Shown: positions 1-64,000, numbered from the stretch's first letter. The stretch is 64,000 nucleotides of DNA from an uncultured Candidatus Saccharibacteria bacterium (GCA_965230915.1 OZ246395.1:858431-922430), one strand, 5' to 3'. A program made the numbers and translations. Notes: a model not told the origin generated them from the letters alone.

Positions 1-3000
1 AGCAGGATCTGTAATACCAGTTATAGTTCTGGTTGCTTCTGCCCATACATCTGCTGCGGTTAATGTCGACCGACTTGAAACTGCAGCATCCAAGTTATCA
101 CAAACCCTCTTTCCGACAGACCCAGAGGTGTTTAATATCGAACATGCAGAATCCCAAATAGCAGATCTTGAAGCAGAGGTGAGTGCTACTTCACCAGTAA
201 TTGTCCTTGTTCCATATTCCCATACCTGCTGAGCTGTAATATCGTTTAATCCGTCGATATCTGCTTGTGTAGCAAGACTCCCGCTATCTAGATCAGCTGT
301 TGTTAGTGATCTTAATGCATAACTCCAGATATCAGCAGCTGAAGCGCCACCTCCGCCCCCGGTAGAAGACGATGTCGCGGCAAGAATAGCAAATCTGTTA
401 CCATTTGCAGGGGAAAAAGGCAGAGCAGGATCCAAAGTAATTGTTTTACTGGCTCCAGCATAATCAGAAATTCTTCTTACCACTCCCGTATTCTGACCCT
501 CGGTAAAAATTATTACCCCATCATTATAAAAATTGTCGGTAGCCGAAGTTAAATTTGTATTAAATGAAGTTGTTGTAGCAGATGGATCAGATACATTTGC
601 GTAATTTGCAACAAGCGAATCCTGTAATAACTGTCCGAAAGAGCCATCTGTATCGGCAAAATTCGAATATTGTGCAGCCCATACTCCTTCAGCTGTTAGA
701 CCTGTAGATAACCAAGGAGACACAGGCTGACCATCTGCATAAAAGTCGAGCGTTCCAGTATCAACTGACCCCGATAAAATAGATACATCATCTATATAAA
801 CATATGGCGGTTCATATATTACATAATCACCAACAGTGGTCGCTGCAAATGTAGTGCTTCTTAAAAATGGAACAACCGTACCTTTTAAATATAGGATTTG
901 GGATGTATTTCTTACAATATCAAATATTTTTCCATTAGAATCTTTTAATTTATAACCAACCCATTGATTCGGCGTCCAAGATTTATCAACATCTTCGAAC
1001 ATGGGGGGTAGATAGTTTCCGATAGGAAGAGCAATAACTTCGTTTGTTCCAGAGTCGCTGGCAACAAAATTATTTTTAACAGAAATTACTAACTCCGCTA
1101 AAGCCGATTCGGTCGGTGTTCCTGATACAACAAACTGCTGCCATGTACCGGGGTCGTCGCTGGCGGTCCATGTTAAATTATCACCTGTCATCCCAAGTCC
1201 TGATAGTGTAACTGTTGGCAAATTAGAAGAACCATACGCATCATTTACGTAAATATATCCTGTAACAGCGAGTGGCTTTGTTGCAACTCCAACGACTTTA
1301 GCAGTGTAATCCAAAGTAACATCAGCGCTTGTAGGTTCCATTCTCCAGCTATAACCGCCACTCGTTCTTACAGTTGTATCAGATAAGGATTGCCCCGTGG
1401 TTCGCATGTTTCCGAATGTTGTAAAGTTAACAATGTCTTTAGTATTAGTAGAATAAGTACCTCTAATATCAGTCCCGGGGATTGTTGTTCCAAAATAGTG
1501 CTCAGGTATGCGTGACATATTTGTATATCCAGCAGTACCAAATAGCACAGGGCTTAAAAACTGAGTACCAGAACCAGTAAATTGTGCCAACGATTCTGCC
1601 TCAAATGTTGCAGTATTCGGAGATGTATTTATATCTGATTCGTTCCATAATCCGCGACCAAACACGCTGCCGTCATCAGTAATTGCAATCGAAGATGCAG
1701 TCTGAGCAAAACGTATTCCGGACCCATATTCTGAACCGACTGTAACAACATCAGACGATGTGTGCCCGTCAAATACGTTATCTGACATATTAAAGAAAGA
1801 ATTCCCATACAATCTAATACCATAGTTATTTATAGAAAATATATTGTTCGATATAGTTACTTTCGCAACTCCAGAACTAAAGTTTAATGCCCCGCTCGTA
1901 CCGGAACCGGCAACCCCGTTATTGTAAAATTCGCTATTCGAAACAGTATATAGACGACCCGAAAAGAACGCAGCAGCACCATTAGCTGCAGCAGGAGGGA
2001 CTGTAACATAGGCATTACGATTTCCCATAAAAATACTTCCGTCGATTCCAACATTTTGCGATGTACTTGCATTGTATCCGCTACCTATATTCGCAGCGGC
2101 AAAGTTTGTAGTAACAAAGTATGCCCCGACATAATTAGTTCCTTCTGTTTTGCCTGAAACTGTATATGCGCGATCATAAAAGTTATAAAAGACGGAGTTA
2201 GAAACTCGTTGCGTTGGTTTTACAGCCGCTGAAGTATACGGATTTCCGACAATTGAGAAATTGCTGTATTGATTCTCCATAGACACATCCGAAAAATCTA
2301 GCGTGGCTAAACCTGAGAGGCCAACAGCTACAGGCCCAAAACCAAGCCCGGCATTAATAGGTGCACCGGTTGTCGCCCCTGTATAAGAGATATTTTCAGT
2401 CGACCATATATGTGTATTTCTCTTTAAATTCAGGACAGGCGAATAGGTCGGATTATCCTCCGACTCTCTTTTCGCTTTATGATGATATGTGAAATTATTT
2501 GACCAACCTGTAAGTGTGGCGAGCGCAGCATTTTCTAAAAATCCCGACCCAGATTTTATTCTTGCCGATGGAGTATATTTATCACCGGTATTATCGACCC
2601 ATACACGCGTTCTTTGAGGGTATGTAATTACACGAATCCGTTCGTTTCCGGTGTCAGCGCCATTTGTAAAAATTATTGAAGGATTACCAAAAGCATAGTC
2701 GGCCCATACCCATCCCTCGCGAGGGTTCATTGCAGAATCAAAACTCGCCCTAAATATATTTGTCCCCGCAACACCTGAACCCGAGCAAGTGACAGTCTCT
2801 CCGCCTGTCCATGCACTGGATGGTGGAGTAAACGAACCGTAATTACAGCCGGCAGAAGTATCGATATCATCATCAAATATTGCAAATTCATCGATGCTTC
2901 CATCAAACGCGGCATCATATGTATACCTGTTTCCGATAATAACTAACCCTGCATTAGCTCCTCTTGTTCCAACGGTCGAAGCTTGCCCAGTTGTAAATGG

Positions 3001-6000
3001 AGTTCCATCAAGCCATGCACGTTTAGCATTGGCAGTTTCATCCCATGCTAATCTGAAGTGATACCATTGTCCCGCAGTTGGAGAAAAGCTCTGCCTTAAT
3101 AGTGTCCCTTGAGCTGCTGCTGCATAGATCGCAGCCTCTAAATAACCGTCGGGAGTATGTCTTATAAAAAGTCTGTTCGTATCTCCAAGGTTGGCATAGT
3201 CTACAAGGTACGCACCTTTGGGGTTAGAAGGAGAACCTGAATAATTCGCTTTAAACCAGAAATCAATTGTTCCGTTTTGACGTGCACTGGCGGTTCCGCT
3301 CTGACCTTCAATATTATATCTAGTAGCGATACTGCTACTTGTAATTGCATATGTAGGATAAACCAAAACAGCGCTGCCAATACCATTTACACCAGTCCAG
3401 GATCCGTTATTTCTTAAGTAATTATCCTGGAGCAAAAGCATTCTATCCCCGAACTTAGTTGCGGTTGGAGACCCCGATGGAATCCTTAAGCTTATCTCAT
3501 CATCAGGGGAAGTATATGTAGTACCGGGGGTTGCAGTCCCTGAAGATCCGGTTGCACTGCCTGTAACTGTATATTTACTTTGCGTCGGATCCCATTCAAA
3601 ATCCCAAAGTTCATATTTTGTGTCTCCGTTAGAGGTCGTAATTCCCACAGCACTATCTAGTCCCTTATAGCTTCTAATTCCGGTGGAACTTAAATATATT
3701 TTGTCGCCAATTTCCGGAGGAGTTACCCCGTTTCTCCCACCTTTATGCTTAAGGGTGAAGTTGATATAGCTGCTTGTAAAAGGTGTGCCTGGGGTAGCGG
3801 TGCCAATCGAACCTTGAGTTGAACCTACAACATTCCAAGTTCCCGTATCTGTGAATGTGTCCGAAAAGCCTGTGTCTGTTGAAACTGTGTCGAATAAGGC
3901 TTTCATTCCTTGGGACGCAGTTGCAGAACCTGTATAAAGTCCGAATCGGCCTGCGGTATATGTTGCATTTGTTTCAGTTTCATCCCACGAACCCGGCTCA
4001 CCTGAAGAACAATCTGAAGTCGCCCAGAACTTTGCATTAAGAGTTGTTCCACTAACTTGAGCCTTCAAACAGTACCAGGTGTCTTCACTAAAAGCTTTTG
4101 TGGTCGCTGAACCAATTAAAGTCGGAACACCAGCCAAAGTCGTATACCAGCCGATTGTATTAGCCGCATTCGTTTTTGTTATTAAGGCGGCATAACCATT
4201 TCCGTCAAGGTTCTGCCTCATCATTACTCCAACACGTCTAGATGTTGCATCCGCAACCATATCCATTTTTACGAGCGCACTTATTGTGTAATCGGTGCCA
4301 GTTAGCGAACCATTATGCAAAACAAGGTGCTGAACGTTGGTTGCATTAACATTTAATGTTCCACTATCAATATGCCAAATATATGGAGCTGAAGGTAAAG
4401 CCTGAGCACTTGTATATTTTTGGGTTTCTATCCAGCCAGGAGAGTTTCCATATTCAAGAGTCCAAGTTTCATTTGGATCATAAGAAGCTCCCGGAGTGAC
4501 CTCAGATAGTTTTGCCTCTTGTACGCCTGATGAAACAGCAATAGCCCCCGATGATAATCTTTCTATACCGCTCATTCCTATAGGTGTTGTTTGATTAGCC
4601 GGAGAAGTAGTCCACGATGAAAAACTGGAAATTCTTGCTCTGACCCAATACGCATTAACACTGTTAATCGTGGTTTTTGCCGGAGTGCCTGTTAAGTTAG
4701 AAGGCGTCCAGCTAAGTATTTTTCTACCGGTATTCGAACTAAAAACCGATGTGGGATCAACAGAAACCCAATGTCCGCCATTTAATCTTGAGACTCTGGC
4801 GTTCTGAGCCGTTGTATATCCCGATGGAAGCGGCTCCGCAAAAGTCAAAACAGTCGCAGTTGGAGCTGTTGTTCCAAGTCTTCTATATATAGGACTCGAA
4901 TCATCATCGTCAATCATTACGATTTGGTCTAAACCGAAGTTTGCTCCACCTTCAGGGATTGTTATTGTGTAAGAGTTTCTGGTTATATCAGCAGACAACG
5001 GCATCGAGTAATCGGTTCTAGGCTGATATATATACGAATCTCTAGGTGTAAAACTAATCCAGTTAGAACCATTCCAGAATTCCCATACATAACTTGCAGA
5101 TGCAGACATTAATGTTCCAATATTAAATTCCAGCGAATAGAACATACTGTTGCCTTGATCTGCAAAGTACACTGCATCATTTACTTCAGAATTTGCGCTA
5201 TCACCAAAAATCGTCCATGCAGTACTATTCGCATAGTTAGAAGAATAGCTTACAGATCCACCGTTATAGTTGGCATTGTAAATATTTGTTAGAGGAACCG
5301 TACCGATTTCGGAAACCTCCATATTTGGAGCCGGTAAATCATTTTTACCTCCAGCGGTCACACCTCCGGTCCAGAGTGGCATTTGGGCAGCATCATCAAC
5401 GCTTCCCATTTCTAAAGTAGAAATATTATTATCTGGTGGCAGGTTTGTTCCACCGCCGACTGCAATTTCATCTGTGGGCTGCCAGTTTCCAACGACATTG
5501 TCTTCCACATCAACCCAAGTATTGCCTGCATCTGTAAGGTTGTTCCCCAAATAACCGGTATCAATGTTGCCATCGATATCAACGGCCAAATCGCTCTTGC
5601 TTGTTCTAAAATCGCTCGACCCATCTGCATACAAACTAACTCTTCCGGTACGAAAGTTTGTCTGCGTAGAAGCAGCGATAATACCCGTCATTGTAAAAAC
5701 CCCGGCTCTACGATCTGACCCTGTTGGAAGTTCGGTAGTTATGCCTTTTGCGATATAAGCGCCTTGCGCTGTTGTATAACCGGTAACGGCAGCGGCAGTT
5801 AAAGTGATTGATGTCCCGCTTTGAATAGCGGCAATCACACGGGTTATTGCGACAGAATTATTATCATCAAGAATTATAGTATCTCCAACCGCAAACCCTG
5901 TTGTTGATGTAACAGTAAGTGTCGTGGAAGCGGCAGAATCTACAGTAAGAGTAGTCGAAGCTGCCGGGCTTACATTATCAAAATGTATATCCGAATAAGA

Positions 6001-8484
6001 AGAAGCTGGCAAAGCCGCCCCCGGTTTACCGAATGCGACAGAAGCATTAGACTCTACGACAATTTTGCCCGGGATATTTATTCGATAATGTTTGTTGGCT
6101 GAATTATCTATTCCTAGCTGCGAACCGGGGGTAACTAACGCCGAAACCCATCCGCCGTTAGATGTATATGCCGCAAAGTCGGTTCGGCTACCCGCACCAT
6201 CGCCGACCGCACCTGATACATTGCCAGTATATATAAGACCTGCGTCCCAATTACGGTCAATCGTAACAACGTGGCTCTCTTTAGTCGCCCAATTTATATC
6301 ATTTGATAAATTCGAAGAATCATTAGTATCCGGATCGGATTTTCCATTACCAACAATAACCATATCTCCATCTGCGGGCGCAGTAGTATTGGCATCTCCA
6401 TATGCTACAAAGTAAATATGTCTATTAGATAAAAATGGATATCTCGTTGAAGAAGTTGCAACTGCCTCTGATTTGGCATAAGCAAGAACAACACTCGTAG
6501 TACGAGCCAACAAAGTTGAACCTGTAGGGTTTTGAGCGTGATTTATAGAGGTCCACTTTAAAACATTTCCGTTTGAAGGTGTCCCGGTATTAGAAAGGGT
6601 AACCGAAACTTCAGCTATTTTTGCCGATTGATCGGTAGTGTAAGTTCCGTTTCCAGGACTGCTGTTTAATGTTATTGGTTGACCGACACCACAAGAGCCG
6701 GAAAAACTTGAAATCGTTCTAGTTATTATTGGGGAGTTATTATCATAAATGGCTACAGTTCCGCCTGTTGCAAACTTTGTATTGTCCTCGACGCAAATTA
6801 CAGCCGTAGCATCTGTGTTTGCCTGAACAGTCTGATGTGCACCCTGAATTATTCTTTGCTTCCAAATTGATCTAGCCACGCTGGCATTTTTAGAAGTTGT
6901 ATAACCGGTAACCATTGCAGAAGTTGTAACAATGGCAGGGCCGTCCGAACAGCTCGCATGTGATGAAGTCACAGATGCAATAGTTCTTTGTATTGTAGCT
7001 GTATCTGAATCCCAAATATCAATATATTGATTAGCCGCAAAACCGGTAGTAGAAGCTACACAAATTACCGTTGTTGCGGTTGAATTAGCAGTAAGAGTAG
7101 TTAAAGTTGCCCCATCATCAACCCAAGAAGCACCTGTCGCACCGTCAGTAGCGGTTGTCAGTTTTCTTGCTTGAGTTCCTGATACCGAGCCTACAATGGT
7201 CCAATCGCTTGTGGCCGATGAATAGGTCGCGGTCCAGTGCTCATTTTCAGTCCTTCTTGCTGTAGGCAATCCAACTCCCGCGGAAGAATTAGCGACGACC
7301 ATTCCACCTAATAAAGATGCTGAACCGCCAAGCACACTATTTGAAGTCAACGCAGGCGGCATATTCATAGTAGAGGCACTTGTAGCATCAATATCAATTA
7401 CGCCGAGTGTTCTAACAGTTCCATTTACCGAAGCAAAACCATTAGACTGAGGCGATTCGCCCCATACTCCAAGAGCAGTCGTCGCCGGAGCAGTCGCTCC
7501 CATATTTATAATGCGTATTCCATAATGCTTAGTCGTCGAAACGCCCGGATCAACAGCCAAAGGCGGATCAAATCTAAAATCTAGAGTTGCTCTACCAAAA
7601 TTACCCGGCTGGGAATTTTCGCCAGATGTAGCCTGATTAAATTGCCATACAGTTCTTCTTTCGACAACAGTATCCGAAGGGTAAGTATAAGCACCCTGTG
7701 TGCCTGTTACATAATTCGAACACGATGAAGTACAGCTCGCGGATGGAAACCTTAGAAGCTCAACCACAATATCGCTGTTTGAAAGCGAAGTCGATGTAAT
7801 GTTTTCCATGATTATCTGAACACCGGCTATATTGCCGTCATCTGAAGGCGTAAAACCAATAAATTGTGCCGCCGCATAAGTTGCTGTCGCCGCCATAGGA
7901 ACGTATCCGACTGCCAAGCCTCCGGCAGAACCATCGGTCGTACCACCCGGGTGAATTGGGTTAAAGGTTCCCGATTCGGCATCACCGTTAACACCATCGC
8001 CCGAATATGCCATCGCTGTATACCAGTCACCATCAGTAGATAGGGTCGTACTTTGCTTTGATATTTTAACCGCACCTGTAAACGTCGCCGCAAAAGGCTT
8101 TGGCGCAAATAATTTTGACGATACAAATATAAAAATTGCAACAAAAGCTGGAGCTAAAAATACAATCGCCAAGACAAGAGGTAAATGCCTTCGGACATAC
8201 AAAACAATCTTTGCCGGAGTTAGATTTTTTATATCTCTATAAAAATTTTTAATGAGTTTTTTGTAATCGGTAGTTCTGAAAGTTCTGTATAAATTTTTAG
8301 AAAATATAATTATTTCCTTCTTCGAAAACCTGACATTCTTGATTTTTTTAATAAGGAAAATGATTGATGGAATTATTCCCGAAGTCTTTTCTTTTATAGT
8401 TTTAGGTAAGTTCGCTAATAAGGTCTGCCACACAACCATCTTTCGACGGTAAACTGACTTTCGCCTGGGCAGATTAGTTCGCAT
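1..8484 (-). CDS. Giant cell-surface protein, partial (start at 8484, continues past window start; >2820 codons in window). N-terminal TM anchor, parallel beta-helix-like repeats, LamG/concanavalin-like motif, repeated ~65-aa T/S-rich modules
   Basis: Manual translation of the minus strand from ATG (rc of cat at 8482-8484) stays open to position 1 with protein-like composition. The ORF track shows no >=60-aa ORF in this frame and only short ORFs in the other frames, as expected if one frame runs off the edge. TM helix LVLAIVFLAPAFVAIFIFV near the N-terminus; ISNNIFSINNYGIRLYGNSFFNMSDNVF is a PbH1-like beta-helix repeat; GSIDEFAIFDDDID is a LamG-like motif. Confidence 0.85.
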   Translation of the reverse strand, partial: MRTNLPRRKSVYRRKMVVWQTLLANLPKTIKEKTSGIIPSIIFLIKKIKNVRFSKKEIIIFSKNLYRTFRTTDYKKLIKNFYRDIKNLTPAKIVLYVRRHLPLVLAIVFLAPAFVAIFIFVSSKLFAPKPFAATFTGAVKISKQSTTLSTDGDWYTAMAYSGDGVNGDAESGTFNPIHPGGTTDGSAGGLAVGYVPMAATATYAAAQFIGFTPSDDGNIAGVQIIMENITSTSLSNSDIVVELLRFPSASCTSSCSNYVTGTQGAYTYPSDTVVERRTVWQFNQATSGENSQPGNFGRATLDFRFDPPLAVDPGVSTTKHYGIRIINMGATAPATTALGVWGESPQSNGFASVNGTVRTLGVIDIDATSASTMNMPPALTSNSVLGGSASLLGGMVVANSSAGVGLPTARRTENEHWTATYSSATSDWTIVGSVSGTQARKLTTATDGATGASWVDDGATLTTLTANSTATTVICVASTTGFAANQYIDIWDSDTATIQRTIASVTSSHASCSDGPAIVTTSAMVTGYTTSKNASVARSIWKQRIIQGAHQTVQANTDATAVICVEDNTKFATGGTVAIYDNNSPIITRTISSFSGSCGVGQPITLNSSPGNGTYTTDQSAKIAEVSVTLSNTGTPSNGNVLKWTSINHAQNPTGSTLLARTTSVVLAYAKSEAVATSSTRYPFLSNRHIYFVAYGDANTTAPADGDMVIVGNGKSDPDTNDSSNLSNDINWATKESHVVTIDRNWDAGLIYTGNVSGAVGDGAGSRTDFAAYTSNGGWVSALVTPGSQLGIDNSANKHYRINIPGKIVVESNASVAFGKPGAALPASSYSDIHFDNVSPAASTTLTVDSAASTTLTVTSTTGFAVGDTIILDDNNSVAITRVIAAIQSGTSITLTAAAVTGYTTAQGAYIAKGITTELPTGSDRRAGVFTMTGIIAASTQTNFRTGRVSLYADGSSDFRTSKSDLAVDIDGNIDTGYLGNNLTDAGNTWVDVEDNVVGNWQPTDEIAVGGGTNLPPDNNISTLEMGSVDDAAQMPLWTGGVTAGGKNDLPAPNMEVSEIGTVPLTNIYNANYNGGSVSYSSNYANSTAWTIFGDSANSEVNDAVYFADQGNSMFYSLEFNIGTLMSASASYVWEFWNGSNWISFTPRDSYIYQPRTDYSMPLSADITRNSYTITIPEGGANFGLDQIVMIDDDDSSPIYRRLGTTAPTATVLTFAEPLPSGYTTAQNARVSRLNGGHWVSVDPTSVFSSNTGRKILSWTPSNLTGTPAKTTINSVNAYWVRARISSFSSWTTSPANQTTPIGMSGIERLSSGAIAVSSGVQEAKLSEVTPGASYDPNETWTLEYGNSPGWIETQKYTSAQALPSAPYIWHIDSGTLNVNATNVQHLVLHNGSLTGTDYTISALVKMDMVADATSRRVGVMMRQNLDGNGYAALITKTNAANTIGWYTTLAGVPTLIGSATTKAFSEDTWYCLKAQVSGTTLNAKFWATSDCSSGEPGSWDETETNATYTAGRFGLYTGSATASQGMKALFDTVSTDTGFSDTFTDTGTWNVVGSTQGSIGTATPGTPFTSSYINFTLKHKGGRNGVTPPEIGDKIYLSSTGIRSYKGLDSAVGITTSNGDTKYELWDFEWDPTQSKYTVTGSATGSSGTATPGTTYTSPDDEISLRIPSGSPTATKFGDRMLLLQDNYLRNNGSWTGVNGIGSAVLVYPTYAITSSSIATRYNIEGQSGTASARQNGTIDFWFKANYSGSPSNPKGAYLVDYANLGDTNRLFIRHTPDGYLEAAIYAAAAQGTLLRQSFSPTAGQWYHFRLAWDETANAKRAWLDGTPFTTGQASTVGTRGANAGLVIIGNRYTYDAAFDGSIDEFAIFDDDIDTSAGCNYGSFTPPSSAWTGGETVTCSGSGVAGTNIFRASFDSAMNPREGWVWADYAFGNPSIIFTNGADTGNERIRVITYPQRTRVWVDNTGDKYTPSARIKSGSGFLENAALATLTGWSNNFTYHHKAKRESEDNPTYSPVLNLKRNTHIWSTENISYTGATTGAPINAGLGFGPVAVGLSGLATLDFSDVSMENQYSNFSIVGNPYTSAAVKPTQRVSNSVFYNFYDRAYTVSGKTEGTNYVGAYFVTTNFAAANIGSGYNASTSQNVGIDGSIFMGNRNAYVTVPPAAANGAAAFFSGRLYTVSNSEFYNNGVAGSGTSGALNFSSGVAKVTISNNIFSINNYGIRLYGNSFFNMSDNVFDGHTSSDVVTVGSEYGSGIRFAQTASSIAITDDGSVFGRGLWNESDINTSPNTATFEAESLAQFTGSGTQFLSPVLFGTAGYTNMSRIPEHYFGTTIPGTDIRGTYSTNTKDIVNFTTFGNMRTTGQSLSDTTVRTSGGYSWRMEPTSADVTLDYTAKVVGVATKPLAVTGYIYVNDAYGSSNLPTVTLSGLGMTGDNLTWTASDDPGTWQQFVVSGTPTESALAELVISVKNNFVASDSGTNEVIALPIGNYLPPMFEDVDKSWTPNQWVGYKLKDSNGKIFDIVRNTSQILYLKGTVVPFLRSTTFAATTVGDYVIYEPPYVYIDDVSILSGSVDTGTLDFYADGQPVSPWLSTGLTAEGVWAAQYSNFADTDGSFGQLLQDSLVANYANVSDPSATTTSFNTNLTSATDNFYNDGVIIFTEGQNTGVVRRISDYAGASKTITLDPALPFSPANGNRFAILAATSSSTGGGGGASAADIWSYALRSLTTADLDSGSLATQADIDGLNDITAQQVWEYGTRTITGEVALTSASRSAIWDSACSILNTSGSVGKRVCDNLDAAVSSRSTLTAADVWAEATRTITGITDPA

Positions 8485-8525
8485 ATTTTTTGTTGTATTG
8501 CAGGCTTCTTTCTATATTTAACACA

Positions 8526-8553
8526 ATAAAAGAGTTTGGTGGAACTCTTTTAA
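8526..8553 (-). terminator. Rho-independent terminator-like hairpin between the receiver gene and the giant gene
   Basis: AAAAGAGTT-TGGTGG-AACTCTTTT stem-loop. The minus-sense RNA is followed by UUUUAUUGUGUU. Confidence 0.5.
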
Positions 8554-8847
8554 TATATATAAGTTAGACTTAGAAAACAGCCAAATTTAACCTAGAATAG
8601 GTTTTCTCCTGTTAAATATTATCACGTTTAATATCGATTTTGTTGCCTTTTATTACTCTGAAATTTATTGTAACTTGGTGTTTTTTTATCAAATAATTCT
8701 AGTCGGAAACATAGCAAACTGGAGACCAGACCTAATCAATAAAAATATTGGCCACAATAGCTGCCGCGACTTGGACGTAATAAGAATTATGATAACTCGA
8801 TTAATATGAGCTCTCCATAAAAGTGAGACTATGCAGCCCTCACTGTC

Positions 8848-9240
8848 TTAAGGTTGTGCGTTTGAGCGATCCTCTGTCAACAAGTCTTCTATCTTATCAA
8901 GCAATTCCGCGATGGAAATATTGCTCTTAATAAAGTAAAAAGCGGGACGCTCTATTAGAACCGTACTCAAAATGTTTTCATCAGGCTCTAGATTCGTTAG
9001 CATTATAACTTTCGTCTGATTACCGTTTGGCTGCTTTCTCACATCGCCTAAAACGGTAACTCCACTAATGCCTGGTAGCATAATATCTAGAATTATGAGA
9101 TCCGGTTTTTCAAGCTGAGCTAGCTGAAGGCCAATTTCTCCGTCATTTGCTTCAATAACATCGTAACCGGATTCGGTAAGTTTATCTCTAAGTAATCTTG
9201 CATAGGATTTTTCATCCTCGATTATAAGAATTTTTTTCAT
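8848..9240 (-). CDS. Stand-alone response regulator receiver (REC-only, CheY-like)
   Basis: KILIIEDE...DLIILDIMLPGISG receiver motifs and no output domain. Paralog of 12685..13056 (shared C-terminal IMLTNLEP...IE.PA.YF.KS). Followed by hairpin GTGAGGGCTGCATAGTCTCAC + UUUUAU. Confidence 0.85.
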   Translation of the reverse strand: MKKILIIEDEKSYARLLRDKLTESGYDVIEANDGEIGLQLAQLEKPDLIILDIMLPGISGVTVLGDVRKQPNGNQTKVIMLTNLEPDENILSTVLIERPAFYFIKSNISIAELLDKIEDLLTEDRSNAQP

Positions 9241-9244
9241 TTTT

Positions 9245-9628
9245 TTATAAACTATTTGTATACTTTTTTACCTTATTAACAACACTTGAAAGAGATTCAT
9301 CAGATTTTATTATATAGCCGTCTATGCCTATTTTCTGAACCTTTTTAATATCGTCGTCCTGCCCTAAATTTGAAAGCGCTACTACTTTTAAGTCTTTAAA
9401 TTCATTATTTTCTCTGATTTGTTTTAACACTCCGAAGCCATCCATTACCGGCATTATCAAATCAAGTAAAACTAAATCTGGCTTTAGACGCTGCAAACTT
9501 TCTAACAGCTCTGCACCATTACTCACTGATATAATCTTAAATTTTTCCTTTTCCAACGTCGATTGCAAAATTCTCTTATAGGCAACTTCGTCTTCAGCTA
9601 TAAGTATAAGTTTATTACGCATTCTCAC
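9245..9628 (-). CDS. Stand-alone response regulator receiver (REC-only)
   Basis: LILIAEDE...DLVLLDLIMPVMDG; 14-nt overlap with the upstream kinase gene, so operonic. Confidence 0.85.
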   Translation of the reverse strand: MRMRNKLILIAEDEVAYKRILQSTLEKEKFKIISVSNGAELLESLQRLKPDLVLLDLIMPVMDGFGVLKQIRENNEFKDLKVVALSNLGQDDDIKKVQKIGIDGYIIKSDESLSSVVNKVKKYTNSL

Positions 9629-12221
9629 CCTCCTTGCTTATAGGGATAGTAAAAGAAAAGGTCGAACCTTTGCCTTCTACGCTTTCGACACTAATATTCC
9701 CACCCCACGCTTCGATATATGCCTTCGCTACGTATAAACCCAAGCCTGATCCAGTTGTGTTTTGCTTAATTGCTTGTTCAGACCTGTAAAATTTCTTGTA
9801 AATCTTTTTTAAGTCATCAGATGAAATACCAATGCCGTGATCTTTAATGCTAATTTTCAAAAAATTTCCAGATACTTCTGTAAAAAGTTCAACAGTGTTT
9901 GAGGCACTACTATATTGAATAGCATTCATAACAAGATTCTCAATAACTTCTTGTAAGCGCATAGGATCAAGAAAGATTTTTGTATCTGAAATCTCTTTAG
10001 TAACAACAATGTTCATATCAGATTTTTTAGCTATTATGGACAATTGCCCTAATACTGTTTTCATAAATTCTGGCAAATCAACATTCTGAGGAGTGCTTAC
10101 TGCTTTTCCTTGGTCAAGTCGAGAAATTACTAATAAGTCCTTAACGAGCGAAAGCAGCCTATCGTTGCTTTTCTTTATTTCGTTGAAATATTCTTTCCCT
10201 ATTTTTGGTAATTTATTGAAATATTTTTCGGTACTAATAGCTTCTATATACCATTTTGCGATTCCTAAGGGCGTTCTTAATTGATGAGAAGCAAGCGATA
10301 CAAATTCACTTTTTGCACGATCTATCTCTTTTTCACGAGTAACATCATCGAACACACAAATTACAAAAAGTAACTTATTATCCCTACCGAGAACCGGAAC
10401 CCCTATAACGTGTAAATTTAATTTCTTACCTTTAGCATTTCTTACAAAAAGGTCATCTTTTTCTATAGATTTACTTGTATTTAAAACTATATTTACAGGT
10501 AATTCTTCTTCAGGATATTCTTGATCATCCTCACGTATAATTTTGTAGATCTTTGTATAATTGCCGGATTTTGCGGATTCTTTCACCCCTTGGCCAAGAA
10601 GCTCTTCTCCTCTAGGATTTATAATAAGAACTTTGCCCGATGTCCCTTCTACCATAAAGACACCTACAGGCAAATGCTCAAGTAGACCCTCTAGTTTGAA
10701 TTTTTCTTCTTCAATTCTTAACTTAGCTGCTTTTAGATCCTCAACTACTGCAACCATTTCCATACGTGCTTGTTCCTGTTCCTTATTCGACAATTCTAAG
10801 TCTTTTGTTCTTAAAATAAGTTCATCCTGATATTTCTTTCTTTCTGTAACATTTCGAACACTACAGTTAATAATATCCTTCATGCCAACCCTTATAGTGT
10901 TGCATACAACTTCAGTCGTAAGCCTTTGCCCAGATTTTGTTACCAAATGAATATTTTCATAATCGATATGCCCATTTTTGACTAATTTCTCCATTAAATT
11001 CTTTGCCTTTTCTCTATCCTGAAACCAATTGATAGTAATTGGATTCTTGCCAATCAGCTCAGCTTTTGAATATCCAAGCAATTTTTCGAAATACGGATTT
11101 ACATCAATAATTTTGAAATCAGCTGTATCCAAAAGTACTAGTCCGTCCCTAGCCGTTTCGAAAAGACTTTGATATTTTATTTCTGCTTCAGTCACTTTAT
11201 CATCTGATCTTTTAGCCTGAATATATAAGATAAAAAATAATAATAAGCTGAAAATTATACCGCTCGTTAATAATGACGACGATAAAATATCTCCGGAAGC
11301 ATATTCTCCAAATCCATTTGTAGACATATATTTCACGGTCCAAATATGATCCCCGACCCTTAGTGTCTTTATATCAGAGAATTCAGGATTATCACTCACA
11401 CCAACACTGTCTGGCCTATTACTTTCAAAAACAGGCTTAAAATTATGAAGTCCATCTTTATATTCACCATCGTAAACAGCCAATGATAGTCCATTAGCTT
11501 CCGATTGAGATATGATTCCTGTAAGGATATTTTCGGTAAGTAGAACAACATTCACAAATCCACTTACAAATTTAACCCTCTCCTCTGGCTGGGTATCTGA
11601 TACGTCTTTACTATATATAGGGATCGTCATAATAAACCCATCTTTATCATACGGGTGAATATTAATAATATTCGTTGTCGCGGGAATATTATTTTCAGCT
11701 GCTCTTTTTAAGGTTTCTTCTCTATCTTTATCCGTATATAAATCAAACCCATACATCTTCTCTACTTCAGGCGTTTCGGGAACAATATATTTAACCACTG
11801 CCGAAATAGAATTATTAGTATCAGGATATATTTTAAAATCTGGATAGCCACGCCCGTTTATCGAACGATCGTTACGAAACTCATTTGCAAATTGCAATTT
11901 ATTTTGTGCCGGAACGAGTTCGATATAGGAAACAAATTTAATGTCAGGATAGTCTGTGATTTTAGAAATACCGACAAAAGTTCGCCATTCATCTCTATTA
12001 ACTTGTGAACTCGCCTGAAAAAAAGCTTGTGTGGAATATAAAATGTTTTCATAAAACTTAGTCCTATTTTCAAGTGTATATTGAATAATATTTACTTTTG
12101 TATGAAACTCATCCAATCTTCTTTTTGCTGTTATATCAGTAATTTGTAAGTATACAAACAACGTGATACATAGTGAACAAATAAGAACTAAGATGGCAGG
12201 AATTAGTTTTTTGCTTCGCAT
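9615..12221 (-). CDS. Sensor histidine kinase: N-terminal TM, CHASE-like periplasmic sensor, second TM, PAS domains, HisKA, HATPase_c
   Basis: H-box FVSLASHQLRTPL and ATPase G-boxes GSGLGLYVAKAYIEAWGGNISVES...GKGSTFSF. Two hydrophobic segments flank a ~300-aa extracytoplasmic domain. Confidence 0.9.
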   Translation of the reverse strand: MRSKKLIPAILVLICSLCITLFVYLQITDITAKRRLDEFHTKVNIIQYTLENRTKFYENILYSTQAFFQASSQVNRDEWRTFVGISKITDYPDIKFVSYIELVPAQNKLQFANEFRNDRSINGRGYPDFKIYPDTNNSISAVVKYIVPETPEVEKMYGFDLYTDKDREETLKRAAENNIPATTNIINIHPYDKDGFIMTIPIYSKDVSDTQPEERVKFVSGFVNVVLLTENILTGIISQSEANGLSLAVYDGEYKDGLHNFKPVFESNRPDSVGVSDNPEFSDIKTLRVGDHIWTVKYMSTNGFGEYASGDILSSSLLTSGIIFSLLLFFILYIQAKRSDDKVTEAEIKYQSLFETARDGLVLLDTADFKIIDVNPYFEKLLGYSKAELIGKNPITINWFQDREKAKNLMEKLVKNGHIDYENIHLVTKSGQRLTTEVVCNTIRVGMKDIINCSVRNVTERKKYQDELILRTKDLELSNKEQEQARMEMVAVVEDLKAAKLRIEEEKFKLEGLLEHLPVGVFMVEGTSGKVLIINPRGEELLGQGVKESAKSGNYTKIYKIIREDDQEYPEEELPVNIVLNTSKSIEKDDLFVRNAKGKKLNLHVIGVPVLGRDNKLLFVICVFDDVTREKEIDRAKSEFVSLASHQLRTPLGIAKWYIEAISTEKYFNKLPKIGKEYFNEIKKSNDRLLSLVKDLLVISRLDQGKAVSTPQNVDLPEFMKTVLGQLSIIAKKSDMNIVVTKEISDTKIFLDPMRLQEVIENLVMNAIQYSSASNTVELFTEVSGNFLKISIKDHGIGISSDDLKKIYKKFYRSEQAIKQNTTGSGLGLYVAKAYIEAWGGNISVESVEGKGSTFSFTIPISKEGENA

Positions 12222-12313
12222 TTTAAATGTTTCTAATCTGTAACATACCTCCTTTTAAGTATATTGAATCTGCCATCGATGTCAAAATAGTATCTGGTTG
12301 TTAATACTTACTG

Positions 12314-12330
12314 TTGACTCATAGTCAACA
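12314..12330. promoter_or_regulatory. Perfect inverted repeat GTTGACTcatAGTCAAC in the divergent promoter region between the kinase operon and the XRE gene
   Basis: 7-bp arms with a 3-bp spacer, read directly; position fits an XRE-type operator. Confidence 0.45.
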
Positions 12331-12365
12331 TCTTCCTACAATCACACCATACTATTTATCAACTA

Positions 12366-12593
12366 ATGAAATTCGGAGACAGGCTGAAAGCAAAAAGGAA
12401 TAAATTAAATATTACCTCTCAAAATTTGGCAGATCTCTGTGGAATATCACGCAGCTATATAACACTTATCGAAAATAACAAGCGACTCCCCGGAAAAAGT
12501 GTAATTCCAAAACTTGCGAAAGCTTTAGACCTAGAAGTAACTGTAATAATAAATTGGTACCTTGAGACAGTAAGAGAAAGTTTGTCTAAATAA
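12366..12593 (+). CDS. XRE-family helix-turn-helix transcriptional regulator
   Basis: ITSQNLADLCGISRSYITLIENNKRLP is a canonical Cro/C1-type HTH. Confidence 0.8.
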   Translation: MKFGDRLKAKRNKLNITSQNLADLCGISRSYITLIENNKRLPGKSVIPKLAKALDLEVTVIINWYLETVRESLSK

Positions 12594-12684
12594 ATAAACT
12601 GTATTCATTGACTGCCATATAGAATTCCTCTATCTTATAACTTATATAGTTACATATTTGTAACAATATTTATAAACAACCTTT

Positions 12685-13056
12685 ATGACAAAAATTCTTA
12701 TAGTAGAAGATGAATTAGCCTATTTAAAACTACTAGAAAGCCAATTGTCCAAGGCAGGATATAAAATAGTTACTGCCGAGAATGGAAAAGTAGGATTAGA
12801 AAAATTCAAAAAAGAAAATCCCGACTTAGTTTTGCTAGATATAAAAATGCCAATTATGGACGGCATTGCAATGCTCGATGAAGTAAGGAAATTCGAAGGA
12901 ACCACAGACACTAAAGTTATAATGCTTACGAATCTGGAACCAAACGACCAGATAATTTCCGAAATTGTGATAGAACAACCCGCCTATTATTTTGTAAAAA
13001 GCGACATTAATATTTCAGATCTACTTAAAAAAATAAAGGAGCTAACTAAAAGTTAA
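12685..13056 (+). CDS. Stand-alone response regulator receiver (REC-only), paralog of 8848..9240
   Basis: KILIVEDE...DLVLLDIKMPIMDG. Preceded by palindrome GTTACATATTTGTAAC (12641-12656). Confidence 0.85.
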   Translation: MTKILIVEDELAYLKLLESQLSKAGYKIVTAENGKVGLEKFKKENPDLVLLDIKMPIMDGIAMLDEVRKFEGTTDTKVIMLTNLEPNDQIISEIVIEQPAYYFVKSDINISDLLKKIKELTKS

Positions 13057-13121
13057 TTACCTGTTATTTTAATGGGGCTTTTACGCTTAATTAAGGTTAC
13101 ATAACAGTAACATTACTAACG

Positions 13122-16100
13122 ATGGATTATTTTTCGGCAGAACAAACTGCAAAATTATTAGGAATCACAACGGATAAATTGAGCATTTTGGAACGTCAAG
13201 GCATCCTACATCCGTTAAAAACTGCAAACGGTAATATTCAATATCCAAAATCAGACATAGTGCAAATCAAATCTCACAATAGACATTCAATTTCTGAAGA
13301 AGCTGAGTTAATGGGCTCTGTTATACAAAAAGATCTTGTTAAATCAACATCTCTAATGAAGAAATCATTATATGTGGCAGGGAGTTTTATAGCTGTTTAT
13401 ATCTTATTAGTAATAATTTTTATTATTTCATTTAGTAGTAACCCGATCCAAACCGCCAAATGGCTTGGAATAATAAGAAATTCAGAAGCCACATCTACTT
13501 TAGCTCTGAATTCTAACGGCGGCAACGTTCTTGGAGCAAGTACTATAGAGAACGAAAAAGATTCCGTAGTACAAACAATTTTACAGCCAGTAGGCAAAGT
13601 CTCTTTAAAATTAGTCAAAAATATAAAACCCGATGCTTACGCGGAAGTTTCAGAAGTTACAATTCTCGACCCTAATGATGTTTTAAAATTAAATACAGAC
13701 GGGAATATGGTGCCTGAAAAACCAATAGATATCGCCGATAGCTCATTACTAAAAGTTAGAGAAAGCGATCTTGTCGAAAATTTAAACTCACAATATGTTC
13801 AAGGAAGACAACCTGGAACAAACCCCGGCGATTTAGCTATTGTTGGAGATAATAGCCAAGAAGTGGCTGCACCTATTATAGTGCAAGACAATACTTTGGC
13901 AGAAAAAATATCCGAACTCACCAATGATAATTTTTCGGGTAACGCAGCGATCTCGAATAGTAATCTGGCAAACTCAAGTATTACAATAAATACTTCAGGA
14001 CCGATTTCAGGTGGAGATACCATTGCCCTAGGAGGGGCCATAGACATTGACTGCCCTACATGTATAACCGATGATTCCGACTTTGTGACAGAAGGCAGCA
14101 CTAATACCTTCATAAATAAAAGTATAAACGCGACCGACAATACCATAACAGGTCTTAATTCGATTAATCTGGAGGCCGGCGATTATTCAAGTAAAATCAC
14201 AAGCGGAACATATTCAATAAATATAACCGGCACGGTTGATACAGCAATAAATTTTTCAGGACAACTTTTAGGAGACGTAACGGGAACCCAAACCGCAACA
14301 AGTGTAGAAAAAATAAAAGGACAATCCCTCGGGAATGTTTTACCGACATCGGGAAATATTCTTATCGGAAACGGTAGCGAATGGAACTCAGAGCTTTTAA
14401 GCGGAGATGCGACCATCGATGCGTCCGGCGTTATAACTTTAAAAAATACTGGAACCGCTGGCATTTTTGGCTCATCTAATTCAATTCCAATCATCACAAC
14501 CGACGCACAAGGTAGAGTTCTATCTGCATCAACTACATTAATCACAGGTTTAGGTCCATCAAGTCTTTCATCGGGTGATTATTCGTCCGTTATCAATTCA
14601 GGAATTTATAATATAGATATTTCGGGAAACGCTTCAACCGCTACTTCAGCCACTTCTGCAAATACAGCTACAACCGCAAATTCCGCGACTAATTTTACAG
14701 GGAACTTATTGGGCGATGTAACAGGTACACAAAGTTCAACAATCGTCGAAAAAATAAATGGCGAAAATTTAGGAATAGTTACACCTACTTCCGGAAATTT
14801 GTTAATTGGTAGTGGAACCGAATGGGTAACAAAATCTTTAAGCGGAGATGCAACAGTAAACTCTTCCGGTCTAGTTTCATTAGTAAACACAGGCACGGCA
14901 GGAACGTATGGCTCATCTAGCGAAATACCAGTTATTATAACCGATTCAAAAGGAAGAGTTACCGGAGTTGCTAATACATCAATAGCAAACTTAAGCGTTT
15001 CGAATTTTATATCTCAAAACATTTCGCAATGGACAAATGATTCATCTTTTATTACCAACTCATCCATTAATAACTTAACAAATAAAACTATCTCGGGAAT
15101 TACAAATACATTATCTGATATATCAAACTCTTCGCTTTCGAATTCTTCAATAACATTTGCGGGCAATGTCGGTTCTGGCAATATTTCACTTGGAAGCACA
15201 ATAAATATTCTTGGCGGAGGAATAAATTCAACATCTTATTCATCTGGAACGTTAACAATTACCGGCACCGAAGCCGATACTTTAAGTTCTGTTACCGGTC
15301 GTGGATCTTCAACAAACAATACACTCACTTTAAACGGAGGAATTAATACAACTACAACAACAAACTTAAATCTAGATACCGGAACCACAGGTTCAATATT
15401 AATAGGCACAGGTTTTAATTCCAAAAATATAGGAGTCGGAAACACATTCGGATCAACCAGCTTAAATCTTTTTTCAGGTACGGGAAATATAAATTTAGTG
15501 GCAGGTCCGACGAGTTCAAGTGAAAAAGTACAAATCGGGAATAGCGCATCGGCTACTCCCGACATACTTGTATTAGATAATGGAACAGCCGACCCATCAG
15601 GCATAAATGGTGCTATGTACTACAATACTGCTACAAATAAATTTAGGTGCTATCAAAATGGTTGGACTAATTGTATCAGTAATGTTGGAGCTGATATTCA
15701 AAACGCAGTTTCATATGACACCTCACAAGACTTAACAAATATTGGATCCGCACAAGTCACAGTCACGTCGGTAACGGTAACTCCAACGACGGCAACCGGA
15801 GATGTTTATGTTAGAGCAAAAGCTGAAATATTAAGCAGTAATGGAACAGATCAAACTCTAGTACTTTCGATAGAAGATAACGCAACTTGTACGGGATCAA
15901 CACTTACATCAAACCCGATAACAATAACTTCTGCTTCGGGAACAGTTATTGGAGATTTTGAATTGTCTGCAGTCGAAGTCGATGCTGGAACATCGCCGCA
16001 GTCTTATTCTTTATGCGCGTCTACAGCAACAGGAGATACCGACATCAGACTTTATCAAATGTTTGCAACTGTAATTGATACCGGATCGGACTTAGCAGAA

Positions 16101-16787
16101 ATTTACACAACAAAAGATGAAGATTTAGAAACCGGGGATATAGTTTCAATTGACCCTGACTTATCGACAGGTGTAATGAAAAGCTCCAAACCTTACGATA
16201 AAAGTGTTATTGGAATAGTCTCCACAAGTCCCGGAGTCGTAATCGGTTCAGTACAAAAAGAAGGCGTCAAAGCCATGCCTATTGCTTTAAGTGGACGCGT
16301 ACCGACCAAAGTGTCGACAGAAAACGGATCAATATACCCAGGAGACTACCTTACAACTTCATCTATTCCCGGTGTCGCTATGAAATCTACGAAAGCTGGT
16401 CCGATTATTGGAACCGCAATAAATTCATTCGATGACGATAAAGTTGGAAAAATTTTAGTCTTTGTTAAAAATGGATCTTCAAATATAGATTCGGGCGAGA
16501 ATGAATTTGTTAATTCCTTCGGAAAAACCACAGTTAAATCAGGTGAGTCCGAAGCTCAGATTGATTTCTCTGACGAATACAAAAAACAATTAGCAGATAC
16601 AAAAGTAAGTCCATTCATAAATATAAGCCCGAGTCTGAATGATGAAGATGAAATTGAGGACTTACCTCAATATGCCGTATTCGACATCTCTAAAGAAGGT
16701 TTTAAAATAAAAATTTCTAAGACAACAGGGTTTGATATTGATTTTTCGTGGGTCGCTGTTTCACCAAATTCCAAAAACCATGAGTGA
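13122..16787 (+). CDS. 1221-aa membrane-anchored protein: N-terminal MerR-type HTH, single TM, large S/T/N/G-rich extracellular region with a tandem ~135-aa repeat and a conserved C-terminal domain
   Basis: AEQTAKLLGITTDKLSILERQGILHPLKTANGNIQY matches the MerR HTH pattern. TM segment SLYVAGSFIAVYILLVIIFIISF. Internal tandem duplication ~14170-14990. Upstream palindrome GTTACataacaGTAAC at 13091-13106. Confidence 0.8.
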   Translation: MDYFSAEQTAKLLGITTDKLSILERQGILHPLKTANGNIQYPKSDIVQIKSHNRHSISEEAELMGSVIQKDLVKSTSLMKKSLYVAGSFIAVYILLVIIFIISFSSNPIQTAKWLGIIRNSEATSTLALNSNGGNVLGASTIENEKDSVVQTILQPVGKVSLKLVKNIKPDAYAEVSEVTILDPNDVLKLNTDGNMVPEKPIDIADSSLLKVRESDLVENLNSQYVQGRQPGTNPGDLAIVGDNSQEVAAPIIVQDNTLAEKISELTNDNFSGNAAISNSNLANSSITINTSGPISGGDTIALGGAIDIDCPTCITDDSDFVTEGSTNTFINKSINATDNTITGLNSINLEAGDYSSKITSGTYSINITGTVDTAINFSGQLLGDVTGTQTATSVEKIKGQSLGNVLPTSGNILIGNGSEWNSELLSGDATIDASGVITLKNTGTAGIFGSSNSIPIITTDAQGRVLSASTTLITGLGPSSLSSGDYSSVINSGIYNIDISGNASTATSATSANTATTANSATNFTGNLLGDVTGTQSSTIVEKINGENLGIVTPTSGNLLIGSGTEWVTKSLSGDATVNSSGLVSLVNTGTAGTYGSSSEIPVIITDSKGRVTGVANTSIANLSVSNFISQNISQWTNDSSFITNSSINNLTNKTISGITNTLSDISNSSLSNSSITFAGNVGSGNISLGSTINILGGGINSTSYSSGTLTITGTEADTLSSVTGRGSSTNNTLTLNGGINTTTTTNLNLDTGTTGSILIGTGFNSKNIGVGNTFGSTSLNLFSGTGNINLVAGPTSSSEKVQIGNSASATPDILVLDNGTADPSGINGAMYYNTATNKFRCYQNGWTNCISNVGADIQNAVSYDTSQDLTNIGSAQVTVTSVTVTPTTATGDVYVRAKAEILSSNGTDQTLVLSIEDNATCTGSTLTSNPITITSASGTVIGDFELSAVEVDAGTSPQSYSLCASTATGDTDIRLYQMFATVIDTGSDLAEIYTTKDEDLETGDIVSIDPDLSTGVMKSSKPYDKSVIGIVSTSPGVVIGSVQKEGVKAMPIALSGRVPTKVSTENGSIYPGDYLTTSSIPGVAMKSTKAGPIIGTAINSFDDDKVGKILVFVKNGSSNIDSGENEFVNSFGKTTVKSGESEAQIDFSDEYKKQLADTKVSPFINISPSLNDEDEIEDLPQYAVFDISKEGFKIKISKTTGFDIDFSWVAVSPNSKNHE
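14170..14990 (+). repeat. In-frame tandem duplication (~135 aa x2) inside the 1221-aa gene
   Basis: SGDYSSKITSGTYSINITG...GDVTGTQTATSVEKIKGQSLGNV...TGTAGIFGSSNSIPIITTDAQGRV repeats as SGDYSSVINSGIYNIDISG...GDVTGTQSSTIVEKINGENLGIV...TGTAGTYGSSSEIPVIITDSKGRV. Confidence 0.8.
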
Positions 16788-17865
16788 GAATAATTTTTAT
16801 GATGATGGCCCGGACTTCGGCCCAGATTCACTTGTAAATGAAATAAATTCTTTGGCACATAAATATTATCCCGCCGAAAACCCAAGCGAAATTCCTGAAA
16901 ATAACTTCACTCATCTGACTAGAAATATATACATTCAAGCCGGAGTTCCAGTCTTGGCTTTAACTTACTTAATGTTATTTAGCAATTCGCAAAACACGAG
17001 TGCTCAAAGCACTGTTGAAATTCATGTGGAACCCTCAACAATTGCGAATGCTGCGTGCTATCCGGATGAACTAGAATTCCAAATTACAAATGTAAATGAA
17101 GATAATGCTCCCGGAACAATTTGGGTCAGCTGGAACGACGAAACTTTACAAATTGAAATCTTTGCAGTAGATCAAAACGGTACTGCAATATATCACGTTA
17201 CTGATCCCGACTTGCTCGATGGAATATTGGAAGACTCATGGACAGAAATATTTGCACAATGGATAGGACAATTTGTAGTCAAAGGGTGTGCCACTCCAAC
17301 ACCAACATTCACTGCAACCTCAACGGAAACTCCAACACAAACCTATACAGCTACGGCAACTGAAACATCTACCGAGATGGCTACTTCGACTTCCACGTCT
17401 ACATCTACAGCAACGGCTACTTCGACCTCGACCCCAACTTTTACTGAGACACCTAACCCAACAGCGACAGCAACAGATACGTCAACAGCGACCCAAACTC
17501 CTAGCCCAAGTACAACATCAACTCCCAGCACAACCTCAACGCCAATTCCAAGCTCGACTTCTACATCAACGGAGACTCCAACTGTAACTTCTACAAATAC
17601 ACCAAATGCTACGACAACAGAAACTCCAACTCAAACCTTTACCAGTACTCCATCACCGACACAAACACGCACCAATACCCCTACTAATACTCCTGTTGAA
17701 TTGGTAGAAACTAACACTCCTACTTTTACGCCAGATCCATCGCCTACAGCCCCAACCCATACTGGCTCCCCCACACCAACAGATATAACGCCAAAACCTA
17801 CGGCGACAATAGAACCGACAGCTACGAAACCTAAAATATATGCCCCTGAAATCGAAAAAAACTAG
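16780..17865 (+). CDS. Secreted/surface protein with a long Thr/Pro/Ser-rich mucin-like C-terminal linker (start placed at the ATG overlapping the upstream stop in ATGAGTGA)
   Basis: Hydrophobic N-terminal segment VPVLALTYLMLF; ~170-aa TPT/TST low-complexity tract (17290-17800). The track start at 16732 overlaps the upstream gene, and the internal ATG at 16780 gives a 4-8-nt overlap typical of coupled genes. Confidence 0.65.
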   Translation: MSENNFYDDGPDFGPDSLVNEINSLAHKYYPAENPSEIPENNFTHLTRNIYIQAGVPVLALTYLMLFSNSQNTSAQSTVEIHVEPSTIANAACYPDELEFQITNVNEDNAPGTIWVSWNDETLQIEIFAVDQNGTAIYHVTDPDLLDGILEDSWTEIFAQWIGQFVVKGCATPTPTFTATSTETPTQTYTATATETSTEMATSTSTSTSTATATSTSTPTFTETPNPTATATDTSTATQTPSPSTTSTPSTTSTPIPSSTSTSTETPTVTSTNTPNATTTETPTQTFTSTPSPTQTRTNTPTNTPVELVETNTPTFTPDPSPTAPTHTGSPTPTDITPKPTATIEPTATKPKIYAPEIEKN

Positions 17866-17942
17866 TTGAGGGAGAAAAGGTAGTTAATAACGCTTGATAA
17901 AGGATACTGGTTAAAGTGGTTAATCTGTGAAAATTATATGTC

Positions 17943-17982
17943 TCCGCGGGCTGGACGTTATCAGAACTGAGGTTTTAGAATT
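17943..17982. repeat. att-like direct repeat, copy 1: the 14-nt 3' end of tRNA-Asn (TCCGCGGGCTGGAC) plus 26 nt identical to copy 2. Left boundary of the tRNA-Asn island
   Basis: 40/40 identity with 18645-18684. The first 14-15 nt equal the 3' acceptor/T-arm end of the tRNA at 19228-19302. Confidence 0.85.
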
Positions 17983-17984
17983 TA

Positions 17985-18046
17985 TTGAAGTTGTTTCGAC
18001 TTGACCTTCCCAAATCTCATCAGACACTAAGTGTAACAACTTGCAA
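17985..18046 (-). ncRNA. Type III hammerhead ribozyme (HHR-1), immediately 3' of gene 18131..18532
   Basis: Minus-sense 5'-UUGCAAGUUGUU^ACAC-UUA-GUGU-CUGAUGA-GAUUUG-GGAAGGU-CAAGUC-GAAA-CAACUUCAA. Conserved CUGAUGA and GAAA cores. Stem I is 4 bp with a triloop, stem II 6 bp with loop GGAAGGU, stem III 7 bp including A15.1:U16.1. Cleavage triplet GUU. Two paralogs covary. Confidence 0.85.
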
Positions 18047-18130
18047 GAATAAAGTATGACTGAGATTTCGGTATTTGAAACCGATTGAAGTGTAGCGCTA
18101 GGCTAAACTCTATTAATCTCAAGCAATACT

Positions 18131-18532
18131 CTACCCTTGCCTCTTGTGTGCTACTTTAAACTTGACCATACCGGCGCTCGTCATGAGCATCCATGATCCT
18201 GGGATAAACTGCACCCAGCCGTCGATCTCAATCTCATCGCCACCATTCCCTCGGTAAACCGAAGCTATTATGTTCAGGACTTTATCCCTGAACTCATCAG
18301 CAACAGTTTCCACAACCTCGCCAGGATTCGTCTGAATCTCGACATACAAATGTGCCGCATCTGGATCCACACTCAAAATCTCTAATCCAAACGCATTCAC
18401 GATTATATCGTCACTTGGCAAGCCATAATCCGTACCCGCCATAACCTTTACTTCACGGCGAATTTTATCTGTGGAATCAATCAAAAATGTCTTAACTCCA
18501 AGATCCATAGCTAACAGTTTAATCAGTGGCAT
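18131..18532 (-). CDS. Hypothetical 133-aa protein, GC-richer cassette gene P1
   Basis: Own promoter (TTTAAA-17-TATAAT) and SD AAGGAG 9 nt before the ATG; followed by HHR-1. No recognisable domain. Confidence 0.7.
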   Translation of the reverse strand: MPLIKLLAMDLGVKTFLIDSTDKIRREVKVMAGTDYGLPSDDIIVNAFGLEILSVDPDAAHLYVEIQTNPGEVVETVADEFRDKVLNIIASVYRGNGGDEIEIDGWVQFIPGSWMLMTSAGMVKFKVAHKRQG

Positions 18533-18585
18533 GGCTTTCGACTCCTTTTGCCATTTCTAAAACATACCTATTCGGAATTAATAGG

Positions 18586-18623
18586 ATTGTGCATGATTAT
18601 ACTATAAATACAGGTCGATTTAA
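18586..18623 (-). promoter_or_regulatory. Sigma70-type promoter of cassette P1 (TTTAAA-17-TATAAT) with upstream CCCATAGTATTT motif
   Basis: rc of 18586-18591 is TATAAT, rc of 18609-18614 is TTTAAA, spacer 17. Motif CCCCATAGTATTT directly upstream, next to the att repeat. Confidence 0.6.
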
Positions 18624-18644
18624 ATACTATGGGGCATAAATGGG

Positions 18645-18684
18645 TCCGCGGGCTGGACGTTATCAGAACTGAGGTTTTAGAATT
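18645..18684. repeat. att-like direct repeat, copy 2 (identical 40 nt), separating cassettes P1 and P2
   Basis: TCCGCGGGCTGGACGTTATCAGAACTGAGGTTTTAGAATT is identical to 17943-17982, 703 bp away. Confidence 0.85.
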
Positions 18685-18694
18685 AGTTAATTGG

Positions 18695-18760
18695 AAATAA
18701 AAAAACCGCCTCATGATTTTGATTGTCGTAATGACTTTCGCGTCATAAAGCGGGTTAATC
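18695..18760 (-). terminator. Terminator-like structured region 3' of cassette gene P2 (nested hairpins, then UUUUUUUAUUU), where P1 has a hammerhead instead
   Basis: Minus-sense CCGCUUUAUGACGCGAAAGUCAUUACGAC...CAUGAGGCGGUUUUUUUAUUU; the inner AUGAC-GCGAAA-GUCAU hairpin sits inside a longer imperfect stem. Confidence 0.4.
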
Positions 18761-18785
18761 TAAACAGGTTAAGGGTTAGATTCCC

Positions 18786-19139
18786 TTACTTGAGGAGCTT
18801 TAGCTCAGATAGAGGGGGATATGCTGATCCCCAAAAGAAATACTTATCCGAAAATCCAGAACCACTCAATAGTAAGTAGCTAACCGAGGCCATAGGTGTC
18901 GAAGTAAATCGATATTGGTTCCTATCAATTTCCGTCAAGCCAACTCGCCCGTTTCCCCAGACCATAACGCCTGCTAACAGCTGAGGTAAGTATGTTTTCC
19001 GATGTTCTCCTAAATAGGAGTACACTGGGAACATCATTTGGATCAACTCTTCATCCGAGTTGCTAAATACAGGAATCCGCCCCTCTGCTAGAGTCTTTGC
19101 CCAACCACTTACGATAGCATTTAAATCGTCGGTGATCAT
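18786..19139 (-). CDS. Hypothetical 117-aa protein, cassette gene P2, first gene after tRNA-Asn
   Basis: ORF directly downstream of a consensus promoter abutting the tRNA; visibly higher G+C than flanks; no recognisable domain. Confidence 0.65.
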   Translation of the reverse strand: MITDDLNAIVSGWAKTLAEGRIPVFSNSDEELIQMMFPVYSYLGEHRKTYLPQLLAGVMVWGNGRVGLTEIDRNQYRFTSTPMASVSYLLLSGSGFSDKYFFWGSAYPPLSELKLLK

Positions 19140-19186
19140 TATGTCCTCTTTCTTTGTGGATGAACCTTCTAATGAGAATTTGTGAG

Positions 19187-19215
19187 ATTTTAACAGTTTA
19201 CGACAAGCCTGTCAA
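19187..19215 (-). promoter_or_regulatory. Consensus sigma70 promoter (TTGACA-17-TAAAAT) immediately 3' of tRNA-Asn, reading into P2
   Basis: rc of 19210-19215 is TTGACA, rc of 19187-19192 is TAAAAT, spacer 17. Preceded by CCTATAGTG. Confidence 0.65.
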
Positions 19216-19227
19216 CACTATAGGATA

Positions 19228-19302
19228 CGTGGCTCCGCGGGCTGGACTCGAACCAGCAACCTCGAAGTTAACAGCTTCTTGCTCCACCATTGAGCTACCG
19301 CG
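19228..19302 (-). tRNA. tRNA-Asn (anticodon GTT), CCA encoded
   Basis: rc gives TCCGCGG-TA-GCTC-AATGGTG-GAGC-A-AGAAG-CTGTTAA-CTTCG-AGGTT-GCTGG-TTCGAGT-CCAGC-CCGCGGA-G-CCA, a cloverleaf with 7-bp acceptor stem, U33 and anticodon GUU. Confidence 0.9.
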
Positions 19303-19319
19303 GAATATTGGTGCTGCAG

Positions 19320-19348
19320 AGATTTTACTATAGAAACCAGGATTTTCC
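19320..19348 (-). promoter_or_regulatory. Promoter of tRNA-Asn (TTGGAA-17-TAAAAT)
   Basis: Minus-sense CGTTGGAAAATCCTGGTTTCTATAGTAAAATCTCTGCAGC, ending ~15 nt before the tRNA 5' end. Confidence 0.6.
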
Positions 19349-19413
19349 AACGAGAATAAAGCTATTTTGAACATCTTAATGAACAAATCTTCAAATTAAT
19401 ATATCCTTAATTT

Positions 19414-19950
19414 ATGTTCTTTAGACGAACAAAAAATCGAAATACCGGTTCATACATCCGCGACGGCGTATTTGCTGCAAATGACGGCATTATTACCACC
19501 TTTGCAGTTATAGCCGGGTCACAAGGTGCGGGCATTACAGCCGCAGTTGTCATTATTTTAGGCTTTGCAAACCTTTTCGCCGACGGCTTTTCTATGGCCA
19601 GTGGAAACTACCAAGGTATAGAAAGCGAAGAAGCGTACAACAGAGCAAAACACCTCTTTATTCCTCGCGAATCAGAGCCGGCACTTTTGCTACACCCGAT
19701 AATTACCTTCTTATCTTTTATAGTAGCCGGGCTAGCACCACTTTTGCCATATATTTTAGGGCTAGAAAATGAATTCGAGCTTTCTATGGCACTTGTCGCA
19801 GTTTCACTTTTTGCAGTCGGATGTGTTCGAGGATACTATTCAAACAAGGCATTTTTCAGATGCGGATTAGAAAGCCTGGCCATCGGAGGAATTGCAGCAG
19901 CAACTGCTTATTTCATAGGTTACTTTATAGAAACCTACGTTATTAAATAA
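19414..19950 (+). CDS. VIT1/CCC1-family (DUF125) membrane protein, putative Fe/Mn transporter
   Basis: ANDGIITTFAVIAGSQGAG signature plus multiple TM segments. Confidence 0.75.
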   Translation: MFFRRTKNRNTGSYIRDGVFAANDGIITTFAVIAGSQGAGITAAVVIILGFANLFADGFSMASGNYQGIESEEAYNRAKHLFIPRESEPALLLHPIITFLSFIVAGLAPLLPYILGLENEFELSMALVAVSLFAVGCVRGYYSNKAFFRCGLESLAIGGIAAATAYFIGYFIETYVIK

Positions 19951-19955
19951 TCAAA

Positions 19956-20330
19956 TTACCAAGATTTTAAAAAACTTTCTTTAGAATAATCAGTCTTAGA
20001 ATCTTCAAAATAACTATCTTTATTGTTTGCTAAAAAATTGTCCACAGCGCTTTTGTTAAAAACTCTAAATAAAATTGCAATCGGAGTTAGGAACACATAA
20101 AAAACTATAGACAGAATAACTTTCGACATTACCTTGCCCATTGCTTCAGAAAATTGCAGCCAGTAGGTCGAAATTACTCGATTTAATTTAAAATAAATTA
20201 TGTCGTTAATTAAAAGCCAAGCAGCGACTAATATAAAAATTTTGTTTTCTGTAAAGTAAAATAAAACCAAAAAAAATAGTAGAAGCGCATTTATTGTTTT
20301 ATAAACCTCTGAGTCAGAAAGTTTTTTCAT
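19956..20330 (-). CDS. Small polytopic membrane protein (SxtJ-like partner of the carbamoyltransferase). Start moved to the internal ATG MKKLSD...
   Basis: The track ORF starts at a TTG that overlaps the DUF5989 gene; the internal ATG at 20328-20330 sits 2 nt after the DUF5989 stop. 3-4 hydrophobic helices. Confidence 0.6.
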   Translation of the reverse strand: MKKLSDSEVYKTINALLLFFLVLFYFTENKIFILVAAWLLINDIIYFKLNRVISTYWLQFSEAMGKVMSKVILSIVFYVFLTPIAILFRVFNKSAVDNFLANNKDSYFEDSKTDYSKESFLKSW

Positions 20331-20331
20331 T

Positions 20332-20484
20332 TTAAAACAATGTATAAATAAATGGCGAAAGTGCGGTGCCTGAAGTTGACACAATTAACAACCCAACTAT
20401 TAATAAAATAATAATGATTGGCAACAACCACCATTTTTTATTTTGTATTAAAAAGTCGAATAAATCTTTTAAAGTTTCTAGCAT
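20332..20484 (-). CDS. DUF5989-family (SxtK-like) 50-aa membrane mini-protein; absent from the ORF track because it is <60 aa
   Basis: Manual translation gives MLETLKDLFDFLIQNKKWWLLPIIIILLIVGLLIVSTSGTALSPFIYTLF*. The KKWWLLPI...PFIYTLF pattern is typical of small proteins found next to NodU/CmcH carbamoyltransferases. 2-nt gap to the upstream stop. Confidence 0.7.
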   Translation of the reverse strand: MLETLKDLFDFLIQNKKWWLLPIIIILLIVGLLIVSTSGTALSPFIYTLF

Positions 20485-20485
20485 A

Positions 20486-22351
20486 TTAATCAGTTCCTGC
20501 CCTACTAATCATATCGTATTTTTCGACAAATTCTGGCTGCGAATTTTTGTCGAAAAAAAAGTTTCCCATCACTAAATAGTCCATATCAGTTTTCATAAAG
20601 CACAAATATGCTTCATGTGGAGAACAAACGATAGGCTCTCCCCGAACGTTAAAACTTGTATTTACGATTACTCCATAGCCGGTCTTCTCTTTAAATGCAC
20701 TTATTAGCTCCCAATATTTTGGATTTGTATCTTTATTTACCGTTTGTAAACGAGCCGAATAATCTAAATGCGTAATTGCCGGTAAATTCGACCTTTGAAA
20801 ATATAATTTCGGTTGAACATCTAATGCATGATAATTTTGGGGCAACGGTTTGCGAAGTTCTTTGACAATATCAGCGACCAACAGCATATATGGCGATGTA
20901 ATATTTATATCAAAATATTTTTGCGTATCCTCTTGCAGAACCGACGGAGCAAATGGACGAAACCCTTCGCGAAATTTTATTTTTAAGTTTAGCTTTTTTT
21001 GCATTTCAGGATTTCTGGCATCACCTAAAATGCTGCGATTGCCAAGTGCACGAGGTCCCCATTCCATTCTGCCTTGAAACCAACCAACGACATTTCCTTC
21101 AGATAAAAGCTCGGCTGCTTTTTTGGTTAAATCATTAAAATTTTCATAGTATTTAAATTGAGCGTTAAAATTTTTTGCAACGCTTTTAATTTGTGAATCA
21201 CTAAATTCCGGGCCCAAATAACTGCCTTGCATCGAATCATTTTCATTTACTTTTCTATTGCCACCAAAATATAGATAGTATGCTGCGAGCGCGGCGCCTA
21301 AAGCTCCTCCAGCGTCGCCGGCGGCGGGTTGAATCCAGATATTTTTAAATAATTTTTCTTTTACAATTTTGCTGGTAGAAACACAATTTAGGGCGACGCC
21401 TCCCGCTAAACATAAATTTTCTGAACCGGTTAAAGCTTTTGTAGTACGTGCCATTTTTACAACGACTTCATCTGTAATTTGCTGAATAGCCAGAGCTAAA
21501 TTACAATGGCACTGTTCCAAATTTTGTTCAGGATCACGAGTTTTAAATCCAAATAATTTCTGCCATTTATCTTCGTTTATCATTCGTTCACCAATACAAT
21601 AATCAAAATATTCTTGATTTAAGTATATTGATCCATCACTCTTTATATCTACAATTTCTTGTTTAATAATTTCTTTATACTTTTTGATATCGGGCGATTG
21701 AGGATTTCCATATGGAGCCAAACCCATTAATTTATATTCACCCGAATTTACTTTGAATCCAAGAAAATATGTGAATGACGAATATAAAAACCCTAAAGAA
21801 TTTGGGAAATTCATTTCCTTTATATTTGTTATCTTATTGCTGACACCGTGTGAAATAGAAGCCGTTGCCCATTCACCAACGCCATCAATTGTTAAAATTG
21901 CAGCTTCTTCAAAAGGTGATGGATAAAATGCACTCGCAGCGTGCGACAGGTGATGGTCAGAAAATAAAATTTTATTTAACTTTGCGTCACTATCAATTTT
22001 TTTCAGTTCCTTTTTTATTTCTTCTTTTAAAAATAATTTTTCTTTAATCCAAACCGGAATTGCATTTAAAAATGAAACTAATCCACGCGGGGCAAAAATA
22101 TAATATGTTTCAATTAATCTTTCGAATTTTTTGAATGGCTTATCATAAAAAACAACGTTATCTATTTCGTTTAAACTAATATCGGCAAATTCCAAACAAA
22201 ATTTAATTGCATTAGTAGGAAATAATGCGTCTTGTTTTTTTCGTGTAAATCTTTCTTCTTGTGCCGCCGCAATAATTTCCCCATTTTTTATAAGTGCCGC
22301 TGCTGAATCGTGGTAAAAGGCTGAAATTCCAAGTATATATTTATCGTTCAT
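20486..22351 (-). CDS. Carbamoyltransferase, NodU/CmcH family (621 aa)
   Basis: YILGISAFYHDSAAALIKNGEIIAAAQEERFTRKK N-terminus and HHLSHAASAF motif. Confidence 0.85.
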   Translation of the reverse strand: MNDKYILGISAFYHDSAAALIKNGEIIAAAQEERFTRKKQDALFPTNAIKFCLEFADISLNEIDNVVFYDKPFKKFERLIETYYIFAPRGLVSFLNAIPVWIKEKLFLKEEIKKELKKIDSDAKLNKILFSDHHLSHAASAFYPSPFEEAAILTIDGVGEWATASISHGVSNKITNIKEMNFPNSLGFLYSSFTYFLGFKVNSGEYKLMGLAPYGNPQSPDIKKYKEIIKQEIVDIKSDGSIYLNQEYFDYCIGERMINEDKWQKLFGFKTRDPEQNLEQCHCNLALAIQQITDEVVVKMARTTKALTGSENLCLAGGVALNCVSTSKIVKEKLFKNIWIQPAAGDAGGALGAALAAYYLYFGGNRKVNENDSMQGSYLGPEFSDSQIKSVAKNFNAQFKYYENFNDLTKKAAELLSEGNVVGWFQGRMEWGPRALGNRSILGDARNPEMQKKLNLKIKFREGFRPFAPSVLQEDTQKYFDINITSPYMLLVADIVKELRKPLPQNYHALDVQPKLYFQRSNLPAITHLDYSARLQTVNKDTNPKYWELISAFKEKTGYGVIVNTSFNVRGEPIVCSPHEAYLCFMKTDMDYLVMGNFFFDKNSQPEFVEKYDMISRAGTD

Positions 22352-22395
22352 TACAAAGTATTTATATAGTGAAGAAGTTTTTTGAGCAATAGAAT

Positions 22396-23607
22396 CTATT
22401 TAGAAAATACTTTGTTTTGTATTATCTTTGAAACAAATTCGTGGCCAAGTTTATTCCAATGCGCATCTTTTATATAATAAAATTTTTGCCAATCACTTTC
22501 ATTCATGAAATCTTCGGACAAATTTATAATATGACTTTCTTCATAACCTGCAGAAATAATTGCGTTTTTGAAAGTATTAAGTGGGAGGTCTCCATCAATA
22601 TCTGAACCTTCATAAGGCGCTTTATAACTATCTTCTTTTATTTTTAAATTTAACCTAGAAGGAATCACCACAAAATACATATCGATACCTTTTTCATCTG
22701 AAATCTTTTTTGCTTCAATTAAAACCTGCTTTAATTTTTCGTATACTGCATCGCGGTCCGGCTGAAAAGTTTTATTTACATCATCAAAACTTGTGTATTT
22801 ATTATTTGAAATATTTTTATCGTACAAAATTATTTCCTTAGTCTCATAACAGTTTTTATATACACGTACACCTTTATTGTCTGACTCAACTCGGACTACG
22901 TTTGCTCGCGCTTTTAAATAAGTCCCAAAAGAAGAATGTTCTATAAGTGGAACAACCGTACTTTCTACTAGTGGCCTTAATAAACTAGAGATAGGGGAAT
23001 TATCTGAGAAATAACTTTTATCACCCGGACAATTTTTAGACCATTCGCCAGGCATCATAGTTACAATATGCGACGGATAAAAACTCCATACAACTTTTTT
23101 TGGACTTAGCAATTCTACGTCTCGTTTAAAAGCTGCTAATTGTACATCGAAAGGACCACCCCAAATTCCAGCATTATTCATATTTAAAAGTGCAGGAAAA
23201 CTTTCATTATCATTTACCCCAAACCCAAATGTAAATGAATCACCAACAGCTAAAGGTCTACCAACTTCTGAGTCTATAGAGGTTTTACGCAAACCGTATT
23301 GATCAATATGATAAATATATTCCCATTCGGGGCCGCAATGAACCACATAACTATTCTGAGGATAACTATTATAGACAAGTGAATAACCGAATGAAGAGAT
23401 CAGAGTATTCTGTTCTACATCGCCACATTTTTCTTTCATTAAATTATCTTTTGTTGCGTTTATATTGTAGAAAATGGTTTCTGAAATAAACCAAGTCACT
23501 AAAATAGTAATAATTAAAATTGAAATTTTTCCAAAAATTGATTTTGAGGAAGATTTTTTAGGATTCTCGGAATTTATAAATTGAGCATTTTCTTGATCGA
23601 ATTCCAC
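22396..23607 (-). CDS. Membrane-anchored SGNH/GDSL-family hydrolase-like protein (AlgX/AlgJ-like, possible polysaccharide O-acetylation or esterase role)
   Basis: N-terminal TM; block I AVGDSFTFGFG; block V DAHWNKLGH (DxxH). Confidence 0.6.
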   Translation of the reverse strand: MEFDQENAQFINSENPKKSSSKSIFGKISILIITILVTWFISETIFYNINATKDNLMKEKCGDVEQNTLISSFGYSLVYNSYPQNSYVVHCGPEWEYIYHIDQYGLRKTSIDSEVGRPLAVGDSFTFGFGVNDNESFPALLNMNNAGIWGGPFDVQLAAFKRDVELLSPKKVVWSFYPSHIVTMMPGEWSKNCPGDKSYFSDNSPISSLLRPLVESTVVPLIEHSSFGTYLKARANVVRVESDNKGVRVYKNCYETKEIILYDKNISNNKYTSFDDVNKTFQPDRDAVYEKLKQVLIEAKKISDEKGIDMYFVVIPSRLNLKIKEDSYKAPYEGSDIDGDLPLNTFKNAIISAGYEESHIINLSEDFMNESDWQKFYYIKDAHWNKLGHEFVSKIIQNKVFSK

Positions 23608-23623
23608 TTTTCAAGTCTAGATT

Positions 23624-23935
23624 TTAGAAAGCATATTTGCAAACACCCATTTGGTCGGGATAAGTCGGTTCGGGATAAACACATTTTTGTCCAATCGGAC
23701 AACTTTTACCTGTGAAACCTCCACATTTAATTTCTGATGGCATTAGCACATTTTTATCTGCAAAATTTAGCTGATAGAAAAAAATAACGATAATTCCGAG
23801 GGTCATCAATATTCCTAATAACAACAAAAAGGATTGTGTAGCGTTGTAGGTTTCTTTAGCCATATTATAGGATTCCCAATGAATAATTTGTTCGCGTCTA
23901 TATTTATTGTATAGCGGTATTAATATAAGCGTCAA
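23624..23935 (-). CDS. Small membrane protein with Cys-rich C-terminus (likely starts at internal MAKETY..., ~80 aa)
   Basis: One TM helix (LLLLGILMTLGIIVIFF) then CGGFTGKSCPIGQKCVYPEPTYPDQMGVC with 5 Cys. Confidence 0.45.
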   Translation of the reverse strand: MTLILIPLYNKYRREQIIHWESYNMAKETYNATQSFLLLLGILMTLGIIVIFFYQLNFADKNVLMPSEIKCGGFTGKSCPIGQKCVYPEPTYPDQMGVCKYAF

Positions 23936-23948
23936 TAAAACAGAAAAA

Positions 23949-23973
23949 GGCGGAGTTAATCTCCGCCTTTTTT
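23949..23973 (-). terminator. rpoD terminator (GGCGGAG-TTAAT-CTCCGCC flanked by A/T tracts, bidirectional type)
   Basis: Hairpin directly after the rpoD stop; minus-sense U-tract UUUUUCUGUUUUAUU. Confidence 0.75.
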
Positions 23974-23976
23974 AGA

Positions 23977-25260
23977 TTAGTTTAAGTAATCTCTTAGCTT
24001 TCTACTTCGAGATGGATGTCTTAGCTTTCTTAAGGCCTTCGCTTCGATCTGTCTGATACGTTCGCGTGTAACACCAAATACTTTTCCGACTTCTTCTAAG
24101 GTTCTTGGCTTATGATCTTTTAGACCAAAGCGCAATTCTAAAACTTTGCGTTCGCGTTCACTTAAAGTATCTAAAACACCTTCAATATGGCCTTTTAGTA
24201 ATTCATATGAAGCCATATCTTCTGGAGTTTCAGCATCTTCATCGTGAATGAATTCAGCAAGTTCCGTATCTCCTTCTGTACCAACTTTAGCTTGCAAGCT
24301 TGATGGTTCTTGAGAAATTTTTAGAATTTCTTCGACTTTTGCAGGTTCAATTTTTAGAACACGACCAATTTCTTTCGCGGTTGGCTCTCTTTCGTATTTT
24401 TGCTCAAGTTCACGTTGTACACGTTTTAACTTATTGATTGTTTCAATCATATGAACAGGAATACGAATTGTTCTAGCCTGATCAGCAATTGCGCGTGTAA
24501 TGGCTTGTCGAATCCACCATGTTGCATATGTTGAGAATTTAAATCCTCTTCTCCAATCAAACTTGTCGACAGCACGCATTAAACCGATATTCCCTTCTTG
24601 AATTAAATCAGAGAAAGTTAACCCACGATTCATATAACGTTTTGCGATAGAAACAACAAGTCTCAAGTTTGAATTGATCAACTTTTCGCGAGCTTTTTTC
24701 ATTTTGAAAGTCTTGCCGTTTTTTGTGAAATCTTCTAATTGCTGTTTCGCTTCTTCGACTCTATCTTTTTGCTGCTTATCGGTCATTTCGTTTTCGATCA
24801 TTAACTTCGCAATGTGTTTATAAGTTGGATGTTTTAATCCCTGCTTAGTTAATGTTTCCATGGCTTCTTTGTAACCTATGGCTTCGATCATTTTTGCAAG
24901 TTCGATTTCTTCTTTACCTGTTAACAAAGTTTCGCGTCCAATTTCTCGTAAATACATGCGAACTGGATCTCCAGTTATTGCGCGGTCTAATGTTGACTGT
25001 AAAGTCGTATCGTTTAATTCTTTTTCTAAATCAGCTAGTTCTTGATCAGAAACAAGTTCTACTTGCTCGACATCAGTAACTTCGATTTTTTCGTCGGCAA
25101 AAGTTGAATATAATGCATCAAGCAAATCAACATCTTCTTCAGCCTCTGGAACTGCGGCCATAACTTCTTTATAGGTTACATAACCTTTACTTCGACCTTT
25201 GGTCACAAGGTTTTTGATTTTTGGATTGCCTTCTAGGCGTTTCTGAATTTCTTCTGACAT
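23977..25260 (-). CDS. rpoD: RNA polymerase sigma-70 factor RpoD
   Basis: Regions 2-4 conserved: [37 protein letters not shown]...[25 protein letters not shown]; C-terminal HTH. Confidence 0.95.
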
Positions 25261-25266
25261 GAATTA

Positions 25267-27111
25267 TTATGAAGATAGCTCTGCAAGTTCGTGAGTATAT
25301 ACTTTGACCTGATCCTGGTAAGCATCTAGCTTACTATTGTCGGACATGGCTTCTGCTTGTTTAATGGCTTTTGATAGTTCTTTAAGCTTTCGTTTTAGAA
25401 AGTCCACTTTTAGCCTACGTATAACAGAAGCGATTTCAGCGTCAAAATCCTCACTTTCCTCCAGATCATCTTCGGAATCAATTAAACGATTCTCGCCCAA
25501 TCTCGCATCGGCGAGGTAAATCTTTTCAAATAAGCTGTGTAGTTCGGGCTGATTATCCGATAGTTTATCATAAAAAGCCTTGATATCAACGCTTTTTTTA
25601 CTATCAGCAGCCTTTTTCAGGTCTACAAAGAGTGCCTTTGTATGATCATTAGTAAACAGCTCATCTTCTATAGAATTTGTATAAAATGGCAGGTTGGTCT
25701 TATTCCCTTTTAATAATAGGGAAAGTAAATATACCTCTAGTTGAGGATATTCAGATAGGCCAATTATGTTCTTATTAACGAGGCTATCCCCTTTTTCGTC
25801 ACGTTTTTGCTCAAATTGCTCAAAACTGGTGGCTTTTACCTTTTGTAACTGGGTTTTAACCTCATTTTCGTCCATATCAAAAGCATCGACAAATTTCTTG
25901 ATATATTCGGATTTAACCACCTCATCATCGATTCCTTTTATCATTTGTAAAAGAAATTGCCCCGCGTCTTTCTTGCCGAAAATATCTTCCATATTGTATT
26001 TCTTACTAGCATATATAAAGTAGTAATCCCATAAAGGAACGGCGTCCTTTACTATTTTTTTGAGGGCCTTCGGATCTTTTTTAATAAGCTCATCAGGATC
26101 TTTTACATCGGCTGGCATTATCGCAATTTTTAGATTAAGACCAGCGTTTTTGATAATGTCTATTCCGCGAATTGATGCGTCGGCGCCAGCGACATCATTA
26201 TCAAAAATTAAAATAGCAGCTGGCGCATAGCGTTTTAGTAAATCAATTTGGCCTAAAGTTAATGCTGTTCCTTTTGACGCAACTATATTTTGATAACCAG
26301 CCTGATATGGAGAAATCATATCGAATTCACCTTCGACAATAATTGCTTCCTTTTCTGAGCGGATATGTGCTTTTGCATGATTTAACCCAAACAAAAATTT
26401 TTCTTTATGAAATAGTGGAGTCTCAGGCGTATTTATATATTTCGGTTCCTGATCCGGAAAAAGTGCACGACCTGCAAAACCGACGACGCGGTCCATATGG
26501 TCATAAAGCGGAAACATTAATCTTCCACGAAACATATCGTAAGCATCAGTTCCACTTTTACGTTTTTTACCAAGTCCAGCTCTCTCAATTTCATCGGCTG
26601 TATAACCTGACTTTATTAAAAAATTCGATAAACTATCCCAAGAATTTGGAGCATAACCTAAGCTGAATTCTTTTGCGGTTTCTTTTTTAATTCCGCGCTT
26701 TTTAAGATATTCCCGCGCAGCTTCACCGAATTTATGTTCCATTAAAAGTTTCGAATAAAATTTTTCTGCGATTTTATTCATTTCTAAAATTTTCTCGTTG
26801 AGACCTTTTTCTTTCTTATCAAATTTCGATAGGTCCAATTTCACCCCAGCTTTATCAGCAAGAATTTTTAAAGCTTCGTTAAAATCGACGCCTTCATAAT
26901 CCATAATAAAGTTAAAAATGTCTCCACTTTTAGCACAGCCGAAACATCGGTATCTTTGAATATCTTCTGAAACTATAAATGAGGGAGTTTTTTCGTTATG
27001 AAATGGGCATCTACCTTTGTGATTCTTTCCAGCCTTTTTAAGTGGTACATACTGGCCAATCAGATCTACAATATTCAATTTTTCTTTTATCTGGGTGACT
27101 GCGTCGGACAT
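25267..27111 (-). CDS. dnaG: DNA primase DnaG
   Basis: Zinc-ribbon CPFHNEKTPSF...CFGC, TOPRIM region; upstream of rpoD as in the classic operon. Confidence 0.95.
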   Translation of the reverse strand: MSDAVTQIKEKLNIVDLIGQYVPLKKAGKNHKGRCPFHNEKTPSFIVSEDIQRYRCFGCAKSGDIFNFIMDYEGVDFNEALKILADKAGVKLDLSKFDKKEKGLNEKILEMNKIAEKFYSKLLMEHKFGEAAREYLKKRGIKKETAKEFSLGYAPNSWDSLSNFLIKSGYTADEIERAGLGKKRKSGTDAYDMFRGRLMFPLYDHMDRVVGFAGRALFPDQEPKYINTPETPLFHKEKFLFGLNHAKAHIRSEKEAIIVEGEFDMISPYQAGYQNIVASKGTALTLGQIDLLKRYAPAAILIFDNDVAGADASIRGIDIIKNAGLNLKIAIMPADVKDPDELIKKDPKALKKIVKDAVPLWDYYFIYASKKYNMEDIFGKKDAGQFLLQMIKGIDDEVVKSEYIKKFVDAFDMDENEVKTQLQKVKATSFEQFEQKRDEKGDSLVNKNIIGLSEYPQLEVYLLSLLLKGNKTNLPFYTNSIEDELFTNDHTKALFVDLKKAADSKKSVDIKAFYDKLSDNQPELHSLFEKIYLADARLGENRLIDSEDDLEESEDFDAEIASVIRRLKVDFLKRKLKELSKAIKQAEAMSDNSKLDAYQDQVKVYTHELAELSS

Positions 27112-27180
27112 ATTAAAAATTCAAAATGAAAATATTAGTTTCACTATAGCAGAATATTTTATTTATAAATTTAATACTGT

Positions 27181-27230
27181 GCTTAGCAACCATTAGTTTA
27201 TCCAATTTGGATTCTTTATGGTTGCTAAGC
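27181..27230. repeat. Perfect 13-bp inverted repeat (GCTTAGCAACCAT...ATGGTTGCTAAGC) between islet gene A and dnaG; insulating hairpin/terminator
   Basis: Read directly; 24-nt loop; no strong U-tract. Confidence 0.5.
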
Positions 27231-27253
27231 AACGCAATGTTCGATAACTTTTC

Positions 27254-27871
27254 TTACCGAATAATAAAACCGCCGAAATCAGTGTACCTGAGTGGCTGGC
27301 TTTCCTCACTACCAGCGGGAACCATTACGCGACAGTGGCGTAATCGAGTAAGTACAAGAACTTCTCCCCAGAAGGTTTGTAAATACAGCATTTCCTCGGT
27401 ATGGCGATAAAGCACATGTCTTCCAGTAGTCATGTCTAGCATACTGCAAACTTCAATCTGTCCCGATAGACTGTCTGAATAGGTTATGGTCGCCCCCATT
27501 GTTTCTTCTTTGCCATACCATTTTTCTGGTTTCTCTATCGCTTCGTTTATTGCAAACTCAGAAATATGGTCAGACTGCTCATTCCAGAGTGGCAGGCCGC
27601 GAGACTCATCTGGAATTGTCTCGTATCTGACTAATTGCCCCTTGAGGTCTGTGACTTCACGCACAACTCTGAAGTAAGGCTGAACTCGACCAGTTAGGAT
27701 TTCCTGCATGTTCCTGCCATAAGACTTCACGTACGGCGACATCTCTAAAACAAACTGATCCCGGTCAGAGTTTAATTTCCGGCTTATGGTTACTTCTGTT
27801 CCATCGTTTGTCTGTCCAACCAAGAACCCGTTAGACATCCTAAGTGCTACGGAAAGTAACAAAGGATACAT
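27254..27871 (-). CDS. Hypothetical protein, GC-richer islet gene A (start at internal ATG MYPLLL...)
   Basis: Extended -10 TGGTATAAT (rc of 27924-27932) places the transcript start downstream of the track TTG start at 27922. N-terminal hydrophobic segment; no recognisable domain. Confidence 0.6.
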   Translation of the reverse strand: MYPLLLSVALRMSNGFLVGQTNDGTEVTISRKLNSDRDQFVLEMSPYVKSYGRNMQEILTGRVQPYFRVVREVTDLKGQLVRYETIPDESRGLPLWNEQSDHISEFAINEAIEKPEKWYGKEETMGATITYSDSLSGQIEVCSMLDMTTGRHVLYRHTEEMLYLQTFWGEVLVLTRLRHCRVMVPAGSEESQPLRYTDFGGFIIR

Positions 27872-28022
27872 AAAAACCCGTCTCTTTCTTCTATTGAACA
27901 CTGTGCAGCAATTCTGCGGCAATATTATACCACCCCATAGTATCTACTGCCCTTTTAATAACCTATCTAGTGCTTTTTTATATTTTCACCGGACAATAAA
28001 ACTGTTACCATTAAATTACAAA

Positions 28023-28721
28023 ATGAAAAAAAGAAATTTAATACTAACCATAGTACTTTTCATTCTCTTTCTTATCGGAACCTATTCCAGTCAATTCTTA
28101 TATAAAAATTTTTCTAACCAAGCTGCATTAGATATAGATGGATTAACCGGAGAATATGACCCTCTTCATACAACAGCCATTTTTAATAATGAAATGGTTT
28201 TCGTACCATCGCAACAATTTGCAGACGCGCATGTATTGGGCGATGACGACTCAGAAGATATAGAAGATCCAGATTATAAACGCATTGAAGTCGATTTAAC
28301 TAATCAAAAATTATATGCATTCGAAGGCGATAAAAAAGTTATGGAATTTTTAGTATCAACAGGAAAATGGGGAAAAACTCCAACGGGTGAATTTAGAATT
28401 TGGACAAAACTTCGCTACACAAGAATGTCAGGAGGAAGCAAAGAGCTACGAACCTATTACAATTTACCGAATGTTCCATTTACAATGTTTTTTTCTAATG
28501 CTGAAATTCCTGCATCTCGCGGATTTGGAATTCACGGAACTTATTGGCACGATAACTTCGGACACCCTATGAGTCACGGATGTGTAAATATGAAAACCGA
28601 AGAAGTTGAACAATTATACTATTGGGCAAACCCTGAACTTGGGGAAGAAAAATCTATTCGGGCAACGAAAGATAATCCTGGAACAAAAATTATTATCTAC
28701 GGAAAAGCTCCCAATTATTAA
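28023..28721 (+). CDS. L,D-transpeptidase (YkuD domain) with N-terminal signal/TM
   Basis: GIHGTYWHDNFGHPMSHGCVNM catalytic His/Cys motif. Start placed at MKKRNLILTIVLFILFLIG because the upstream track start overlaps the convergent gene. Confidence 0.8.
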   Translation: MKKRNLILTIVLFILFLIGTYSSQFLYKNFSNQAALDIDGLTGEYDPLHTTAIFNNEMVFVPSQQFADAHVLGDDDSEDIEDPDYKRIEVDLTNQKLYAFEGDKKVMEFLVSTGKWGKTPTGEFRIWTKLRYTRMSGGSKELRTYYNLPNVPFTMFFSNAEIPASRGFGIHGTYWHDNFGHPMSHGCVNMKTEEVEQLYYWANPELGEEKSIRATKDNPGTKIIIYGKAPNY

Positions 28722-28791
28722 AAATTTGAAGGTATAGCAGAAGACAAACTTAACATTGTATGCACAATGAAAGCTCGCCTTCTGCGTCAAC

Positions 28792-29613
28792 CTAGTTACT
28801 AAACAAGTATGGAATCAACAACTGTCGTTGTGGCGCGGGTTCATCCAAAAATCGGATTACTTTGGAGTTTCCAATTTTCAGAGAATAGATGTCGACTGCT
28901 TTATCGATCGTCATAGGAATACTTACAGCAGTCGCACCGCCGTCGGCGTTAAGCGCGAAGCCACTGATCAGATTTCCATTCTGCTCGATGCTCCAGCCGG
29001 AAACTTCTTGCGCAGTGAAATCTATTTCACCTGAGACCTTGAGTTCAAATGAAGTAAAAACTTTCGAATCTACGATCTCGATGAAATCACGATCGCCAAA
29101 ATACTGAGCGGTTGGCAGAATTCTGAATTCGCCGTCCTGCAGTTGAAAGTTAGGCTCTTTGCCTTTCCCAAACGAGAAATGGTTGAGGTCAATAAGGCCA
29201 ATCTGACCGGCTTCGCCTGTTACAGTGTATTGAACCGCAAACAAAATACGCGTTCCTTGGGCCGTAATGGTATAAGGATTATCGAACCTCAAATCAATCT
29301 GTGATGTACGCAGATTTTGATCGATAGACCCACCCGCAAATCCGAGTATAGATGCTGCAGTCATTGTTATATTACTGAACTGCAAAATCTTAGGATCTGC
29401 TCTCAAACCGACCTCAATATTAGTGACTTCGTAATCACTTATATCGGATGCGTAAATGGGAATGGTAACAAGCGTGCCTGGAGCACCCTTGAACGGACTA
29501 ACCGTGACGACAACGTCTGAAAGTTGGGCATTAACAATTGACCAACCTACAAGCATCGCAACTACTGCCAAAAGTAGCGGAATTACAAGCATAATCCAGC
29601 GGCGGATATACAT
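28792..29613 (-). CDS. Secreted hypothetical protein (signal peptide, beta-rich), islet gene B
   Basis: MYIRRWIMLVIPLLLAVVAMLVGWSIVNAQ signal; strong SD GGAGGA 7 nt before the ATG; upstream CCCATAGTTAT motif. Confidence 0.65.
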   Translation of the reverse strand: MYIRRWIMLVIPLLLAVVAMLVGWSIVNAQLSDVVVTVSPFKGAPGTLVTIPIYASDISDYEVTNIEVGLRADPKILQFSNITMTAASILGFAGGSIDQNLRTSQIDLRFDNPYTITAQGTRILFAVQYTVTGEAGQIGLIDLNHFSFGKGKEPNFQLQDGEFRILPTAQYFGDRDFIEIVDSKVFTSFELKVSGEIDFTAQEVSGWSIEQNGNLISGFALNADGGATAVSIPMTIDKAVDIYSLKIGNSKVIRFLDEPAPQRQLLIPYLFSN

Positions 29614-29854
29614 CGGGTTCCTCCATATATAAACAAAACCATCTCGGGGTAACTAGGTTATCAATGTTCTAACGAACAAGATAATTCTACATTTTTATAA
29701 GCGCTTTGGCTATAACTATGGGTTTCGTATTTAATTTTGATAATTGGGAAAAATTGAATTTTCCAGGACGTCACTAATTGTTTCTTTAAAGGCTTTTGGC
29801 CCTTCATTGCAATTGCAATGAGAAACATTTAGTGACGCCTGGTCTTGCACGAAC

Positions 29855-30478
29855 TTAGAGAGCTAACGTGACAAAGTCGTAGTTGGTTTTGCCAGCCTCA
29901 GAATATCCACTTTGGATATCTTTGGTGCCGGCTTTGACCACAAGGCGCTTCACAACATCGAACTCGACGACAGAGTCGCGAGTTTCGGTCTCGAGCGGAA
30001 GCTCGATCGTCACGATCTCACCGACCATGATGCGGCCGGAATAGGCGACTTGCTTCATGAACTTGCGCTGGCTTTCCTTCAGCAAGTAATACTTGCTGCC
30101 GCCATCGTCACGGTACTCTGACCATTCGGAATCCGGAATTAACGCTATTACACCTAGCTGAGTCTTCAAACGAGCGTCTTCCCAGCGGGCAGAACCGCCT
30201 TTCGGGAAATCAGCAAACACATGCCCAACGGGGCGCTGCGGCTTTACGTTATCCGGGTCGGCAACGATAATACCGACGCGCGTAAACGCTAGGTCGTAAG
30301 TCAAATCCCCCGTCGGAATATAGCACGGCAACATTTCGATGCGCCGGCGGCGATCTGCCTCCTCGTACATCTTAATTGTGACCGGCATAAGTTTCGGCTC
30401 GCCAGCTTTCACAGGCACAGTCAATTCGACGCCGACCAACAACTCTTCCTCAGTGTACATACGCATAAGACCTGTCAT
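29855..30478 (-). CDS. Hypothetical protein, GC-rich islet gene C (start at internal ATG MTGLMRMY)
   Basis: Promoter TTGGAA-16-TATAAT (-10 is rc of 30534-30539) lies inside the longer track ORF, so M20 is used with purine-rich RBS AGAAAGAGAGAC. Visibly GC-rich. Confidence 0.6.
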   Translation of the reverse strand: MTGLMRMYTEEELLVGVELTVPVKAGEPKLMPVTIKMYEEADRRRRIEMLPCYIPTGDLTYDLAFTRVGIIVADPDNVKPQRPVGHVFADFPKGGSARWEDARLKTQLGVIALIPDSEWSEYRDDGGSKYYLLKESQRKFMKQVAYSGRIMVGEIVTIELPLETETRDSVVEFDVVKRLVVKAGTKDIQSGYSEAGKTNYDFVTLAL

Positions 30479-30533
30479 TTTTGTCTCTCTTTCTATAGTG
30501 TGCAATATATCCTGCCTTTGCAAGAATGGCTGC

Positions 30534-30576
30534 ATTATACCTCATTTTAGGGGATTTTCCAAATACTATGGGATGG
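30534..30576 (-). promoter_or_regulatory. Promoter of islet gene C: CCATCCCATAGTATT-TTGGAAAATCC-...-TATAAT-GCAGCC, sharing TTGGAAAATCC and GCAGC with the tRNA-Asn promoter
   Basis: Direct comparison with 19320-19348 (minus sense). Confidence 0.55.
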
Positions 30577-30652
30577 AACCAGGGGAATATTAGCCTGTAA
30601 CAGCGCAATTGCTGCACCATCGGCTCCAGGCATATGTTGTAATAAAAATTAT

Positions 30653-31855
30653 CTACAAATCCTCAATAGCTGAAACCTCGATATTTAAACCCCTAGAGGC
30701 GACCATACTTTTTGCTTCATCAATTCTATCTTTTGGTACAAAAATAATTCGAATCCCTTCGATCGGAACACCATCTTTTAAACAAATCTCAGATTTATAG
30801 TCACTCTGTGGAATAATAACTTCAGAGGTAATTCCAGAATATTCTCCGGTAGTTTTATCTTGCTGTCTCCAGCTAACATCGCTGCCTGTCTGGATATCAG
30901 CCCCCACAAAATATAAAACAGGAAAGCTTTCTCTGATAAGCTGTTCGTGTTCTTTTTCTTTGTCATTTTTATCCGGTTTTTGTAAAAAAGCTAAGGTGTC
31001 TTGTAAATCTCTGATTTTTATTTGTATCGACTCGTAAAAAACATTTTCTTCACCCATTTTTTGTGCGCGTTCAGTAAACTCTCTTAAATCCCTTCTAATT
31101 GATTCTTCTGAAACACCCCCGTCACCTCTTTTAGCATATCCTACTGCATCTTTATAGTCATTCAACTTAGCTAAACTTATGTATTTATTATTTAAATTTG
31201 CACTCCCAAAAACGCCTTCCCCGGAAGCGATCGGCATTTTGTCACGAAGAAATTCTTGAGGCCTTAAACCATGATCAAGAACACCTTGTAATGATGCGCT
31301 GGTTGAACCATGCGCGCCAAAAACCCCATTTTCAAAGATGGATAAAGCTAAGTCTGGGTTATCAGCATACAACTCTGCATATAGCTGGCGATCTTCAAGA
31401 AAATCTGTATAGTTCCATTTACCTAATCTTTCTTCAGGGCTTACAGAACGGCCCAATAATTCGCCATCAAAGACAATTTTATTTATAGCTTCCAGTCTTC
31501 TTCTTTTCTCTTCTTCATTAATCGGTAAATATTCAAGTTTAGCCAAACAACTTTGATAAGAATTAAATAAATTTTGATAACCCCAACCAGCAATGAACTG
31601 GTCAACTTCTGAAAGATTGCTCATAAACTCATCTTTTAGGCCTTCTTCGTCTGGCTGTTCTGTTGATTGTGGAACTTCTTGAGGTTGTGGCTTTTGCTCT
31701 TGGGTTATCGAATAGATACCACTATGGGTATTAATTAGGTTTGGATTAATACTAAAATAGCCCTTTTCATCGCCGGCTTGATCGGACAATTTAAATTCTT
31801 CAGGTGTAGGATCATTTATGCCTTCTATAGCATAAATCGAGTCTGAGCTTGGCAT
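30653..31855 (-). CDS. Hypothetical 400-aa protein abutting the left att repeat of the tRNA-Arg island
   Basis: Long ORF, AT-rich like the host; no recognisable motifs; ATG 27 nt downstream (minus sense) of the att fragment, with no SD. Confidence 0.65.
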   Translation of the reverse strand: MPSSDSIYAIEGINDPTPEEFKLSDQAGDEKGYFSINPNLINTHSGIYSITQEQKPQPQEVPQSTEQPDEEGLKDEFMSNLSEVDQFIAGWGYQNLFNSYQSCLAKLEYLPINEEEKRRRLEAINKIVFDGELLGRSVSPEERLGKWNYTDFLEDRQLYAELYADNPDLALSIFENGVFGAHGSTSASLQGVLDHGLRPQEFLRDKMPIASGEGVFGSANLNNKYISLAKLNDYKDAVGYAKRGDGGVSEESIRRDLREFTERAQKMGEENVFYESIQIKIRDLQDTLAFLQKPDKNDKEKEHEQLIRESFPVLYFVGADIQTGSDVSWRQQDKTTGEYSGITSEVIIPQSDYKSEICLKDGVPIEGIRIIFVPKDRIDEAKSMVASRGLNIEVSAIEDL

Positions 31856-31881
31856 TACTTAAATAATATCATTAGAAGTTA

Positions 31882-31894
31882 TGGTGCACCCAAG
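31882..31894. repeat. att-like direct repeat: 13-nt copy of the tRNA-Arg 3' end (TGGTGCACCCAAG); left boundary of the tRNA-Arg island
   Basis: Identical to 34142-34154 (the 3' end of the tRNA at 34142-34218). Confidence 0.7.
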
Positions 31895-31944
31895 TGATGT
31901 TAATTGGAATCGGGTTTTTGAATTTATATTGAAATTTTAGGAAA

Positions 31945-31998
31945 GTAGTTTCGACTTGATCTTCCCAAGTCTCATCAGGGACTATGTCCGACTAGAAC
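31945..31998 (-). ncRNA. Type III hammerhead ribozyme (HHR-2), 3' of gene 32105..32845
   Basis: Minus-sense 5'-GUUCUAGUC^GGAC-AUA-GUCC-CUGAUGA-GACUUG-GGAAGAU-CAAGUC-GAAA-CUACU. Canonical GUC cleavage triplet. Stem I and II covary with HHR-1 and HHR-3. Confidence 0.85.
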
Positions 31999-32104
31999 AC
32001 CGGAAAGAGAGGTTGAAGAAAAAATTGCAACGATTACTCGCGCAGCTTCAACATCTTCCGATGTTCGGTTGATCTACAAAATTCAAAATGAAATTCGCCG
32101 AAAA

Positions 32105-32845
32105 CTAGGCAGACTTCTCAATCCTCTTGAGTGCCAAAGCCTTCTGGCCAAATGGATTGACTTCCAACTGCTCATTATACTTGGGCAAGGCGTTTATTAG
32201 AGGCAAATGCTGATCCTCCATATATCCAAGCCCTATAAAACGATCCGCCAAAGCCTCATCGCGAAGATACATTCCCCGAGAATGAATCGCCTGCCTAAAC
32301 AGGGCAATATCATCATGACTGAGAGCTTCAACATCTGAATTCTCGAGGAGAAATCCCCACTTTTTAGCGAAACCTTGAAGGCCTTTTGCATCCATAGACG
32401 AAATCGCCTGATGTGAGTATTTAACTCTTAGGCCGGCCACGAAATCAGCGAATGGCATGTACCAAAACTCTTCAGTTCGTAAACGAACTTCTTCTGGTTC
32501 CCATTCATAACCTGTGGCAAAAATACCTAGAGCCACAACTCGATCATTCAGTTCTTCAGTCCACCCGCGGTGGCGGATAGTTTCGCGAAGATAAGGCGTG
32601 TCCTCGATCCCCGAAATATCTTCCTCCGTCACATCAAAGAGCCAACCCTGCAGGTACTGCAATAGGCTGACCTCCGTTGTTCCGAACATCATTAATCCGG
32701 TCAGCCCACCATTGGCAGAGTGCGCCTTGTTCGTTGGCCGAGCAGGTATACTGGGAACTGCTTCCTGTGCGACTTGCTCTTCGACCTTTGAAAAAGGAAA
32801 CAAATTAACAACAAACGATACGAAGGTGTTGATAATGTTTTGCAT
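32105..32845 (-). CDS. Hypothetical 246-aa protein, GC-rich cassette gene P3
   Basis: SD AGGAGA 10 nt before the ATG; followed by HHR-2. Confidence 0.7.
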   Translation of the reverse strand: MQNIINTFVSFVVNLFPFSKVEEQVAQEAVPSIPARPTNKAHSANGGLTGLMMFGTTEVSLLQYLQGWLFDVTEEDISGIEDTPYLRETIRHRGWTEELNDRVVALGIFATGYEWEPEEVRLRTEEFWYMPFADFVAGLRVKYSHQAISSMDAKGLQGFAKKWGFLLENSDVEALSHDDIALFRQAIHSRGMYLRDEALADRFIGLGYMEDQHLPLINALPKYNEQLEVNPFGQKALALKRIEKSA

Positions 32846-32881
32846 GGTAGAAGTTTCTCCTGCTTACTGAAAGTTTTTATA

Positions 32882-32925
32882 TTGCTCGAAGTAACTTTCG
32901 ATTACTCAAAAACTAATTCGAGCAA
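32882..32925. repeat. Inverted repeat TTGCTCGAA-(26 nt)-TTCGAGCAA between cassettes P4 and P3
   Basis: Perfect 9-bp arms read directly; lies between HHR-3 and the P3 start. Confidence 0.45.
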
Positions 32926-32953
32926 TATATTTGTAGATCAATTTTTAATGTAC

Positions 32954-33010
32954 AAAACTGTTTTCGATCTGAGCTTCCCAGATCTCATCAGGCGCTATGC
33001 GCGAACAGCG
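32954..33010 (-). ncRNA. Type III hammerhead ribozyme (HHR-3), ~270 nt 3' of gene 33281..33838
   Basis: Minus-sense 5'-CGCUGUUC^GCGC-AUA-GCGC-CUGAUGA-GAUCUG-GGAAGCU-CAGAUC-GAAA-ACAGUUUU. Stem I GCGC/GCGC and stem II GAUCUG/CAGAUC; both covary against the paralogs. Confidence 0.85.
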
Positions 33011-33280
33011 GGCAAAAGTGAAGCGGAAAGCAAAAGATTAGATAATGATCGAAATGATCATCAAATTCTCATGCTTTAAAAACATGCTTCACTGCCCGTC
33101 TGGCAAACTTTGAAACGAATCCAATGTAGAATTCCCTGAGCTAGTATTTGACACTTTAAGCTATTCCTAGGTAAGTATCTTTCGATCTTACACACTATCA
33201 ATAGCGCCGTACCTTGCGGTCTTGGCAGTCTTGAGCTTTTCATCGGGCTCGTGTTGGATTTACAAACTTCTTACTACCAC

Positions 33281-33838
33281 CTACTTGGGTTCGTATATCC
33301 ACTCGATGTGGTCGAATACGAATGGGCGCGGCGCTTCAACAGAGACGATGGCTTTTAGGCCAGCCTCTTCGATTTTCGCCTTTGGATTGGCGAAGGAGAT
33401 GATCTCCTGCAAAGCGCTTTCCCTCGTCCCATCACGGCCTTCCTGGTGATACCAGACAGGAATTTCCTTCGTCTGAGGACCACTCGGCATAGCCGAAGGA
33501 ACAGAAACCACGACACCCATCCGCGGAAGCGGAACTAGATCTCTCGCGAAATCAGCGGAGGTAAAACCTTCCCATGGAAGTCGTACTAAATCCTTCACAC
33601 CTTCCTGCCAAACCACTACTTTCAGTAGTGCCGATGCCAACGGCGCCGGTACATTCTGAAACAACAAAACTGCATCCTTCTCGACAGCCTTTTTTGCCAA
33701 ATCCAAAAGGACTGGCTTTGTCTCCTCGCCCGTTGCGGGGAAGGTGACATTGATGGTTTCGACAACCTCAACTTGGAGTGTGCCGAAGTCTGGGGCGTGC
33801 CGACCAATAACAATAGCGCGAATCGTTGCATTTTGCAT
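33281..33838 (-). CDS. Hypothetical 185-aa protein, GC-rich cassette gene P4
   Basis: RBS GAAAGGG; ~250-nt leader from a consensus promoter next to tRNA-Arg; followed by HHR-3. Confidence 0.7.
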   Translation of the reverse strand: MQNATIRAIVIGRHAPDFGTLQVEVVETINVTFPATGEETKPVLLDLAKKAVEKDAVLLFQNVPAPLASALLKVVVWQEGVKDLVRLPWEGFTSADFARDLVPLPRMGVVVSVPSAMPSGPQTKEIPVWYHQEGRDGTRESALQEIISFANPKAKIEEAGLKAIVSVEAPRPFVFDHIEWIYEPK

Positions 33839-34095
33839 GGTGCTTTCAACCCTTTCAAGATTGAAACTTACATCAGTTTCTAAGCTCCCATTGGAGTTAG
33901 CTTCAGATCACCTGAAGAAACAACCTACGTTTTTCCATCGTAAGCTGATTCCTCAGGCAATCTTCAATTAGTTTGCCAAATTTTTAATGTACTTTTTGAG
34001 ACTTTTTGTGGGGTATAGCCTTTAGGGCCTTGCCGTTAAAAAAGCTCAGAAATCAATGGACTTTTTGATATCCGAACCTTTCAACTTAATGGCTA

Positions 34096-34124
34096 CATTA
34101 TATTACGAAAAGGCTAGCCTGTCA
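34096..34124 (-). promoter_or_regulatory. Perfect consensus sigma70 promoter (TTGACA-17-TATAAT) immediately 3' of tRNA-Arg, reading into the island
   Basis: rc of 34119-34124 is TTGACA, rc of 34096-34101 is TATAAT; preceded by CCTATAGTA. Confidence 0.7.
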
Positions 34125-34141
34125 ATACTATAGGCTAGTGT

Positions 34142-34218
34142 GGTGCACCCAAGAGGATTCGAACCTCTGGCCTCAACTTCCGCAAAGTTGCGCTCTATCC
34201 AGCTGAGCTATGGGTGCT
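34142..34218 (-). tRNA. tRNA-Arg (anticodon GCG), CCA encoded
   Basis: rc gives GCACCCA-TA-GCTC-AGCTGGATA-GAGC-G-CAACT-TTGCGGA-AGTTG-AGGCC-AGAGG-TTCGAAT-CCTCT-TGGGTGC-A-CCA. Arg-type D and T arms; anticodon loop UUGCGGA. Confidence 0.85.
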
Positions 34219-34288
34219 TAATGGTAGCGGGAATACAAAACATCAATATTATATACAAAAACCGCGCTATTTGCTTAAATTAATCTAT

Positions 34289-34780
34289 ATGAGAAAAGTA
34301 GTTCTAGCGGTAATCGGTATAATCCTCTTTGCAATTTTGCTATTTGTCGGCCAGGTAGTCTGGGGATTTTACACAGCTGTTCAAGATTACAATTCACCTG
34401 TAAACCCCCAAACTACTACTGAAACTGATCCTGACAAATTATTAGAAGAAGCAAGCCCTCAACAAAGATCAAAATATGCGACTATTAAATCTCAAATTTC
34501 TTCGATTTCTCGCATGATGGCGATTTATTATGTCGAGCATCAAACTTATCCGCCATGCGACGCTACTGCAATCGACATAGCGGGATTAAGTGCAAAAACA
34601 AATGCTAGTGGGCAATGTATTTTGACAGATCAATTGGGCACCGAATATATCTATTCAAATAAAGGTGAGTGCGCAAAATTATCCACAAAATCTAACCTAA
34701 GCGACAATATGTATATAAATGAAAATGTGGCTAAACCAATAGGCAATAAAGATTTTGCGAATATGGATCTTTGTGAATAG
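34289..34780 (+). CDS. Secreted/membrane-anchored hypothetical protein with several Cys (start at MRKVVLAV... since the track start overlaps the tRNA)
   Basis: N-terminal hydrophobic helix VLAVIGIILFAILLFVGQVVWGF; Cys in C-terminal half. Confidence 0.55.
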   Translation: MRKVVLAVIGIILFAILLFVGQVVWGFYTAVQDYNSPVNPQTTTETDPDKLLEEASPQQRSKYATIKSQISSISRMMAIYYVEHQTYPPCDATAIDIAGLSAKTNASGQCILTDQLGTEYIYSNKGECAKLSTKSNLSDNMYINENVAKPIGNKDFANMDLCE

Positions 34781-34781
34781 T

Positions 34782-36203
34782 TTAGTTTTCTACCCTTTGA
34801 AAAAGTATTCTTGAAGGTTTAACTTCGACATTATCAAAAGTTGATCTGATTTCTTGCGCTGCTTCTGGAATAATTGGCCCAGCCAAAACAGCAATCGTCA
34901 AAATTCTATTAATAACATCTCGTAAAATAATATCCTTGTCTTCTCCTGTTTTTTTCCATGGTTCCTGCGCACTTAAATATTCGTTTGCTTCGACGACTAG
35001 TCTATGTATTTCAGCAATTACATCTTGAAGTCTGAAATTTTCGTAAGCATCTTTTAACTCGGCGTATTGAGCTATCAAATCTTTGAATGGAACATCGAAT
35101 AAAGCATTTTCAAAAGTTCTACCTTCAGCTAATTTTGAAACTCTTGATACAAGATTTCCGAGTCCATTTGCTAAATCAGCATTATATTTTTCTGTAAACC
35201 ATTTAAAGCTGACATCACTGTCATCACTGTATGGCATGCTGGCTGCAATTAAATAACGTGTACCGTCGATTCCATATTTATCCATTAATTCTTGTGGTGA
35301 AATCACATTTCCCAAAGATTTACCCATTTTCTTGCCTTCAACATTGTAATGACCATGAACGTAAACTTTTTTTGGAAGCGGCAAATCGAGCGCCAACAAC
35401 AATGATGGCCAAATTACCGTGTGAAACCAATTGATTCCCTTTCCAACAAAATGAACATCTGCCGGCCAGAAATCTTCTTTATCCCAAATTTTTGTAGCCG
35501 AGTAGTAGTTCATTAAGGCTTCGGTCCAAACATAAGTTGTGTGTGATGGATCCCAAGGCAATGGAATTCCCCACGCAATATTTTTTCGAGAAATTGATAA
35601 GTTGCGAACTTCGTCTTGTAAACGAGCCAGCATTTCGTTTTTCTTATTTTCAGGAACAACCGGAAATTCCCCGCTTTCGATTAATCTCTTAACCTCTGGA
35701 ATATATTTTGAAATATTAAAGAAATAACTTTCTTCTTCTCGATAAACGATCTGATCTGGTCGGTGCTCAGGACATTTTCCGTCTACTAAATCTTTATCTG
35801 CTTTGAATTCTTCGCAGCCAATACAGTACATACCTTTATATAAGTCTTTATATATATCCCCTTTGTCGTAAAGTTTTTCCAAAAGTTCTGAAGCTACTTT
35901 TTTGTGACCATCAGAAGAAGTTCGCATAAATTGATCGTTTGATATATTTAATTTTTCCCAGTATTCCTGCCATTTTTTAGCTAAATCATCAACAAAAACC
36001 TGCGGGGTTAAACCTGCTTTTTCTGCTGATAAGGCAACTTTTTCACCATGTTCGTCGGTTCCGGTTAGAAAAAACACATCACGTCCTAAGGCCCTTTGGT
36101 ATCTGGCGACAATGTCTGCAAAGACAGTCGTTCCCGTATGCCCAATATGGGGAACATCATTTGCGTAATAAATTGGAGTTGTTATGTAAAATTTGGTTGC
36201 CAT
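34782..36203 (-). CDS. metG: Methionyl-tRNA synthetase (short form)
   Basis: FYITTPIYYANDVPHIGH (HIGH) and KMGKSLGNV (KMSKS) motifs; length fits minimal MetRS. Confidence 0.85.
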   Translation of the reverse strand: MATKFYITTPIYYANDVPHIGHTGTTVFADIVARYQRALGRDVFFLTGTDEHGEKVALSAEKAGLTPQVFVDDLAKKWQEYWEKLNISNDQFMRTSSDGHKKVASELLEKLYDKGDIYKDLYKGMYCIGCEEFKADKDLVDGKCPEHRPDQIVYREEESYFFNISKYIPEVKRLIESGEFPVVPENKKNEMLARLQDEVRNLSISRKNIAWGIPLPWDPSHTTYVWTEALMNYYSATKIWDKEDFWPADVHFVGKGINWFHTVIWPSLLLALDLPLPKKVYVHGHYNVEGKKMGKSLGNVISPQELMDKYGIDGTRYLIAASMPYSDDSDVSFKWFTEKYNADLANGLGNLVSRVSKLAEGRTFENALFDVPFKDLIAQYAELKDAYENFRLQDVIAEIHRLVVEANEYLSAQEPWKKTGEDKDIILRDVINRILTIAVLAGPIIPEAAQEIRSTFDNVEVKPSRILFQRVEN

Positions 36204-36262
36204 TGCGCTAATTATACGCTATCGACTATTTTTTTCAAAAAGACATATACAGTAAAGAAAAT

Positions 36263-36958
36263 CTACTGCTGCGGCATTTGTGGGTTCTGAGGCATCTGAC
36301 TTGGATCAGCAAAAGGGTTAACCCCCAATTGTGTGTTGTACCCAGGATTAACTCCAGGCCTTAATGCATTAGGATAATTAATATCAGTTTTTACATTCAT
36401 AGAAGACTGCTTTAAATTCTTAAATACTTCATAAGGATCTTTTACACTATCTAATTCGTAAGGCTTGGCATATGTGCCACCTTTAGAAGTAGTTCCATAA
36501 GTGCCTGCCGTAGAAATCAAAATTGATCCCGTACCTTGAGCAAAAATCATATCAAAAAAGTCGATGTTTACTGATGCATTTGAAATTTGGTCGAAATCTA
36601 CCATATTAAAATCACGACCTATTAATCCTTGCTGAATCAGAACCCTTTTATCAGTTATTGCGTAATGGGTGTGACGGTGAACAAGTAACCTGTAGATAGG
36701 ACCCGAAAACATCATTAAAGGGCCGATATAAATATGCGGTATAAAAAGCACATACCAGAAGCTTGATATATCGGTGGTTTGCCAGTCTACGGAACCTACA
36801 AAAGCCCCTCCGAATGCACCAAATATTATAACTGACCAAAAAAGTCCAAAAATAAAAGTACCGCACCCGGCTAAGTTAAATACAAAGGGTAAAAATGCTG
36901 GTCGGCCTTCCCACAATACTTTTTCATTTGGATCTATTACTTTTGCTAATTCGTTCAT
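36263..36958 (-). CDS. Membrane protein with bacterial PH (bPH_2/YdbS-like) domain and Pro/Gln-rich C-terminus
   Basis: Two TM helices, then YAITDKRVLIQQGLIGRDFNMVDFDQISNASV typical of bPH_2. Confidence 0.6.
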   Translation of the reverse strand: MNELAKVIDPNEKVLWEGRPAFLPFVFNLAGCGTFIFGLFWSVIIFGAFGGAFVGSVDWQTTDISSFWYVLFIPHIYIGPLMMFSGPIYRLLVHRHTHYAITDKRVLIQQGLIGRDFNMVDFDQISNASVNIDFFDMIFAQGTGSILISTAGTYGTTSKGGTYAKPYELDSVKDPYEVFKNLKQSSMNVKTDINYPNALRPGVNPGYNTQLGVNPFADPSQMPQNPQMPQQ

Positions 36959-36968
36959 TGTGTAAATT

Positions 36969-37265
36969 TTATATTAAATTGAAGAATTTCTGTATTAGCA
37001 AAATAACAACAGCTAAAAGGCCAATAATAATAGATTTCTTAAATTGCCTTCTATACATATCTCGCGGAGTTTCAAAACTTCGCAACTTTGAAAAGCTGTA
37101 AAAAACGATTGAAGCAATTAGGGTCGCAATTATTCCGATTAAAACGATCATTAGTACGACCCAAAAAATGTTTGGCTCTATATTTAAAAGCAAATATAAA
37201 GTTGCTGTAAGCAAAGCTAAAGTTATCGCAATGATTGTAATAATAAAATTACCTCGTGAGGTCAT
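36969..37265 (-). CDS. Small 2-TM membrane protein
   Basis: 98-aa ORF with two long hydrophobic helices. Confidence 0.5.
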   Translation of the reverse strand: MTSRGNFIITIIAITLALLTATLYLLLNIEPNIFWVVLMIVLIGIIATLIASIVFYSFSKLRSFETPRDMYRRQFKKSIIIGLLAVVILLIQKFFNLI

Positions 37266-37337
37266 AAGAGAATTTTAGCATTCTGCCGGAATCGTATCCT
37301 CTAGACATTTTCGGGTTTTTGAGGGATATTACCGTCT

Positions 37338-38471
37338 ATGGATCCTACCCTATTATTCATACTCTCAATATTCGTCACTGTCGCCCTATTCGGGTTTTTG
37401 ATCTATTTCATCAGCACTCAATTTAAAAAGCTTTCTGAAAAAGAAGTAGATAGCAAAAAAGATGAGATGCTAAACGAATTCTTGCGAGGCATGCAAACTA
37501 ATTTGAACGACCGTTTGCAAGGCGTTCAAGGCACAATGGACGAACGTTTGAAACATGTTACAGACCAACTTTATACAACCACAGATGTGTTAAATAAACG
37601 TGTCGATGAATCCTCAAGAAATATGAATGATAGGCTAGATAATGCAGCTAGAGTAATTCAAGGCGTACAAAAAGAGCTTGGATCAATGAGTGAAATTGGA
37701 CGTGGCATGAAAGATTTACAGGACTTCTTAAAATCTCCTAAATTACGTGGAAATATTGGTGAAGAAGTTCTAAAAGATATTCTGCAACAAATGTTACCCG
37801 CAGAAAATTTTGCACTTCAACATACGTTTAGAACTGGCGATCGTGTTGATGCCATATTAAAGGTTCATGAAGGTCTAATTTGTGTAGACTCAAAATTTCC
37901 ATTAGAAAATTTTAATGCGATGATTCAATCTGAAACCGCAGAAGAGCGCGAGTCTTCAAGAAAAGAATTTACAAAAAATGTAAAAAAACATATCGATGAT
38001 ATTTCCAAAAAATATATTTTGCCGGACGAAGGCACCGTCGATTTTGCTTTAATGTATATTCCGAGCGAAGCAATTTATTATGAAGTTGTTGTTAACAATG
38101 ATGAACTCGGAAAACACGCTCGTAATAAACGAGTCATTCCAGTTTCCCCGAATGTTATTTATTCTTATTTTAAAGCGATATTAATTGGACTTGAAGGTAA
38201 AAAAATTGAATCACGCGCAAAAGAAATTTTGTCGACTCTTCGAAGTATTAAAGAGGATTCAAATAGATTTAGCGAATCGTTACGCGTTATGTCTAAGCAT
38301 TTAACAAATGCAAAAAATTCCGCAGACGAAGTTAATAAAACATTTGAGAAATTAGATAATCGTATCGGATCACTAAACAAAATTGGTGAACTTGCTGCCG
38401 ATGTTAAAGAATCGTCAGAAATTATTTCTGATGTTGCCGAATCAGATGATGGCGTTCAAAGATTAATCTGA
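37338..38471 (+). CDS. rmuC: DNA recombination protein RmuC
   Basis: N-terminal TM plus coiled coil; conserved RmuC core GEEVLKDILQQMLP...RTGDRVDAILKVHEGLICVDSKFPLENF. Confidence 0.8.
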   Translation: MDPTLLFILSIFVTVALFGFLIYFISTQFKKLSEKEVDSKKDEMLNEFLRGMQTNLNDRLQGVQGTMDERLKHVTDQLYTTTDVLNKRVDESSRNMNDRLDNAARVIQGVQKELGSMSEIGRGMKDLQDFLKSPKLRGNIGEEVLKDILQQMLPAENFALQHTFRTGDRVDAILKVHEGLICVDSKFPLENFNAMIQSETAEERESSRKEFTKNVKKHIDDISKKYILPDEGTVDFALMYIPSEAIYYEVVVNNDELGKHARNKRVIPVSPNVIYSYFKAILIGLEGKKIESRAKEILSTLRSIKEDSNRFSESLRVMSKHLTNAKNSADEVNKTFEKLDNRIGSLNKIGELAADVKESSEIISDVAESDDGVQRLI

Positions 38472-38566
38472 GATGCCTTCGCATAGCTACGGCTACCTTT
38501 TTAAAACAATTGATGATATAGATATATAAAGTTCAATTGTTTTAAAAAGTAGATTAAACTATTCAT

Positions 38567-39397
38567 ATGGATATTTCAAAATTACAAAATAAAAATGGCT
38601 TTATAAAAATTGCAGCCATGGACCACCGCGATTCTCTTAAAAAATTAATTCCCGAAGAAAAATTACCAGATTTTAAAGAACTATTAACCAAAACATTTGC
38701 TCCATACAGTACTGCTATTTTAGTTGACCCGGAATATGGAATACCAGCAATTAGAGCAGCCGAAGAAGCAAAAATTGCGGTAATGTTAACACGCGAGAAA
38801 ACCGGATATGTTGATAACCCAGATGGACGCGTTACAGAATTATATACAGATTATGATTCGAAAATTTTAAAAGAAATGGGAGCCGATGCAGTTAAAATTC
38901 TCTTATACTACAGCTCGAAATCCCCGAATAAGAGTGCACAACTTGATGTTATAAAAAAAGTCAGGGAAGAAACTATTGCTGAAAATTTGCCATTTTTGAT
39001 CGAACCAATTACGTACGAGGTAAAAGGCCAGTCATACAATAAAGCTGACGAAACAATTAATGCTGTGAAAGATTTAACAGGCTTTTGCGATATTTTGAAA
39101 TTAGAATTTCCTATCGAGGTCGCAGAAGACGGATCAAATATAGAAGAAGCCAAAGAAATATTACAAAAAATTAAAGATACGACTACAGTTCCTTGGGTTT
39201 TATTAAGTCGGGGAATGAAATACGAAAATTACAAAAAAGCGCTAGAACTATGCAAAGAATATGGATGCGTCGGTTTTGCCGTAGGGCGAGCGGTATGGCA
39301 AGAAGTTAATGATCAACCAAACTGGGTTGCTATCGAAAATTTTGTAAAAACAACAGCAACCGAACGTATGAAAGAGTTAAGCGGAATTTATTCATGA
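38567..39397 (+). CDS. Class I aldolase (LacD/DhnA-like fructose/tagatose-bisphosphate aldolase family)
   Basis: IAAMDHRDSLKKL resembles the LacD/DhnA N-terminal motif; TIM-barrel size; adjacent to pgk. Confidence 0.55.
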   Translation: MDISKLQNKNGFIKIAAMDHRDSLKKLIPEEKLPDFKELLTKTFAPYSTAILVDPEYGIPAIRAAEEAKIAVMLTREKTGYVDNPDGRVTELYTDYDSKILKEMGADAVKILLYYSSKSPNKSAQLDVIKKVREETIAENLPFLIEPITYEVKGQSYNKADETINAVKDLTGFCDILKLEFPIEVAEDGSNIEEAKEILQKIKDTTTVPWVLLSRGMKYENYKKALELCKEYGCVGFAVGRAVWQEVNDQPNWVAIENFVKTTATERMKELSGIYS

Positions 39398-40599
39398 TAC
39401 TAACACATAAAAAACAACTCAGACAATTAAAAGATTTTGATATTAACGGCAAAACAATTTTGTACCGTTCTCCATATGACATTGGGGCGAAAGAAGTTGA
39501 TGGAGAATTTGTAATAAAAGATGATTCGCGAATTGTCGCAACACTTCCAACTTTAAATTATTTGCTTGAACAAAACTGTAAAATTGTAATTATTACTTAT
39601 GTTAAAAGACCTGAAGGGTATGATCCATCAATGTCGACTGCTCCACACGCAATTGCGCTATCAAAATTATTAGATCATCCAGTAAAACACATTTCAGATT
39701 GTATCGGAGAAAAACGCAAAGAAGCAATCTCTAAAATGCAGCCAAAAGATATTTTAATGTTAGAAAATGTTCGTTTTTATGCTGAAGAAGATGAAGCCGA
39801 TGTTGATTTTGCTAAAAGATTAACAGAAGATTGTGACTTTATTGTATTTGACGGATTTCCACAAGCCCATCGCGTAAATGCTTCTACAACTGGAATTTTA
39901 GAATACTTGCCATCGTGCGCAGGGTTTTATTTTGAATCAGAATATACCGCGCTGCATAATTTATTAGACAAATATAAACATCCATTCACTTTAGTGATTG
40001 GCGGAGCGAAAGTCTCAGATAAAACCGAAGCGATTTATAACTTATATTCTAGTGTCGATGAAATCTTAGTCGGAGGAGGACCAGCAAATGTTTTTTTAAG
40101 CGCACGGGGGATTGATATGTCCGCTTCATTAACTGAGAATTTTCAAATAGATGAAACAAAAATCGAAAAAATAAAAGTTCCAGATGATTTAGTTATCGGA
40201 AACGGCCTAGAAAATCCGACCGAATCAGAAATATTTTCTACGCAAAGTTCAATTGTTCCAAGCGGATGGGCTGCTTTAGATATCGGACCGGAAACCGCAA
40301 ATGAATATGCTGAAATAATAAAAAAATCAAAAACTGTTTTTTGGGCAGGCCCAATGGGAATGTTCGAAAACGATTTATTTGCAGGAGGGTCTAAGGTAAT
40401 CGCACAAGCAATGTGTGAGACTTCAGCTCAAACAATAGTTGGCGGGGGCGACACAATCGAAGCACTAAATAAATTTGGAGACACATCAAAAATTGATCAT
40501 GTAAGCTTAGCAGGTGGAGCAACCCTAGATTTTCTTGCAGGCAAAACCCTTGCAGTTATAGAATTACTACAAGGCGATAATAAAATCGCCTCACAATAA
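39394..40599 (+). CDS. pgk: Phosphoglycerate kinase
   Basis: LVIGGAKVSDKTEAIYNL and VGGGDTIEALNKFG PGK signatures. Confidence 0.9.
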   Translation: MILTHKKQLRQLKDFDINGKTILYRSPYDIGAKEVDGEFVIKDDSRIVATLPTLNYLLEQNCKIVIITYVKRPEGYDPSMSTAPHAIALSKLLDHPVKHISDCIGEKRKEAISKMQPKDILMLENVRFYAEEDEADVDFAKRLTEDCDFIVFDGFPQAHRVNASTTGILEYLPSCAGFYFESEYTALHNLLDKYKHPFTLVIGGAKVSDKTEAIYNLYSSVDEILVGGGPANVFLSARGIDMSASLTENFQIDETKIEKIKVPDDLVIGNGLENPTESEIFSTQSSIVPSGWAALDIGPETANEYAEIIKKSKTVFWAGPMGMFENDLFAGGSKVIAQAMCETSAQTIVGGGDTIEALNKFGDTSKIDHVSLAGGATLDFLAGKTLAVIELLQGDNKIASQ

Positions 40600-40600
40600 T

Positions 40601-41422
40601 ATGAACATAGTAATCGATATGGGTGGCACAAATACAAGAATAGGTTTTACAAAAGATTCGGTTGAATTCGAAGCGATTGAACGTTTCCCTACGCCACAAA
40701 CTCAAGAAGATACTCACGCAAAAATTACGCAAACGCTTAATAAAATCGATGAAAATATAAATTCCGTAATACTAGGCGTCGCTGGAGTTGTAGATTATAC
40801 GAGCAACAGAATTGTGAACGCGACAAACATTGCTTGGATCGAAAACATGACCCCCGAAGAAGTAACCGGAATCAAAAATGTGAGGGTCACTCCATTTAAT
40901 GACGCTGAACTTGCCGGGCTTGCCGAATCGTATCAACCTTACGCCACAAATTATCGACATGTTGTTTATATAACACTCAGCACCGGAGTCGGTGGCACTC
41001 TTATAAAAGGCAAAAAGCCTGCTCGCGCAAATTTCACCTATGAGCCAGGTCATATGATCATAGATAAATCTTTTATTATTGATAATCCGCCAGATAAAAT
41101 TCAAGGATCATTCGAAAACTTATGTTCGGGAACTGCATTCATGAAACGATATAACCTACCGCCGGAAAGCTGTAACAAACAAGATATTTGGAACGAATAT
41201 GGAACAAATGTTGCATGCGGATTACACAATCTAATTCTGCTTTGGCAACCTGATGCAATCGTTATTGGCGGAAGCATGACCAAACAATGGGACAAATTCT
41301 ATAATGCACTTATACAAAAATTAAATTCATTCCCAACCTATGCTATGCGACCAAAAATTATTAGGTCAGAGCTTGATGATACTAATGGTTTACAAGGTGG
41401 ATTGAAAATTTTAAATGGATAA
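40601..41422 (+). CDS. ROK-family sugar kinase (glucokinase-like)
   Basis: N-terminal IDMGGTNTRIG ATPase motif; ~270 aa. Confidence 0.55.
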   Translation: MNIVIDMGGTNTRIGFTKDSVEFEAIERFPTPQTQEDTHAKITQTLNKIDENINSVILGVAGVVDYTSNRIVNATNIAWIENMTPEEVTGIKNVRVTPFNDAELAGLAESYQPYATNYRHVVYITLSTGVGGTLIKGKKPARANFTYEPGHMIIDKSFIIDNPPDKIQGSFENLCSGTAFMKRYNLPPESCNKQDIWNEYGTNVACGLHNLILLWQPDAIVIGGSMTKQWDKFYNALIQKLNSFPTYAMRPKIIRSELDDTNGLQGGLKILNG

Positions 41423-41915
41423 TCTACATGCAAAATACAATTTACCTTTTACAATCTGCTTCTGCACAAATGGCAATAAAGTTTTGATGTTATATAGAAA
41501 TAAAAGGCCAAACGCAAATAAATGGAATGGCGTAGGGGGAAAACTAGACGAAGGTGAAAGCCCCGAAGAATGCATAATTAGAGAAGTTGAAGAAGAAACT
41601 GGTATAAAACTATTAACAAATGAAGTCTCGTTTCGAGGAATAGTCACATTCTCAAATGGTGGAGGGATGTATGCATACGTTGCAGATCTGAATAGCGATG
41701 GATCTGTATTTGAAGATCAATTAGAAACCCGTGAAGGTCAACTCGAATGGAAAGATATCGAATGGGCACGTGATTTAGAAAATACTGAAGTTGTTTCCAA
41801 TATACCCTACTTCTTACCACTGATGCTAAACCAAACTGTAGCTGAATATAAATGCGTTTATGATGAAGATGGTAAGTTAGAAGATTTTACAGTTTCAGAA
41901 TTAGATTTTAGATAA
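41415..41915 (+). CDS. NUDIX hydrolase
   Basis: Nudix box GGKLDEGESPEECIIREVEEETGI. Confidence 0.85.
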   Translation: MDNLHAKYNLPFTICFCTNGNKVLMLYRNKRPNANKWNGVGGKLDEGESPEECIIREVEEETGIKLLTNEVSFRGIVTFSNGGGMYAYVADLNSDGSVFEDQLETREGQLEWKDIEWARDLENTEVVSNIPYFLPLMLNQTVAEYKCVYDEDGKLEDFTVSELDFR

Positions 41916-41916
41916 T

Positions 41917-43020
41917 TTAATTATCGGCTGAAGTCTCGTACAATGCTCTCGCCGTATCCCAGAAATATGGATTATTGTTGTGTTCTTTTTCCCATAACCA
42001 CCATTCAGCTCCCCATAAATACAAACGCTTAAAACCGGCACTTTGCGCATAACTTAATGTGGCATAAAAATCAGACTTCGACATTGTTTTGTTTTTTTCT
42101 TCTTCAGATAAAACAGAGTTTATACCAGGTCCCCATGGTTCAGCTTGAAGTTCAGTCACAAAAACTTTTTCATATGGAATTCCAAGTGTTGCAGCTTTTA
42201 TTTTGTAAGACCAGAAAGGTAGTGGATATTGAAAGTAAATAAATTTACCGCCAAAAATTCCCCAGAAGTCGTACCAGATTCGACGATACATCGAAATTGA
42301 AAGGTAGTCACCGGTGTGATAGCTCGGATACCAAAGTCCGCCTTCTCCACTATCTTGAATAAGAATTGGTCGCGAATCTAAGTTTCTAACAATTTGTACC
42401 TCATGGTCGACTTCGGCTTTCTGAATATCTTTTTGGCATTCTCCAAATGGAAAATATGGCTCATTTTCAACCTGCCAAATTTCGATATTATCGTACTGCT
42501 TTAATTCGGTCACAGTTTGCTCAATGTATTCATACAGCTCTAATTGGCGAGTTTCACGATCAGGAATATCTTTCCACCATTGAGGTTCAAAACACTCTGG
42601 CCAGCGCGGAGCTTTACGCCCAAATGCCAAAATAACTTTAGCGTTACGTTTCTGCGCTTCTTCGACCTGCCATTTAATCATTGAGTAATCGTATTTATCT
42701 CGGCTCGGCTCGACTTCGTCCCAATAAGCAGTTAAGCGCAAATTTCGGACCTTTAAGTCATCTAACATCTTTATATAGGTATCGCGCCAGTCCATACCTA
42801 GTTCTTCGGCATATTTATTGCTAAAGGTTGTTCCATATTTAATATCAGTTTGTACTTTTGGAAAGAAAAAGAAAAGAAAAATAGTGGGGATAATAGCCAG
42901 GATCAAGATTACACCTATTATGATCTTAACTATACCTAGGCTTAGAATTTGTTTAATTAAATTCCACAGATTTCTAAACTGATCAGAAACAGTGGCAGGT
43001 TTTTTTCTAAAGAATTTCAT
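41917..43020 (-). CDS. Membrane-anchored TIM-barrel glycoside hydrolase (GH5-like)
   Basis: N-terminal TM; WQVENEPY (NEP acid/base motif); Trp/Tyr-rich barrel. Confidence 0.55.
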   Translation of the reverse strand: MKFFRKKPATVSDQFRNLWNLIKQILSLGIVKIIIGVILILAIIPTIFLFFFFPKVQTDIKYGTTFSNKYAEELGMDWRDTYIKMLDDLKVRNLRLTAYWDEVEPSRDKYDYSMIKWQVEEAQKRNAKVILAFGRKAPRWPECFEPQWWKDIPDRETRQLELYEYIEQTVTELKQYDNIEIWQVENEPYFPFGECQKDIQKAEVDHEVQIVRNLDSRPILIQDSGEGGLWYPSYHTGDYLSISMYRRIWYDFWGIFGGKFIYFQYPLPFWSYKIKAATLGIPYEKVFVTELQAEPWGPGINSVLSEEEKNKTMSKSDFYATLSYAQSAGFKRLYLWGAEWWLWEKEHNNNPYFWDTARALYETSADN

Positions 43021-43065
43021 GTGCTTAAAACATTATATTGGCTTTTTGAGAAACTTAAAAGCGGG

Positions 43066-44277
43066 CTAACTCGCATCGGCTACAGCGTTTTCTTTGCAAA
43101 TCTCGCCATAGTAATAACCTGATGGTCTTATTTCTCTGTCGAGGTTATGGTGACGTTTAATATGAACCAACCCAAATCTTGGCCAGAAACCGTGGTGCCA
43201 CTCATAATTATCAATAAGTGACCAATAGAAATATCCTTTTAATGGAACACCTTTCTCTATCGCTCTATGTGCTGCTGTTAACATATCCCTTAAAAATTCT
43301 TCTCTTAAAGCATCTTTGGAATCGGCGATTCCATTTTCAGTTATATATATGGGAACTTTATACTTTCTTAAAGTTAACAAAACGTCTTCCAGCCCAAGGG
43401 CATTAACCCACCATGTCAGGTCGCTTAATTTATCATTTGGATTATCTACTTTTAGATGCTTTAACCTATTGGTGAAATAATAATTTAATCCGATAAAATC
43501 ATTTTTCTTACCCAATGGCCATAAGAAAAATTCATTATTTAGGAAATATAAAATCCTACATGCAATTTTGTCGATCCAATGAAATTTATGTGTTCTAGAT
43601 TCATACCAAGCAATGTGCTTCACAATTCCGACTTTATATTTTTTATTTACTGATTTAATCGCATCATAAGCTTTACGATGAGAAAGCATCATTATTATTT
43701 GTGCAAAGAATGAATAGAATGGGTTAGTTTTATTCGGAGGCCACATTCCGCGCACATATGATTGCAAAACTAAAACCTGCGGTTCATTGATGGTCATATA
43801 AAAATCGATAGAATCTCCAAATTCTTTAGCACATTTTTTTGCGTATTTTGCAAAATAGTCAGGAGCCATTGGACTTATCCAACCGCCCTTTTTTGCAAAC
43901 CACAATGGATTTGTAAAATGATGTAATGTTACAAAAGTTTTTAAACCACGATCACGCGCAGCTTGAATCATTTTTTTATAGTGCTCGATTTCTTTTTCGT
44001 CGAACTTTCCTTCTTCTGGTTCGATACGTGCCCACTCTACAGAAAATCGTGTTGCGTTGTTATTTAGTTGTTTTGCAATATCAAAATCCTCTTCATAACG
44101 ATTATATGAATCGCAAGCTAAACCTGATGGCTCAAGTGGATATTCACGATTGTTAGTTTCATAGTCTTTACTGTATTCCCATTCCCACCAGTCTGAATTT
44201 TTGTTATTTCCTTCTATTTGATGTGCAGATGTTGCAGCTCCCCAGAAAAATCCCTCTGGAAATGTTAATTTTGGCAT
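43066..44277 (-). CDS. Glycoside hydrolase family 1 (beta-glucosidase / 6-phospho-beta-glucosidase)
   Basis: FPEGFFWGAATSAHQIEG, TINEP and YITENG signatures. Confidence 0.9.
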   Translation of the reverse strand: MPKLTFPEGFFWGAATSAHQIEGNNKNSDWWEWEYSKDYETNNREYPLEPSGLACDSYNRYEEDFDIAKQLNNNATRFSVEWARIEPEEGKFDEKEIEHYKKMIQAARDRGLKTFVTLHHFTNPLWFAKKGGWISPMAPDYFAKYAKKCAKEFGDSIDFYMTINEPQVLVLQSYVRGMWPPNKTNPFYSFFAQIIMMLSHRKAYDAIKSVNKKYKVGIVKHIAWYESRTHKFHWIDKIACRILYFLNNEFFLWPLGKKNDFIGLNYYFTNRLKHLKVDNPNDKLSDLTWWVNALGLEDVLLTLRKYKVPIYITENGIADSKDALREEFLRDMLTAAHRAIEKGVPLKGYFYWSLIDNYEWHHGFWPRFGLVHIKRHHNLDREIRPSGYYYGEICKENAVADAS

Positions 44278-45467
44278 TAGATTTCTTTTAATACTTCTTT
44301 ATAAACTTCTTCGACCTGCTGGGCTTTTGTGCTCCAACTATATAGGTCTTTTATGATAACTTTAGTAGATTCATAGTTAGATGGCCTTTTGTTAACCTCG
44401 ACTATTTTTTCTGCAATTGAATCGGCGCTTATTTTATCTAGAAAAACTAAGTTTGGCATTTCGTGTGCAACCTCAAAACCACTTGCGATAACTTTGCATC
44501 CTGATGATAAAGCTTCTAAAACAACTTTTGGCAAACCTTCATATGAAGATGGCAATGCAAAAATTCCGGCAGATCTGAAATATTTATCTATATCAAAATA
44601 AGAAACCTTCCCTATATATTTAATACGATCTTCTAGTGCATATTTTTTTATCATTTCTTCTACCTTATGCTTAAAATTAGGATCCCATTCTCCACACAAC
44701 ACTAATTTATATTCGGTTGGTAACTTTGCAATCGCCTCGACTAAGACATCTATATTCTTTCGTTTACTTAGCCTTCCGATATTTAACGTGACAACTGAAT
44801 CTGCGCTAAACCCAAAGTCTACCTTTTCACCGTGATCAGTAAAACGTTCGGCATCAACACCACTTTCTACAACATGAATATATTTGCTGTTTATATTATA
44901 AAATTCTTCTAATTCTTCAGCCAAACCTTTGCTTACTACAATAATTTCCTTGCAAACTTTTGTCATTAAATAATCAGAAAATTTATGGATCGGATATTCT
45001 ACAAATTTTGTTAAGAATGAAATTCTCGTATTTTGTTCTTTTATTGCGCGCTCTCTACCTTTTGCAACAATATGAAAATGACCGACTACAGGAGTTTTAT
45101 CAATAAATCCAAAAATATATTTATATAATAAAAACCAAACTCCTAAATGTCCATGATTATGAACAATATCAATTTTATTTTTTAGTTTTAGATAGAAATA
45201 ATATGGAACAACAAAAAGTGATGTTGTAAAAAAGGGGCCAATTCCACCAATCGCCCGTGGAAGATTAAACACTTCTATAAAATGTTCTTTTATGAAAATT
45301 CTTAACCGACCTGCTTTTAAGTTTTTGCCGTTTAAATTTCCGCACAAAACAAAAACAAAATGTCCGAGTTTAGTTTGTGCCTTCGAAAGCTCAAAAGGAG
45401 CCGGCGCCAAACCTTCAGTTATAACATTTTGATCGGGCCAATCATAAACAATTCTTAATATATTCAT
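44277..45467 (-). CDS. Glycosyltransferase family 4 (GT-B)
   Basis: C-terminal EGLPKVVLEALSSGCKVIAS (E-x7-E region). Confidence 0.8.
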   Translation of the reverse strand: MNILRIVYDWPDQNVITEGLAPAPFELSKAQTKLGHFVFVLCGNLNGKNLKAGRLRIFIKEHFIEVFNLPRAIGGIGPFFTTSLFVVPYYFYLKLKNKIDIVHNHGHLGVWFLLYKYIFGFIDKTPVVGHFHIVAKGRERAIKEQNTRISFLTKFVEYPIHKFSDYLMTKVCKEIIVVSKGLAEELEEFYNINSKYIHVVESGVDAERFTDHGEKVDFGFSADSVVTLNIGRLSKRKNIDVLVEAIAKLPTEYKLVLCGEWDPNFKHKVEEMIKKYALEDRIKYIGKVSYFDIDKYFRSAGIFALPSSYEGLPKVVLEALSSGCKVIASGFEVAHEMPNLVFLDKISADSIAEKIVEVNKRPSNYESTKVIIKDLYSWSTKAQQVEEVYKEVLKEI

Positions 45468-46402
45468 TTTTGGTTAACCTCATCCTCTGGAATATTAAAC
45501 ATAATCAAAAATCCGCCAATCAAGCTCATAAGCAGCCTTACTACATGAAGCATAACAGAAACAACTATAGAAAATTCCGGGGTTACTCCAGCGTTTTGGA
45601 ATAAAAATGCAAAAACTGTTTCTTGGGTTCCGAATCCATTAAAAGATGGTATTAACGCAGATAATGATGCGATCGGCATAAATGCGATTACACTCCATAA
45701 AGGTAATTCAATATCTATTCCTAAAAATAAAAGATATACACCCAAAAACGAAATTGCCTGAACTACAAAAGATAAGACAACAATTTGAATAGCTTCTTTT
45801 TTATTTTGTAAAAGCAATGTTGTTGCTTCTTCGAACTTCTGAAAGAATTTTATTTTTTTAGAAAGCAATCTTAATACCGGAAAATACAAAAAGAATCCTA
45901 CAAACAAAAGTACGATCGCAGCTATTACCCAAAGTGGACCAAATAAAGAAGCAATTCCAAAAAAACCTAAAATTAATAAGGCGATTAATCCGCCGAATCG
46001 ATCCATAAAAACACTAAAAAAACCTATCGATTTATCTTGGATAATGGACCCCACTGCGATTGCTTTATAAACATCTCCACCCATTTGTGTCGGCAAAAAA
46101 TTATTGTAAAAATATCCTTTTATATAGATATAAAAAAGTTTAAATCGGCTAACATCTTTGCCCGAAGTTTTTAATATTAAACCCCATCTTAGCGCCGAGA
46201 CATAAGTACCAAGAATCGAAGCCGCCAATGCAGATACTAAAAACCACAAATCAAATTGCTTCAAGTTCTCAATTATTAAAGGAATATCTTGTGTACTTAC
46301 TAAATACCAGATTAATAGTGCGCTAATTAATACTCGCACACCAATTTTTATATATTTATTGGAATTATAAATTTCTTTACCTCGAGAAATTACCTGTTTC
46401 AT
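45464..46402 (-). CDS. Flippase-like polytopic membrane protein (UPF0104 / LPG-synthase TM family)
   Basis: ~8 TM helices; WFLVSALAASILGTYVSALRWGLIL pattern; operonic with GT2. Confidence 0.55.
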   Translation of the reverse strand: MKQVISRGKEIYNSNKYIKIGVRVLISALLIWYLVSTQDIPLIIENLKQFDLWFLVSALAASILGTYVSALRWGLILKTSGKDVSRFKLFYIYIKGYFYNNFLPTQMGGDVYKAIAVGSIIQDKSIGFFSVFMDRFGGLIALLILGFFGIASLFGPLWVIAAIVLLFVGFFLYFPVLRLLSKKIKFFQKFEEATTLLLQNKKEAIQIVVLSFVVQAISFLGVYLLFLGIDIELPLWSVIAFMPIASLSALIPSFNGFGTQETVFAFLFQNAGVTPEFSIVVSVMLHVVRLLMSLIGGFLIMFNIPEDEVNQK

Positions 46403-47385
46403 GAAATCTTTTCAGATATAATGTATGCCTTGCGTCCGCTTGATTCGAAGTAAATGCGCATTAACAATTCACCTAGAAGTCCGGTCATGATTAATTGAAT
46501 CCCAACAATTACAAAGATTAATCCGGTCATAAAAAGAGGGCGATTTCCAATATCTTCATTTGAAAATATTTTTAAAAGGAGCATGTATATAACGATTGTA
46601 TCGCCAATTAAGAATGTAATTATTCCGGTTGTTCCGAAAATTCTTCCCGGCATCATAGTGAAAGGTTTTGTTGCAAATGACAACATAAATTTCATCGACA
46701 ATAGATCCAAGAAAACAGTGAAAGTTCGCATTAATGATCCATATGCTGGGGTTCCATAAGTTCTTTCTTGATACTTAACTGGAATCTCTTTTATTTTCTT
46801 TGTGTATAAACTTGAATATGCAGGTAAAAATCTGTGCATATCTCCGTAAATTTTTAAATTTTCGATTACAAACCTTCGGAAGCCTTTTAATCCAGAACCT
46901 GTGTCTTTAACTGCAACCCCAGAAATTTTTTCGATCATTCCATTTGCAATATTTGAAGGGACTCTTCGAATCAAAGAACCTTTTAATGATTCTTTCCAAC
47001 GACCTTCGCGGTATGTATTTACTAAATCAGCTCCTTTATCGAGTTCAGCAACAACATCTAAAATAGACTCTGCTGGAATTTCTAAATCAGATGAAAATGT
47101 AATTACATATTTTCCTTTTGATTCGTCAAATCCGCTTTGGTAAGCGCCGCCCATTCCATAATTTCTTGAATGTTTAATGGCTTTAAATTCTTTGAACTTC
47201 ATTGCCATTTGTTGCAAAACTTCCCATGTTCTATCTTTTGTAGACCCGTCATCGATAGCAATAACTTCATAAGATCTTCCACTTTTATCAAGAACAGCTA
47301 ACAATTCGGTCGGAAACCTTTCAATATTTTTTTCTTCGTTATAGCAGGGGATAATTACGGAAATTTCTGGATGTTCTTCTGGCAT
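46399..47385 (-). CDS. Glycosyltransferase family 2 with C-terminal TM helices (polyprenyl-phosphate sugar transferase-like; start at MPEEHPEIS)
   Basis: ISVIIPCYNEEKNI and AIDDGSTKD motifs; the track start overlaps the upstream gene, and the internal ATG abuts it. Confidence 0.8.
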   Translation of the reverse strand: MPEEHPEISVIIPCYNEEKNIERFPTELLAVLDKSGRSYEVIAIDDGSTKDRTWEVLQQMAMKFKEFKAIKHSRNYGMGGAYQSGFDESKGKYVITFSSDLEIPAESILDVVAELDKGADLVNTYREGRWKESLKGSLIRRVPSNIANGMIEKISGVAVKDTGSGLKGFRRFVIENLKIYGDMHRFLPAYSSLYTKKIKEIPVKYQERTYGTPAYGSLMRTFTVFLDLLSMKFMLSFATKPFTMMPGRIFGTTGIITFLIGDTIVIYMLLLKIFSNEDIGNRPLFMTGLIFVIVGIQLIMTGLLGELLMRIYFESSGRKAYIISEKIS

Positions 47386-47387
47386 AA

Positions 47388-48359
47388 TTAGTACTCTCCT
47401 TTGCGGTACCATTCGGGCTGAGATAAAAACCAACTATAGTAGATTTTAACCATTTCATCTAATTTTGTCGACGGATTGTAGCCTAATAAATCGCGTGCTT
47501 TCGATATATCTGCGAACGTAATATCCATTTGGCCAGCTCGTGGCTCTTCTACTGTTTTTATTTTTTTACCTGTAACTTTTTCGAATGTATCAATCATTTC
47601 AACGATTGAAACCGGGTTGGCGTTACCTAAATTAATAATTTCATACTTAAATGGCTTTTTTATCGCAGCTTCGATTGCTTCCATCATATTACCTATATAA
47701 GTGTAGTCACGCTTTGATGATTCAGGGTTTTGATAAATGCCAAAATCAGTTCCATATTCTGCCGCGCGTGCTAGTTTTGGAAACGCCATATCAGGTCGCA
47801 ACTTTGGACCAATTGGATTAAAAAATCTCAAAACTGTTACGCCCATGTTTGTATTTAGCGAATATGTATAAAGCAAAACCTCTCCGCCTTTTTTACTTGC
47901 GGGATAAGGTGCAGCTGGATAACTTGTATCCATATCTTCTTTGAATGGAGTTTTGTTGTTGTTTCCATAGACTGAAGAAGTTGAAGCGAAAATAAAATTT
48001 TTCACATTATTTTGCGAAGCAAACTCGGCTAAGTTATTTGTTCCCACATAATTTGCTTCAGCATAAATTGAAGGGCGTTTTACAGACGGGGTAACCCCAG
48101 CCCAAGCTGCTAAATGTACAACCGATTCAATGGCTTCAGTTTTAAATAACTCTTCGATAATATTTCTATCTGTGATATCTGCTCTATACAATTTAAATTT
48201 GGGATTATTGGCAAAACTTTCGATATTAAATTCTTTAATCTTTGGGGAATAATAATCGTTAAAATTATCGAGGCCAACAACCTCATAGCCTTTTTGCAAC
48301 AGATACTCACACAAATTCGAACCAATAAAACCCGCTGCACCCGTGACTAGAATTTTCAT
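47388..48359 (-). CDS. NAD-dependent epimerase/dehydratase (SDR; UDP-sugar 4-epimerase-like)
   Basis: MKILVTGAAGFIGSNL Rossmann motif; YxxxK region. Confidence 0.8.
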   Translation of the reverse strand: MKILVTGAAGFIGSNLCEYLLQKGYEVVGLDNFNDYYSPKIKEFNIESFANNPKFKLYRADITDRNIIEELFKTEAIESVVHLAAWAGVTPSVKRPSIYAEANYVGTNNLAEFASQNNVKNFIFASTSSVYGNNNKTPFKEDMDTSYPAAPYPASKKGGEVLLYTYSLNTNMGVTVLRFFNPIGPKLRPDMAFPKLARAAEYGTDFGIYQNPESSKRDYTYIGNMMEAIEAAIKKPFKYEIINLGNANPVSIVEMIDTFEKVTGKKIKTVEEPRAGQMDITFADISKARDLLGYNPSTKLDEMVKIYYSWFLSQPEWYRKGEY

Positions 48360-48424
48360 ATATCAATATATATACCAAATTTGGTTTAAGCACTAGTGCT
48401 AGTGTTAGCGTATAATCCAGCTAT

Positions 48425-49174
48425 ATGGCTGAAATCAAAATAAATGATTCCTTTGACGAAATATTCAAAGATAAAAATAATATTTTAGTTGTAACAGCAC
48501 ATCCTGATGACAACGAAATAATATGTGGAGGATTAGTCGCAAGGCTTATCGATAAAGGCAAAAAAATTCGTTTAATTGTAACAACCACTGGCGGAAAAGG
48601 ATTCCAAAATAGAACTGACATAACCGAAGATGAATTCGCAAAGTTAAGATTTACAGAACAAATAAATGCTGGCTTAGAATTGGGAATTTCTAAAGATCAA
48701 AACTTCAACCTAGGTATTCCAGATGGCGAAATGGAAAATTCTCTTTCTAACATAGAAAAGCTAGTAAAACATATAAGAGAATTTAAACCAGACATAATCA
48801 TTACACATAACCCACAAGATATGATTAATAGTTTCTCTGAGGATATTAAATGGGTAAATCACCGCGACCATAGGAACACAGCCATGACAGTTTTAGATGC
48901 TGCTTATCCGTATTCTCGCGACAGAGGCTTTTTCCCAGAACATTTTTCAAAACATGGACTAACACCGCATCAAGTCGGAACATTCTTATTCTCGGATTAC
49001 TTTATGAATCCAAAAGTAAGTTATTTCGATATCACCAATTATAGGTCTCAAAAAGAAGCTTCGCTGCGCAGTCATAAAAATGCATTAGGTGACGAAATTG
49101 ATGCTTTTATGGAAGAAGGTATAATGGGTGACGGTAAAACATACGAGCGTTTATTATTAGTTAAAACAGATTAA
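48425..49174 (+). CDS. PIG-L/LmbE-family N-acetylglucosaminyl deacetylase
   Basis: VVTAHPDDNEIICGG motif. Confidence 0.8.
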   Translation: MAEIKINDSFDEIFKDKNNILVVTAHPDDNEIICGGLVARLIDKGKKIRLIVTTTGGKGFQNRTDITEDEFAKLRFTEQINAGLELGISKDQNFNLGIPDGEMENSLSNIEKLVKHIREFKPDIIITHNPQDMINSFSEDIKWVNHRDHRNTAMTVLDAAYPYSRDRGFFPEHFSKHGLTPHQVGTFLFSDYFMNPKVSYFDITNYRSQKEASLRSHKNALGDEIDAFMEEGIMGDGKTYERLLLVKTD

Positions 49175-49179
49175 TTTAT

Positions 49180-49845
49180 ATGGCAAATTTGGAAGAAGCA
49201 AAAGTATTATTAGAAGAAGGTTGGAAAGCCCGAGAAAACTTAGATTTACCTACGGCTAGAGTTAAACTTCAAGAATCTCAACGAGTTTTCGAAGAGGCTG
49301 GGGAATTTAGACTTGTAACTGAATCACTAAATCATCAGGCCTATACAGAAAAATTAGACGCAACTCAGCATGCAGCTTTGGCATTGGAACTAGCTATGGA
49401 ATCGGAACAGGTCGCCCTAGAAAATGGCACCGAGCTAGTTTTAATTTACCGCGCAGTAATGTCATGTGCAGAAACCGCAGGACTATATGAAATCGGGTTA
49501 CAATACGCAAATAAAATGCTCCCACTTTTAGAAAAACCCGTATTACAAGGAGATTTATACTCACATATCGCAACATTTGAAATGCGAACCGGTAATTTAG
49601 AACAAGCCAAGCAAACAATCGAAAAAGGCTTGGCGCTTCTTCAGGAAGGCTGGGAAACCGAGCGCGAACCACACAGAACTATTTGGCTTCTTCGCGCACA
49701 CATGGCAAAAGCCCTTATCACTTACAATAGCGGAAACCGCGACGAGGCAGTTAGCATACTGCAAAAAGCAAAAGAAAGCGTTAAAGACCGCGAAGATCTT
49801 AAGCCAAGAGTGCAGCAAATCGAAATGCTTTTGAAATACTTATAA
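49180..49845 (+). CDS. Hypothetical all-helical (TPR-like) protein
   Basis: 221-aa ORF, helix-forming composition, no catalytic motif seen. Confidence 0.5.
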   Translation: MANLEEAKVLLEEGWKARENLDLPTARVKLQESQRVFEEAGEFRLVTESLNHQAYTEKLDATQHAALALELAMESEQVALENGTELVLIYRAVMSCAETAGLYEIGLQYANKMLPLLEKPVLQGDLYSHIATFEMRTGNLEQAKQTIEKGLALLQEGWETEREPHRTIWLLRAHMAKALITYNSGNRDEAVSILQKAKESVKDREDLKPRVQQIEMLLKYL

Positions 49846-49886
49846 GCCACTATTTTCATGGATTTAAAAGTGCTAATATTTTTATA

Positions 49887-50831
49887 ATGAATCTTATTGA
49901 GTGGGTTAAAAATAATAAATTTACAACTGTATTACTTTTAATTGTTTTATACTTCGTATTTCTCAGAAATAACATCAACTTACCTAGAATGATAGTGAAC
50001 CAAGAAGGTGTGGATACATTTAGTTATTCAACAATGCCTTCTCCTGCTATTAATATGCAGATGGGCAAAATGGCTGTGCCAACAATGGGAATGCCGGCTC
50101 AAGATATGTACTATGGAGAAAGCGTTACAACTGGATCTACAAGAATGGTTGTTACAGAAAACTTCGTTTCTCTTCAGGTTGCTGATGTTCCAGCTTCAAT
50201 CGATGGCATAAATTCACAAGTCGAAAAACTAGGCGGGTTTATGGTTTCTTCAAATGTTTCAAGACCAGAAGAATCGGCAAGCGGATCAATAACTGTTAGA
50301 GTTCCAAAAGATAAATCTGAAATGTTCTTAACTTCTATTAGAACTAACGCAATTAAAGTAGTAACCGAAAGCATTCAAGGCCGAGATGTTACAGATCAAT
50401 ATAAAGATATTGAAAGCCGCTTAAATACACTCCAGTCAAATAAATCCAGATTAGAAACCATAATGGCCGAAGCTAACACGGCTGAAGAACTATTAAAAGT
50501 TCAGAACTACATATTTCAATTACAGGATCAGATTGATTCATTGGTCGGCCAGCGTGACTACTTAAAGAGCACTACAGATACTGTAAAAATCACCGTTTAT
50601 TTAGCAACTGACGAATTCGCCTTGCCATACGTTCCGAGTACAAGCTGGAGACCCGATGTTGTCTTTAAACAAGCCGTAAGATCATTAATAATGGATATTC
50701 GCGGCTTAGCAAATAAAATAATATGGTTAGCCGTTTATGCTGTAATCTGGATCCCTGCTCTATTATTGGTTCTCTGGGGGATAAAAACCTGGAAACACCG
50801 AAAAGCTAAATCCGCTGTCAGAAAAAAATAG
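49887..50831 (+). CDS. DUF4349-like membrane-anchored protein (N- and C-terminal TM, central coiled coil)
   Basis: Architecture and LNTLQSNKSRLETIMAEANTAEELLKVQNYIFQLQDQIDSL coiled coil. Confidence 0.5.
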   Translation: MNLIEWVKNNKFTTVLLLIVLYFVFLRNNINLPRMIVNQEGVDTFSYSTMPSPAINMQMGKMAVPTMGMPAQDMYYGESVTTGSTRMVVTENFVSLQVADVPASIDGINSQVEKLGGFMVSSNVSRPEESASGSITVRVPKDKSEMFLTSIRTNAIKVVTESIQGRDVTDQYKDIESRLNTLQSNKSRLETIMAEANTAEELLKVQNYIFQLQDQIDSLVGQRDYLKSTTDTVKITVYLATDEFALPYVPSTSWRPDVVFKQAVRSLIMDIRGLANKIIWLAVYAVIWIPALLLVLWGIKTWKHRKAKSAVRKK

Positions 50832-50919
50832 CCAATAGAAATTTCCAATAAGTCATTTATAATTACGCCAAGCTAGGTACAAGTTTTGCTTTTACTTCTA
50901 AAGAAAGGAGGAAACGCCT

Positions 50920-51141
50920 TTGAGACTGACAGCGGTGCGCAATCCAATAGATCAAACGGCGAAGTTTGATCGAGTAGTTTTGCCAATCCGTCCAGGCCAA
51001 ATCGGCATTGGGCGAGATCGTTGGTTTCTTGACCCAGAGACCGGAGAGTATGTTTTTATCTCTGGGGAAGAGCTTCCAACGGTTACTGCAATTCCTGAAG
51101 TAACACCGTTCACTCCAGGTTATATTGTTCGTGTGTTTTAA
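50920..51141 (+). CDS. Small (73-aa) GC-rich hypothetical protein with TTG start and perfect SD
   Basis: AAAGGAGG 9 nt upstream of the TTG; G+C visibly above flanks; followed by hairpin 51247-51289. Confidence 0.55.
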   Translation: MRLTAVRNPIDQTAKFDRVVLPIRPGQIGIGRDRWFLDPETGEYVFISGEELPTVTAIPEVTPFTPGYIVRVF

Positions 51142-51246
51142 ATTAGCTGGGCTACGACGACCTTAGCAAAAAGGACTAGTCGAGCCTAATCTGGAAACGA
51201 GTTTGAAGTGTGAAGACTTTGTGTTGTACCTATTACCTAGCCAACA

Positions 51247-51289
51247 GGGCTGGAATTTATTGATGATTTTTATCAAGAAATTCCAGCCC
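51247..51289. terminator. Perfect 12-bp inverted repeat GGGCTGGAATTT...AAATTCCAGCCC between convergent genes (bidirectional terminator-like)
   Basis: Read directly; no clear U-tract on either strand. Confidence 0.45.
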
Positions 51290-51298
51290 GAGATTTAC

Positions 51299-51718
51299 CT
51301 ACGATTGTTCTTCCCACCATCTTTTTATAATTAACCCAGCAGCAATTGCATGATCGGCTTTTCTGGATTTTTGGGAAATCCCAGCATCAATTGCAATATC
51401 TAAACTTTCTTTTGAAGTTGAAGATTCGTCTACAAATTGAATTTTTACAGTATCAAAAATATTTTGTCGGAGTTTTTGAGCAAAATGACGAATTTGTTTG
51501 GAGTGCCCTGCTTCTTTTCCATCTCGGTAAGGCATTCCGATTACAACCAGATCAACACCTTCGATATCAACAATTTTTGCAATTTCTTTTATCGCATCAT
51601 CTTCAACTTTATGATTTGGAATATTCGGAAGTATTTTTAAAGGCTGTACAGTCGAGGCAATTCCCAATGCAAGGCCAATATTGTGTTGACCATAGTCGAC
51701 ACCTAAAATTCTACTCAT
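51299..51718 (-). CDS. ruvX: Holliday-junction resolvase-like YqgF/RuvX (pre-16S rRNA nuclease)
   Basis: MSRILGVDYGQHNIGLALG N-terminal motif; ~139 aa. Confidence 0.85.
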   Translation of the reverse strand: MSRILGVDYGQHNIGLALGIASTVQPLKILPNIPNHKVEDDAIKEIAKIVDIEGVDLVVIGMPYRDGKEAGHSKQIRHFAQKLRQNIFDTVKIQFVDESSTSKESLDIAIDAGISQKSRKADHAIAAGLIIKRWWEEQS

Positions 51719-51742
51719 TGGCAGATTATACTCAAAACTAAG

Positions 51743-52336
51743 TTAAAATATCTCGACGTTTTTTGAATAAAAATCAGAAGTTATTATATATAAAACTCCA
51801 TCTTTATTTATTATGACCTCGTCAATATTATCAGGAAGTGGAGCGGTCTTGCCTTCTTTAATAGTCCCTTTAACTCTTAAACCTTTCACATCTGAAATCG
51901 TGTATTCTTCGGTCGTGTAGTTATAATAATCTCGAACCAATGAATTTACAATTTCAGTAGGCGTTTTTAATTGGCTATTATCATAATTTTTCTTAATCAC
52001 ATTAATTTCTTCAAGAGAACCGCCACTATCACAGCTTATGCCACTTGATTCACCTTTTATAATTACATATACACTAGCAGCATCAGTATTTTCGTTTTTG
52101 TTTTCACATAAGATAGCTTCCTCTTGTGAATCTAATTTAAAAGAAAATCCATACTCTTCATTTACATATCTGTTTTCATCTTTTTTGCTAGACATCATAG
52201 CCAGTTCATCCATCTTTGGTTTTAAATACATGAAGAAAAAAGAAGTAGCAACGACACCAACGATCAAGAAAACTAAAGGAAGCAATATGTTTTTTGTATT
52301 CATAAAGTTAATTAAATAACTACTTGTTAACTTCAA
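51743..52336 (-). CDS. Membrane-anchored hypothetical protein
   Basis: TM near N-terminus; no motifs. Confidence 0.5.
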   Translation of the reverse strand: MKLTSSYLINFMNTKNILLPLVFLIVGVVATSFFFMYLKPKMDELAMMSSKKDENRYVNEEYGFSFKLDSQEEAILCENKNENTDAASVYVIIKGESSGISCDSGGSLEEINVIKKNYDNSQLKTPTEIVNSLVRDYYNYTTEEYTISDVKGLRVKGTIKEGKTAPLPDNIDEVIINKDGVLYIITSDFYSKNVEIF

Positions 52337-53930
52337 TATATATATTTTCCGGTCTTTGAGGCATTCGCAAAAAGACTCCTGGTAAATTTGGGGAAACCGA
52401 AATTTCGAATCCGGTCACATCATTTAGATTATCCAAATAACTTTGTGCTTGATCAATCGACATTCCAGATAAATCATCTTTAATTTTTGCTTCGTCTAAA
52501 CGTGGAGTAATCGAGCTGTTTAATTTAACCTGCAGGTTCACATCTGTTCCGTTACTTACACTTGTAGCTGCGACTTCATATTCTGGCGCATCGTCGTTTA
52601 GGTTAAACGATTCTGGCACAACTGTTTTTACAACTTCTTTCATTAGTGAATCTAGAGAAGCATCATCATAAGCTAAAACTTTTCCTGACATTGTCATGTT
52701 TAATGTGACTTCTTCGGCTTCTTCATCTATTTGATTTGAATAAGTTGCATTTGTTGTAGCAAATTCGATCGACGATTCTTGCATGACCTGCCCGGCAACA
52801 AGCTTTTGAGATAAAGCTCGTTTAACCTTATCTTTCATGAAATCTTCTGTTGTGCGTTTTAAGGAATCTAAATCTGCTTGAGCAACTACCTGCACTTCTT
52901 TTGAAGATCCACCAGTAATATCTTCGTCTTTATTTTCTGCAACGACTTCGTCTGTATCGTAGTCATCAACTTCAAAAGTTTCATCGTCATCTAGGTTGTA
53001 ATCGTCACCGTATGTGGAAGCTTCGATTTCGACTGTTTTGCTATTGAACTTTTTCTCATTAGTTCCGCTATCAACCGAATATCCATCAATTTCGACTTTG
53101 TCTGTTGTTACGTAAATTAAATTATCTTTGTCTGATGAAATCAATTTAAGCTGCTTTCCTTTGTTTACAGTTACTTTTTTATCTGTCTTGTTTGTAATAG
53201 TTACTTTTCCGCTAGCTTTGTCTCCCACTTCTTTTTTCCCTGTTGTAGCGATTTTTTGTGAATCTGTTTCGGATGTTTCTACCGAAAAAGCAGGAATCGC
53301 TTTTGCGTCTACCGATATTTCCGACTGATTTGTTGAAGCTTTAACATCTACTAATTTAATTAGACCTTTTGTATCAACATTAATTTTTACGGTAGCAGTT
53401 GGAACATAATAAAAAAACGCCCAAACAGTTGTACCAAGTAAACCCAAAACTAAAGCTGCAATAATTCCAAACTTAACCATTTTATTTTTCTTTGTAACTG
53501 GCTTTGTATCGTCGTCATCATAAATCGAAGTACTTTCTACTTCAACAGGTTCATCACCTTCTTCTATTGATGTGTAGGTAGATTTATCGGCCGGTTTAAA
53601 TTTATTAAAAAATCCCATTACTCCACCAAGAGCTGAAGCTTTTGCAATATTTTGATTCGAGCTTTCTAGGTTAACTTCTTCGTCGTTGTATTCTAAATAA
53701 TCTCCATTTACAGCTTCTATGTAATCTTTGTGTTTTGGATTTTCCACTTCGAACTTGAGTGTTTTGCCTTTATCTTCGGCTAATTTTTTTAAAGTCTTTA
53801 GGTTAAGTGAATTTTTGTAAACTTCGGACTCAGGGGAAAACTTCAATACAAGATCTTTAGATTCATCGGAATCAATAAGTCTCATTAAAGAATATAAATT
53901 TTGATTTGAATTAATGGTATATTTACTCAT
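52320..53930 (-). CDS. 536-aa single-pass membrane hypothetical protein (acidic N-terminal region, Lys/Thr-rich extracellular region)
   Basis: TM VKFGIIAALVLGLLGTTVWAFFYYV; overlaps the FtsA/PilM-like gene by 8 nt, so operonic. Confidence 0.6.
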   Translation of the reverse strand: MSKYTINSNQNLYSLMRLIDSDESKDLVLKFSPESEVYKNSLNLKTLKKLAEDKGKTLKFEVENPKHKDYIEAVNGDYLEYNDEEVNLESSNQNIAKASALGGVMGFFNKFKPADKSTYTSIEEGDEPVEVESTSIYDDDDTKPVTKKNKMVKFGIIAALVLGLLGTTVWAFFYYVPTATVKINVDTKGLIKLVDVKASTNQSEISVDAKAIPAFSVETSETDSQKIATTGKKEVGDKASGKVTITNKTDKKVTVNKGKQLKLISSDKDNLIYVTTDKVEIDGYSVDSGTNEKKFNSKTVEIEASTYGDDYNLDDDETFEVDDYDTDEVVAENKDEDITGGSSKEVQVVAQADLDSLKRTTEDFMKDKVKRALSQKLVAGQVMQESSIEFATTNATYSNQIDEEAEEVTLNMTMSGKVLAYDDASLDSLMKEVVKTVVPESFNLNDDAPEYEVAATSVSNGTDVNLQVKLNSSITPRLDEAKIKDDLSGMSIDQAQSYLDNLNDVTGFEISVSPNLPGVFLRMPQRPENIYIEVNK

Positions 53931-55107
53931 CTTCCGATTCCAATTCTAACTTTATAACTGCCAAACTTGCCGGTGGAAACATTCTCGGACCATTTAGTGC
54001 TCCTAAATCGTCTGACAAATAATTACCCCAAGATTCTTTCGAAGTTGTATGAACTTCTAATTCTCCTGCAAACGGTAAGGCTTTTTTCCAGTCATCTTCA
54101 TACAAAAGTTCTTGAATAACCGGCATTGCTGCGCTTCCACCTGTTAAATAAATTGATTTTGGAAAACTTTTAATTCCTGATATCGAAGACAGTGCAGTAA
54201 TTAATGCTGTTCTCCAATCCTTTCCGGCTTCGTAAATATAGTCGCTAATTTTGTCGACTTCCTCATCAGAAAGTTTTCCGGCAGAATAGTCTTCCTTTTT
54301 ATCGTTTGCATGACTGCGATCTAGACGAGCGCTATCAATTAAATGTTCAGTAAAGTATGATCCTCCCAAATCAAATGATCTTGTTTGAATAATATTTTTT
54401 CCGAATATCACAGCAACATCGGTGTGATCTTTTCCGATATCAATTAACAAAAAGTTTTTATCTTTTTCTGCGAGTAACTTCGACTGCGAATAAACCGTCG
54501 TTGTTACCGTTACGGTTGAAAATTTTAACTCATCTAAATTTTTTGTCACCCACTTATAATATTCGCGTTCGGCGTATGAACAATAAACAGTAATTTGAAT
54601 TTGCCGACCGGTTAAGCCTTCTGCGGCATCGACTTGGCTGTCATCAACATGAATTGAAGTTATAACAACATCTAGTGGTTCAAAATCTACGGATTCGGCA
54701 AAAAACATTTCCCATCTTTGTTTAGCTTGGGCATACGCGCTGTCTCGAATTTTTTCATACAGTTGATTCATTTCTTTTTCAGAAATTACTTCATGTGGAT
54801 TATCCCGCTCTGATTTTGCAATTAGTATAAAGCCCATAACTTTAGGCCCGCTGAGACCAATTATTACTTCATCGGCTTCGAGTCCGGTTTGGTCAAAACA
54901 CTCTGTAACTACAGATTTTAGAGCTTCACTTCGAAGTGGAGCATTATGGCTATCACGAGTAGAAATACCTTTAACTTTTAATTCTTCTTGTGTTTTTTTG
55001 ACGAGTAAAGCTTTTGCTGAAGTAGCGGTTAAATCTAGAACTACAAAGTTATCCGAATTCTGAGGGGAAGATTTAGGTTTTTTTGCAAAGAAGTTGGGCA
55101 GTTTCAC
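53923..55107 (-). CDS. FtsA/PilM-family actin-like ATPase
   Basis: NFVVLDLTATSAKALLV phosphate-1 region and SIYLTGGSAAMPVI adenosine motif. Confidence 0.65.
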   Translation of the reverse strand: MKLPNFFAKKPKSSPQNSDNFVVLDLTATSAKALLVKKTQEELKVKGISTRDSHNAPLRSEALKSVVTECFDQTGLEADEVIIGLSGPKVMGFILIAKSERDNPHEVISEKEMNQLYEKIRDSAYAQAKQRWEMFFAESVDFEPLDVVITSIHVDDSQVDAAEGLTGRQIQITVYCSYAEREYYKWVTKNLDELKFSTVTVTTTVYSQSKLLAEKDKNFLLIDIGKDHTDVAVIFGKNIIQTRSFDLGGSYFTEHLIDSARLDRSHANDKKEDYSAGKLSDEEVDKISDYIYEAGKDWRTALITALSSISGIKSFPKSIYLTGGSAAMPVIQELLYEDDWKKALPFAGELEVHTTSKESWGNYLSDDLGALNGPRMFPPASLAVIKLELESEDE

Positions 55108-55116
55108 ATCCCGATT

Positions 55117-55602
55117 TTACCATATTACAAACATGGCCCATATAAACATTATTATGGTGATCATAAGTTTTGCCAGCAAGCCTATAAAATATCCCAGAGT
55201 CGTTCCTACCCCTGATTTTAATGCAATCTTTAAATCAGGATTCACTATTAACTCTAAAGCAATTGCTCCAGCTATCGGGCCAATAATAATTCCAATTGGG
55301 CCAAAGAAAAGGCCGACTATTCCGCCGATTGCTGCGCCGAACATTCCCCATTTTGTTCCGCCATATTTTTTTGCACCCAAGATCATCGCTAGGTTATCGA
55401 TCCAAAGTGAAAGAAAGGCTATTACACCAGCAATTATTAATGCGGTTGTTGAAGGATCAGTAAACCCCGTTGACCAGGCATACATGAAAACTGCAACGAA
55501 AACTAAAATTACGCCGGGAAAATTTAGGAATGAGATTCCGATTCCGGCAACTGCGAGTATTGTTAAGAAAATTTTGAGTAGATCAGGGTCCAATTCAGAC
55601 AT
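55117..55602 (-). CDS. DUF456-family membrane protein
   Basis: Gly-rich repeats AKKYGGTKWGMFGAAIGGIVGLFFGPIGIIIGPIAGAI. Confidence 0.65.
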   Translation of the reverse strand: MSELDPDLLKIFLTILAVAGIGISFLNFPGVILVFVAVFMYAWSTGFTDPSTTALIIAGVIAFLSLWIDNLAMILGAKKYGGTKWGMFGAAIGGIVGLFFGPIGIIIGPIAGAIALELIVNPDLKIALKSGVGTTLGYFIGLLAKLMITIIMFIWAMFVIW

Positions 55603-55645
55603 AAACTTATCATACTAACAATAAAAATTAATGTAAAATTAATAC

Positions 55646-55864
55646 ATGATAGAAAACCTCGAAATGGTCTTAATAGGCTTTTTATTTCTGACTATAGGAA
55701 TTGGTCTTTCATTTAGCACATGGTTCGCAACACTAATTTTAGATCTAACTATGGGTAGTTCTATATATTGGCCAGAATCCTTGAAGTTTAAAAGAACAAA
55801 AAAGTTGAGGATAATAGGTATTGCGGTATTTTTAGCTGGAATATATTTAATATACAAAAGCTAA
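55646..55864 (+). CDS. Small 2-TM membrane protein
   Basis: 72-aa ORF with two hydrophobic helices in an otherwise gene-free gap. Confidence 0.4.
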   Translation: MIENLEMVLIGFLFLTIGIGLSFSTWFATLILDLTMGSSIYWPESLKFKRTKKLRIIGIAVFLAGIYLIYKS

Positions 55865-55871
55865 ATTAGAA

Positions 55872-57704
55872 TTACTCCAATACAGCCTTAATTCTTCTAA
55901 CACCTTTACCGACAGCTTCCTCTTTTTGAATCTTAAAGTGGCCGAGTTCGCTGGTATTTTCAACATGTGGGCCTCCACAAAATTCTTTTGACCAGGCGTT
56001 TTCTAAAGTCTCGCCCACAAAATAAATTTTTACCATATCAGGATATTTTTCTTTAAAAAAGTGTAATGCTCCACTTTGCTCTGCTTCTGTTTTGGGCAAA
56101 GTTACATTTTGAACTGGTAAACTTTCAGAAATTTTTTCGTTAACAATGTCTTCGACGCGCTGAACTTGTTCAGCCGTTAATTTATCATCGTGAGAAAAAT
56201 CAAAACGTAATCTTTCCGGTGTGATATTACTTCCCATTTGTTGAACGTGTGATCCCAATATTTCGCGCAAGGCTTTGTGCAATAAATGTGTTGCAGTATG
56301 CAAACGTGTCGTTTCTTCTGAATGGTCGCCTAATCCGCCTTTGAATTTTTGCCCTGCGCCTGCTCGTGACAATTCTTGGTGAGCTTTAACGTGTTCTTCA
56401 AAATTTGTAAAATCGACTTCTAAATTTTGTTCTTCTGCAATTGATGCAATTAAATCTTGGCTTGCTCCGGTTGATTGGTAAATATCAAACGGACTATTAA
56501 TTTTTGTTTCGCCTTTTTTAACGTAATTTTGTGTTATGAATTTTCGGGCATTGTCTGAAATTTGTTTCCAAAGATCGTGTTCAGCCGTAAACATTTCCTG
56601 AACTTTTGAAGCCTCGCCCATTTCAGGATAAACATCTTTATACATTTCAAAAACTTCCGGAATTGCTTCAACTACTCGTTTTGAATCGATGCTTAATTTC
56701 CAAACACAATCATTTAATGCAGTTCGAACAAGTCTGCGAACGACATAGCCCTGGTCTTTGTTTGCAGGGTAAACTCCTTCAGACATTAACATTGTCGAAG
56801 ATTTAATGTGCTCAGCAGCTCGGCGCAATGCAAATTTTTGTTCGTCGTCGTTAGTGTCGATTTTTCCGTTTGAAAAACTTATTAATTTATTAATTATCGG
56901 CAAAAACAAATCGGTTTCATAAACAGAATCGACTTTATTTAAAACAACGGTAAATCTTTCAAGACCGGCTCCGGTATCAACACTCAAAAATGGGAGTTCA
57001 TGCAATTGGCCTTCGTTATCGCGGTTGTATTGCATAAAAACGCCGGCGTTCCAAATCTCTAAATATCTTGGGTTATCTGTTAAACCCGGGGTTTCTTCTT
57101 CGGGACCAAAATCAGGGCCACGATCATATAAAACTTCAGTACAAGGTCCGCATGGGCCAGGGCCGCTTAAACCTGCGGGTGCCCACCAGTTTTCGCTAGC
57201 AGGTAAACGAGAAATTCTAGATTCTGGAATTCCCATTTTTTGCCAAGCCATAAAAGTTTCTGTGTCTTCAGGTGCTTCGTCGTTTCCGCCAAAGATAGTC
57301 GGGATTAATTTTTCGGCTTTTAACCCAAATCCGTATTCTTCGTTTGTTAATAAATCGAAAGCAAATTCGACAGCTTTGGTTTTTCCGTAATCGCCGATCG
57401 ACCAGCTTCCAAGCATCTCAAAAAATACTAAATGGTATTTGGATTTCCCGACGATATCTAAATCTCCGGTACGAATACATTTCTGTACCGAACACAACCT
57501 TTTTGATCCGAAATCAGTTTGTGGGCTTTTCTCCCCCAAAAAGTATGGAGTAAACTGCACCATCCCTGAATTTGTAAAAAGTAATGTCGGGTGTCTTTCC
57601 GGAACTAAATTGCTTGAATGAACTTCTACATGTGCTTCGTTTCGTTCAGCCAATTTTGTTGTGAAGTAATTTATAAACCTGCTTCGTATTTCGCTTGAAT
57701 TCAT
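55872..57704 (-). CDS. alaS: Alanyl-tRNA synthetase, short form (catalytic + editing domains, no C-Ala/DHHA1 domain)
   Basis: N-terminal IRSRFINYF...HPTLLFTNSGMVQF; editing HTATHLLHKALREILGSHVQQMGSNI and CGGPHV. 610 aa against ~870 in typical bacteria. Confidence 0.85.
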   Translation of the reverse strand: MNSSEIRSRFINYFTTKLAERNEAHVEVHSSNLVPERHPTLLFTNSGMVQFTPYFLGEKSPQTDFGSKRLCSVQKCIRTGDLDIVGKSKYHLVFFEMLGSWSIGDYGKTKAVEFAFDLLTNEEYGFGLKAEKLIPTIFGGNDEAPEDTETFMAWQKMGIPESRISRLPASENWWAPAGLSGPGPCGPCTEVLYDRGPDFGPEEETPGLTDNPRYLEIWNAGVFMQYNRDNEGQLHELPFLSVDTGAGLERFTVVLNKVDSVYETDLFLPIINKLISFSNGKIDTNDDEQKFALRRAAEHIKSSTMLMSEGVYPANKDQGYVVRRLVRTALNDCVWKLSIDSKRVVEAIPEVFEMYKDVYPEMGEASKVQEMFTAEHDLWKQISDNARKFITQNYVKKGETKINSPFDIYQSTGASQDLIASIAEEQNLEVDFTNFEEHVKAHQELSRAGAGQKFKGGLGDHSEETTRLHTATHLLHKALREILGSHVQQMGSNITPERLRFDFSHDDKLTAEQVQRVEDIVNEKISESLPVQNVTLPKTEAEQSGALHFFKEKYPDMVKIYFVGETLENAWSKEFCGGPHVENTSELGHFKIQKEEAVGKGVRRIKAVLE

Positions 57705-57939
57705 GGGGTTATTTTACGATAAATTTGTTTATCTGACCAGAAATCAAGTAAAATTAAAAAATATGGATCGTTACACAATTGGAAGAATTATAGCTTTGGG
57801 AATTGCCATAGCTTCAATCATTATGGGATTTGTTGCGCGCCGTAAAGGTGAAAATACAACGTTTCCACCCCCAAGTTTTATGATTGGGACGGGCACCATA
57901 ATAGCAGCTAACCTTATATACTTAATGCTTACAGATTAA
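57703..57939 (+). CDS. Small membrane protein (hypothetical)
   Basis: 78-aa ORF with two hydrophobic helices; 2-nt overlap with the alaS start. Confidence 0.35.
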   Translation: MGLFYDKFVYLTRNQVKLKNMDRYTIGRIIALGIAIASIIMGFVARRKGENTTFPPPSFMIGTGTIIAANLIYLMLTD

Positions 57940-57988
57940 CAGCTATAGCGATTGGCTATTCAAAGGGATTCACATCAAAAGTTAAATT

Positions 57989-58528
57989 TTATGTAAGAGT
58001 GCGTACTTCGTCGATCGATTTATTATATTTTTCAGAATATAAGACGGTTATACCTTTTAGCGATCGTTCTTCCCAATTAAGGCCAAGTTCTTGAACCAGA
58101 TTTTTTATGTCTTCTTCCGATTCAGATTTAGATTCGACCTCGACATAAGTTTCCATAAAAGGGCGAGTATCAATCATTATATAGACATTTCCTTTTTGCC
58201 AAGTTTCACGTAACGATTCTTGAGTTGAAGTTAAATTTAATCCGGAGTTTTTTAAGATATTTACTGTGTCGTCAAAATTACTGACTTCGACCTCGGTTTC
58301 GTCAGGAAAACCATCTGCATTTGGAACGCCCTTGTGAGTCAACATTATCTTTCCAAATTCCTTTCGAACACGTGTATTTCGACCTTTCATTTGAGGATTG
58401 GTACTTTGGTGAAAAACACAGCGTACCATTTTGAATTCTTCATGAACTAATTCAGCTCCAATTTCTTTTAGCTTTTCGCGGATTTCATCTTTATTTATAT
58501 TTAGGAATTTGTATTCGACTTCAATCAT
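57989..58528 (-). CDS. CYTH-domain protein (CyaB/thiamine triphosphatase-like)
   Basis: N-terminal EVEYKF motif and size. Confidence 0.7.
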   Translation of the reverse strand: MIEVEYKFLNINKDEIREKLKEIGAELVHEEFKMVRCVFHQSTNPQMKGRNTRVRKEFGKIMLTHKGVPNADGFPDETEVEVSNFDDTVNILKNSGLNLTSTQESLRETWQKGNVYIMIDTRPFMETYVEVESKSESEEDIKNLVQELGLNWEERSLKGITVLYSEKYNKSIDEVRTLT

Positions 58529-58638
58529 GGCTCGATTTTATATTAAATATTAATGTAATAAAGGTGTTAAAGTTTAAGGATTTATTAAGATAAATTTTTT
58601 CAACGGTTGTAATCAAAGTCTCTCATCGTTCTAAAATA

Positions 58639-59562
58639 CTAAACACCTGCTGCGTCTAGCATAAATTGTGGAATCTCCCTAGATTTATTTGTTGCTTTAG
58701 AATACTCGTCAATCCAATTTATACCGTCATCGTCTCGGGGATCAAATTTATTTTCAGATTTTTTATATACACCACTTTTGACATTATCTTCTATAATAAA
58801 TGGCAACGACTCAAGCTCTCTTCCTAACTTTTCATCGTAAGAATAAGGCTGAGAATAAAAATAGATTAGTAATGCGGTTGCTAAGTCACATCGGGGATCC
58901 TTTACAATATACTCAAGGTTTTCTAAACCGTCATCCCAATTGTATTTTTTTGCATAATTAAATAAGACCTTATGGTCATCTAGTTTTTTATCTAGTGTTT
59001 TATTTACCTTTTGTGGGATTTTATCTGCTAATTCTTTTAAGTACTTAACGTAATTTGAAAGCCACTCTTCAAAACTTTCGGCAATTTTAACCGGAGGAAT
59101 TTTTGCGGTGCCAGGATTTCCACGAATGTAATCTTTCATATAAAATACTTTTCCAGATGTTAGATTTAACAATAGATATTTATCCTGACGTGTACCGGTA
59201 TTTTCATCTACGACACACATAGCAAAAAGCACATAATCGTTTTTCTGAATCCAATCTATATCTTTATTCTCACGCTTGAGAATTTTTGAGTGAAGTAATG
59301 AAAAATGAGCGTCCAGAAAGCCAAACCATTCCGCTCTTTCAAAAACAGGGCCTTGTGGAATATTTAGGCCGTGTAGATACCTAACCGTACCCCATTCCAT
59401 AAAACTTTTAATTTCGTCCAGAATTTCAACATCCAAACTTGCCCATAATTCATCAAGATCTGAGAGCTTTTCGACTCTCAAATTCGCATTATTTTCTCTA
59501 TAGTATTTATTTAGTTTACTAAATAATTTATCAAGCTGGGAAGTGTAAATTGATGTATCCAT
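58639..59562 (-). CDS. Hypothetical 307-aa protein
   Basis: Clean ORF, no motifs recognised. Confidence 0.55.
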   Translation of the reverse strand: MDTSIYTSQLDKLFSKLNKYYRENNANLRVEKLSDLDELWASLDVEILDEIKSFMEWGTVRYLHGLNIPQGPVFERAEWFGFLDAHFSLLHSKILKRENKDIDWIQKNDYVLFAMCVVDENTGTRQDKYLLLNLTSGKVFYMKDYIRGNPGTAKIPPVKIAESFEEWLSNYVKYLKELADKIPQKVNKTLDKKLDDHKVLFNYAKKYNWDDGLENLEYIVKDPRCDLATALLIYFYSQPYSYDEKLGRELESLPFIIEDNVKSGVYKKSENKFDPRDDDGINWIDEYSKATNKSREIPQFMLDAAGV

Positions 59563-59576
59563 AATCGGATTATATA

Positions 59577-60668
59577 TTAATTATGAAGTTCTATCATGGT
59601 TGACTTATCCTTAATATCTTGTGGAACCATATTAATATCAGCGGTAGTAATAAGAGTTTGTCGGTTTTCTAAAATCGTCTTGACCGCCGCACGATACTCT
59701 TCATCTAACTCAGAAAAAATATCGTCTAGTAATAATATAGGATTTTCGCCCGACTCTTCTTGAATATATTGAATTTCTAAAATTTTTAGCGCCAAAACTC
59801 CTGTGCGTTGCTGACCACGCGAACCGTATCCTTTTAAATCATAGTGATGTTTATTGTTCATAATAAAATCGTAATCATCGCGGTGCGGACCAATCTGGGT
59901 TGTTCCATAAAACAGTTCGCGCTGCTTTATGCCTCGTAATCGTCCTTCGTTTAGTTCACTTTTTAAATATATAAGTGACAGAAAAGCATCTTTATATAAT
60001 TGACTGCTTATTTTTTCTAAATGTGTCTCGGCAAAAGCGAAAAATTTGTTACGGTAATTTTGTACAACCTGACCTGAATCTAATAATTGTGTGTCCCAAA
60101 TATCAAATTGAGCTTGGTGCAATTCTTTTAAAATCTGCCCTTTAATACTTTCAAGAAATTTGTTGCGTTGCTTTAGAACACGATTGTATTTACTCAAACT
60201 AACACGATATTCACGATGAACCTGCGATAATATTCGGTCTAAATAATCGCGCCGGCGCGACGGAGACCCGGCAACTAAACGAATATCTTCAGGTGCAAAC
60301 ATTACGCTTTTAATTCGGCCAACAAAATCAGTTGAAGTTTTTTGAGCGTTATTAATTCTATAAATTTTTTGAACACGTCGGCTTTCAGATTTGCGCGCAA
60401 TAACCACTTCCAATTTATCGTTTTCGTCGGTGTATCCAATTACTCTGGCGATTTGAGAATCTAAGTTTATTAACTCTTGTTCTAAACTTGCGCGCGGAGA
60501 TTTTCCGGTACTCAAAACCATTACCGATTCTAAAATATTGGTTTTGCCTACTCCATTTGACCCAACAATCACAGTCGTCCCATTTGGAAATTCAAAACTG
60601 GCATTTGGATAATTTCTAAAATTGGCGAATTCAACTTTTGAGATTTGCATATAGTAAGTCTTTTTCAT
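59577..60668 (-). CDS. recF: DNA replication/repair protein RecF (true start possibly MQISK at ~60650)
   Basis: Walker A GSNGVGKTNILES; conserved SMC-like C-terminal LLLDDIFSELD. Confidence 0.9.
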   Translation of the reverse strand: MKKTYYMQISKVEFANFRNYPNASFEFPNGTTVIVGSNGVGKTNILESVMVLSTGKSPRASLEQELINLDSQIARVIGYTDENDKLEVVIARKSESRRVQKIYRINNAQKTSTDFVGRIKSVMFAPEDIRLVAGSPSRRRDYLDRILSQVHREYRVSLSKYNRVLKQRNKFLESIKGQILKELHQAQFDIWDTQLLDSGQVVQNYRNKFFAFAETHLEKISSQLYKDAFLSLIYLKSELNEGRLRGIKQRELFYGTTQIGPHRDDYDFIMNNKHHYDLKGYGSRGQQRTGVLALKILEIQYIQEESGENPILLLDDIFSELDEEYRAAVKTILENRQTLITTADINMVPQDIKDKSTMIELHN

Positions 60669-60727
60669 ATTAAGGCTTTAAATTAGAAAAAACTACTGAG
60701 CATTTTTATCTTTTTAGATCTATAATA

Positions 60728-61051
60728 ATGGCAAGAATCGTTTTGTATCAAACCATTAGAATAAGAGGCAAACGTATGTTACCAGTAGATCTATCCGTAG
60801 AAGATATAACCATACGGGTATTATCAGGACAAACAAAGTTGATCCATTTCGGACGCACCACGCACGAAGGCGAGGCAGCGATACTTTTAACTTTCTGCCC
60901 TGAGAGCAAATATGAGAAGAGCAGTTTTATTGTGCAAGGGACGAAAGTCTTCAACCTAAGCGGTAAAAAACCTGGGTTTGTAATGGGGTTTCTCACAAAA
61001 ACAGGTTCCCATGTAACAATAGAACCAGCAAAAGCTCCAAACATAAATTAG
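60728..61051 (+). CDS. Small hypothetical protein (107 aa), first gene of GC-richer islet; probably leaderless
   Basis: TATAAT at 60716-60721 lies only 6 nt before the ATG. The overlapping antisense ORF 60748..61044 cannot be excluded. Confidence 0.4.
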   Translation: MARIVLYQTIRIRGKRMLPVDLSVEDITIRVLSGQTKLIHFGRTTHEGEAAILLTFCPESKYEKSSFIVQGTKVFNLSGKKPGFVMGFLTKTGSHVTIEPAKAPNIN

Positions 61052-61223
61052 CCTTTGGCAATTGCCGCAGGCTAAGGTTTTATAACTCCGACGGGAACGT
61101 GGAAGCTAGAATGGCTCGCCATTCTACCCTGAAATCTTGCTTCCACAGTTTTACCCACTTTTACCTATAGTTATTGTATAATTTTGCCACGCTAAGATTC
61201 GCACACTGAAAGGAGCCTTTATA

Positions 61224-61529
61224 ATGATCCTAAGACTTGAGGTTGAACTGCTCGTTGTTGAATTCAATCCAGATAAAATTGGCCTACCTCGAATATGGTC
61301 CGGATACCGTCCAGATATCTGGACAAGCAACCAAAATCCAAGTGCCGCCAGGCTATCTTGGCGCTGGGGACACAAAGACAGATGGGGAGCGATTGTTGAG
61401 ATTGCAAACGACAGGGTCCTTTTCATAGACCAAAGTCACAGACGCATAAGAATACTGACTAAAGACAATGTCGACATCACTCCTCCAAGTACACCCGCAG
61501 AAAAACGGGCTCGCCAACAAGGCCCATAG
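61224..61529 (+). CDS. Small hypothetical protein (101 aa), GC-rich islet
   Basis: Promoter CCTATAGTTATTGTATAAT (TGnTATAAT-like) and SD GAAAGGAG 9 nt before the ATG. Confidence 0.6.
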   Translation: MILRLEVELLVVEFNPDKIGLPRIWSGYRPDIWTSNQNPSAARLSWRWGHKDRWGAIVEIANDRVLFIDQSHRRIRILTKDNVDITPPSTPAEKRARQQGP

Positions 61530-61618
61530 TGTATTGACCCGCTTAATATAATGTTGTATATTAACGCCAAGTTTTAGGCAGTTAATCGAGTTTTTAGGCT
61601 TAGAAAGGCGATTTAGCC

Positions 61619-61837
61619 ATGTTTGGTAAAAAGAATAGTAAGGGAACCACAAGTTCCCATGTGGAGAAGAACAGCATTTGTCCAAAAAACCCTGGGAATC
61701 CCCAAGGAAGCCATATCTTTGGCGACGGCGTACCAGAGACTCATGACAACACCGCGGTCTATGTGTTCACCTGCGAAAACTGCGGGGGAACGTACACGGA
61801 ACACGCACAGGTTCGGCCTGATCCGAATACGGTATAG
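61619..61837 (+). CDS. Small hypothetical protein (72 aa) with CxxC pair, GC-rich islet
   Basis: ...FTCENCGG...; terminator hairpin immediately downstream favours this frame over the overlapping 61623..61922. Confidence 0.5.
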   Translation: MFGKKNSKGTTSSHVEKNSICPKNPGNPQGSHIFGDGVPETHDNTAVYVFTCENCGGTYTEHAQVRPDPNTV

Positions 61838-61858
61838 AGTTTATCTCTGTACCAAAAG

Positions 61859-61896
61859 CCGGAGTGCTAATCTCAAAAAGATTCAGCACTCCGGCC
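61859..61896 (+). terminator. Long hairpin terminator after the 72-aa gene
   Basis: GCCGGAGTGCTAATC-tcaaaaa-GATTCAGCACTCCGGC, ~15-bp stem with one bulge, then CTAACTTTAAATTCTT. Confidence 0.55.
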
Positions 61897-61984
61897 TAAC
61901 TTTAAATTCTTCGAATTTATAATATAATACTGCAAGGTTATAGGTCTTATTGAGCGAAATGCATTTAGAAAGGGTAGGCTTACA

Positions 61985-62329
61985 GTGCAAAATACAAACA
62001 AACCGTTGTTGAGCATGCGTATTGGCAGAAACTTCGTAATCGTATGGGAAGCTGCCATGGGGCAACCTACCATATGGCCCATGGTTGCACAGTACGAAGA
62101 CGGAACTGTAAAATCTGCTATAAATTTTGTCTGGTCGGTAGACCTAGAGGCCGCCAGTATCAACTTAGCATCTGTTACGTTTCACGAAGACGAAATCGTC
62201 TCGTTCGATGAAGAAGGGATCGGTCGTATCTGGATATATACCGAAGAAATCGAGGATGTAACTCCTACGACCCAGATTCGTTCCTATTCTGACCTCAAAG
62301 GCCAGGATTTCTCGTATCTTTCGTCGTAA
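61985..62329 (+). CDS. Small hypothetical protein (114 aa, GTG start), GC-rich islet
   Basis: RBS AAGGG ~10 nt before the GTG; canonical terminator follows. Confidence 0.55.
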   Translation: MQNTNKPLLSMRIGRNFVIVWEAAMGQPTIWPMVAQYEDGTVKSAINFVWSVDLEAASINLASVTFHEDEIVSFDEEGIGRIWIYTEEIEDVTPTTQIRSYSDLKGQDFSYLSS

Positions 62330-62351
62330 CAAAGGAAAGGTTAAGACCCTT

Positions 62352-62396
62352 GGAAGTCTGAATGGTTAACGCCACAAATTCAGACTTCCGTTTTTT
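62352..62396 (+). terminator. Canonical rho-independent terminator
   Basis: GGAAGTCTGAAT-(14 nt)-ATTCAGACTTCC followed by GTTTTTT. Confidence 0.8.
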
Positions 62397-62434
62397 AAAA
62401 CTCATAACTTAAATCTTCTGTTAAAATCAAAATA

Positions 62435-63091
62435 ATGATAACCAGAGACGAAAAGTCTGCGGCACTTGAAAAAATCGCAGCACAGGTTAGAATATGTGAG
62501 AAATGCAGGTTATGTAAGACCGCTACTAATGGAGTCCCCGGAGAAGGAAATCCCTATTCAGAGATTATATTTGTTGGAGAAGCACCAGGTGCCAACGAAG
62601 ACCAACAGGGTAGACCATTCGTAGGAAGAGCAGGAATGCTGTTAGAATTCATGCTCAATCAAATTGGATATAAAAGAGAAGACGTTTGGATAGGGAATAT
62701 TGTTAAGCATCGTCCACCAGAAAACAGAGATCCCCTTCCCGATGAAATCGAGGCTTGTAAGCCTTATCTGACAAATCAGATAGAAATAATTTCTCCTAAA
62801 TTAATCGTTACTCTAGGTAGATTTTCGATGAATTATTTTTTGCCAGACGCCAAAATCACACAGGCACATGGTCAACCTTACAATCTTGGGAACTTCTATA
62901 TTTATCCCGTTTATCACCCTGCAGCAGGACTTAGAAATCCGCAAATGAAGACTACTTTAATTGCCGATTTTCTAAAAATACCTGAAGTCTTAAAAGAAAT
63001 TAGTCTTAAAAAAACTCATTTGGCGGAAGAAAAGATTGCGCAGAATATTCCACCAAAGAATGAAAAAGACACACAAGTAAAATTAATTTAG
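62435..63091 (+). CDS. Uracil-DNA glycosylase, family 4
   Basis: [23 protein letters not shown] motif A and C-terminal HPAAGLRN region. Confidence 0.85.
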
Positions 63092-63124
63092 AAACTGGAG
63101 AACAGGAGTTCTCCAAAAAATATA

Positions 63125-64000
63125 ATGAACGAAGAAAACAATAATGATAAACCAGTAATTGAAATTACCCGACCAGGAGGTTGGTTTTTTAATCGCCAGG
63201 ATAAGTCAAGCAAAAAACAAAGTAAAACAAATGAATTAGCTACAAAAAAGCCCGAGCCAAAAGCCGAGGATTTTATGAAGCAAAATGAAAATAAAGAAAA
63301 CAGAAAAGGCCAGCCAAATAGAAATAGAGGCCGAGGTGAAAACAGAAATCGCAGACCACAGCGAGATAATTCTCAAAATAGAAATCAAAATGCAAATACA
63401 AGCATGGCACCATTAAAGCCACTTCAATTGCCACCTTTTAATAAAGAAGGTATGGCTCCTCTTAAAATAATTCCAATTGGAGGAACAACCACCGTACAAA
63501 AAAATATGTACGTTTACGAATGTGGTAATGACATCATAGTTATGGATTGCGGAGTCGGATTCCCGGATATATTCACACCAGGGGTCGACGTCATCATTCC
63601 AGACTTTACATACGTCTTAGAAAACCGCGAAAGAGTTCGAGGAGTTGTTATAACTCACGGTCATGACGACCACCGAAGCTCTCTTCCATATTTGCTAAAG
63701 GAATATGCATTTGATGTATACGCTATGCCTTTTGTTAAAGCATTAATTGAAAATGCATTAGAAGAACATACAAATTTAAAGACACACACAATTCATGCAA
63801 TGGATCCTGATAAATCTTTGCAGCTTGGAGTTTTTAAATTGACCCCATTCAGAGTTAATCACTCAATCCCGGACACAATGGGATTTGCGATCGACACTCC
63901 ACAGGGACGTGTATTTCATAATGCAGACTATAAATTCGATTGGACTCCGGTTATGGATAAACCATTCGATGTACAAAAAGCTGCTAGATTAGCGAGCGAA
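63125..64000 (+). CDS. rnj: Ribonuclease J (metallo-beta-lactamase/beta-CASP), 5' partial; continues past window end
   Basis: Manual translation from the ATG at 63125 is open to the window end. Lys/Arg/Asn-rich N-terminal extension, then GVVITHGHDDH beta-lactamase motif, VNHSIPDTMGFAI and HNADYKFDWTP, as in RNase J. Absent from the track because it has no stop in the window. Confidence 0.75.
   Translation, partial: MNEENNNDKPVIEITRPGGWFFNRQDKSSKKQSKTNELATKKPEPKAEDFMKQNENKENRKGQPNRNRGRGENRNRRPQRDNSQNRNQNANTSMAPLKPLQLPPFNKEGMAPLKIIPIGGTTTVQKNMYVYECGNDIIVMDCGVGFPDIFTPGVDVIIPDFTYVLENRERVRGVVITHGHDDHRSSLPYLLKEYAFDVYAMPFVKALIENALEEHTNLKTHTIHAMDPDKSLQLGVFKLTPFRVNHSIPDTMGFAIDTPQGRVFHNADYKFDWTPVMDKPFDVQKAARLASE

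Follow-up and report, generated by a model that had tools for sequence, protein, structure and literature searches.

A type III hammerhead ribozyme in the 3′ UTR of a Saccharibacteria cassette gene and its probable role in forming mRNA 3′ ends

Hundreds of hammerhead ribozymes have been described in bacteria, many of them near integrases or prophages and often clustered so that they flank single genes of changing identity (PMC3088659). Typically these genes are small and non-conserved, and the processing of long transcripts has been suggested as the task of the ribozymes (PMC3088659, PMC6155905). This role is favoured but unproven (PMC3088659), and what hammerheads do in bacteria has been an unanswered question since 2010-2011 (2017 review, PMC6155905). 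No paper linking hammerheads with Saccharibacteria or Patescibacteria was found in the literature. The locus described here, in which a hammerhead-like motif follows a small gene in a chromosome of this group, raises the question of whether the motif is a genuine ribozyme and, if so, what it would do between that gene and the DNA behind it.

The window, a stretch of 64,000 nucleotides from an uncultured Candidatus Saccharibacteria bacterium, is bacterial chromosome (rpoD, dnaG, metG, pgk and alaS are present) with about 35% GC, interrupted at 17-20 kb and at 29-34 kb by islands whose GC content is 42-47%. The initial annotation regarded a hammerhead in the chromosome of a free-living bacterium as uncommon; such ribozymes are in fact not rare in bacterial chromosomes, given the hundreds described (PMC3088659), and the host, with what looks like a Patescibacteria genome of about 0.95 Mb, is probably not free-living.

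The ribozyme and its copies in the window

The elements of the first copy and the extents of the two others are as follows.

17985..18046, minus strand: hammerhead copy 1, type III (72.9 bits with model R1; 69.7 bits, E 2.9e-19, with model R2)
18042-18036, minus strand: stem III 5′ strand of copy 1, AAGUUGU
18035, minus strand: U17 of copy 1, predicted cut 18035|18034 (A1.1 = 18034)
18034-18031 / 18027-18024, minus strand: stem I of copy 1, 4 bp ACAC/GUGU, with triloop UUA at 18030-18028
18023-18017, minus strand: core CUGAUGA of copy 1
18016-18011 / 18003-17998, minus strand: stem II of copy 1, 6 bp GAUUUG/CAAGUC, loop GGAAGGU
17997-17995, minus strand: GAA of copy 1 (GAAA at 17997-17994)
17994-17988, minus strand: stem III 3′ strand of copy 1, ACAACUU, completing an open stem of 7 bp
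32953..33012, minus strand: hammerhead copy 2, C17 = 33003, predicted cut 33003|33002, between ORF185 and ORF246 (70.6 bits with R2)
31940..31999, minus strand: hammerhead copy 3, C17 = 31990, predicted cut 31990|31989, stem III of 4 bp only (64.1 bits with R2)

Read directly, the minus strand of copy 1 is 5′-GCAAGUUGU-U^ACAC-UUA-GUGU-CUGAUGA-GAUUUG-GGAAGGU-CAAGUC-GAA-ACAACUU-3′, and the type III topology, with stems I and II capped and stem III open, can be read straight from it. The structural parse proposed earlier (type III, both cores, stems I, II and III, a GUU cleavage site) matches this reading, and the position counts agree with a predicted cut between 18035 and 18034. The characteristic features of the motif include (i) the core C3-U4-G5-A6-N7-G8-A9 directly 3′ of stem I, present in all three window copies; (ii) G12-A13-A14 followed by the A15.1-U16.1 pair, present in copy 1; and (iii) H at nucleotide 17, namely U in copy 1 but C in the two other copies.

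The two paralogues, originally placed at 31945-31998 and 32954-33010, exist on the minus strand with slightly wider extents, and a repeat finder groups all three copies in one 59-nt family. Compensatory changes among them are found in all stems; covariation had been claimed for stems I and II. As regards a tertiary contact between their loops, stems I and II differ by 2 bp, U-A in the stem I loop and GGAAG in the stem II loop do not vary, and loop-loop covariation was not seen by eye. A possible fourth copy at 18259-18311 (14-15 bits) lies inside ORF133, has neither stem I nor GAAA, and was rejected as a chance match. Since the best R2 match after the three copies reaches only 14.3 bits, the window holds exactly three.

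Simpler measures say little about the motif. The bare pattern CUGAUGA-N10-40-GAAA occurs five times in the window against 1.5 expected, a mild enrichment, so that the pattern proves little alone; what decides the matter is the complete structure. Folded in isolation, the 62 nt of copy 1 reach an MFE no better than that of shuffled sequences (z -0.8), and the MFE structure of copy 3 differs from the hammerhead fold; folding of the isolated ribozymes is uninformative.

A hammerhead family of Patescibacteria and the reach of Rfam

Relatives were collected by an exact-pattern scan, CTGATGAG-N4-GGGAAG-N6-TCGAAA, which matched 20 loci in GTDB contigs (one genome per species), 25 loci in metagenome contigs and none in the 2.9 million contigs of IMG/VR; the idea of a phage-borne motif is therefore unsupported in the last collection. 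Three of the GTDB loci (L006, L013 and L020) have no stems and were discarded as chance matches. The whole architecture is present in 17 GTDB relatives, 16 of which belong to Saccharibacteria, WWE3 or other Patescibacteria MAGs, and the remaining one to a MAG labelled Pseudomonadales. Within the collections searched, this compact hammerhead family is thus essentially confined to Patescibacteria (CPR). Most relatives carry one copy.

The family copies align without gaps across 60 columns. Covariation was assessed in 30 external, non-identical sequences that include no window copies, and a parallel alignment with the window copies agrees. The pair cells are paired in 92-93% of cases, against 70-72% in shuffles (0/500 as good) and 31-41% in slid controls. 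Both-sided changes occur in 13 of the 17 pairs: stem I is 100% paired and all four of its pairs covary, stem II is likewise 100% paired and three of its pairs covary, and in stem III six of the seven do. The A15.1-U16.1 pair (columns 9-51) is U-A in 30/30 and in 21/21 sequences of the two alignments, and position 17 is U or C only, across alignments. In the 30 external relatives the catalytic core is invariant save one U7 to C change, found in an extra copy of L010; position 7 of the hammerhead accepts any base. G-U wobbles are present and A-C pairs absent, which fits folding of the sense strand.

A covariance model, R2, was built from the 30 external sequences, the window sequence and the close relative L037 being left out. 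Over the 64 kb it retrieves copies 1, 2 and 3 with E values of about 1e-17 to 1e-19. The claim that the motif is a real ribozyme and not a chance match is thereby backed by covariation in 30 independent relatives as well as by an external-only model, and on this comparative evidence the motif at 17985-18046 is a genuine type III hammerhead.

A match of the Rfam model RF00008 (Hammerhead_3) to copy 1 had been expected from cmsearch; it did not appear. At Rfam gathering thresholds the window gave two tRNAs, and the window together with 18 related loci nothing but tRNAs and one RAGATH-10 match, with no hammerhead among them. With RF00008 at E<=10 neither copy 1 nor copy 2 is matched, and copy 3 is aligned end to end at 28.3 bits, below the threshold of 48.5 (E 0.0026). 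None of about 20-25 tested family members reaches any Rfam hammerhead threshold. Because the family-specific model is unambiguous, the miss indicates the limited reach of RF00008 and not a refutation: the Rfam seed does not cover this Patescibacteria hammerhead clade, and a gathering threshold is a curation criterion, not a biochemical one.

Compared to the type III hammerheads of RF00008 (clan CL00010), the family agrees in catalytic core, three-helix junction and open stem III, and is of matching size (about 54-60 nt against 54 positions of the Rfam model). The differences relate to the stems, the hosts and the sequence. Stem I is fixed at 4 bp with a NUA triloop and stem II has 6 bp with a near-invariant GGAAGNU loop; the family occurs in Patescibacteria, not in viroids or plants; and its sequence is too diverged for the Rfam threshold. 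Hammerheads are in this way extended to the candidate phyla radiation, in a clade that Rfam models do not capture and that annotation pipelines currently overlook as a result.

Gene cassettes bounded by tRNA ends and GTACATT junctions

Copy 1 belongs to an array of two cassettes, A and B, located behind a tRNA-Asn gene.

19230..19304, minus strand: tRNA-Asn(GTT), anchor of the two-cassette array
18786-19139, minus strand: ORF117, the gene of cassette A
18699..18753, minus strand: terminator-like hairpin of cassette A, an 11-bp stem followed by U7 (z -2.9), at the position held by the hammerhead in cassette B
18637..18684, minus strand: right-end repeat of cassette A, which is the left boundary of cassette B
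18596..18633, minus strand: CCCATAGT motif with a sigma-70-like promoter TTTAAA-17-TATAAT (18624-18596), putative driver of ORF133 and copy 1
18131..18532, minus strand: ORF133, an ORFan whose 3′ UTR holds copy 1
17935..17982, minus strand: right-end repeat of cassette B, a 26-nt arm and a copy of the tRNA-Asn 3′ end (core 17942-17956)

The tRNA-Asn 3′ end, GTCCAGCCCGCGGA, has its core in the tRNA (19233-19247) and again at 18644-18658 and 17942-17956, where 0.3 occurrences are expected. The two 48-nt repeats, at 17935-17982 and 18637-18684, are 94% identical. An att-like repeat had been reported at 17943-17982, about 30 nt from copy 1. The repeat is real and contains the duplicated tRNA-Asn 3′ end, but it spans 17935-17982 and begins 2 nt past copy 1; the distance of about 30 nt applies to the tRNA-derived core within it. 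Unit A (589 bp) carries ORF117, and unit B (702 bp) carries ORF133 with hammerhead copy 1; each begins with CCYATAGT, followed by a sigma-70-like promoter (11/12 and 10/12 matches, respectively). The stop of ORF133 precedes copy 1 by 85 nt, close to the earlier estimate of about 90 nt, and the sequence downstream of copy 1 is antisense to a converging ORF at 16732-17865. Cassette A shares the right-end repeat of cassette B but is without a hammerhead: a search for an alternative ribozyme in its UTR found none, and the terminator-like hairpin is there instead. A tRNA-like fold formed by the ribozyme together with the att repeat was also considered and rejected by inspection, there being no 5′ acceptor strand.

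Copies 2 and 3 are located in a second array, of 2.26 kb, behind a tRNA-Arg gene. It is composed, successively, of the CCTATAGT motif with its promoter, a leader, ORF185, copy 2, ORF246 and copy 3.

34141..34217, minus strand: tRNA-Arg(GCG), anchor of the second array
34097..34134, minus strand: CCTATAGT motif with a perfect TTGACA-17-TATAAT promoter (12/12), head of the array
33979..33992, minus strand: junction GTACATTAAAAATT, end of the conserved leader and left boundary of the ORF185 unit, a site occupied by an extra cassette in L037
33281..33838, minus strand: ORF185, cargo gene upstream of copy 2, with five homologues
32940..32953, minus strand: second GTACATTAAAAATT (14 nt), directly 3′ of copy 2
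32105..32845, minus strand: ORF246, an ORFan between copies 2 and 3
31882..31896, minus strand: repeat of the tRNA-Arg 3′ end, CACTTGGGTGCACCA, 45 nt past copy 3, right boundary of the array

With three tRNA-end cores for Asn and two for Arg against 0.3-0.6 expected, direct repeats bound inserted DNA in both arrays. All three ribozymes share the strand of their flanking ORFs and are preceded by promoters close to consensus (12/12, 11/12 and 10/12 matches). Intrinsic terminators after ORF133, ORF185 and ORF246 were found neither by a simple scan nor by reading. As for the cargo, ORF133 matched only itself among 5.8e9 proteins, ORF246 has no homologue besides itself among the same 5.8 billion, and the cargo genes gave no matches to Pfam, PHROGs, NCBIfam or PADLOC. 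A search for contigs that encode the exact protein was empty for ORF133 and, for ORF185, gave solely contigs identical to the window. Neither an integrase (Phage_integrase) nor phage proteins were found among the ORFs in or flanking either array, and the junctions ACAGTT(TT)GTACATT, CAACTTCAATAAATTC and ACTACTTTCC do not, by inspection, fit the GTTRRRY part of attC boxes (RYYYAAC...GTTRRRY).

The loci of relatives indicate that such units move. Metagenome contig L037 has the promoter and leader of the Arg array (74% identity), followed by an extra unit consisting of a 30-aa ORF and a hammerhead, then GTACATT and a homologue of ORF185 (77% identity). Window copy 2 with its junction is 93% identical to the L037 hammerhead and junction; the L037 hammerhead, however, precedes the ORF185 homologue, while copy 2 follows ORF185. 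L052 has both genes that flank the unit in L037 (80-87% identity) without the extra unit, so the two contigs differ by a clean 253-bp presence or absence of the 30-aa ORF and hammerhead, with GTACATT on the flanks. The ORF185 homologues of L037 and L052 sit behind the same leader as in the window, and L024 combines the same platform with another small membrane ORF and a hammerhead; in the distant homologues of ORF185 the hammerhead is absent. Homology ends at the 3′ end of the ribozyme in the pair L018/L043 and likewise in L004/L017, a pair with a 1-kb insertion behind the ribozyme. Only about 100 nt upstream of the ribozyme are common to L005 and L010, and to L011a and L015, with no downstream homology. 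Between L010 and L011 a 733-nt, ORF-bearing insertion lies between promoter and ribozyme, its boundary being 5′ of the hammerhead and not 3′.

Other loci are of a different kind. In many of them the neighbours of the hammerhead are ordinary housekeeping genes, and in L005 and L034 purCE precedes the ribozyme, so that a role at cassette edges is not universal. Repeats of tRNA ends after the hammerhead were not seen in the other 8-kb loci; tRNA anchoring is therefore not general. Integrases are not enriched, occurring in only 3 of about 31 loci, all XerC/D-like. Judged from these gene neighbourhoods, the family would therefore be a general 3′-UTR or intergenic device in these bacteria, located also at the 3′ edge of small gene units that are mobile or shuffled.

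The cassette arrangement has parallels in three known systems. Prophage-associated hammerheads (Perreault et al. 2011, PMC3088659; de la Pena review, PMC6155905) are likewise intergenic and co-directional with small non-conserved ORFs, form close clusters bracketing single genes, and occur in DNA integrated at tRNA genes. In contrast to them, the window arrays have no phage genes or nearby integrase, the family is absent from IMG/VR, the units are tiny (0.25-1 kb), and elsewhere the family also stands behind housekeeping genes. Integron cassettes are similar in being single-gene units behind one promoter, each ending in a structured module by the crossover core, and in that the same module is found with different cargo. 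They differ from the present units, which have no IntI and no visible R/L boxes, whose module is a ribozyme with an intact core on the sense strand, whose anchors are tRNA 3′ ends or GTACATT, and some of which have their own promoter. Integrative islands and satellites that target tRNA genes, for example of the tycheposon type, form tandem units behind a tRNA gene, with repeats of the tRNA 3′ end and foreign GC content. The window units are also tandem behind a tRNA, bounded by tRNA 3′ ends and foreign in GC to the host, but they measure 589-2259 bp and include no recombinase or replication gene.

An undescribed, integron-like cassette system of Patescibacteria, built of hammerhead-terminated single-gene units, is a doubtful though not far-fetched interpretation of these arrays. 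In such a system a platform, consisting of a promoter and a leader of about 110 nt ending in GTACATT, or else a tRNA 3′ end, would receive small circular cassettes; the attachment site would be directly 3′ of the hammerhead, and the recombinase would be encoded elsewhere and act in trans. If this were true, the ribozyme would let any cassette enter between the promoter and the resident gene while the mRNAs stay unfused. What is established is narrower. The window ribozyme belongs to a known class, and the new elements are the Patescibacteria clade, its absence from the viral collection IMG/VR, the units bounded by tRNA ends or GTACATT, and the exchange of terminator and ribozyme between sister cassettes.

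Formation of mRNA 3′ ends and the alternatives

The region between the stop codon and the cut provides the main evidence on function.

18036..18130, minus strand: structured 3′ UTR of ORF133, the putative mRNA 3′ end after cleavage (MFE -21.7 kcal/mol, z -2.88)

The stop-to-cut UTRs of copies 1, 2 and 3 fold better than shuffled sequences (z -2.9, -4.2 and -3.9; 0/200 shuffles as good). For copies 2 and 3 the fold extends to 3-5 nt from the predicted cut, so that cleavage would leave the mRNA with a terminal hairpin and a short tail bearing the cyclic phosphate. In seven relatives a covarying hairpin domain, with a 9-bp stem and several double changes, abuts the 5′ side of the ribozyme. The structured UTRs, the conserved upstream hairpin and the terminator/ribozyme swap point to 3′-end formation. 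The reading we favour, at a probability of roughly 0.7, is that the type III hammerhead in the 3′ UTR cuts itself and thereby makes mRNA 3′ ends that insulate the cassettes. That the cassette transcript thereby gains a defined 3′ end and is uncoupled from the DNA behind it, as the initial annotation proposed, is the best-supported of the readings. The motif and its place, conservation and covariation, the att and tRNA repeats and the variable presence of a cassette are observed directly; transcription, in-vivo cleavage and any stabilising or insulating effect are what we infer from the genomic arrangement.

The proposed steps are the following. ORF133 and copy 1 would be transcribed together from the sigma-70-like promoter at 18624-18596, and the copy 1 RNA would fold into three helices around the canonical core and cut itself after U17. 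The upstream product would be the ORF133 mRNA, with a stable stem-loop domain, a short tail and a 2′,3′-cyclic phosphate, and the downstream product a 5′-OH RNA comprising the body of the ribozyme, the att repeat and antisense read-through that reaches into the gene converging on it. At the 3′ edge of a unit acquired horizontally, the ribozyme would in this manner take the place of a terminator or insulator and give the cassette mRNA a protected 3′ end, where stabilisation by the cyclic phosphate and hairpin is assumed. In the tRNA-Arg array, copies 2 and 3 would split the product of a single promoter into single-gene mRNAs.

The motif may instead work mostly at the level of DNA, in recombination, either as a folded single strand similar to attC or as part of an attachment site where a recombinase acting in trans inserts and excises cassettes, with RNA cleavage secondary or absent. 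Its placement invites this thought: it is always at a unit boundary, the GTACATT core being 6-8 nt away and the tRNA-derived cores 30-45 nt, it accompanies different cargo genes, and homology breakpoints match the ribozyme 3′ end. RNA-like motifs of consecutive intergenic regions have, moreover, been proposed as possible attC analogues (PMC5737381). Recombination has no need, however, of the 13 invariant core bases, of H17 or of the A15.1-U16.1 pair, and yet these are kept in 33/33 copies; the wobble pattern suits a transcribed strand. Further objections are that cassette A has the same right-end repeat with no hammerhead, that copies also stand behind housekeeping genes with no signs of mobility, that no GTTRRRY/RYYYAAC boxes are visible, and that no IntI or other integrase is nearby. 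We consider a primary role as a DNA site unlikely.

It is also improbable that the ribozyme serves above all to regulate what follows it, negatively or conditionally, either because a 5′-OH would mark the downstream RNA for decay, similarly to glmS and RNase J1, or because the upstream domain would switch the ribozyme. An alternative-fold switch is suggested by the UTR MFE folds of copies 2 and 3, which sequester part of the stem III 5′ strand, and by a GGGG/CCCC pairing in relatives that abuts stem III. After copy 1 there is only antisense read-through into the converging gene, the destruction of which would benefit the cell. The co-directional ORFs that follow copies 2 and 3, however, have no promoter of their own and would be silenced by downstream decay; no ligand-binding or known riboswitch motif was detected, and the replacement of the ribozyme by a terminator in cassette A favours plain 3′-end formation.

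The pair formed by copies 2 and 3, which bracket the single gene ORF246 at a distance of 1013 nt, brings to mind the release of a unit-length RNA, with a 5′-OH and a cyclic phosphate at its ends, that would be circularised by RtcB or by the ribozyme and serve as a stable mRNA or mobility intermediate. Circular or spliced products have been suggested for bacterial hammerhead pairs (PMC3088659), a perfect 12-bp inverted repeat around ORF246 (32930-41 / 32069-80) could join the RNA ends, and L008 carries two near-identical hammerheads 713 nt apart with compatible stem III. In the window, by contrast, copies 2 and 3 have stem III strands that do not complement each other (CUGUU/AACAG versus UAGU/ACUA), so a chimeric, ligation-competent hammerhead cannot form. 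Retrozymes and viroid-like units resemble the Arg array in that type III hammerheads bracket a unit-length RNA, but the flanking ribozymes of the window are non-identical, with these incompatible strands. Copy 1 is solitary, as are the copies of most relatives, and no reverse transcriptase or RtcB was seen within the window; the circular product is accordingly very unlikely.

That CUGAUGA...GAAA matches here by chance or marks a decayed, inactive relic, as the missing Rfam match at copy 1 and its unremarkable fold in isolation might suggest, can scarcely be maintained against an intact core, an allowed base at position 17 and three copies with compensatory changes in all stems, and the chance version is excluded by covariation together with the 69.7 bits that the external-only model assigns to copy 1.

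The ribozyme itself is ordinary; its cassette context could help settle the purpose of bacterial hammerheads. Three natural comparisons are available: (i) sister cassettes, one with a terminator and the other with a ribozyme; (ii) a 253-bp cassette that is present in one contig and absent from another; (iii) a one-promoter array with two ribozymes. Through these, the formation of mRNA 3′ ends and the insulation of cassettes become a testable hypothesis.

As a separate observation, the single RAGATH-10 match adjoins a hammerhead-bearing gene in one of the related loci (L023). The match ties these neighbourhoods to those behind the discovery of twister-sister, pistol and hatchet (PMC11061315).

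Conserved promoter-leader platform and the 253-bp unit

Comparison with external loci from GTDB genomes and metagenomes (designated L) revealed a conserved platform, consisting of a promoter and a leader of about 110 nt, with the 3' end AAGTCTCAAAA-GTACATT. The platform has been identified in four distinct genomic neighbourhoods: the window (34125-33979, minus strand), L037, L052 and L024. The platform is without an Rfam entry; a hairpin in its leader covaries (ATCAA/TTGAT, ATCAC/GTGAT, ATATC/GATAT). The contigs L037 and L052 are collinear except for the clean presence/absence of one 253-bp unit, which is composed of a 30-aa hydrophobic ORF and a hammerhead and is flanked by a 7-bp direct repeat, GTACATT.

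The CCYATAGT octamer and GC-rich units

The octamer CCYATAGT occurs 11 times in the window, at an expectation of 2.1; the sites include:
34134, minus strand, CCYATAGT
30572, minus strand, CCYATAGT
29722, minus strand, CCYATAGT
19224, minus strand, CCYATAGT
18633, minus strand, CCYATAGT
61164, plus strand, CCYATAGT
61523, plus strand, CCYATAGT

At several sites, a GC-rich gene unit begins with a -35/-10 pair close to consensus, and the octamer immediately precedes this pair on its 5' side. The sequence CCTATAGTATTGACA, as found at the window sites, is also present upstream of the hammerheads in L001 and L007. The octamer may be either the end of an element or an UP-like part of the promoter.

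A further GC-rich stretch (41-44% GC) with small ORFs is located at 61000-63000 on the plus strand. It contains two CCYATAGT-promoter motifs, with neither a tRNA nor a hammerhead detected within it, and may be an additional unit array.

Relatives of the hammerheads and of ORF185

In seven external loci, L011 (1917-2016), L015, L018, L019, L023, L034 and L043, a structured domain of about 100 nt immediately abuts the 5' side of the hammerhead; it combines GGGG/CCCC with a 9-bp stem that covaries and, further inside, the hairpin GAGAU-ACCC-AUCUC. A different, second upstream domain, ACAGACC...GGTCTGTGCCAGAAAA...TTTTCTGG, is common to L004, L017, L008 and L014. L023 also carries a RAGATH-10 (RF03147) match of 43.9 bits at 2512-2589 (minus strand), between tRNA-Glu and the gene bearing the hammerhead in its 3' UTR.

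Distant homologues of ORF185, a gene of the tRNA-Arg array, are encoded by L046-L051 (38% identity). These contigs possess many short, co-directional genes and no hammerhead; L049, with DUF551 and a weak GIY-YIG match, looks phage-like.

Structures and reading frames within the window

ORF246, also of the tRNA-Arg array, is bracketed by a perfect 12-bp inverted repeat, TTGATCTACAAA (32930-32941/32069-32080), and its 5' UTR contains a hairpin with 24-nt arms (32878-32929). These structures could either be the termini of an element or allow the mRNA released by ribozyme cleavage to pair its two ends. The gene of cassette A, ORF117, is followed by one further structure, missed by a simple terminator scan because of its long loop:
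18699-18753, minus strand, terminator-like hairpin with an 11-bp stem and U7, 3' of ORF117

Hammerhead copy 1 (17985-18046, minus strand) faces a convergent plus-strand ORF (16732-17865) without a family match, within which Thr/Pro-rich, 36-nt tandem-like repeats are arranged at 17293-17574. A weak hammerhead-like match inside ORF133, the gene of cassette B (18259-18311, minus strand; 14-15 bits, E about 0.1), lacks stem I and GAAA and was judged to be a chance similarity.

The first 5 kb of the window are without listed ORFs because minus strand 1-8511 forms one giant stop-free frame (>2837 codons) running off the window start. This frame, with internal repeats of about 1.1 kb (5771-5965/6896-7111), probably encodes a giant surface protein.

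Follow-up and report, generated by a model that had tools for sequence, protein, structure and literature searches.

The 64-kb window analyzed here, the whole stretch of DNA under study, belongs to a 945-kb CPR (WWE3-like) genome, and all window counts below refer to it. Small accessory units headed by a common promoter word lie within it as mini-elements at tRNA-Asn, in an island at tRNA-Arg, in the ykuD-dnaG region (genes A, B, and C), and in an islet at recF-udg. The tRNA-Asn(GTT) gene (19230–19304, minus strand) is the integration target of an integrase-less islet (17935–19229, minus strand) made of two tandem one-gene units (18659–19229 and 17957–18640), both of which terminate in AATTCTAAAACCTCAGTTCTGATAAC and an 18-nt repeat of the 3′ end of tRNA-Asn (18641–18658 and 17939–17956). 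The tRNA-Arg(GCG) gene (34141–34217, minus strand) is likewise the target of an island (31882–34140, minus strand) bounded by a 13-nt repeat of the 3′ end of tRNA-Arg (31882–31894). In order, this island contains the promoter P_Arg, a conserved leader, a 185-aa gene, a hammerhead ribozyme, a 246-aa gene, a second hammerhead, and the tRNA-Arg 3′ copy. As direct repeats, the tRNA-Asn core occurs three times and the tRNA-Arg core twice. The closest relative, L003, lacks the island, with tRNA-Arg lying about 1 kb from dnaG, and both tRNAs are present without these inserts in L003, L004, and L005. The right ends of the inserts share a conserved arm, AAATTC(T/A)AAAACC..., and no integrase gene was found among the island ORFs and 20 further ORFs of the window. 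The recF-udg islet (60669–62434, plus strand) holds four small ORFans and carries the motif on two of its promoters.

Three units of the window end in type III hammerhead ribozymes, all on the minus strand. The first (17987–18043; 72.7 bits with a custom model) forms the 3′ end of the 133-aa unit at tRNA-Asn, the second (31942–31998; 72.8 bits) follows the 246-aa gene of the island, and the third (32955–33011; 77 bits) lies between the 185-aa and 246-aa genes and is followed by GTACATTAAAA. Each of the three shows the CUGAUGA and GAAA core sequences, an NUH cleavage site, and a three-stem fold in which stem III is open, and is predicted to self-cleave. The Rfam model RF00008 matched the second copy at 28.3 bits, under its gathering score of 48.5, whereas the model built here gave 72–77 bits. 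Across 13 sequences, 95.7% of stem cells were paired versus 27–43% in slid controls, and compensatory changes were seen in 9 of 16 base pairs. Since stem II and the core were fixed in the pattern used to choose the metagenome copies, the independent evidence is the covariation in stems I and III.

The word that heads these units, CC(C/T)ATAGT(A/G), is genuine: a directional DNA element of 9 bp. Its extended form CCYATAGTRTT has four exact copies in the window and, with up to one mismatch, ten copies against 3.3 expected, a number reached in 0 of 100 shuffles. The shorter word CYATAGT was observed 25 times versus 10.2 expected. Intergenic DNA makes up 10.8% of the window and holds six of the seven copies of CCYATAGTR (binomial p = 1e-5), so the word is not equally frequent in coding or random DNA, the outcome under which the proposal of a recurrent motif was to be given up. 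Within 5.46 kb of intergenic DNA, CCCATAG, ACTATAG, ATACTAT, and ACTATGG rank among the ten most over-represented words. The sole exact copy in a coding sequence (31720) is inside a non-syntenic 400-aa gene, and two one-mismatch matches (55690 and 55747) fall in a single small coding sequence. No exact copy occurs in host DNA outside the inserted regions of the window, and none was found in the relatives L003–L006. In the window, 5 of 26 copies fall in promoter zones (p = 6e-5); in CPR/hammerhead loci, where such zones are 1.2% of bases, the figure is 8 of 28 (p = 1e-9). Chance, or the occurrence of −10-like TATAGT hexamers in AT-rich intergenic DNA, could be entertained because TATAGT is one mismatch from TATAAT and because several of the additional examples in the first-pass annotation (19327 and 27142) are exactly such sequences. 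The shuffle and binomial tests contradict this explanation, the CC prefix and fixed place at the −35 box are foreign to a −10 box, and the promoter link is missing in unrelated control loci (1 of 127 copies over 466 kb); we give it virtually no credence.

Promoters were scored as σ70-type when TTGACA-like and TATAAT-like hexamers stood 16–18 nt apart, 5′ of a same-strand gene. By this measure the four exact 11-mers coincide with the four top-scoring σ70-like sites between 17 and 35 kb, each a predicted promoter with a same-strand ORF downstream: P_Arg matches at 12 of 12 positions, P_Asn at 11 of 12, and P1 and P_C at 10 of 12. All four lie on the minus strand. In P_Arg, the motif CCTATAGTA (34126–34134) lies 6 nt past the CCA terminus of tRNA-Arg, directly against the −35 box TTGACA (34120–34125), with the −10 box TATAAT at 34097–34102. 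P_Asn has CCTATAGTG (19216–19224) 5 nt past the CCA end of tRNA-Asn, abutting TTGACA (19210–19215), with TAAAAT at 19187–19192, and heads a 117-aa ORFan. P1, which heads the 133-aa ORFan, has CCCATAGTA (18625–18633) 7 nt past the copy of the tRNA-Asn 3′ end, abutting TTTAAA (18619–18624), with TATAAT at 18596–18601. P_C, the promoter of gene C (29855–30478), carries CCCATAGTA at 30564–30572, TTGGAA at 30557–30562, and TATAAT at 30534–30539; the sequence after its −10 box, GCAGCCATT, is similar to those of P_Arg and contig L057. Gene B (28792–29613, minus strand) is preceded by the one-mismatch variant CCCATAGTT (29714–29722), 1 nt 5′ of TAGCCA-17-TAGAAT. On the plus strand, CCCATAGTG (61523–61531) lies 2 nt 5′ of TTGACC (61534–61539), which is followed after 17 nt by TATATT (61557–61562) and a 72-aa ORFan. 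The TAG of this copy doubles as the stop codon of the upstream ORF. In these six promoters the 9-mer is on the gene strand, with gaps to the −35 box of 0, 0, 0, 0–1, 1, and 2 nt.

The remaining copies are placed differently. The variant CCTATAGTT (61164–61172, plus strand) is 4 nt 5′ of a −10 box, TATAAT (61177–61182), ahead of a 101-aa ORFan, and the gene A copy, CCCATAGTA at 27934–27942 (plus strand) in the divergent region between ykuD and gene A, is inverted relative to gene A and reads on the minus strand as TACTATGGGG-TGG-TATAAT. The promoter of the gene at 61985 and that of contig L049, both members of the promoter family, do not have the motif. The first-pass annotation had proposed a recurrent promoter-proximal motif, and its enrichment, its intergenic bias, and its place beside strong σ70-like promoters bear this out. 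Every string that it quoted is present, with several coordinates displaced by 4–21 nt (the tRNA-Asn copy is at 19210–19224, the tRNA-Arg copy at 34120–34134, and TTTCACTATAGCAG at 27139–27152). Its list is a mixed one, however: six sites have the 9-mer within 0–2 nt of a −35 box, while the dnaG copy GCTATAGTG is without the CC and the copies at 61164–61172 and gene A adjoin the −10 box instead.

The genes behind these promoters are set apart by composition. GC3 is 0.42–0.61 in ten genes and 0.21–0.36 in 45 of the 46 others, the exception being a recF-udg islet gene (60728–61051) with 0.38; its three islet neighbors have 0.42–0.55. The motif-bearing promoters all head such GC-richer ORFan genes. 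With up to one mismatch, the motif is at the promoter of eight of the ten GC-rich genes, and the ninth sits downstream within the P_Arg unit. A restriction of the motif to GC-rich or accessory genes, raised earlier as something to check, is thus what the window exhibits. The accessory proteins are mutually unrelated, so recurrence of the motif is not due to gene duplication.

In other CPR contigs the same word stands at promoters that are homologous or analogous. L057 has CCTATAGTA abutting TTGACA-17-TACAAT-GCAGGCATT, L048 has CCTAGAGTA abutting TTGGAC, and L004 has CCTATAGT abutting TTGACT-17-TATAAT, 5′ of an ORFan with a GC3 of 0.56. In L047, L056/L067, and L046 the word is inverted within the −35/−10 spacer. 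The composite of word and abutting −35 box also stands at the terminal promoters of an unrelated phi29-like phage. Some of this recurrence would be shared history. A leader, TTAGAAGGTT...TGAGCTTTTT, is common to P_Arg, P_Asn, L047, L056, and L067, and G(Y)AGCCATT after the −10 box is common to P_Arg, P_C, and L057; the recurrence therefore reflects in part common descent and not independent selection. The same two resemblances would be expected if the word were a passive passenger, an inherited piece of one copied ancestral promoter module (a "mobile promoter") without a separate function. Over eight promoters, however, mean pairwise identity is 0.84 in the motif and 0.85 in the −10 box (0.65 in the −35 box), as against a background-level 0.30 in the spacers and 0.28–0.31 in the flanks of the same promoters. 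The orthologous L056 and L067 promoters have kept the inverted spacer copy while their upstream flank has diverged, and the word is also found at otherwise dissimilar promoters (61523, P_B, and L004). On these grounds, mere inheritance seems unlikely to account for the word.

Proximity to tRNA genes raises another possibility, that the word is an att-arm or cassette-end site read by the inserting integrase or recombinase. All three left ends linked to a tRNA have it 5–7 nt away from the tRNA 3′ copy, just as the right ends have their own conserved arm, and one copy marks the 5′ boundary of nearly every GC-rich gene. Against this, no tRNA is near the promoter and motif in L057, L047, L048, L056, and L004; L046 has an inverted copy 27 nt away from tRNA-Glu; the only mappable insertion (L056 versus L067 and the window) joins at GTACATT and not at the motif; there is no inverted core-type partner; and no integrase gene was found among the window ORFs scanned. 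A recombination signal is accordingly a quite doubtful identity for the word. The motif had been reported on both flanks of the tRNAs. The 3′ flanks do carry copies, although indirectly, as left ends of promoter-first inserts: the motif adjoins both tRNAs because every inserted unit starts with its promoter. On the 5′ side of tRNA-Asn the claim fails, since TCTATAGTA (19327–19337) is just part of the −10 region of that tRNA's own promoter, TTGGAA-17-TAAAAT (19322–19350). The motif does not look like a tRNA signal.

Other roles suggested for the word at first pass were a palindromic operator, an UP-element-like enhancer, and, with doubt, a phage polymerase promoter core. The palindrome ACTATAGT is absent from all listed sites and occurs once in the window, within a coding sequence (47433). 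A palindromic operator bound by a dimeric regulator was rejected, as the word is directional and has neither dyad symmetry nor a conserved second half-site: its position 3 may be T, C, or G with no matching change in the mirror position, and its final base is T in every case, never G. A ACTATAGG core is shared with the promoters of phage-type single-subunit RNA polymerases (T7, SP6, K11), the L047 sequence CACACTATAGGG is presumably identical to the K11 and T7 promoter core, P_Asn has ACACTATAGG, and the paired copies in L004 and L061 would each read sense into the flanking gene. Such promoters are conserved over about 20 bp (−17 to +6), whereas here conservation spans 8–9 bp with flanks at background identity. 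Read as ACTATRGG in the direction of transcription, about half of the window copies would give antisense transcripts (five of eight: P1, P_C, P_B, 61523, and 61164), transcripts from P_Arg and P_Asn would run antisense through a tRNA first, and a σ70-type promoter is always attached. No single-subunit polymerase gene was found among the window ORFs scanned. The doubt was well placed, and a phage-type promoter core is extremely improbable.

Direct contact with the host RNA polymerase, through α-CTD or σ region 4, would let the word raise transcription of acquired genes in cis without a regulator of its own. The word lies at about −36 to −44 on the gene strand in the six window promoters and in L057, L048, and L004, which is the place of a proximal UP subsite, and the phi29-like phage composite is also in keeping with such a role. 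UP elements, though, are tracts rich in A and T that are found solely upstream of the −35 box, at about −40 to −60. The position in most window copies, directly 5′ of the −35 box, fits this definition; the composition CCYATAGTR, the length of only 9 bp, and the inverted copies within the spacers of related promoters do not. The abutment proposed earlier stands; a classical UP element is unlikely from composition and placement. Copies that are inverted and/or in the spacer (L047, L056/L067, L046, L061, and gene A) are where α-CTD could not act. The word is as frequent beside a perfect TTGACA as beside a weak −35 box, so it does not look compensatory. Taken together, polymerase contact in any of these forms is possible but rather unlikely.

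We consider it somewhat probable that CC(C/T)ATAGT(A/G) is a directional cis element, read by a regulator, of a portable promoter family carried on acquired genes. Each promoter would consist of the motif, a TTGACA-like −35 box, 17 nt, and a TATAAT-like −10 box, near consensus for σ70, and would head a horizontally acquired, GC-richer ORFan unit, several of which end in a type III hammerhead or a long hairpin. The 9-mer is probably a protein-binding site, which would be read as double-stranded DNA. A trans-acting regulator acting on the core promoter in an operator-like manner is the most likely reader, with polymerase contact less likely. Three features point this way: the conservation of the word matches that of the −10 hexamer amid random flanks and spacers, each promoter has a single copy, and related promoters have it inverted in the spacer just past the −35 box. 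A gene for the regulator or binding protein was not found among the ORFs scanned. A short site without dyad symmetry is unusual for classical repressor operators.

The units resemble several known systems. Morons are self-contained promoter-gene-terminator units of prophages, and "putative mobile promoters" are shared by nonhomologous genes. Similarly, each unit here has one ORFan, its own near-consensus σ70 promoter, and a structured 3′ end, and differs in base composition from its surroundings, and one promoter signature heads unrelated genes. Unlike morons, the units lie in no recognizable prophage, include very small insertions at tRNA sites, and in some cases end in a predicted self-cleaving-type ribozyme and not a terminator; the conserved 9-mer is outside the moron definition. 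CIME-like elements are integrase-less derivatives of tRNA-targeting integrative elements. They share with these inserts the tRNA 3′ direct repeats as bounds, the tandem arrangement, and absence from a close relative, whereas the units here measure only 0.6–2.3 kb and carry one or two genes, no integrase gene turned up in the ORFs scanned, and the same arm sequences occur at two different tRNAs. An integron platform (Pc, attI, and attC cassettes) also has one strong promoter heading an array of unrelated single-gene units, with structured separators and, here, the short junction word GTACATT. In contrast to integrons, no IntI was seen, R′/R″ core sites (GTTRRRY) are missing, and many of the units have promoters of their own; a cassette array was rejected because no integrase was seen and the 3′ hairpins, inspected by eye, lack RYYYAAC/GTTRRRY cores. 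Perreault et al. (2011, PMC3088659) described hammerheads on the flanks of single genes or of short blocks of genes within prophage or integrase regions. The present type III copies similarly lie between or after single accessory genes in integrated DNA, with the differences that the host is a CPR bacterium, that the islets are integrase-less and flanked by tRNA 3′ repeats, and that the promoters carry a conserved tag not described in that paper. By analogy, the hammerhead placement fits a processing of transcripts into single-gene mRNAs.

In a window of 32-45% GC, the 11-mer CCYATAGTRTT occurs in four exact copies and, with at most one mismatch, in 10 copies against 3.3 expected, while the shorter CYATAGT is found 25 times against 10.2 expected. 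Six of the seven copies of the 9-mer CCYATAGTR (hereafter the word) fall in the intergenic 10.8% of bases (p = 1e-5), a fraction taken from the gene map made in this analysis, for which the ORF cut-off was 80 aa. When all 7-mers of the intergenic DNA (5.46 kb) were counted without bias, CCCATAG, ACTATAG, ATACTAT, and ACTATGG came out in the top ten, alongside words of the tRNA-Asn repeat and the hammerhead core described below. The proposal of the first-pass annotation that the motif recurs near promoters rather than at random is borne out by these counts. Every string that it quoted is present in the window, with several coordinates shifted by 4-21 nt. The one-mismatch hits at 55690 and 55747 are not intergenic, since both lie in an ORF of about 72 aa (55643-55861, +) for a small membrane protein.

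The four best sites of a consensus promoter scan of the 17-35 kb region are exactly the four exact 11-mers. All four head minus-strand genes: the tRNA-Arg island (P_Arg; TTGACA-17-TATAAT, a 12/12 consensus match), a 117-aa ORFan (P_Asn; 11/12), a 133-aa ORFan (P1; 10/12), and gene C (P_C; 10/12), which lies, like ORFan genes A and B, in the ykuD-dnaG region. Each of these promoters carries the 9-mer on the gene strand, separated by 0-1 nt from the -35 hexamer. The gene B promoter has CCCATAGTT, a 1-nt gap, and then TAGCCA-17-TAGAAT, and the promoter at 61523 has CCCATAGTG, a 2-nt gap, and then TTGACC-17-TATATT. There is one word copy per promoter, and the hexamers beside it form predicted sigma-70 promoters. 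Mean pairwise identity among eight such promoters is 0.84 in the word, 0.85 in the -10 hexamer, 0.65 in the -35 hexamer, and 0.28-0.31 in the spacers and flanks; since these eight were picked for carrying the word, the contrast with the spacers is the informative part. The word has a direction and a length of 8-9 bp, is coupled to the core of a portable promoter family, and shows the conservation of a promoter hexamer.

Not every feature ascribed to the motif by the first-pass annotation stood up. Six sites are the word beside a -35 box; the other examples that it listed are different things. The sequence at 19327-19337 is the -10 region of the tRNA-Asn gene's own promoter, the copies at 61164 and at gene A adjoin a -10 box (the latter inverted), and the copy at dnaG is without the CC. 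The self-complementary 8-mer ACTATAGT, on which the idea of a dimeric operator was built, has a single copy in the window, in a CDS at 47433, and is at none of the listed sites. The word itself does not qualify as a palindromic operator, an UP element, or a T7-type promoter; a classical UP element is unlikely, and the reservation voiced about a T7-like promoter was justified. That the word is a promoter for a phage-type RNAP is highly improbable: its orientation is inconsistent with such a role, only 8-9 bp are conserved, and no such polymerase was seen among the window ORFs scanned. As for a role in RNA (hairpin, terminator, or tRNA trailer), folds of four motif regions gave z from -0.6 to +1.0 with no common structure, and RNA-level roles were rejected because of this lack of a shared fold.

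The genes behind these promoters stand apart from their surroundings. Third-codon-position GC (GC3) is 0.21-0.36 in host genes and 0.42-0.61 in ten others, and the word (at most one mismatch) is at the promoter of eight of these ten; the ninth, a 246-aa gene, lies downstream within the P_Arg unit. Within the 64 kb of the window, the question of restriction to GC-rich or accessory genes can thereby be answered in the affirmative, and the word is found at accessory genes only. The ten GC-rich ORFan proteins have no match in Pfam or PHROG and no mutual relationship. Homologues of the 133-aa protein and of gene C are absent among 5.8 billion proteins, and the 185-aa protein has five homologues, none of them in the phage collection. 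A further islet, between recF and udg (60669-62434), comprises four ORFans, all small (107, 101, 72, and 114 aa). Each has a promoter of its own, and three exceed host genes in GC; the TAG within the word of the third gene's promoter doubles as the stop codon of the second ORF.

Several of these genes were inserted beside tRNAs. Three copies of the 3' end of tRNA-Asn(GTT) (19230-19304, minus strand), at 19230-19247, 18641-18658, and 17939-17956, bound two tandem one-gene units (17935-19229) of 0.6-0.7 kb each, which are without integrase. Each unit terminates with an identical 26-nt arm, AATTCTAAAACCTCAGTTCTGATAAC, and the 18-nt copy of the tRNA 3' end. Likewise, a 13-nt copy of the 3' end of tRNA-Arg(GCG) (34141-34217, minus strand) at 31882-31894 delimits a 2.3-kb two-gene insert, whose right arm resembles the tRNA-Asn arm; we therefore regard both as one element family with two tRNA targets. 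These repeats have the form looked for in tRNA-site insertion. In the genome collection, CPR bacteria are the nearest relatives, with DnaG identities of 82% for L003 (labelled uncultured Candidatus Saccharibacteria), 54% for L004 (WWE3), and 46% for L005 (Patescibacteria). Gene order in L003 is metG, tRNA-Arg, ykuD, dnaG, rpoD with only about 1 kb from tRNA-Arg to dnaG, which marks as insertions the cassettes, a 400-aa gene, and each of genes A, B, and C. Gene A was apparently inserted in the dnaG 5' region (27112-27253 and 27872-28022 compared with 1735-1840 of L003). In its -10 and first transcribed bases (TAGAATTGCCTCA), the dnaG promoter of L003 agrees with that of gene A (TATAATATTGCCGCA), and therefore dnaG and rpoD may now be read through gene A.

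At each of the three left ends, the word comes 5-7 nt past the CCA end or a copy of it, in keeping with the association with tRNA flanks that had been noted, and the last 3' copy abuts native flank without a word after it. The association is indirect, because every inserted unit starts with its promoter. That the word is itself a recombination site, in an att arm or at a cassette end, is quite improbable: it travels with promoters that have no tRNA nearby, and the sole mappable cassette junction (L056 compared with L067 and the window) is GTACATT. At this junction, the contig L056 has an extra unit, a 30-aa ORF with a hammerhead, between two GTACATT, where L067 and the window have one copy. 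The arrangement looks like an integron-type cassette junction. The window also has GTACATTAAAA at 32943-32953, after the third hammerhead, and at 33982-33992, before the 5' UTR of the 185-aa gene.

The 3' ends of the units are structured as well. The minus strand carries three copies (17987-18043, 31942-31998, and 32955-33011) of a 59-nt repeat that is a predicted type III hammerhead ribozyme, scoring 28.3 bits against an Rfam threshold of 48.5. In this variant form, stem I has 4 bp and stem II is conserved as GAnnUGG/UCAnnUC. The same variant is found in 15 metagenome stretches of 40-63% GC. When the repeats were aligned with ten metagenome copies, 95.7% of cells were paired compared with 27-43% in slid controls, and nine of 16 pairs had compensatory changes. 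Since the metagenome copies were picked by a pattern fixing stem II and the core, the independent evidence is the covariation in stems I and III. A model built from this alignment scores the window copies at 72-77 bits and finds no further hammerhead in the window; of known RNA families, only the two tRNAs pass Rfam gathering scores there. Units without a hammerhead terminate in very stable hairpins: a three-way junction at the gene C 3' end (29757-29842; -42.6 kcal/mol, z -6.4) and structures at the 3' ends of gene A (27177-27236; z -6.3) and of the first recF-udg islet gene (61050-61160; z -4.0). These are not classical terminators, as they have no U-tract. Within 33840-34095 (-), the P_Arg leader, TTAGAAGGTT...hairpin...TGAGCTTTTT, is kept in the contigs L047, L056, and L067, as is the 185-aa gene's 5' UTR, CTGAGGAATCAG...CTGAAGCTAACTCCAATGGGAGCTTAGAAA; neither matches an Rfam family, and they may be cis-regulatory RNA. 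Hammerheads beside single genes in integrated phage-like DNA have already been described (PMC3088659).

Recurrence outside this genome could be followed in contigs reached via the hammerhead, the 185-aa protein homologues, or DnaG, and not via the word. At L057, a unit between rpsG and radC has ...ATCCTATAGTA abutting TTGACA-17-TACAAT-GCAGGCATT, then a small membrane gene, and then a hammerhead; at L048, CCTAGAGTA abuts TTGGAC. The WWE3 contig L004 (12330-12630 and 13002-13832) has CCTATAGT abutting TTGACT-17-TATAAT at the head of a Trp-rich secreted ORFan of GC3 0.56, and a second copy abuts the -10 of a divergent promoter. This is an independent replication because the locus was not chosen for the word. 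The promoter and leader found in L047, L056, and L067 are homologues of P_Arg and its leader, with the word inverted inside the spacer directly past the -35 (TTGACA followed by CACTATAGGG or TACTATCGG). L046 has the inverted arrangement past a tRNA-Glu, L061 has two copies in two tandem promoters, and L049 has none. For a formal test, C[CTG]ATAGT was counted in promoter zones with the -10 hexamer left out. The zones hold five of 26 copies in 1.6% of bases in the window (p = 6e-5), eight of 28 in 1.2% at the CPR/hammerhead loci (p = 1e-9), and one of 127 in 3.3% of 466 kb of unrelated control loci (L007-L040; p = 0.99). CYATAGT is not enriched outside promoters in the hammerhead and 185-aa loci (19 overall against 29.5 expected), so the signal is specific to promoters. 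That the word is a product of chance is very improbable.

Some of the word promoters are related by descent, and the word could be an inherited passenger. The orthologous promoters of L056 and L067 differ in the flank ahead of the -35, which has diverged, and share the spacer copy, which is kept; we consider the passenger explanation improbable. It is somewhat more probable than not that the word serves these promoters as a functional cis element read by a protein, a regulator being the foremost candidate. Its place may be ahead of the -35, within the spacer in inverted form, or by the -10, always within the predicted RNAP footprint. Such placement would suit a site whose occupancy matters, for example the operator of a regulator acting in trans, better than an UP element or an activator bound at one strict position. 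Direct contact with RNAP is unlikely. A broader and doubtful proposal is that a putative dedicated DNA-binding protein uses the 9-mer as operator and that the cassettes form an integron-like exchange system without a known integrase. Such a protein would co-ordinately switch dispersed mobile promoter-gene-ribozyme cassettes in WWE3-like CPR bacteria, and the exchange system would comprise a tagged head promoter, GTACATT junctions, and cassettes that end in a hammerhead or hairpin, with tRNA 3' ends as docking sites. Neither an integrase nor a regulator was found among the ORFs scanned near the islands or in L004.

In their behaviour these units combine features of morons or mobile promoters with those of tRNA-site elements lacking an integrase and of genes delimited by hammerheads, each a known kind. 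The conserved 9-mer promoter tag, present in several CPR contigs, is apparently undescribed, the literature compared being that on hammerhead ribozymes. CPR bacteria have tiny genomes, and to our knowledge almost none of their promoters or regulators have been characterised. Non-homologous acquired genes appear to bring with them a ready-made consensus promoter, a conserved extra word, and often a 3' self-cleaving ribozyme, a set that provides a concrete, testable model for foreign-gene expression in these organisms. The word also offers a simple handle, at the sequence level, by which accessory cassettes in CPR genomes can be located. Should it prove to be an operator, the mobile genes behind it make up a regulon; should it act in cis, it amounts to a compact, portable enhancer of promoters.

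A viral scan gave no match to the hammerhead pattern. An 18-mer search returned one phage family without promoter spacing, probably by chance, and a composite promoter search returned one phi29-like, Clostridium-type phage family in about the number expected by chance. This 14.6-kb phi29-like podovirus (L044, 1-60 and 14400-14465; L045, 120-180), whose DNA polymerase is closest to those of Clostridium phages, has AACCTATAGTATTGACAC-N-TATAAT within both terminal repeats and four copies of the 9-mer against 0.28 expected. Either these copies are coincidence or they hint that the word aids sigma-70/sigma-A promoters generally. Elsewhere in the window, three stand-alone receiver-domain proteins and a CHASE/PAS histidine kinase are clustered at 8848-13056, none with a recognisable DNA-binding output domain. 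Positions 1-8511 (-) are spanned by a single ORF of at least 2837 codons, which is why no ORFs are listed there; it encodes a giant protein and continues past the left end of the window.

Follow-up and report, generated by a model that had tools for sequence, protein, structure and literature searches.

In a 64-kb window of an A+T-rich Patescibacteria (CPR) genome, meaning the whole stretch of DNA analysed here, we found three small, G+C-rich genes (A, B and C) which are probably moron-like single-gene expression cassettes, drawn from a clade-wide Patescibacteria pool and inserted between core genes. The three ORFs proposed in the first-pass annotation were borne out, all on the minus strand, and lie among the following features.

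27254-27871, minus strand: gene A ORF, 205 aa
28023-28721, plus strand: L,D-transpeptidase (LDT), YkuD (Pfam PF03734, 83.8 bits)
28792-29613, minus strand: gene B ORF, 273 aa
29855-30478, minus strand: gene C ORF, 207 aa
30653..31855, minus strand: 400-aa gene of unknown function, native in composition and without the cassette 5' module
31882..31894, minus strand: attR of the tRNA-Arg island, CTTGGGTGCACCA, the 3' end of tRNA-Arg

This attR is the border between the younger tRNA-Arg island and the block made up of the 400-aa gene, C and B.

The higher G+C content of A, B and C relative to their neighbours, which had been judged by eye, was upheld by quantitative analysis. GC3 was 0.451 in A, 0.438 in B and 0.625 in C, compared with 0.277±0.032 in a reference set of 36 core genes (maximum 0.344), which corresponds to z values of +5.5, +5.0 and +10.9, and a CAI-like index gave z values of -4.3, -3.8 and -6.5. 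The tetranucleotide measure, r(core) minus r(cassette pool), was -0.12 for A, 0.01 for B and -0.10 for C vs 0.30±0.07 (minimum 0.18) in core chunks, so that all three genes deviated from the core in codon usage and in tetranucleotides; the G+C-normalised dinucleotide signature deviated in A only, not in B or C. A, B and C are thus compositionally foreign, and the genes of the Arg and Asn cassettes share their range (GC3 z +5.6 to +8.2). The composition of LDT (GC3 0.249) and of the 400-aa gene (GC3 0.272, z -0.2; CAI z +0.4) is native. The window holds about 12 small orphan genes of foreign composition, clustered at a few hotspots and equipped with one recognisable promoter/leader module. The region from 1 to 8.5 kb (G+C 0.41-0.47, few listed ORFs) was also considered as a set of cassettes and was rejected, as it consists of a single giant ORF that continues beyond the window edge.

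The presence or absence of the genes in relatives was then compared. The closest relative found, L002 (DnaG 82% identical), has the order MetRS, tRNA-Arg, small membrane ORF, LDT, 105-bp spacer and dnaG, and rpoD is also present. At this syntenic locus of the one close relative compared, A, B, C, the 400-aa gene and the Arg island are all missing, and they are therefore accessory. LDT is found at the equivalent position in L002 and L064 (72% identical) and is a native syntenic core gene outside the cassette set. Thus, of the approximately 7 kb of accessory DNA proposed earlier, the 400-aa gene is indeed accessory, but its composition is native, and the LDT within the stretch belongs to the syntenic core. 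Between tRNA-Arg and LDT lies a variable hotspot, which in the window contains genes for 185 and 246 aa, an att repeat, the 400-aa gene, C and B; in L002 nothing is inserted, and in L064/L065 a 99-aa gene is followed by C' and B'. C homologs lie in the MetRS/tRNA-Arg to LDT interval of two other genomes, and on a JGI contig the C homolog P0004 follows MetRS directly, with a 209-nt gap.

The 5' ends of the three genes contain the following elements.

27872..27943, minus strand: leader and promoter of gene A, the leader containing GCAGAATTGCTGCACAGTGTTCAATAGAAGAAAGAG
27924-27932, minus strand: extended -10 of gene A, TGGTATAAT
27934-27943, within the promoter spacer: inverted box of gene A, ACTATGGGG (plus strand CCCATAGTAT)
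29614..29747, minus strand: 5' module of B, in the order CCAATTATC, 16-nt core, CCCATAGT, promoter, leader, Shine-Dalgarno
29747-29739, minus strand: B box CCAATTATC
29722-29715, minus strand: B box CCCATAGT
29712-29684, minus strand: B promoter TAGCCA-17-TAGAAT
29619-29624, minus strand: B Shine-Dalgarno GGAGGA
30479..30572, minus strand: 5' module of C, with box, promoter and then leader GCAGCCATTCTTGCAAAGGCAGGATATATTGCACACTATAGAAAGAGAGAC
30572-30563, minus strand: C box CCCATAGTAT
30562-30534, minus strand: C promoter TTGGAA-17-TATAAT, matching the consensus at 10/12 positions

The consensus-like promoters attributed to the three genes were recovered in each case (TGGTATAAT at A, TTGGAA/TATAAT at C, TAGCCA-17-TAGAAT at B), but the spacer of C is 17 nt rather than 16. 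Of the motif said to accompany every gene, the copy at C is exact and that at A is exact but inverted, whereas CCCATAGTTA at B misses the last base. In the whole window CCCATAGTWT has three exact matches vs 0.22 expected, namely at A (plus strand, inverted relative to the gene), at C and in cassette 2 of the tRNA-Asn island; the core CC[CT]ATAGT has 11 matches vs about 4 expected, and nine of the 11 are intergenic beside G+C-rich genes. The 5' ends of B and C are of the cassette type, with CCYATAGT immediately before the -35, a 17-nt spacer and the -10, and the upstream junction of B is a two-box CCAATTAWY-N-CCYATAGT, which also occurs at the Asn1/Asn2 junction and in L065. The CCAATTAWY box by itself is not enriched in the window (8 matches vs 5.5 expected), nor is the 'GCACA box', and for both only position is informative; promoter-like sites overall are no more frequent in the window than in shuffles.

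The 5' module of C was similar to that of tRNA-Arg cassette 1 (z 5.5) and Asn cassette 2 (z 4.7), and its leader to those of L042 (z 5.3) and L041_205 (z 4.8). The leader of A is homologous to L041 leaders (z 6.8 for L041_205 and 5.8; 0/300 shuffles), while that of B gave no significant similarity beyond the motif and the junction box. For the leader shared by A, RNAalifold predicted no covarying hairpin, and A is without the 5' strand. The ACTATGG-N5-TATAAW layout of the A promoter is also found after the tRNA-Glu of L048, and an inverted box within the promoter spacer is also present in a hammerhead cassette of L049, so the A-type arrangement occurs in two ribozyme-terminated cassettes elsewhere. 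Judged from these sequences, A would be tied to the cassette system by an inverted 8-10-nt motif and by the likeness of its leader to those of one other contig. The inverted box, nACTATAGG, presumably resembles T7/SP6-type promoter cores.

The CCYATAGT module recurs before G+C-elevated ORFs in six other CPR contigs, which are L042, L041, L063, L065, L059 (with a 3' hammerhead) and L003 of WWE3, where it drives a gene of 55% G+C. In other CPR genomes it drives both C homologs and unrelated ORFs, and on unrelated ORFs it is found in at least seven genomes; because of this attachment to unrelated ORFs, the 5' module is a portable expression platform and not part of one gene. The CCCATAGT box and the cassette-type hammerhead variant also occur in contigs of 55-63% G+C, which makes a source pool of higher G+C plausible. 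The earlier idea that A, B and C belong to the same cassette system as the islands is therefore supported by the cassette-type 5' ends, the match of C to Arg cassette 1, the two-box junction of B, the module in other CPR genomes, and the C homologs at the same interval in two genomes.

Three long hairpins lie at the 3' sides of the genes.

27180..27231, minus strand: long hairpin 3' of gene A, with a 14-bp perfect stem and an inner 5-bp stem, no T-run
28737..28785, minus strand: long hairpin between the convergent stops of B and LDT (-28.1 kcal/mol, z -6.3)
29764..29842, minus strand: three-way-junction hairpin between C and B (-42.6 kcal/mol, z -7.4)

The inverted repeat that had been noticed beside dnaG is perfect as described, but it is 14 bp and not 13 bp long, pairing 27180-27193 with 27218-27231. 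Its minimum free energy is -31.9 kcal/mol (z -4.6; 0/200 shuffles fold as well), and it is likely a terminator or insulator between A and dnaG. A homologous outer stem of the C-B hairpin exists in L064, where two pairs have changed in a compensatory manner (CACTAA/TTAGTG vs CGTTAA/TTAACG). This hairpin was also considered as a degenerate hammerhead and rejected, as it has no CUGAUGA/GAAA core and its model score is at most 5.4 bits.

The covariance model used here (R1) represents the local hammerhead and was run with filters off. The local type III hammerhead was validated by 95.6% paired cells and nine pairs with compensatory change, and the three real copies in the window scored 71-75 bits, while nothing above 6 bits was found in 26900-31900. 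In 27100-31860, Smith-Waterman scores compared with those of shuffles revealed neither an att repeat of tRNA-Arg or tRNA-Asn nor a hammerhead remnant, and the region of A-C had no tRNA-like or hammerhead match in Rfam at E up to 10, which agrees with the initial description of these genes as free of tRNA repeats and ribozymes. Hammerheads are optional in the family: they are present in only three of about 12 cassettes in the window, and both Asn cassette 1 and the cluster of four cassette genes at 60.7-62.3 kb, which has no att repeat either, are without one. A hammerhead need therefore never have been present at A-C. An older, decayed part of the system that had lost its att repeats and ribozymes, as was first suggested, is not borne out by the data: C is the least ameliorated gene of all, the motif of A is inverted and in another intergenic region, and the 400-aa gene is not compositionally foreign. 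A simple array model in which older means more ameliorated is contradicted, since the distal cassette C has the highest GC3.

Gene A is an orphan, with itself as the sole match among 5.8e9 proteins and no match in Pfam, PHROG, PADLOC, phage records or IMG/VR, and its structure predicted from the single sequence was unusable (pLDDT 31). Against the C-family HMM it gave a weak 3.0 bits (empirical p about 0.01; hhalign probability 2.9%); equal length, collinear weak matches and a C-terminal DFGGF are suggestive of a remote paralog of C, an assignment that we did not adopt. Gene B was also an orphan in a word-indexed search of 5.8e9 proteins, and it has no homologs in phage records or IMG/VR. The B protein has an N-terminal signal peptide or membrane anchor followed by a putative cohesin-like beta-sandwich domain (Pfam Cohesin PF00963, residues 36-137, E 6e-5, 23.7 bits vs a cutoff of 24.1). 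Its identity to the 272-aa protein at the equivalent position in L064 is 30.5% over 262 aa (E 2e-29), and to a cohesin protein of L041, which itself carries PF00963, it is 23%. B is likely a secreted or anchored cohesin-like surface protein.

Gene C belongs to a rare protein family of nine members (including P0001 and P0004-P0010), which it matches over its full length in HMMER, with conserved RPVGH, RW, DGGS and GxT..F motifs. The eight-sequence family set had no usable conserved stretch for a pattern search, and the conserved-motif patterns were unmatched in JGI metagenome contigs and IMG/VR. The structure model of the family is confident and all-beta, with no fold match. C homologs occur only in CPR-like, low-G+C contexts, and these contexts differ among L041, L042, L043 and L063. 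C is followed by B in two genomes (the window and L064), and in L041 a C paralog adjoins the cohesin protein. C is likely a cytoplasmic all-beta protein that travels with B, and we infer that the two form an accessory module, probably for cell-surface or host/phage interaction.

In the mechanism we propose, each cassette would combine a strong sigma-70-type promoter of its own with a conserved leader, a small ORF that evolves fast and a long hairpin resembling a terminator. Transcription of each gene would probably start at its own promoter and not depend on the neighbours, from which the hairpin would insulate it. Cassettes may enter by site-specific recombination at tRNA 3' ends, through a recombinase presumably encoded outside the window, and may later be swapped or spread when their conserved 5' modules and junction boxes recombine homologously, a second step that would explain cassettes without an att repeat, such as A, B, C and those of the 60.7-62.3 kb cluster. 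The high G+C would be the composition of the mobile pool, which may overlap with higher-G+C bacteria. For A, B and C neither an att repeat nor a recombinase nor an excised form was found, so their mobility is something that we only infer.

The alternative that survives best, which we still regard as unlikely, is that C, B and perhaps A form a vertically inherited, fast-evolving surface-protein locus that was lost by L002, in which case the shared promoter and leader would be a regulon and the G+C would have a local cause (expression selection or biased repair). The order C, hairpin, B, LDT is kept in L064 and could result from vertical inheritance followed by loss in L002, the C-B hairpin has conserved compensatory changes, the C homolog of L043 has a native GC3 of 0.25, and the lack of an att repeat or recombinase is as expected. 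However, C and B are just 28-30% identical between genomes whose LDTs are 72% identical, C has a GC3 of 0.625 in the window vs 0.337 in L064, and all three genes are missing from the closest relative in spite of its 82% identical DnaG. The 5' module also sits on unrelated ORFs flanked by tRNA-derived direct repeats and at 60.7-62.3 kb, and C homologs have differing contexts in four contigs.

It is more doubtful still that A, B and C were acquired independently from a higher-G+C donor, such as the host of this episymbiont, with motif and promoters being coincidental. The strongly foreign composition and the presence of the neighbouring cassettes' hammerhead variant in 55-63% G+C contigs are in favour of such a donor, but a search of 5.8e9 proteins found no homolog of A or B, C is known from low-G+C, CPR-like contexts only, the similarities of 5' module and leader are significant, and the module recurs in six other CPR contigs. 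Unrelated acquisitions, which the first-pass annotation had weighed equally, are thus unlikely given the shared modules, while a higher-G+C source pool is still plausible. Least probable is that the block goes back to a prophage, plasmid or integron that has since degraded, with A, B and C as leftover cargo: units built like morons (promoter, gene, terminator, deviant G+C) are a typical feature of prophages, and bacterial hammerheads often flank single genes near integrases or prophages, according to the accessible part of PMC3088659, but there were no PHROG matches, no tblastn matches in 50,697 phage records and none in IMG/VR, no integrase in ten Pfam-screened ORFs (including five neighbours that are not cassettes), LDT, a core gene, stands among the three, by inspection the hairpins lack the attC box order, and every cassette is driven by a promoter of its own. 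Nor was any phage, plasmid-like or defence signal found.

The preferred reading, single-gene cassettes from a shared pool, can be compared with known systems. Phage morons (Hendrix/Juhala) are reportedly independent promoter-gene-terminator units of deviant base composition between conserved genes. A, B and C are likewise single ORFs with a near-consensus promoter and a 3' hairpin between conserved neighbours, of clearly different G+C, missing from a close relative and unassigned in function. But they are chromosomal in a CPR bacterium in which no prophage was detected, they carry a portable 5' module (CCYATAGT box, promoter, leader), and their sister cassettes lie between tRNA-derived repeats and have a hammerhead ribozyme at the end. 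The tycheposon-derived islands of Prochlorococcus are tRNA-linked genomic islands built by repeated site-specific integration. The window is similar in that tandem partial tRNA repeats delimit small cargo beside a tRNA gene and strain-specific genes form hotspots, but its units measure only 0.6-1 kb and contain one gene, the array encodes no recombinase, and repeats are entirely missing from A, B and C.

Integron cassette arrays, as far as described in the accessible part of PMC4889954, also consist of mostly orphan single-gene units of foreign composition gathered at a defined site; in both, content varies among relatives and a structured hairpin follows each ORF. In contrast, the window cassettes have their own promoters, and their conserved element is the 5' end. 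Their hairpins are without the R''...R' order of attC, the GTT.../...AAC boxes being wrongly ordered by inspection, and the visible integration is into tRNA 3' ends, with no IntI seen in the window. Bacterial hammerhead ribozymes have been described next to single genes in the vicinity of integrases and prophages (Perreault et al. 2011, PMC3088659, accessible part). The tRNA-Arg and tRNA-Asn sister cassettes resemble such hammerhead contexts and those of RAGATH ('genes associated with twister and hammerhead'), being a single variable gene followed by a type III hammerhead, and L048 has the order tRNA-Glu, RAGATH-10 leader (Rfam RF03147 match), small ORF and a hammerhead of the window's variant; A, B and C differ in being ribozyme-free. 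Three features of the window do not appear in the accessible part of PMC3088659, namely its CPR setting, the CCYATAGT-promoter module and the tandem att repeats of tRNA origin. Our literature search found no description of such cassettes in CPR bacteria.

Tentatively, A-C, the ribozyme units at tRNA-Arg and tRNA-Asn and the 60.7-62.3 kb cluster might together represent an undescribed, integron-like gene-capture system of Patescibacteria, with cassettes of 0.6-1 kb, a portable 5' module, an optional 3' type III hammerhead, a trans-acting recombinase at tRNA 3' ends, end-based shuffling, and a pool that spans G+C backgrounds, possibly those of episymbiont and host. The gain and turnover of accessory genes in the tiny, streamlined genomes of CPR/Patescibacteria are poorly understood, and CCYATAGT with a consensus promoter provides a sequence signature for finding such cassettes genome-wide and in metagenomes. 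The cassettes also tie the hammerhead ribozymes of bacteria, which still have no known function, to a definite genetic unit. They further point to the C family and the cohesin-like surface protein as a conserved pair that is a candidate module for interaction with hosts or phages. Should the cassettes turn out to be mobile, they would represent a new gene-capture mechanism in a major uncultured radiation.

The window has an overall G+C content of 37.8% and holds rpoD, dnaG, a YkuD L,D-transpeptidase gene (LDT), the MetRS gene, tRNA-Asn and tRNA-Arg. Its DnaG shares 82% identity with the DnaG from an uncultured Patescibacteria MAG (L002, the closest relative found) and 54% with that of a WWE3 genome (L003), which makes the organism a member of the CPR bacteria. 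The genes under study and those next to them are as follows.

27254-27871, minus strand: gene A
28023-28721, plus strand: LDT
28792-29613, minus strand: gene B
29855-30478, minus strand: gene C
30653-31855, minus strand: 400-aa gene

An ORF check returned A, B and C as the first-pass annotation had them, and its observation that they are richer in G+C than their neighbours was confirmed. The GC3 values of A, B and C were 0.451, 0.438 and 0.625, which meant z scores of +5.5, +5.0 and +10.9 over 36 core genes with a GC3 of 0.277±0.032. A core-trained codon index also deviated (z -4.3, -3.8 and -6.5), and the tetranucleotide profiles were cassette-like and not core-like, being closer to the pooled cassette genes than to the core (r(core) minus r(cassettes) of -0.12 for A, 0.01 for B and -0.10 for C; 0.30±0.07 for core chunks). 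GC3 was native in LDT (0.249), the 400-aa gene (0.272) and a pilin-like gene (0.296). Besides the window, A and B occur on a 945,287-bp contig at NCBI and in Logan contigs from SRR14271365 and SRR14271372.

The order in L002 is MetRS, tRNA-Arg, about 280 bp with a small membrane ORF, LDT, 105 bp, dnaG and rpoD. Relative to this, the window has in addition A (in the gap between LDT and dnaG), B, C, the 400-aa gene, a two-cassette tRNA-Arg island and the pilin-like gene. A, B and C are missing from the L002 locus, so by gene order they are classed as accessory, as had been supposed, and LDT is a core gene. The pilin-like gene (34214-34780, plus strand; T2SSG, E 3e-4), absent in L002 and native in composition, is situated between the MetRS gene and tRNA-Arg; with its GTG start as listed, it shares 4 nt with the tRNA.

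On a JGI contig, a C-family protein (P0004, 45% identical to C) is encoded 209 nt after the MetRS gene, where a tRNA is presumably present; this is the place taken in the window by tRNA-Arg and the first cassette. In the related contigs L064/L065 a 99-aa cassette is followed by C', a long hairpin, B', a 71-aa ORF and LDT, with identities to the window of 28% for C', 30.5% for B' (272 aa, E 2e-29) and 72% for LDT. The hairpin between C' and B' is homologous to 29764-29842, with two compensatory pair changes, and in contig L041 one of the two C paralogs is encoded immediately upstream of a cohesin protein. C and B travel as a pair. The GC3 of C homologs extends from a native 0.25 (L043) through 0.33-0.50 to the 0.625 of C in the window. 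Judged by gene content, the interval from tRNA-Arg to LDT is a cassette hotspot, which was filled differently in every genome examined.

Both tRNA genes, read on the minus strand, are followed by tandem mini-cassettes. The order is the tRNA 3' end, 5-8 nt, CC[CT]ATAGT abutting the -35 box, a leader, a G+C-rich ORF of 117-246 aa, in some cassettes a type III hammerhead, a short conserved stretch with CCAATTAAC, and then a direct repeat of the tRNA 3' end, which is 17 nt for Asn and 13 nt for Arg (31882-31894).

17934-19304, minus strand: tRNA-Asn island, two mini-cassettes (117 aa and 133 aa; GC3 0.46 and 0.48)
19225-19247, 18636-18684 and 17934-17982: three tRNA-Asn 3'-end copies bounding the mini-cassettes
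17989-18041: hammerhead of the tRNA-Asn island
31882-34217, minus strand: tRNA-Arg island, cassettes of 185 aa and 246 aa with a type III hammerhead after each
32957-33009 and 31944-31996: tRNA-Arg hammerheads (74.5 and 71.1 bits with a custom model)

The tRNA-Asn site is empty in the relative L042. The tRNA-Arg island terminates in the 13-nt att repeat, and none was seen between its two cassettes when the sequence was read by eye. Rfam gave one tRNA-Arg hammerhead copy only 28.3 bits, which is below the gathering score; an alignment of 15 copies from the window and metagenomes had 95.6% of cells paired and 9 pairs with compensatory change, and the island hammerhead is genuine. The promoter of Arg cassette 1, TTGACA-17-TATAAT, is a 12/12 match. 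Its 5' leader (33880-34096, minus strand) is long, about 260 nt, with blocks conserved in other contigs (L058, L049), namely ...AGTTRGAAGGTT...GATATTTGAGCTTTTTAAC..., and GTTTCTTCAGNTNATCTGAAGCTAACTCCAATGGGAGCTTAGAAA; it had no match in Rfam and is a candidate structured or regulatory RNA.

The promoters of A, B and C and the GGAGGA site were present. The inverted repeat near A was perfect too, but is 14 bp long and not 13, and the motif noted at all three genes was present, but A's copy lies on the strand opposite gene A and B's copy reads CCCATAGTTA. C starts with CCCATAGTATTTGGAA-17-TATAAT and B with CCCATAGTTATAGCCA-17-TAGAAT. The C module aligned with Arg cassette 1 at z 5.5 and with Asn cassette 2 at z 4.7 (0/200 shuffles). 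The junction upstream of B is CCAATTATC-16 nt-CCCATAGT, and this two-box layout recurs in L065 and at the Asn1|Asn2 junction, whose boxes enclose a tRNA-derived core. The A leader aligned with two L041 leaders (z 6.8 and 5.8), and the C leader with L042 and L041 leaders (z 5.3 and 4.8). The inverted box of A reads ACTATGGGG-TGG-TATAAT; the same arrangement occurs after tRNA-Glu in L048 (ACTATGG-N5-TATAAA) and in L049, both times in a cassette with a hammerhead at its end. Neither an att repeat nor a ribozyme, degenerate ones included, was detectable in 26.9-31.9 kb.

The CCYATAGT box with a -35/-10 promoter was also found upstream of C homologs in L041, L042 and L063 and of an unrelated 99-aa ORF in L065, and in L059 it is followed by a 91-aa ORF and then a hammerhead. 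Across 97 kb of related loci CCYATAGT occurred eight times, five of them in the promoter configuration. In L003 (WWE3, Rifle; 12587-13832), CCTATAGTTTGACT-17-TATAAT lies about 400 nt before the gene for a secreted protein of 276 aa, which has 55-56% G+C in surroundings of roughly 34-46%, so the phenomenon reaches across the clade. The same hammerhead variant occurs in high-G+C bacteria (metagenome contigs L048, L052, L055, L061, L062; G+C 0.55-0.63), and a CCCATAGT box about 110 nt upstream accompanies it at 55-63% G+C. The conserved block of about 110 nt before the hammerhead in L055, L061 and L062 opens with CCCATAGTC and a small covarying hairpin; L048, with the order tRNA-Glu, RAGATH-10 (RF03147, 43.9 bits), 142-aa ORF and hammerhead, has the related TCATAGTC. 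Because variant and box occur together at this G+C, it is credible that the cassettes owe their composition to a gene pool of higher G+C.

Another cassette-like locus lies between recF and a uracil-DNA glycosylase.

60728-62329, plus strand: four small G+C-rich orphan genes (107, 101, 72 and 114 aa; GC3 0.38-0.55)

The promoters of these four genes are of the kind found in the islands, two of them with CCYATAGT (61164, 61523), and hairpin terminators are present; the cluster has no tRNA and no ribozyme. Two CC[CT]ATAGT boxes, 57 nt apart (55691-55755, minus strand), precede a gene for 161 aa (55117-55602) whose GC3 is mildly raised (0.358, z +2.5) and which may be an ameliorated cassette. At the left end, 1-8511 (minus strand) is one open frame of at least 2837 codons that runs off the window, which explains the apparent ORF shortage there; it has 41-47% G+C and internal repeats about 1.1 kb apart (5771-5965, 6896-7111), and probably encodes a giant surface protein. 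The 5' ends of two ORFs of about 125-130 aa (8848-9240, minus strand; 12685-13056, plus strand) are inverted, with 78-88% complementarity, and the two ORFs look like inverted paralogous genes on either side of an 868-aa gene.

9191-9240 with 12685-12734: complementary stretch of the ORF pair
8984-9015 with 12910-12941: complementary stretch of the ORF pair

A and B had no relative in 5.8e9 proteins. C had eight among 1.84e9 representatives, with 26-45% identity and 19 invariant residues, and its model is all-beta and confident (pLDDT 87.5), with no fold match in PDB or among viral folds. B carries a borderline cohesin domain together with a signal peptide or membrane anchor. None of the three matched PHROGs, PADLOC, phage records or IMG/VR.

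The first-pass annotation had proposed that A, B and C may be an older, decayed part of the same cassette system. Membership is borne out for B and C by the shared 5' module, the junction and the other genomes, and more weakly for A by its leader and inverted box. The reading as older and decayed is unproven: attR at 31882-31894 shows that the block of 400-aa gene, C and B was in place before the two ribozyme cassettes arrived, which supports earlier integration, but decay is not supported, since no gene in the window is less ameliorated than C and hammerheads are optional in the cassette family (3 of about 12 in the window).

The A/B/C units resemble phage morons in promoter, gene, terminator and deviant G+C, but come without a prophage. 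As in integron arrays, orphan cassettes are gathered at a hotspot, but the cassettes here have their own promoters, a conserved 5' and not 3' element, and tRNA att sites. A report on bacterial hammerheads describes that they flank single, variable genes near integrases (PMC3088659), and this pattern is matched by the sister cassettes at the tRNA islands. In the literature searched we found no account of such a cassette arrangement in CPR bacteria. For C and B, sequence comparison favours the view that homologous cassettes were exchanged or replaced and not simply inherited vertically, because the two are about 30% identical where the LDTs are 72% identical, and GC3 is greatly different. The homology for such an exchange would come from the conserved 5' modules and the junction boxes. 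Function and mobility of A, B and C are inferred.
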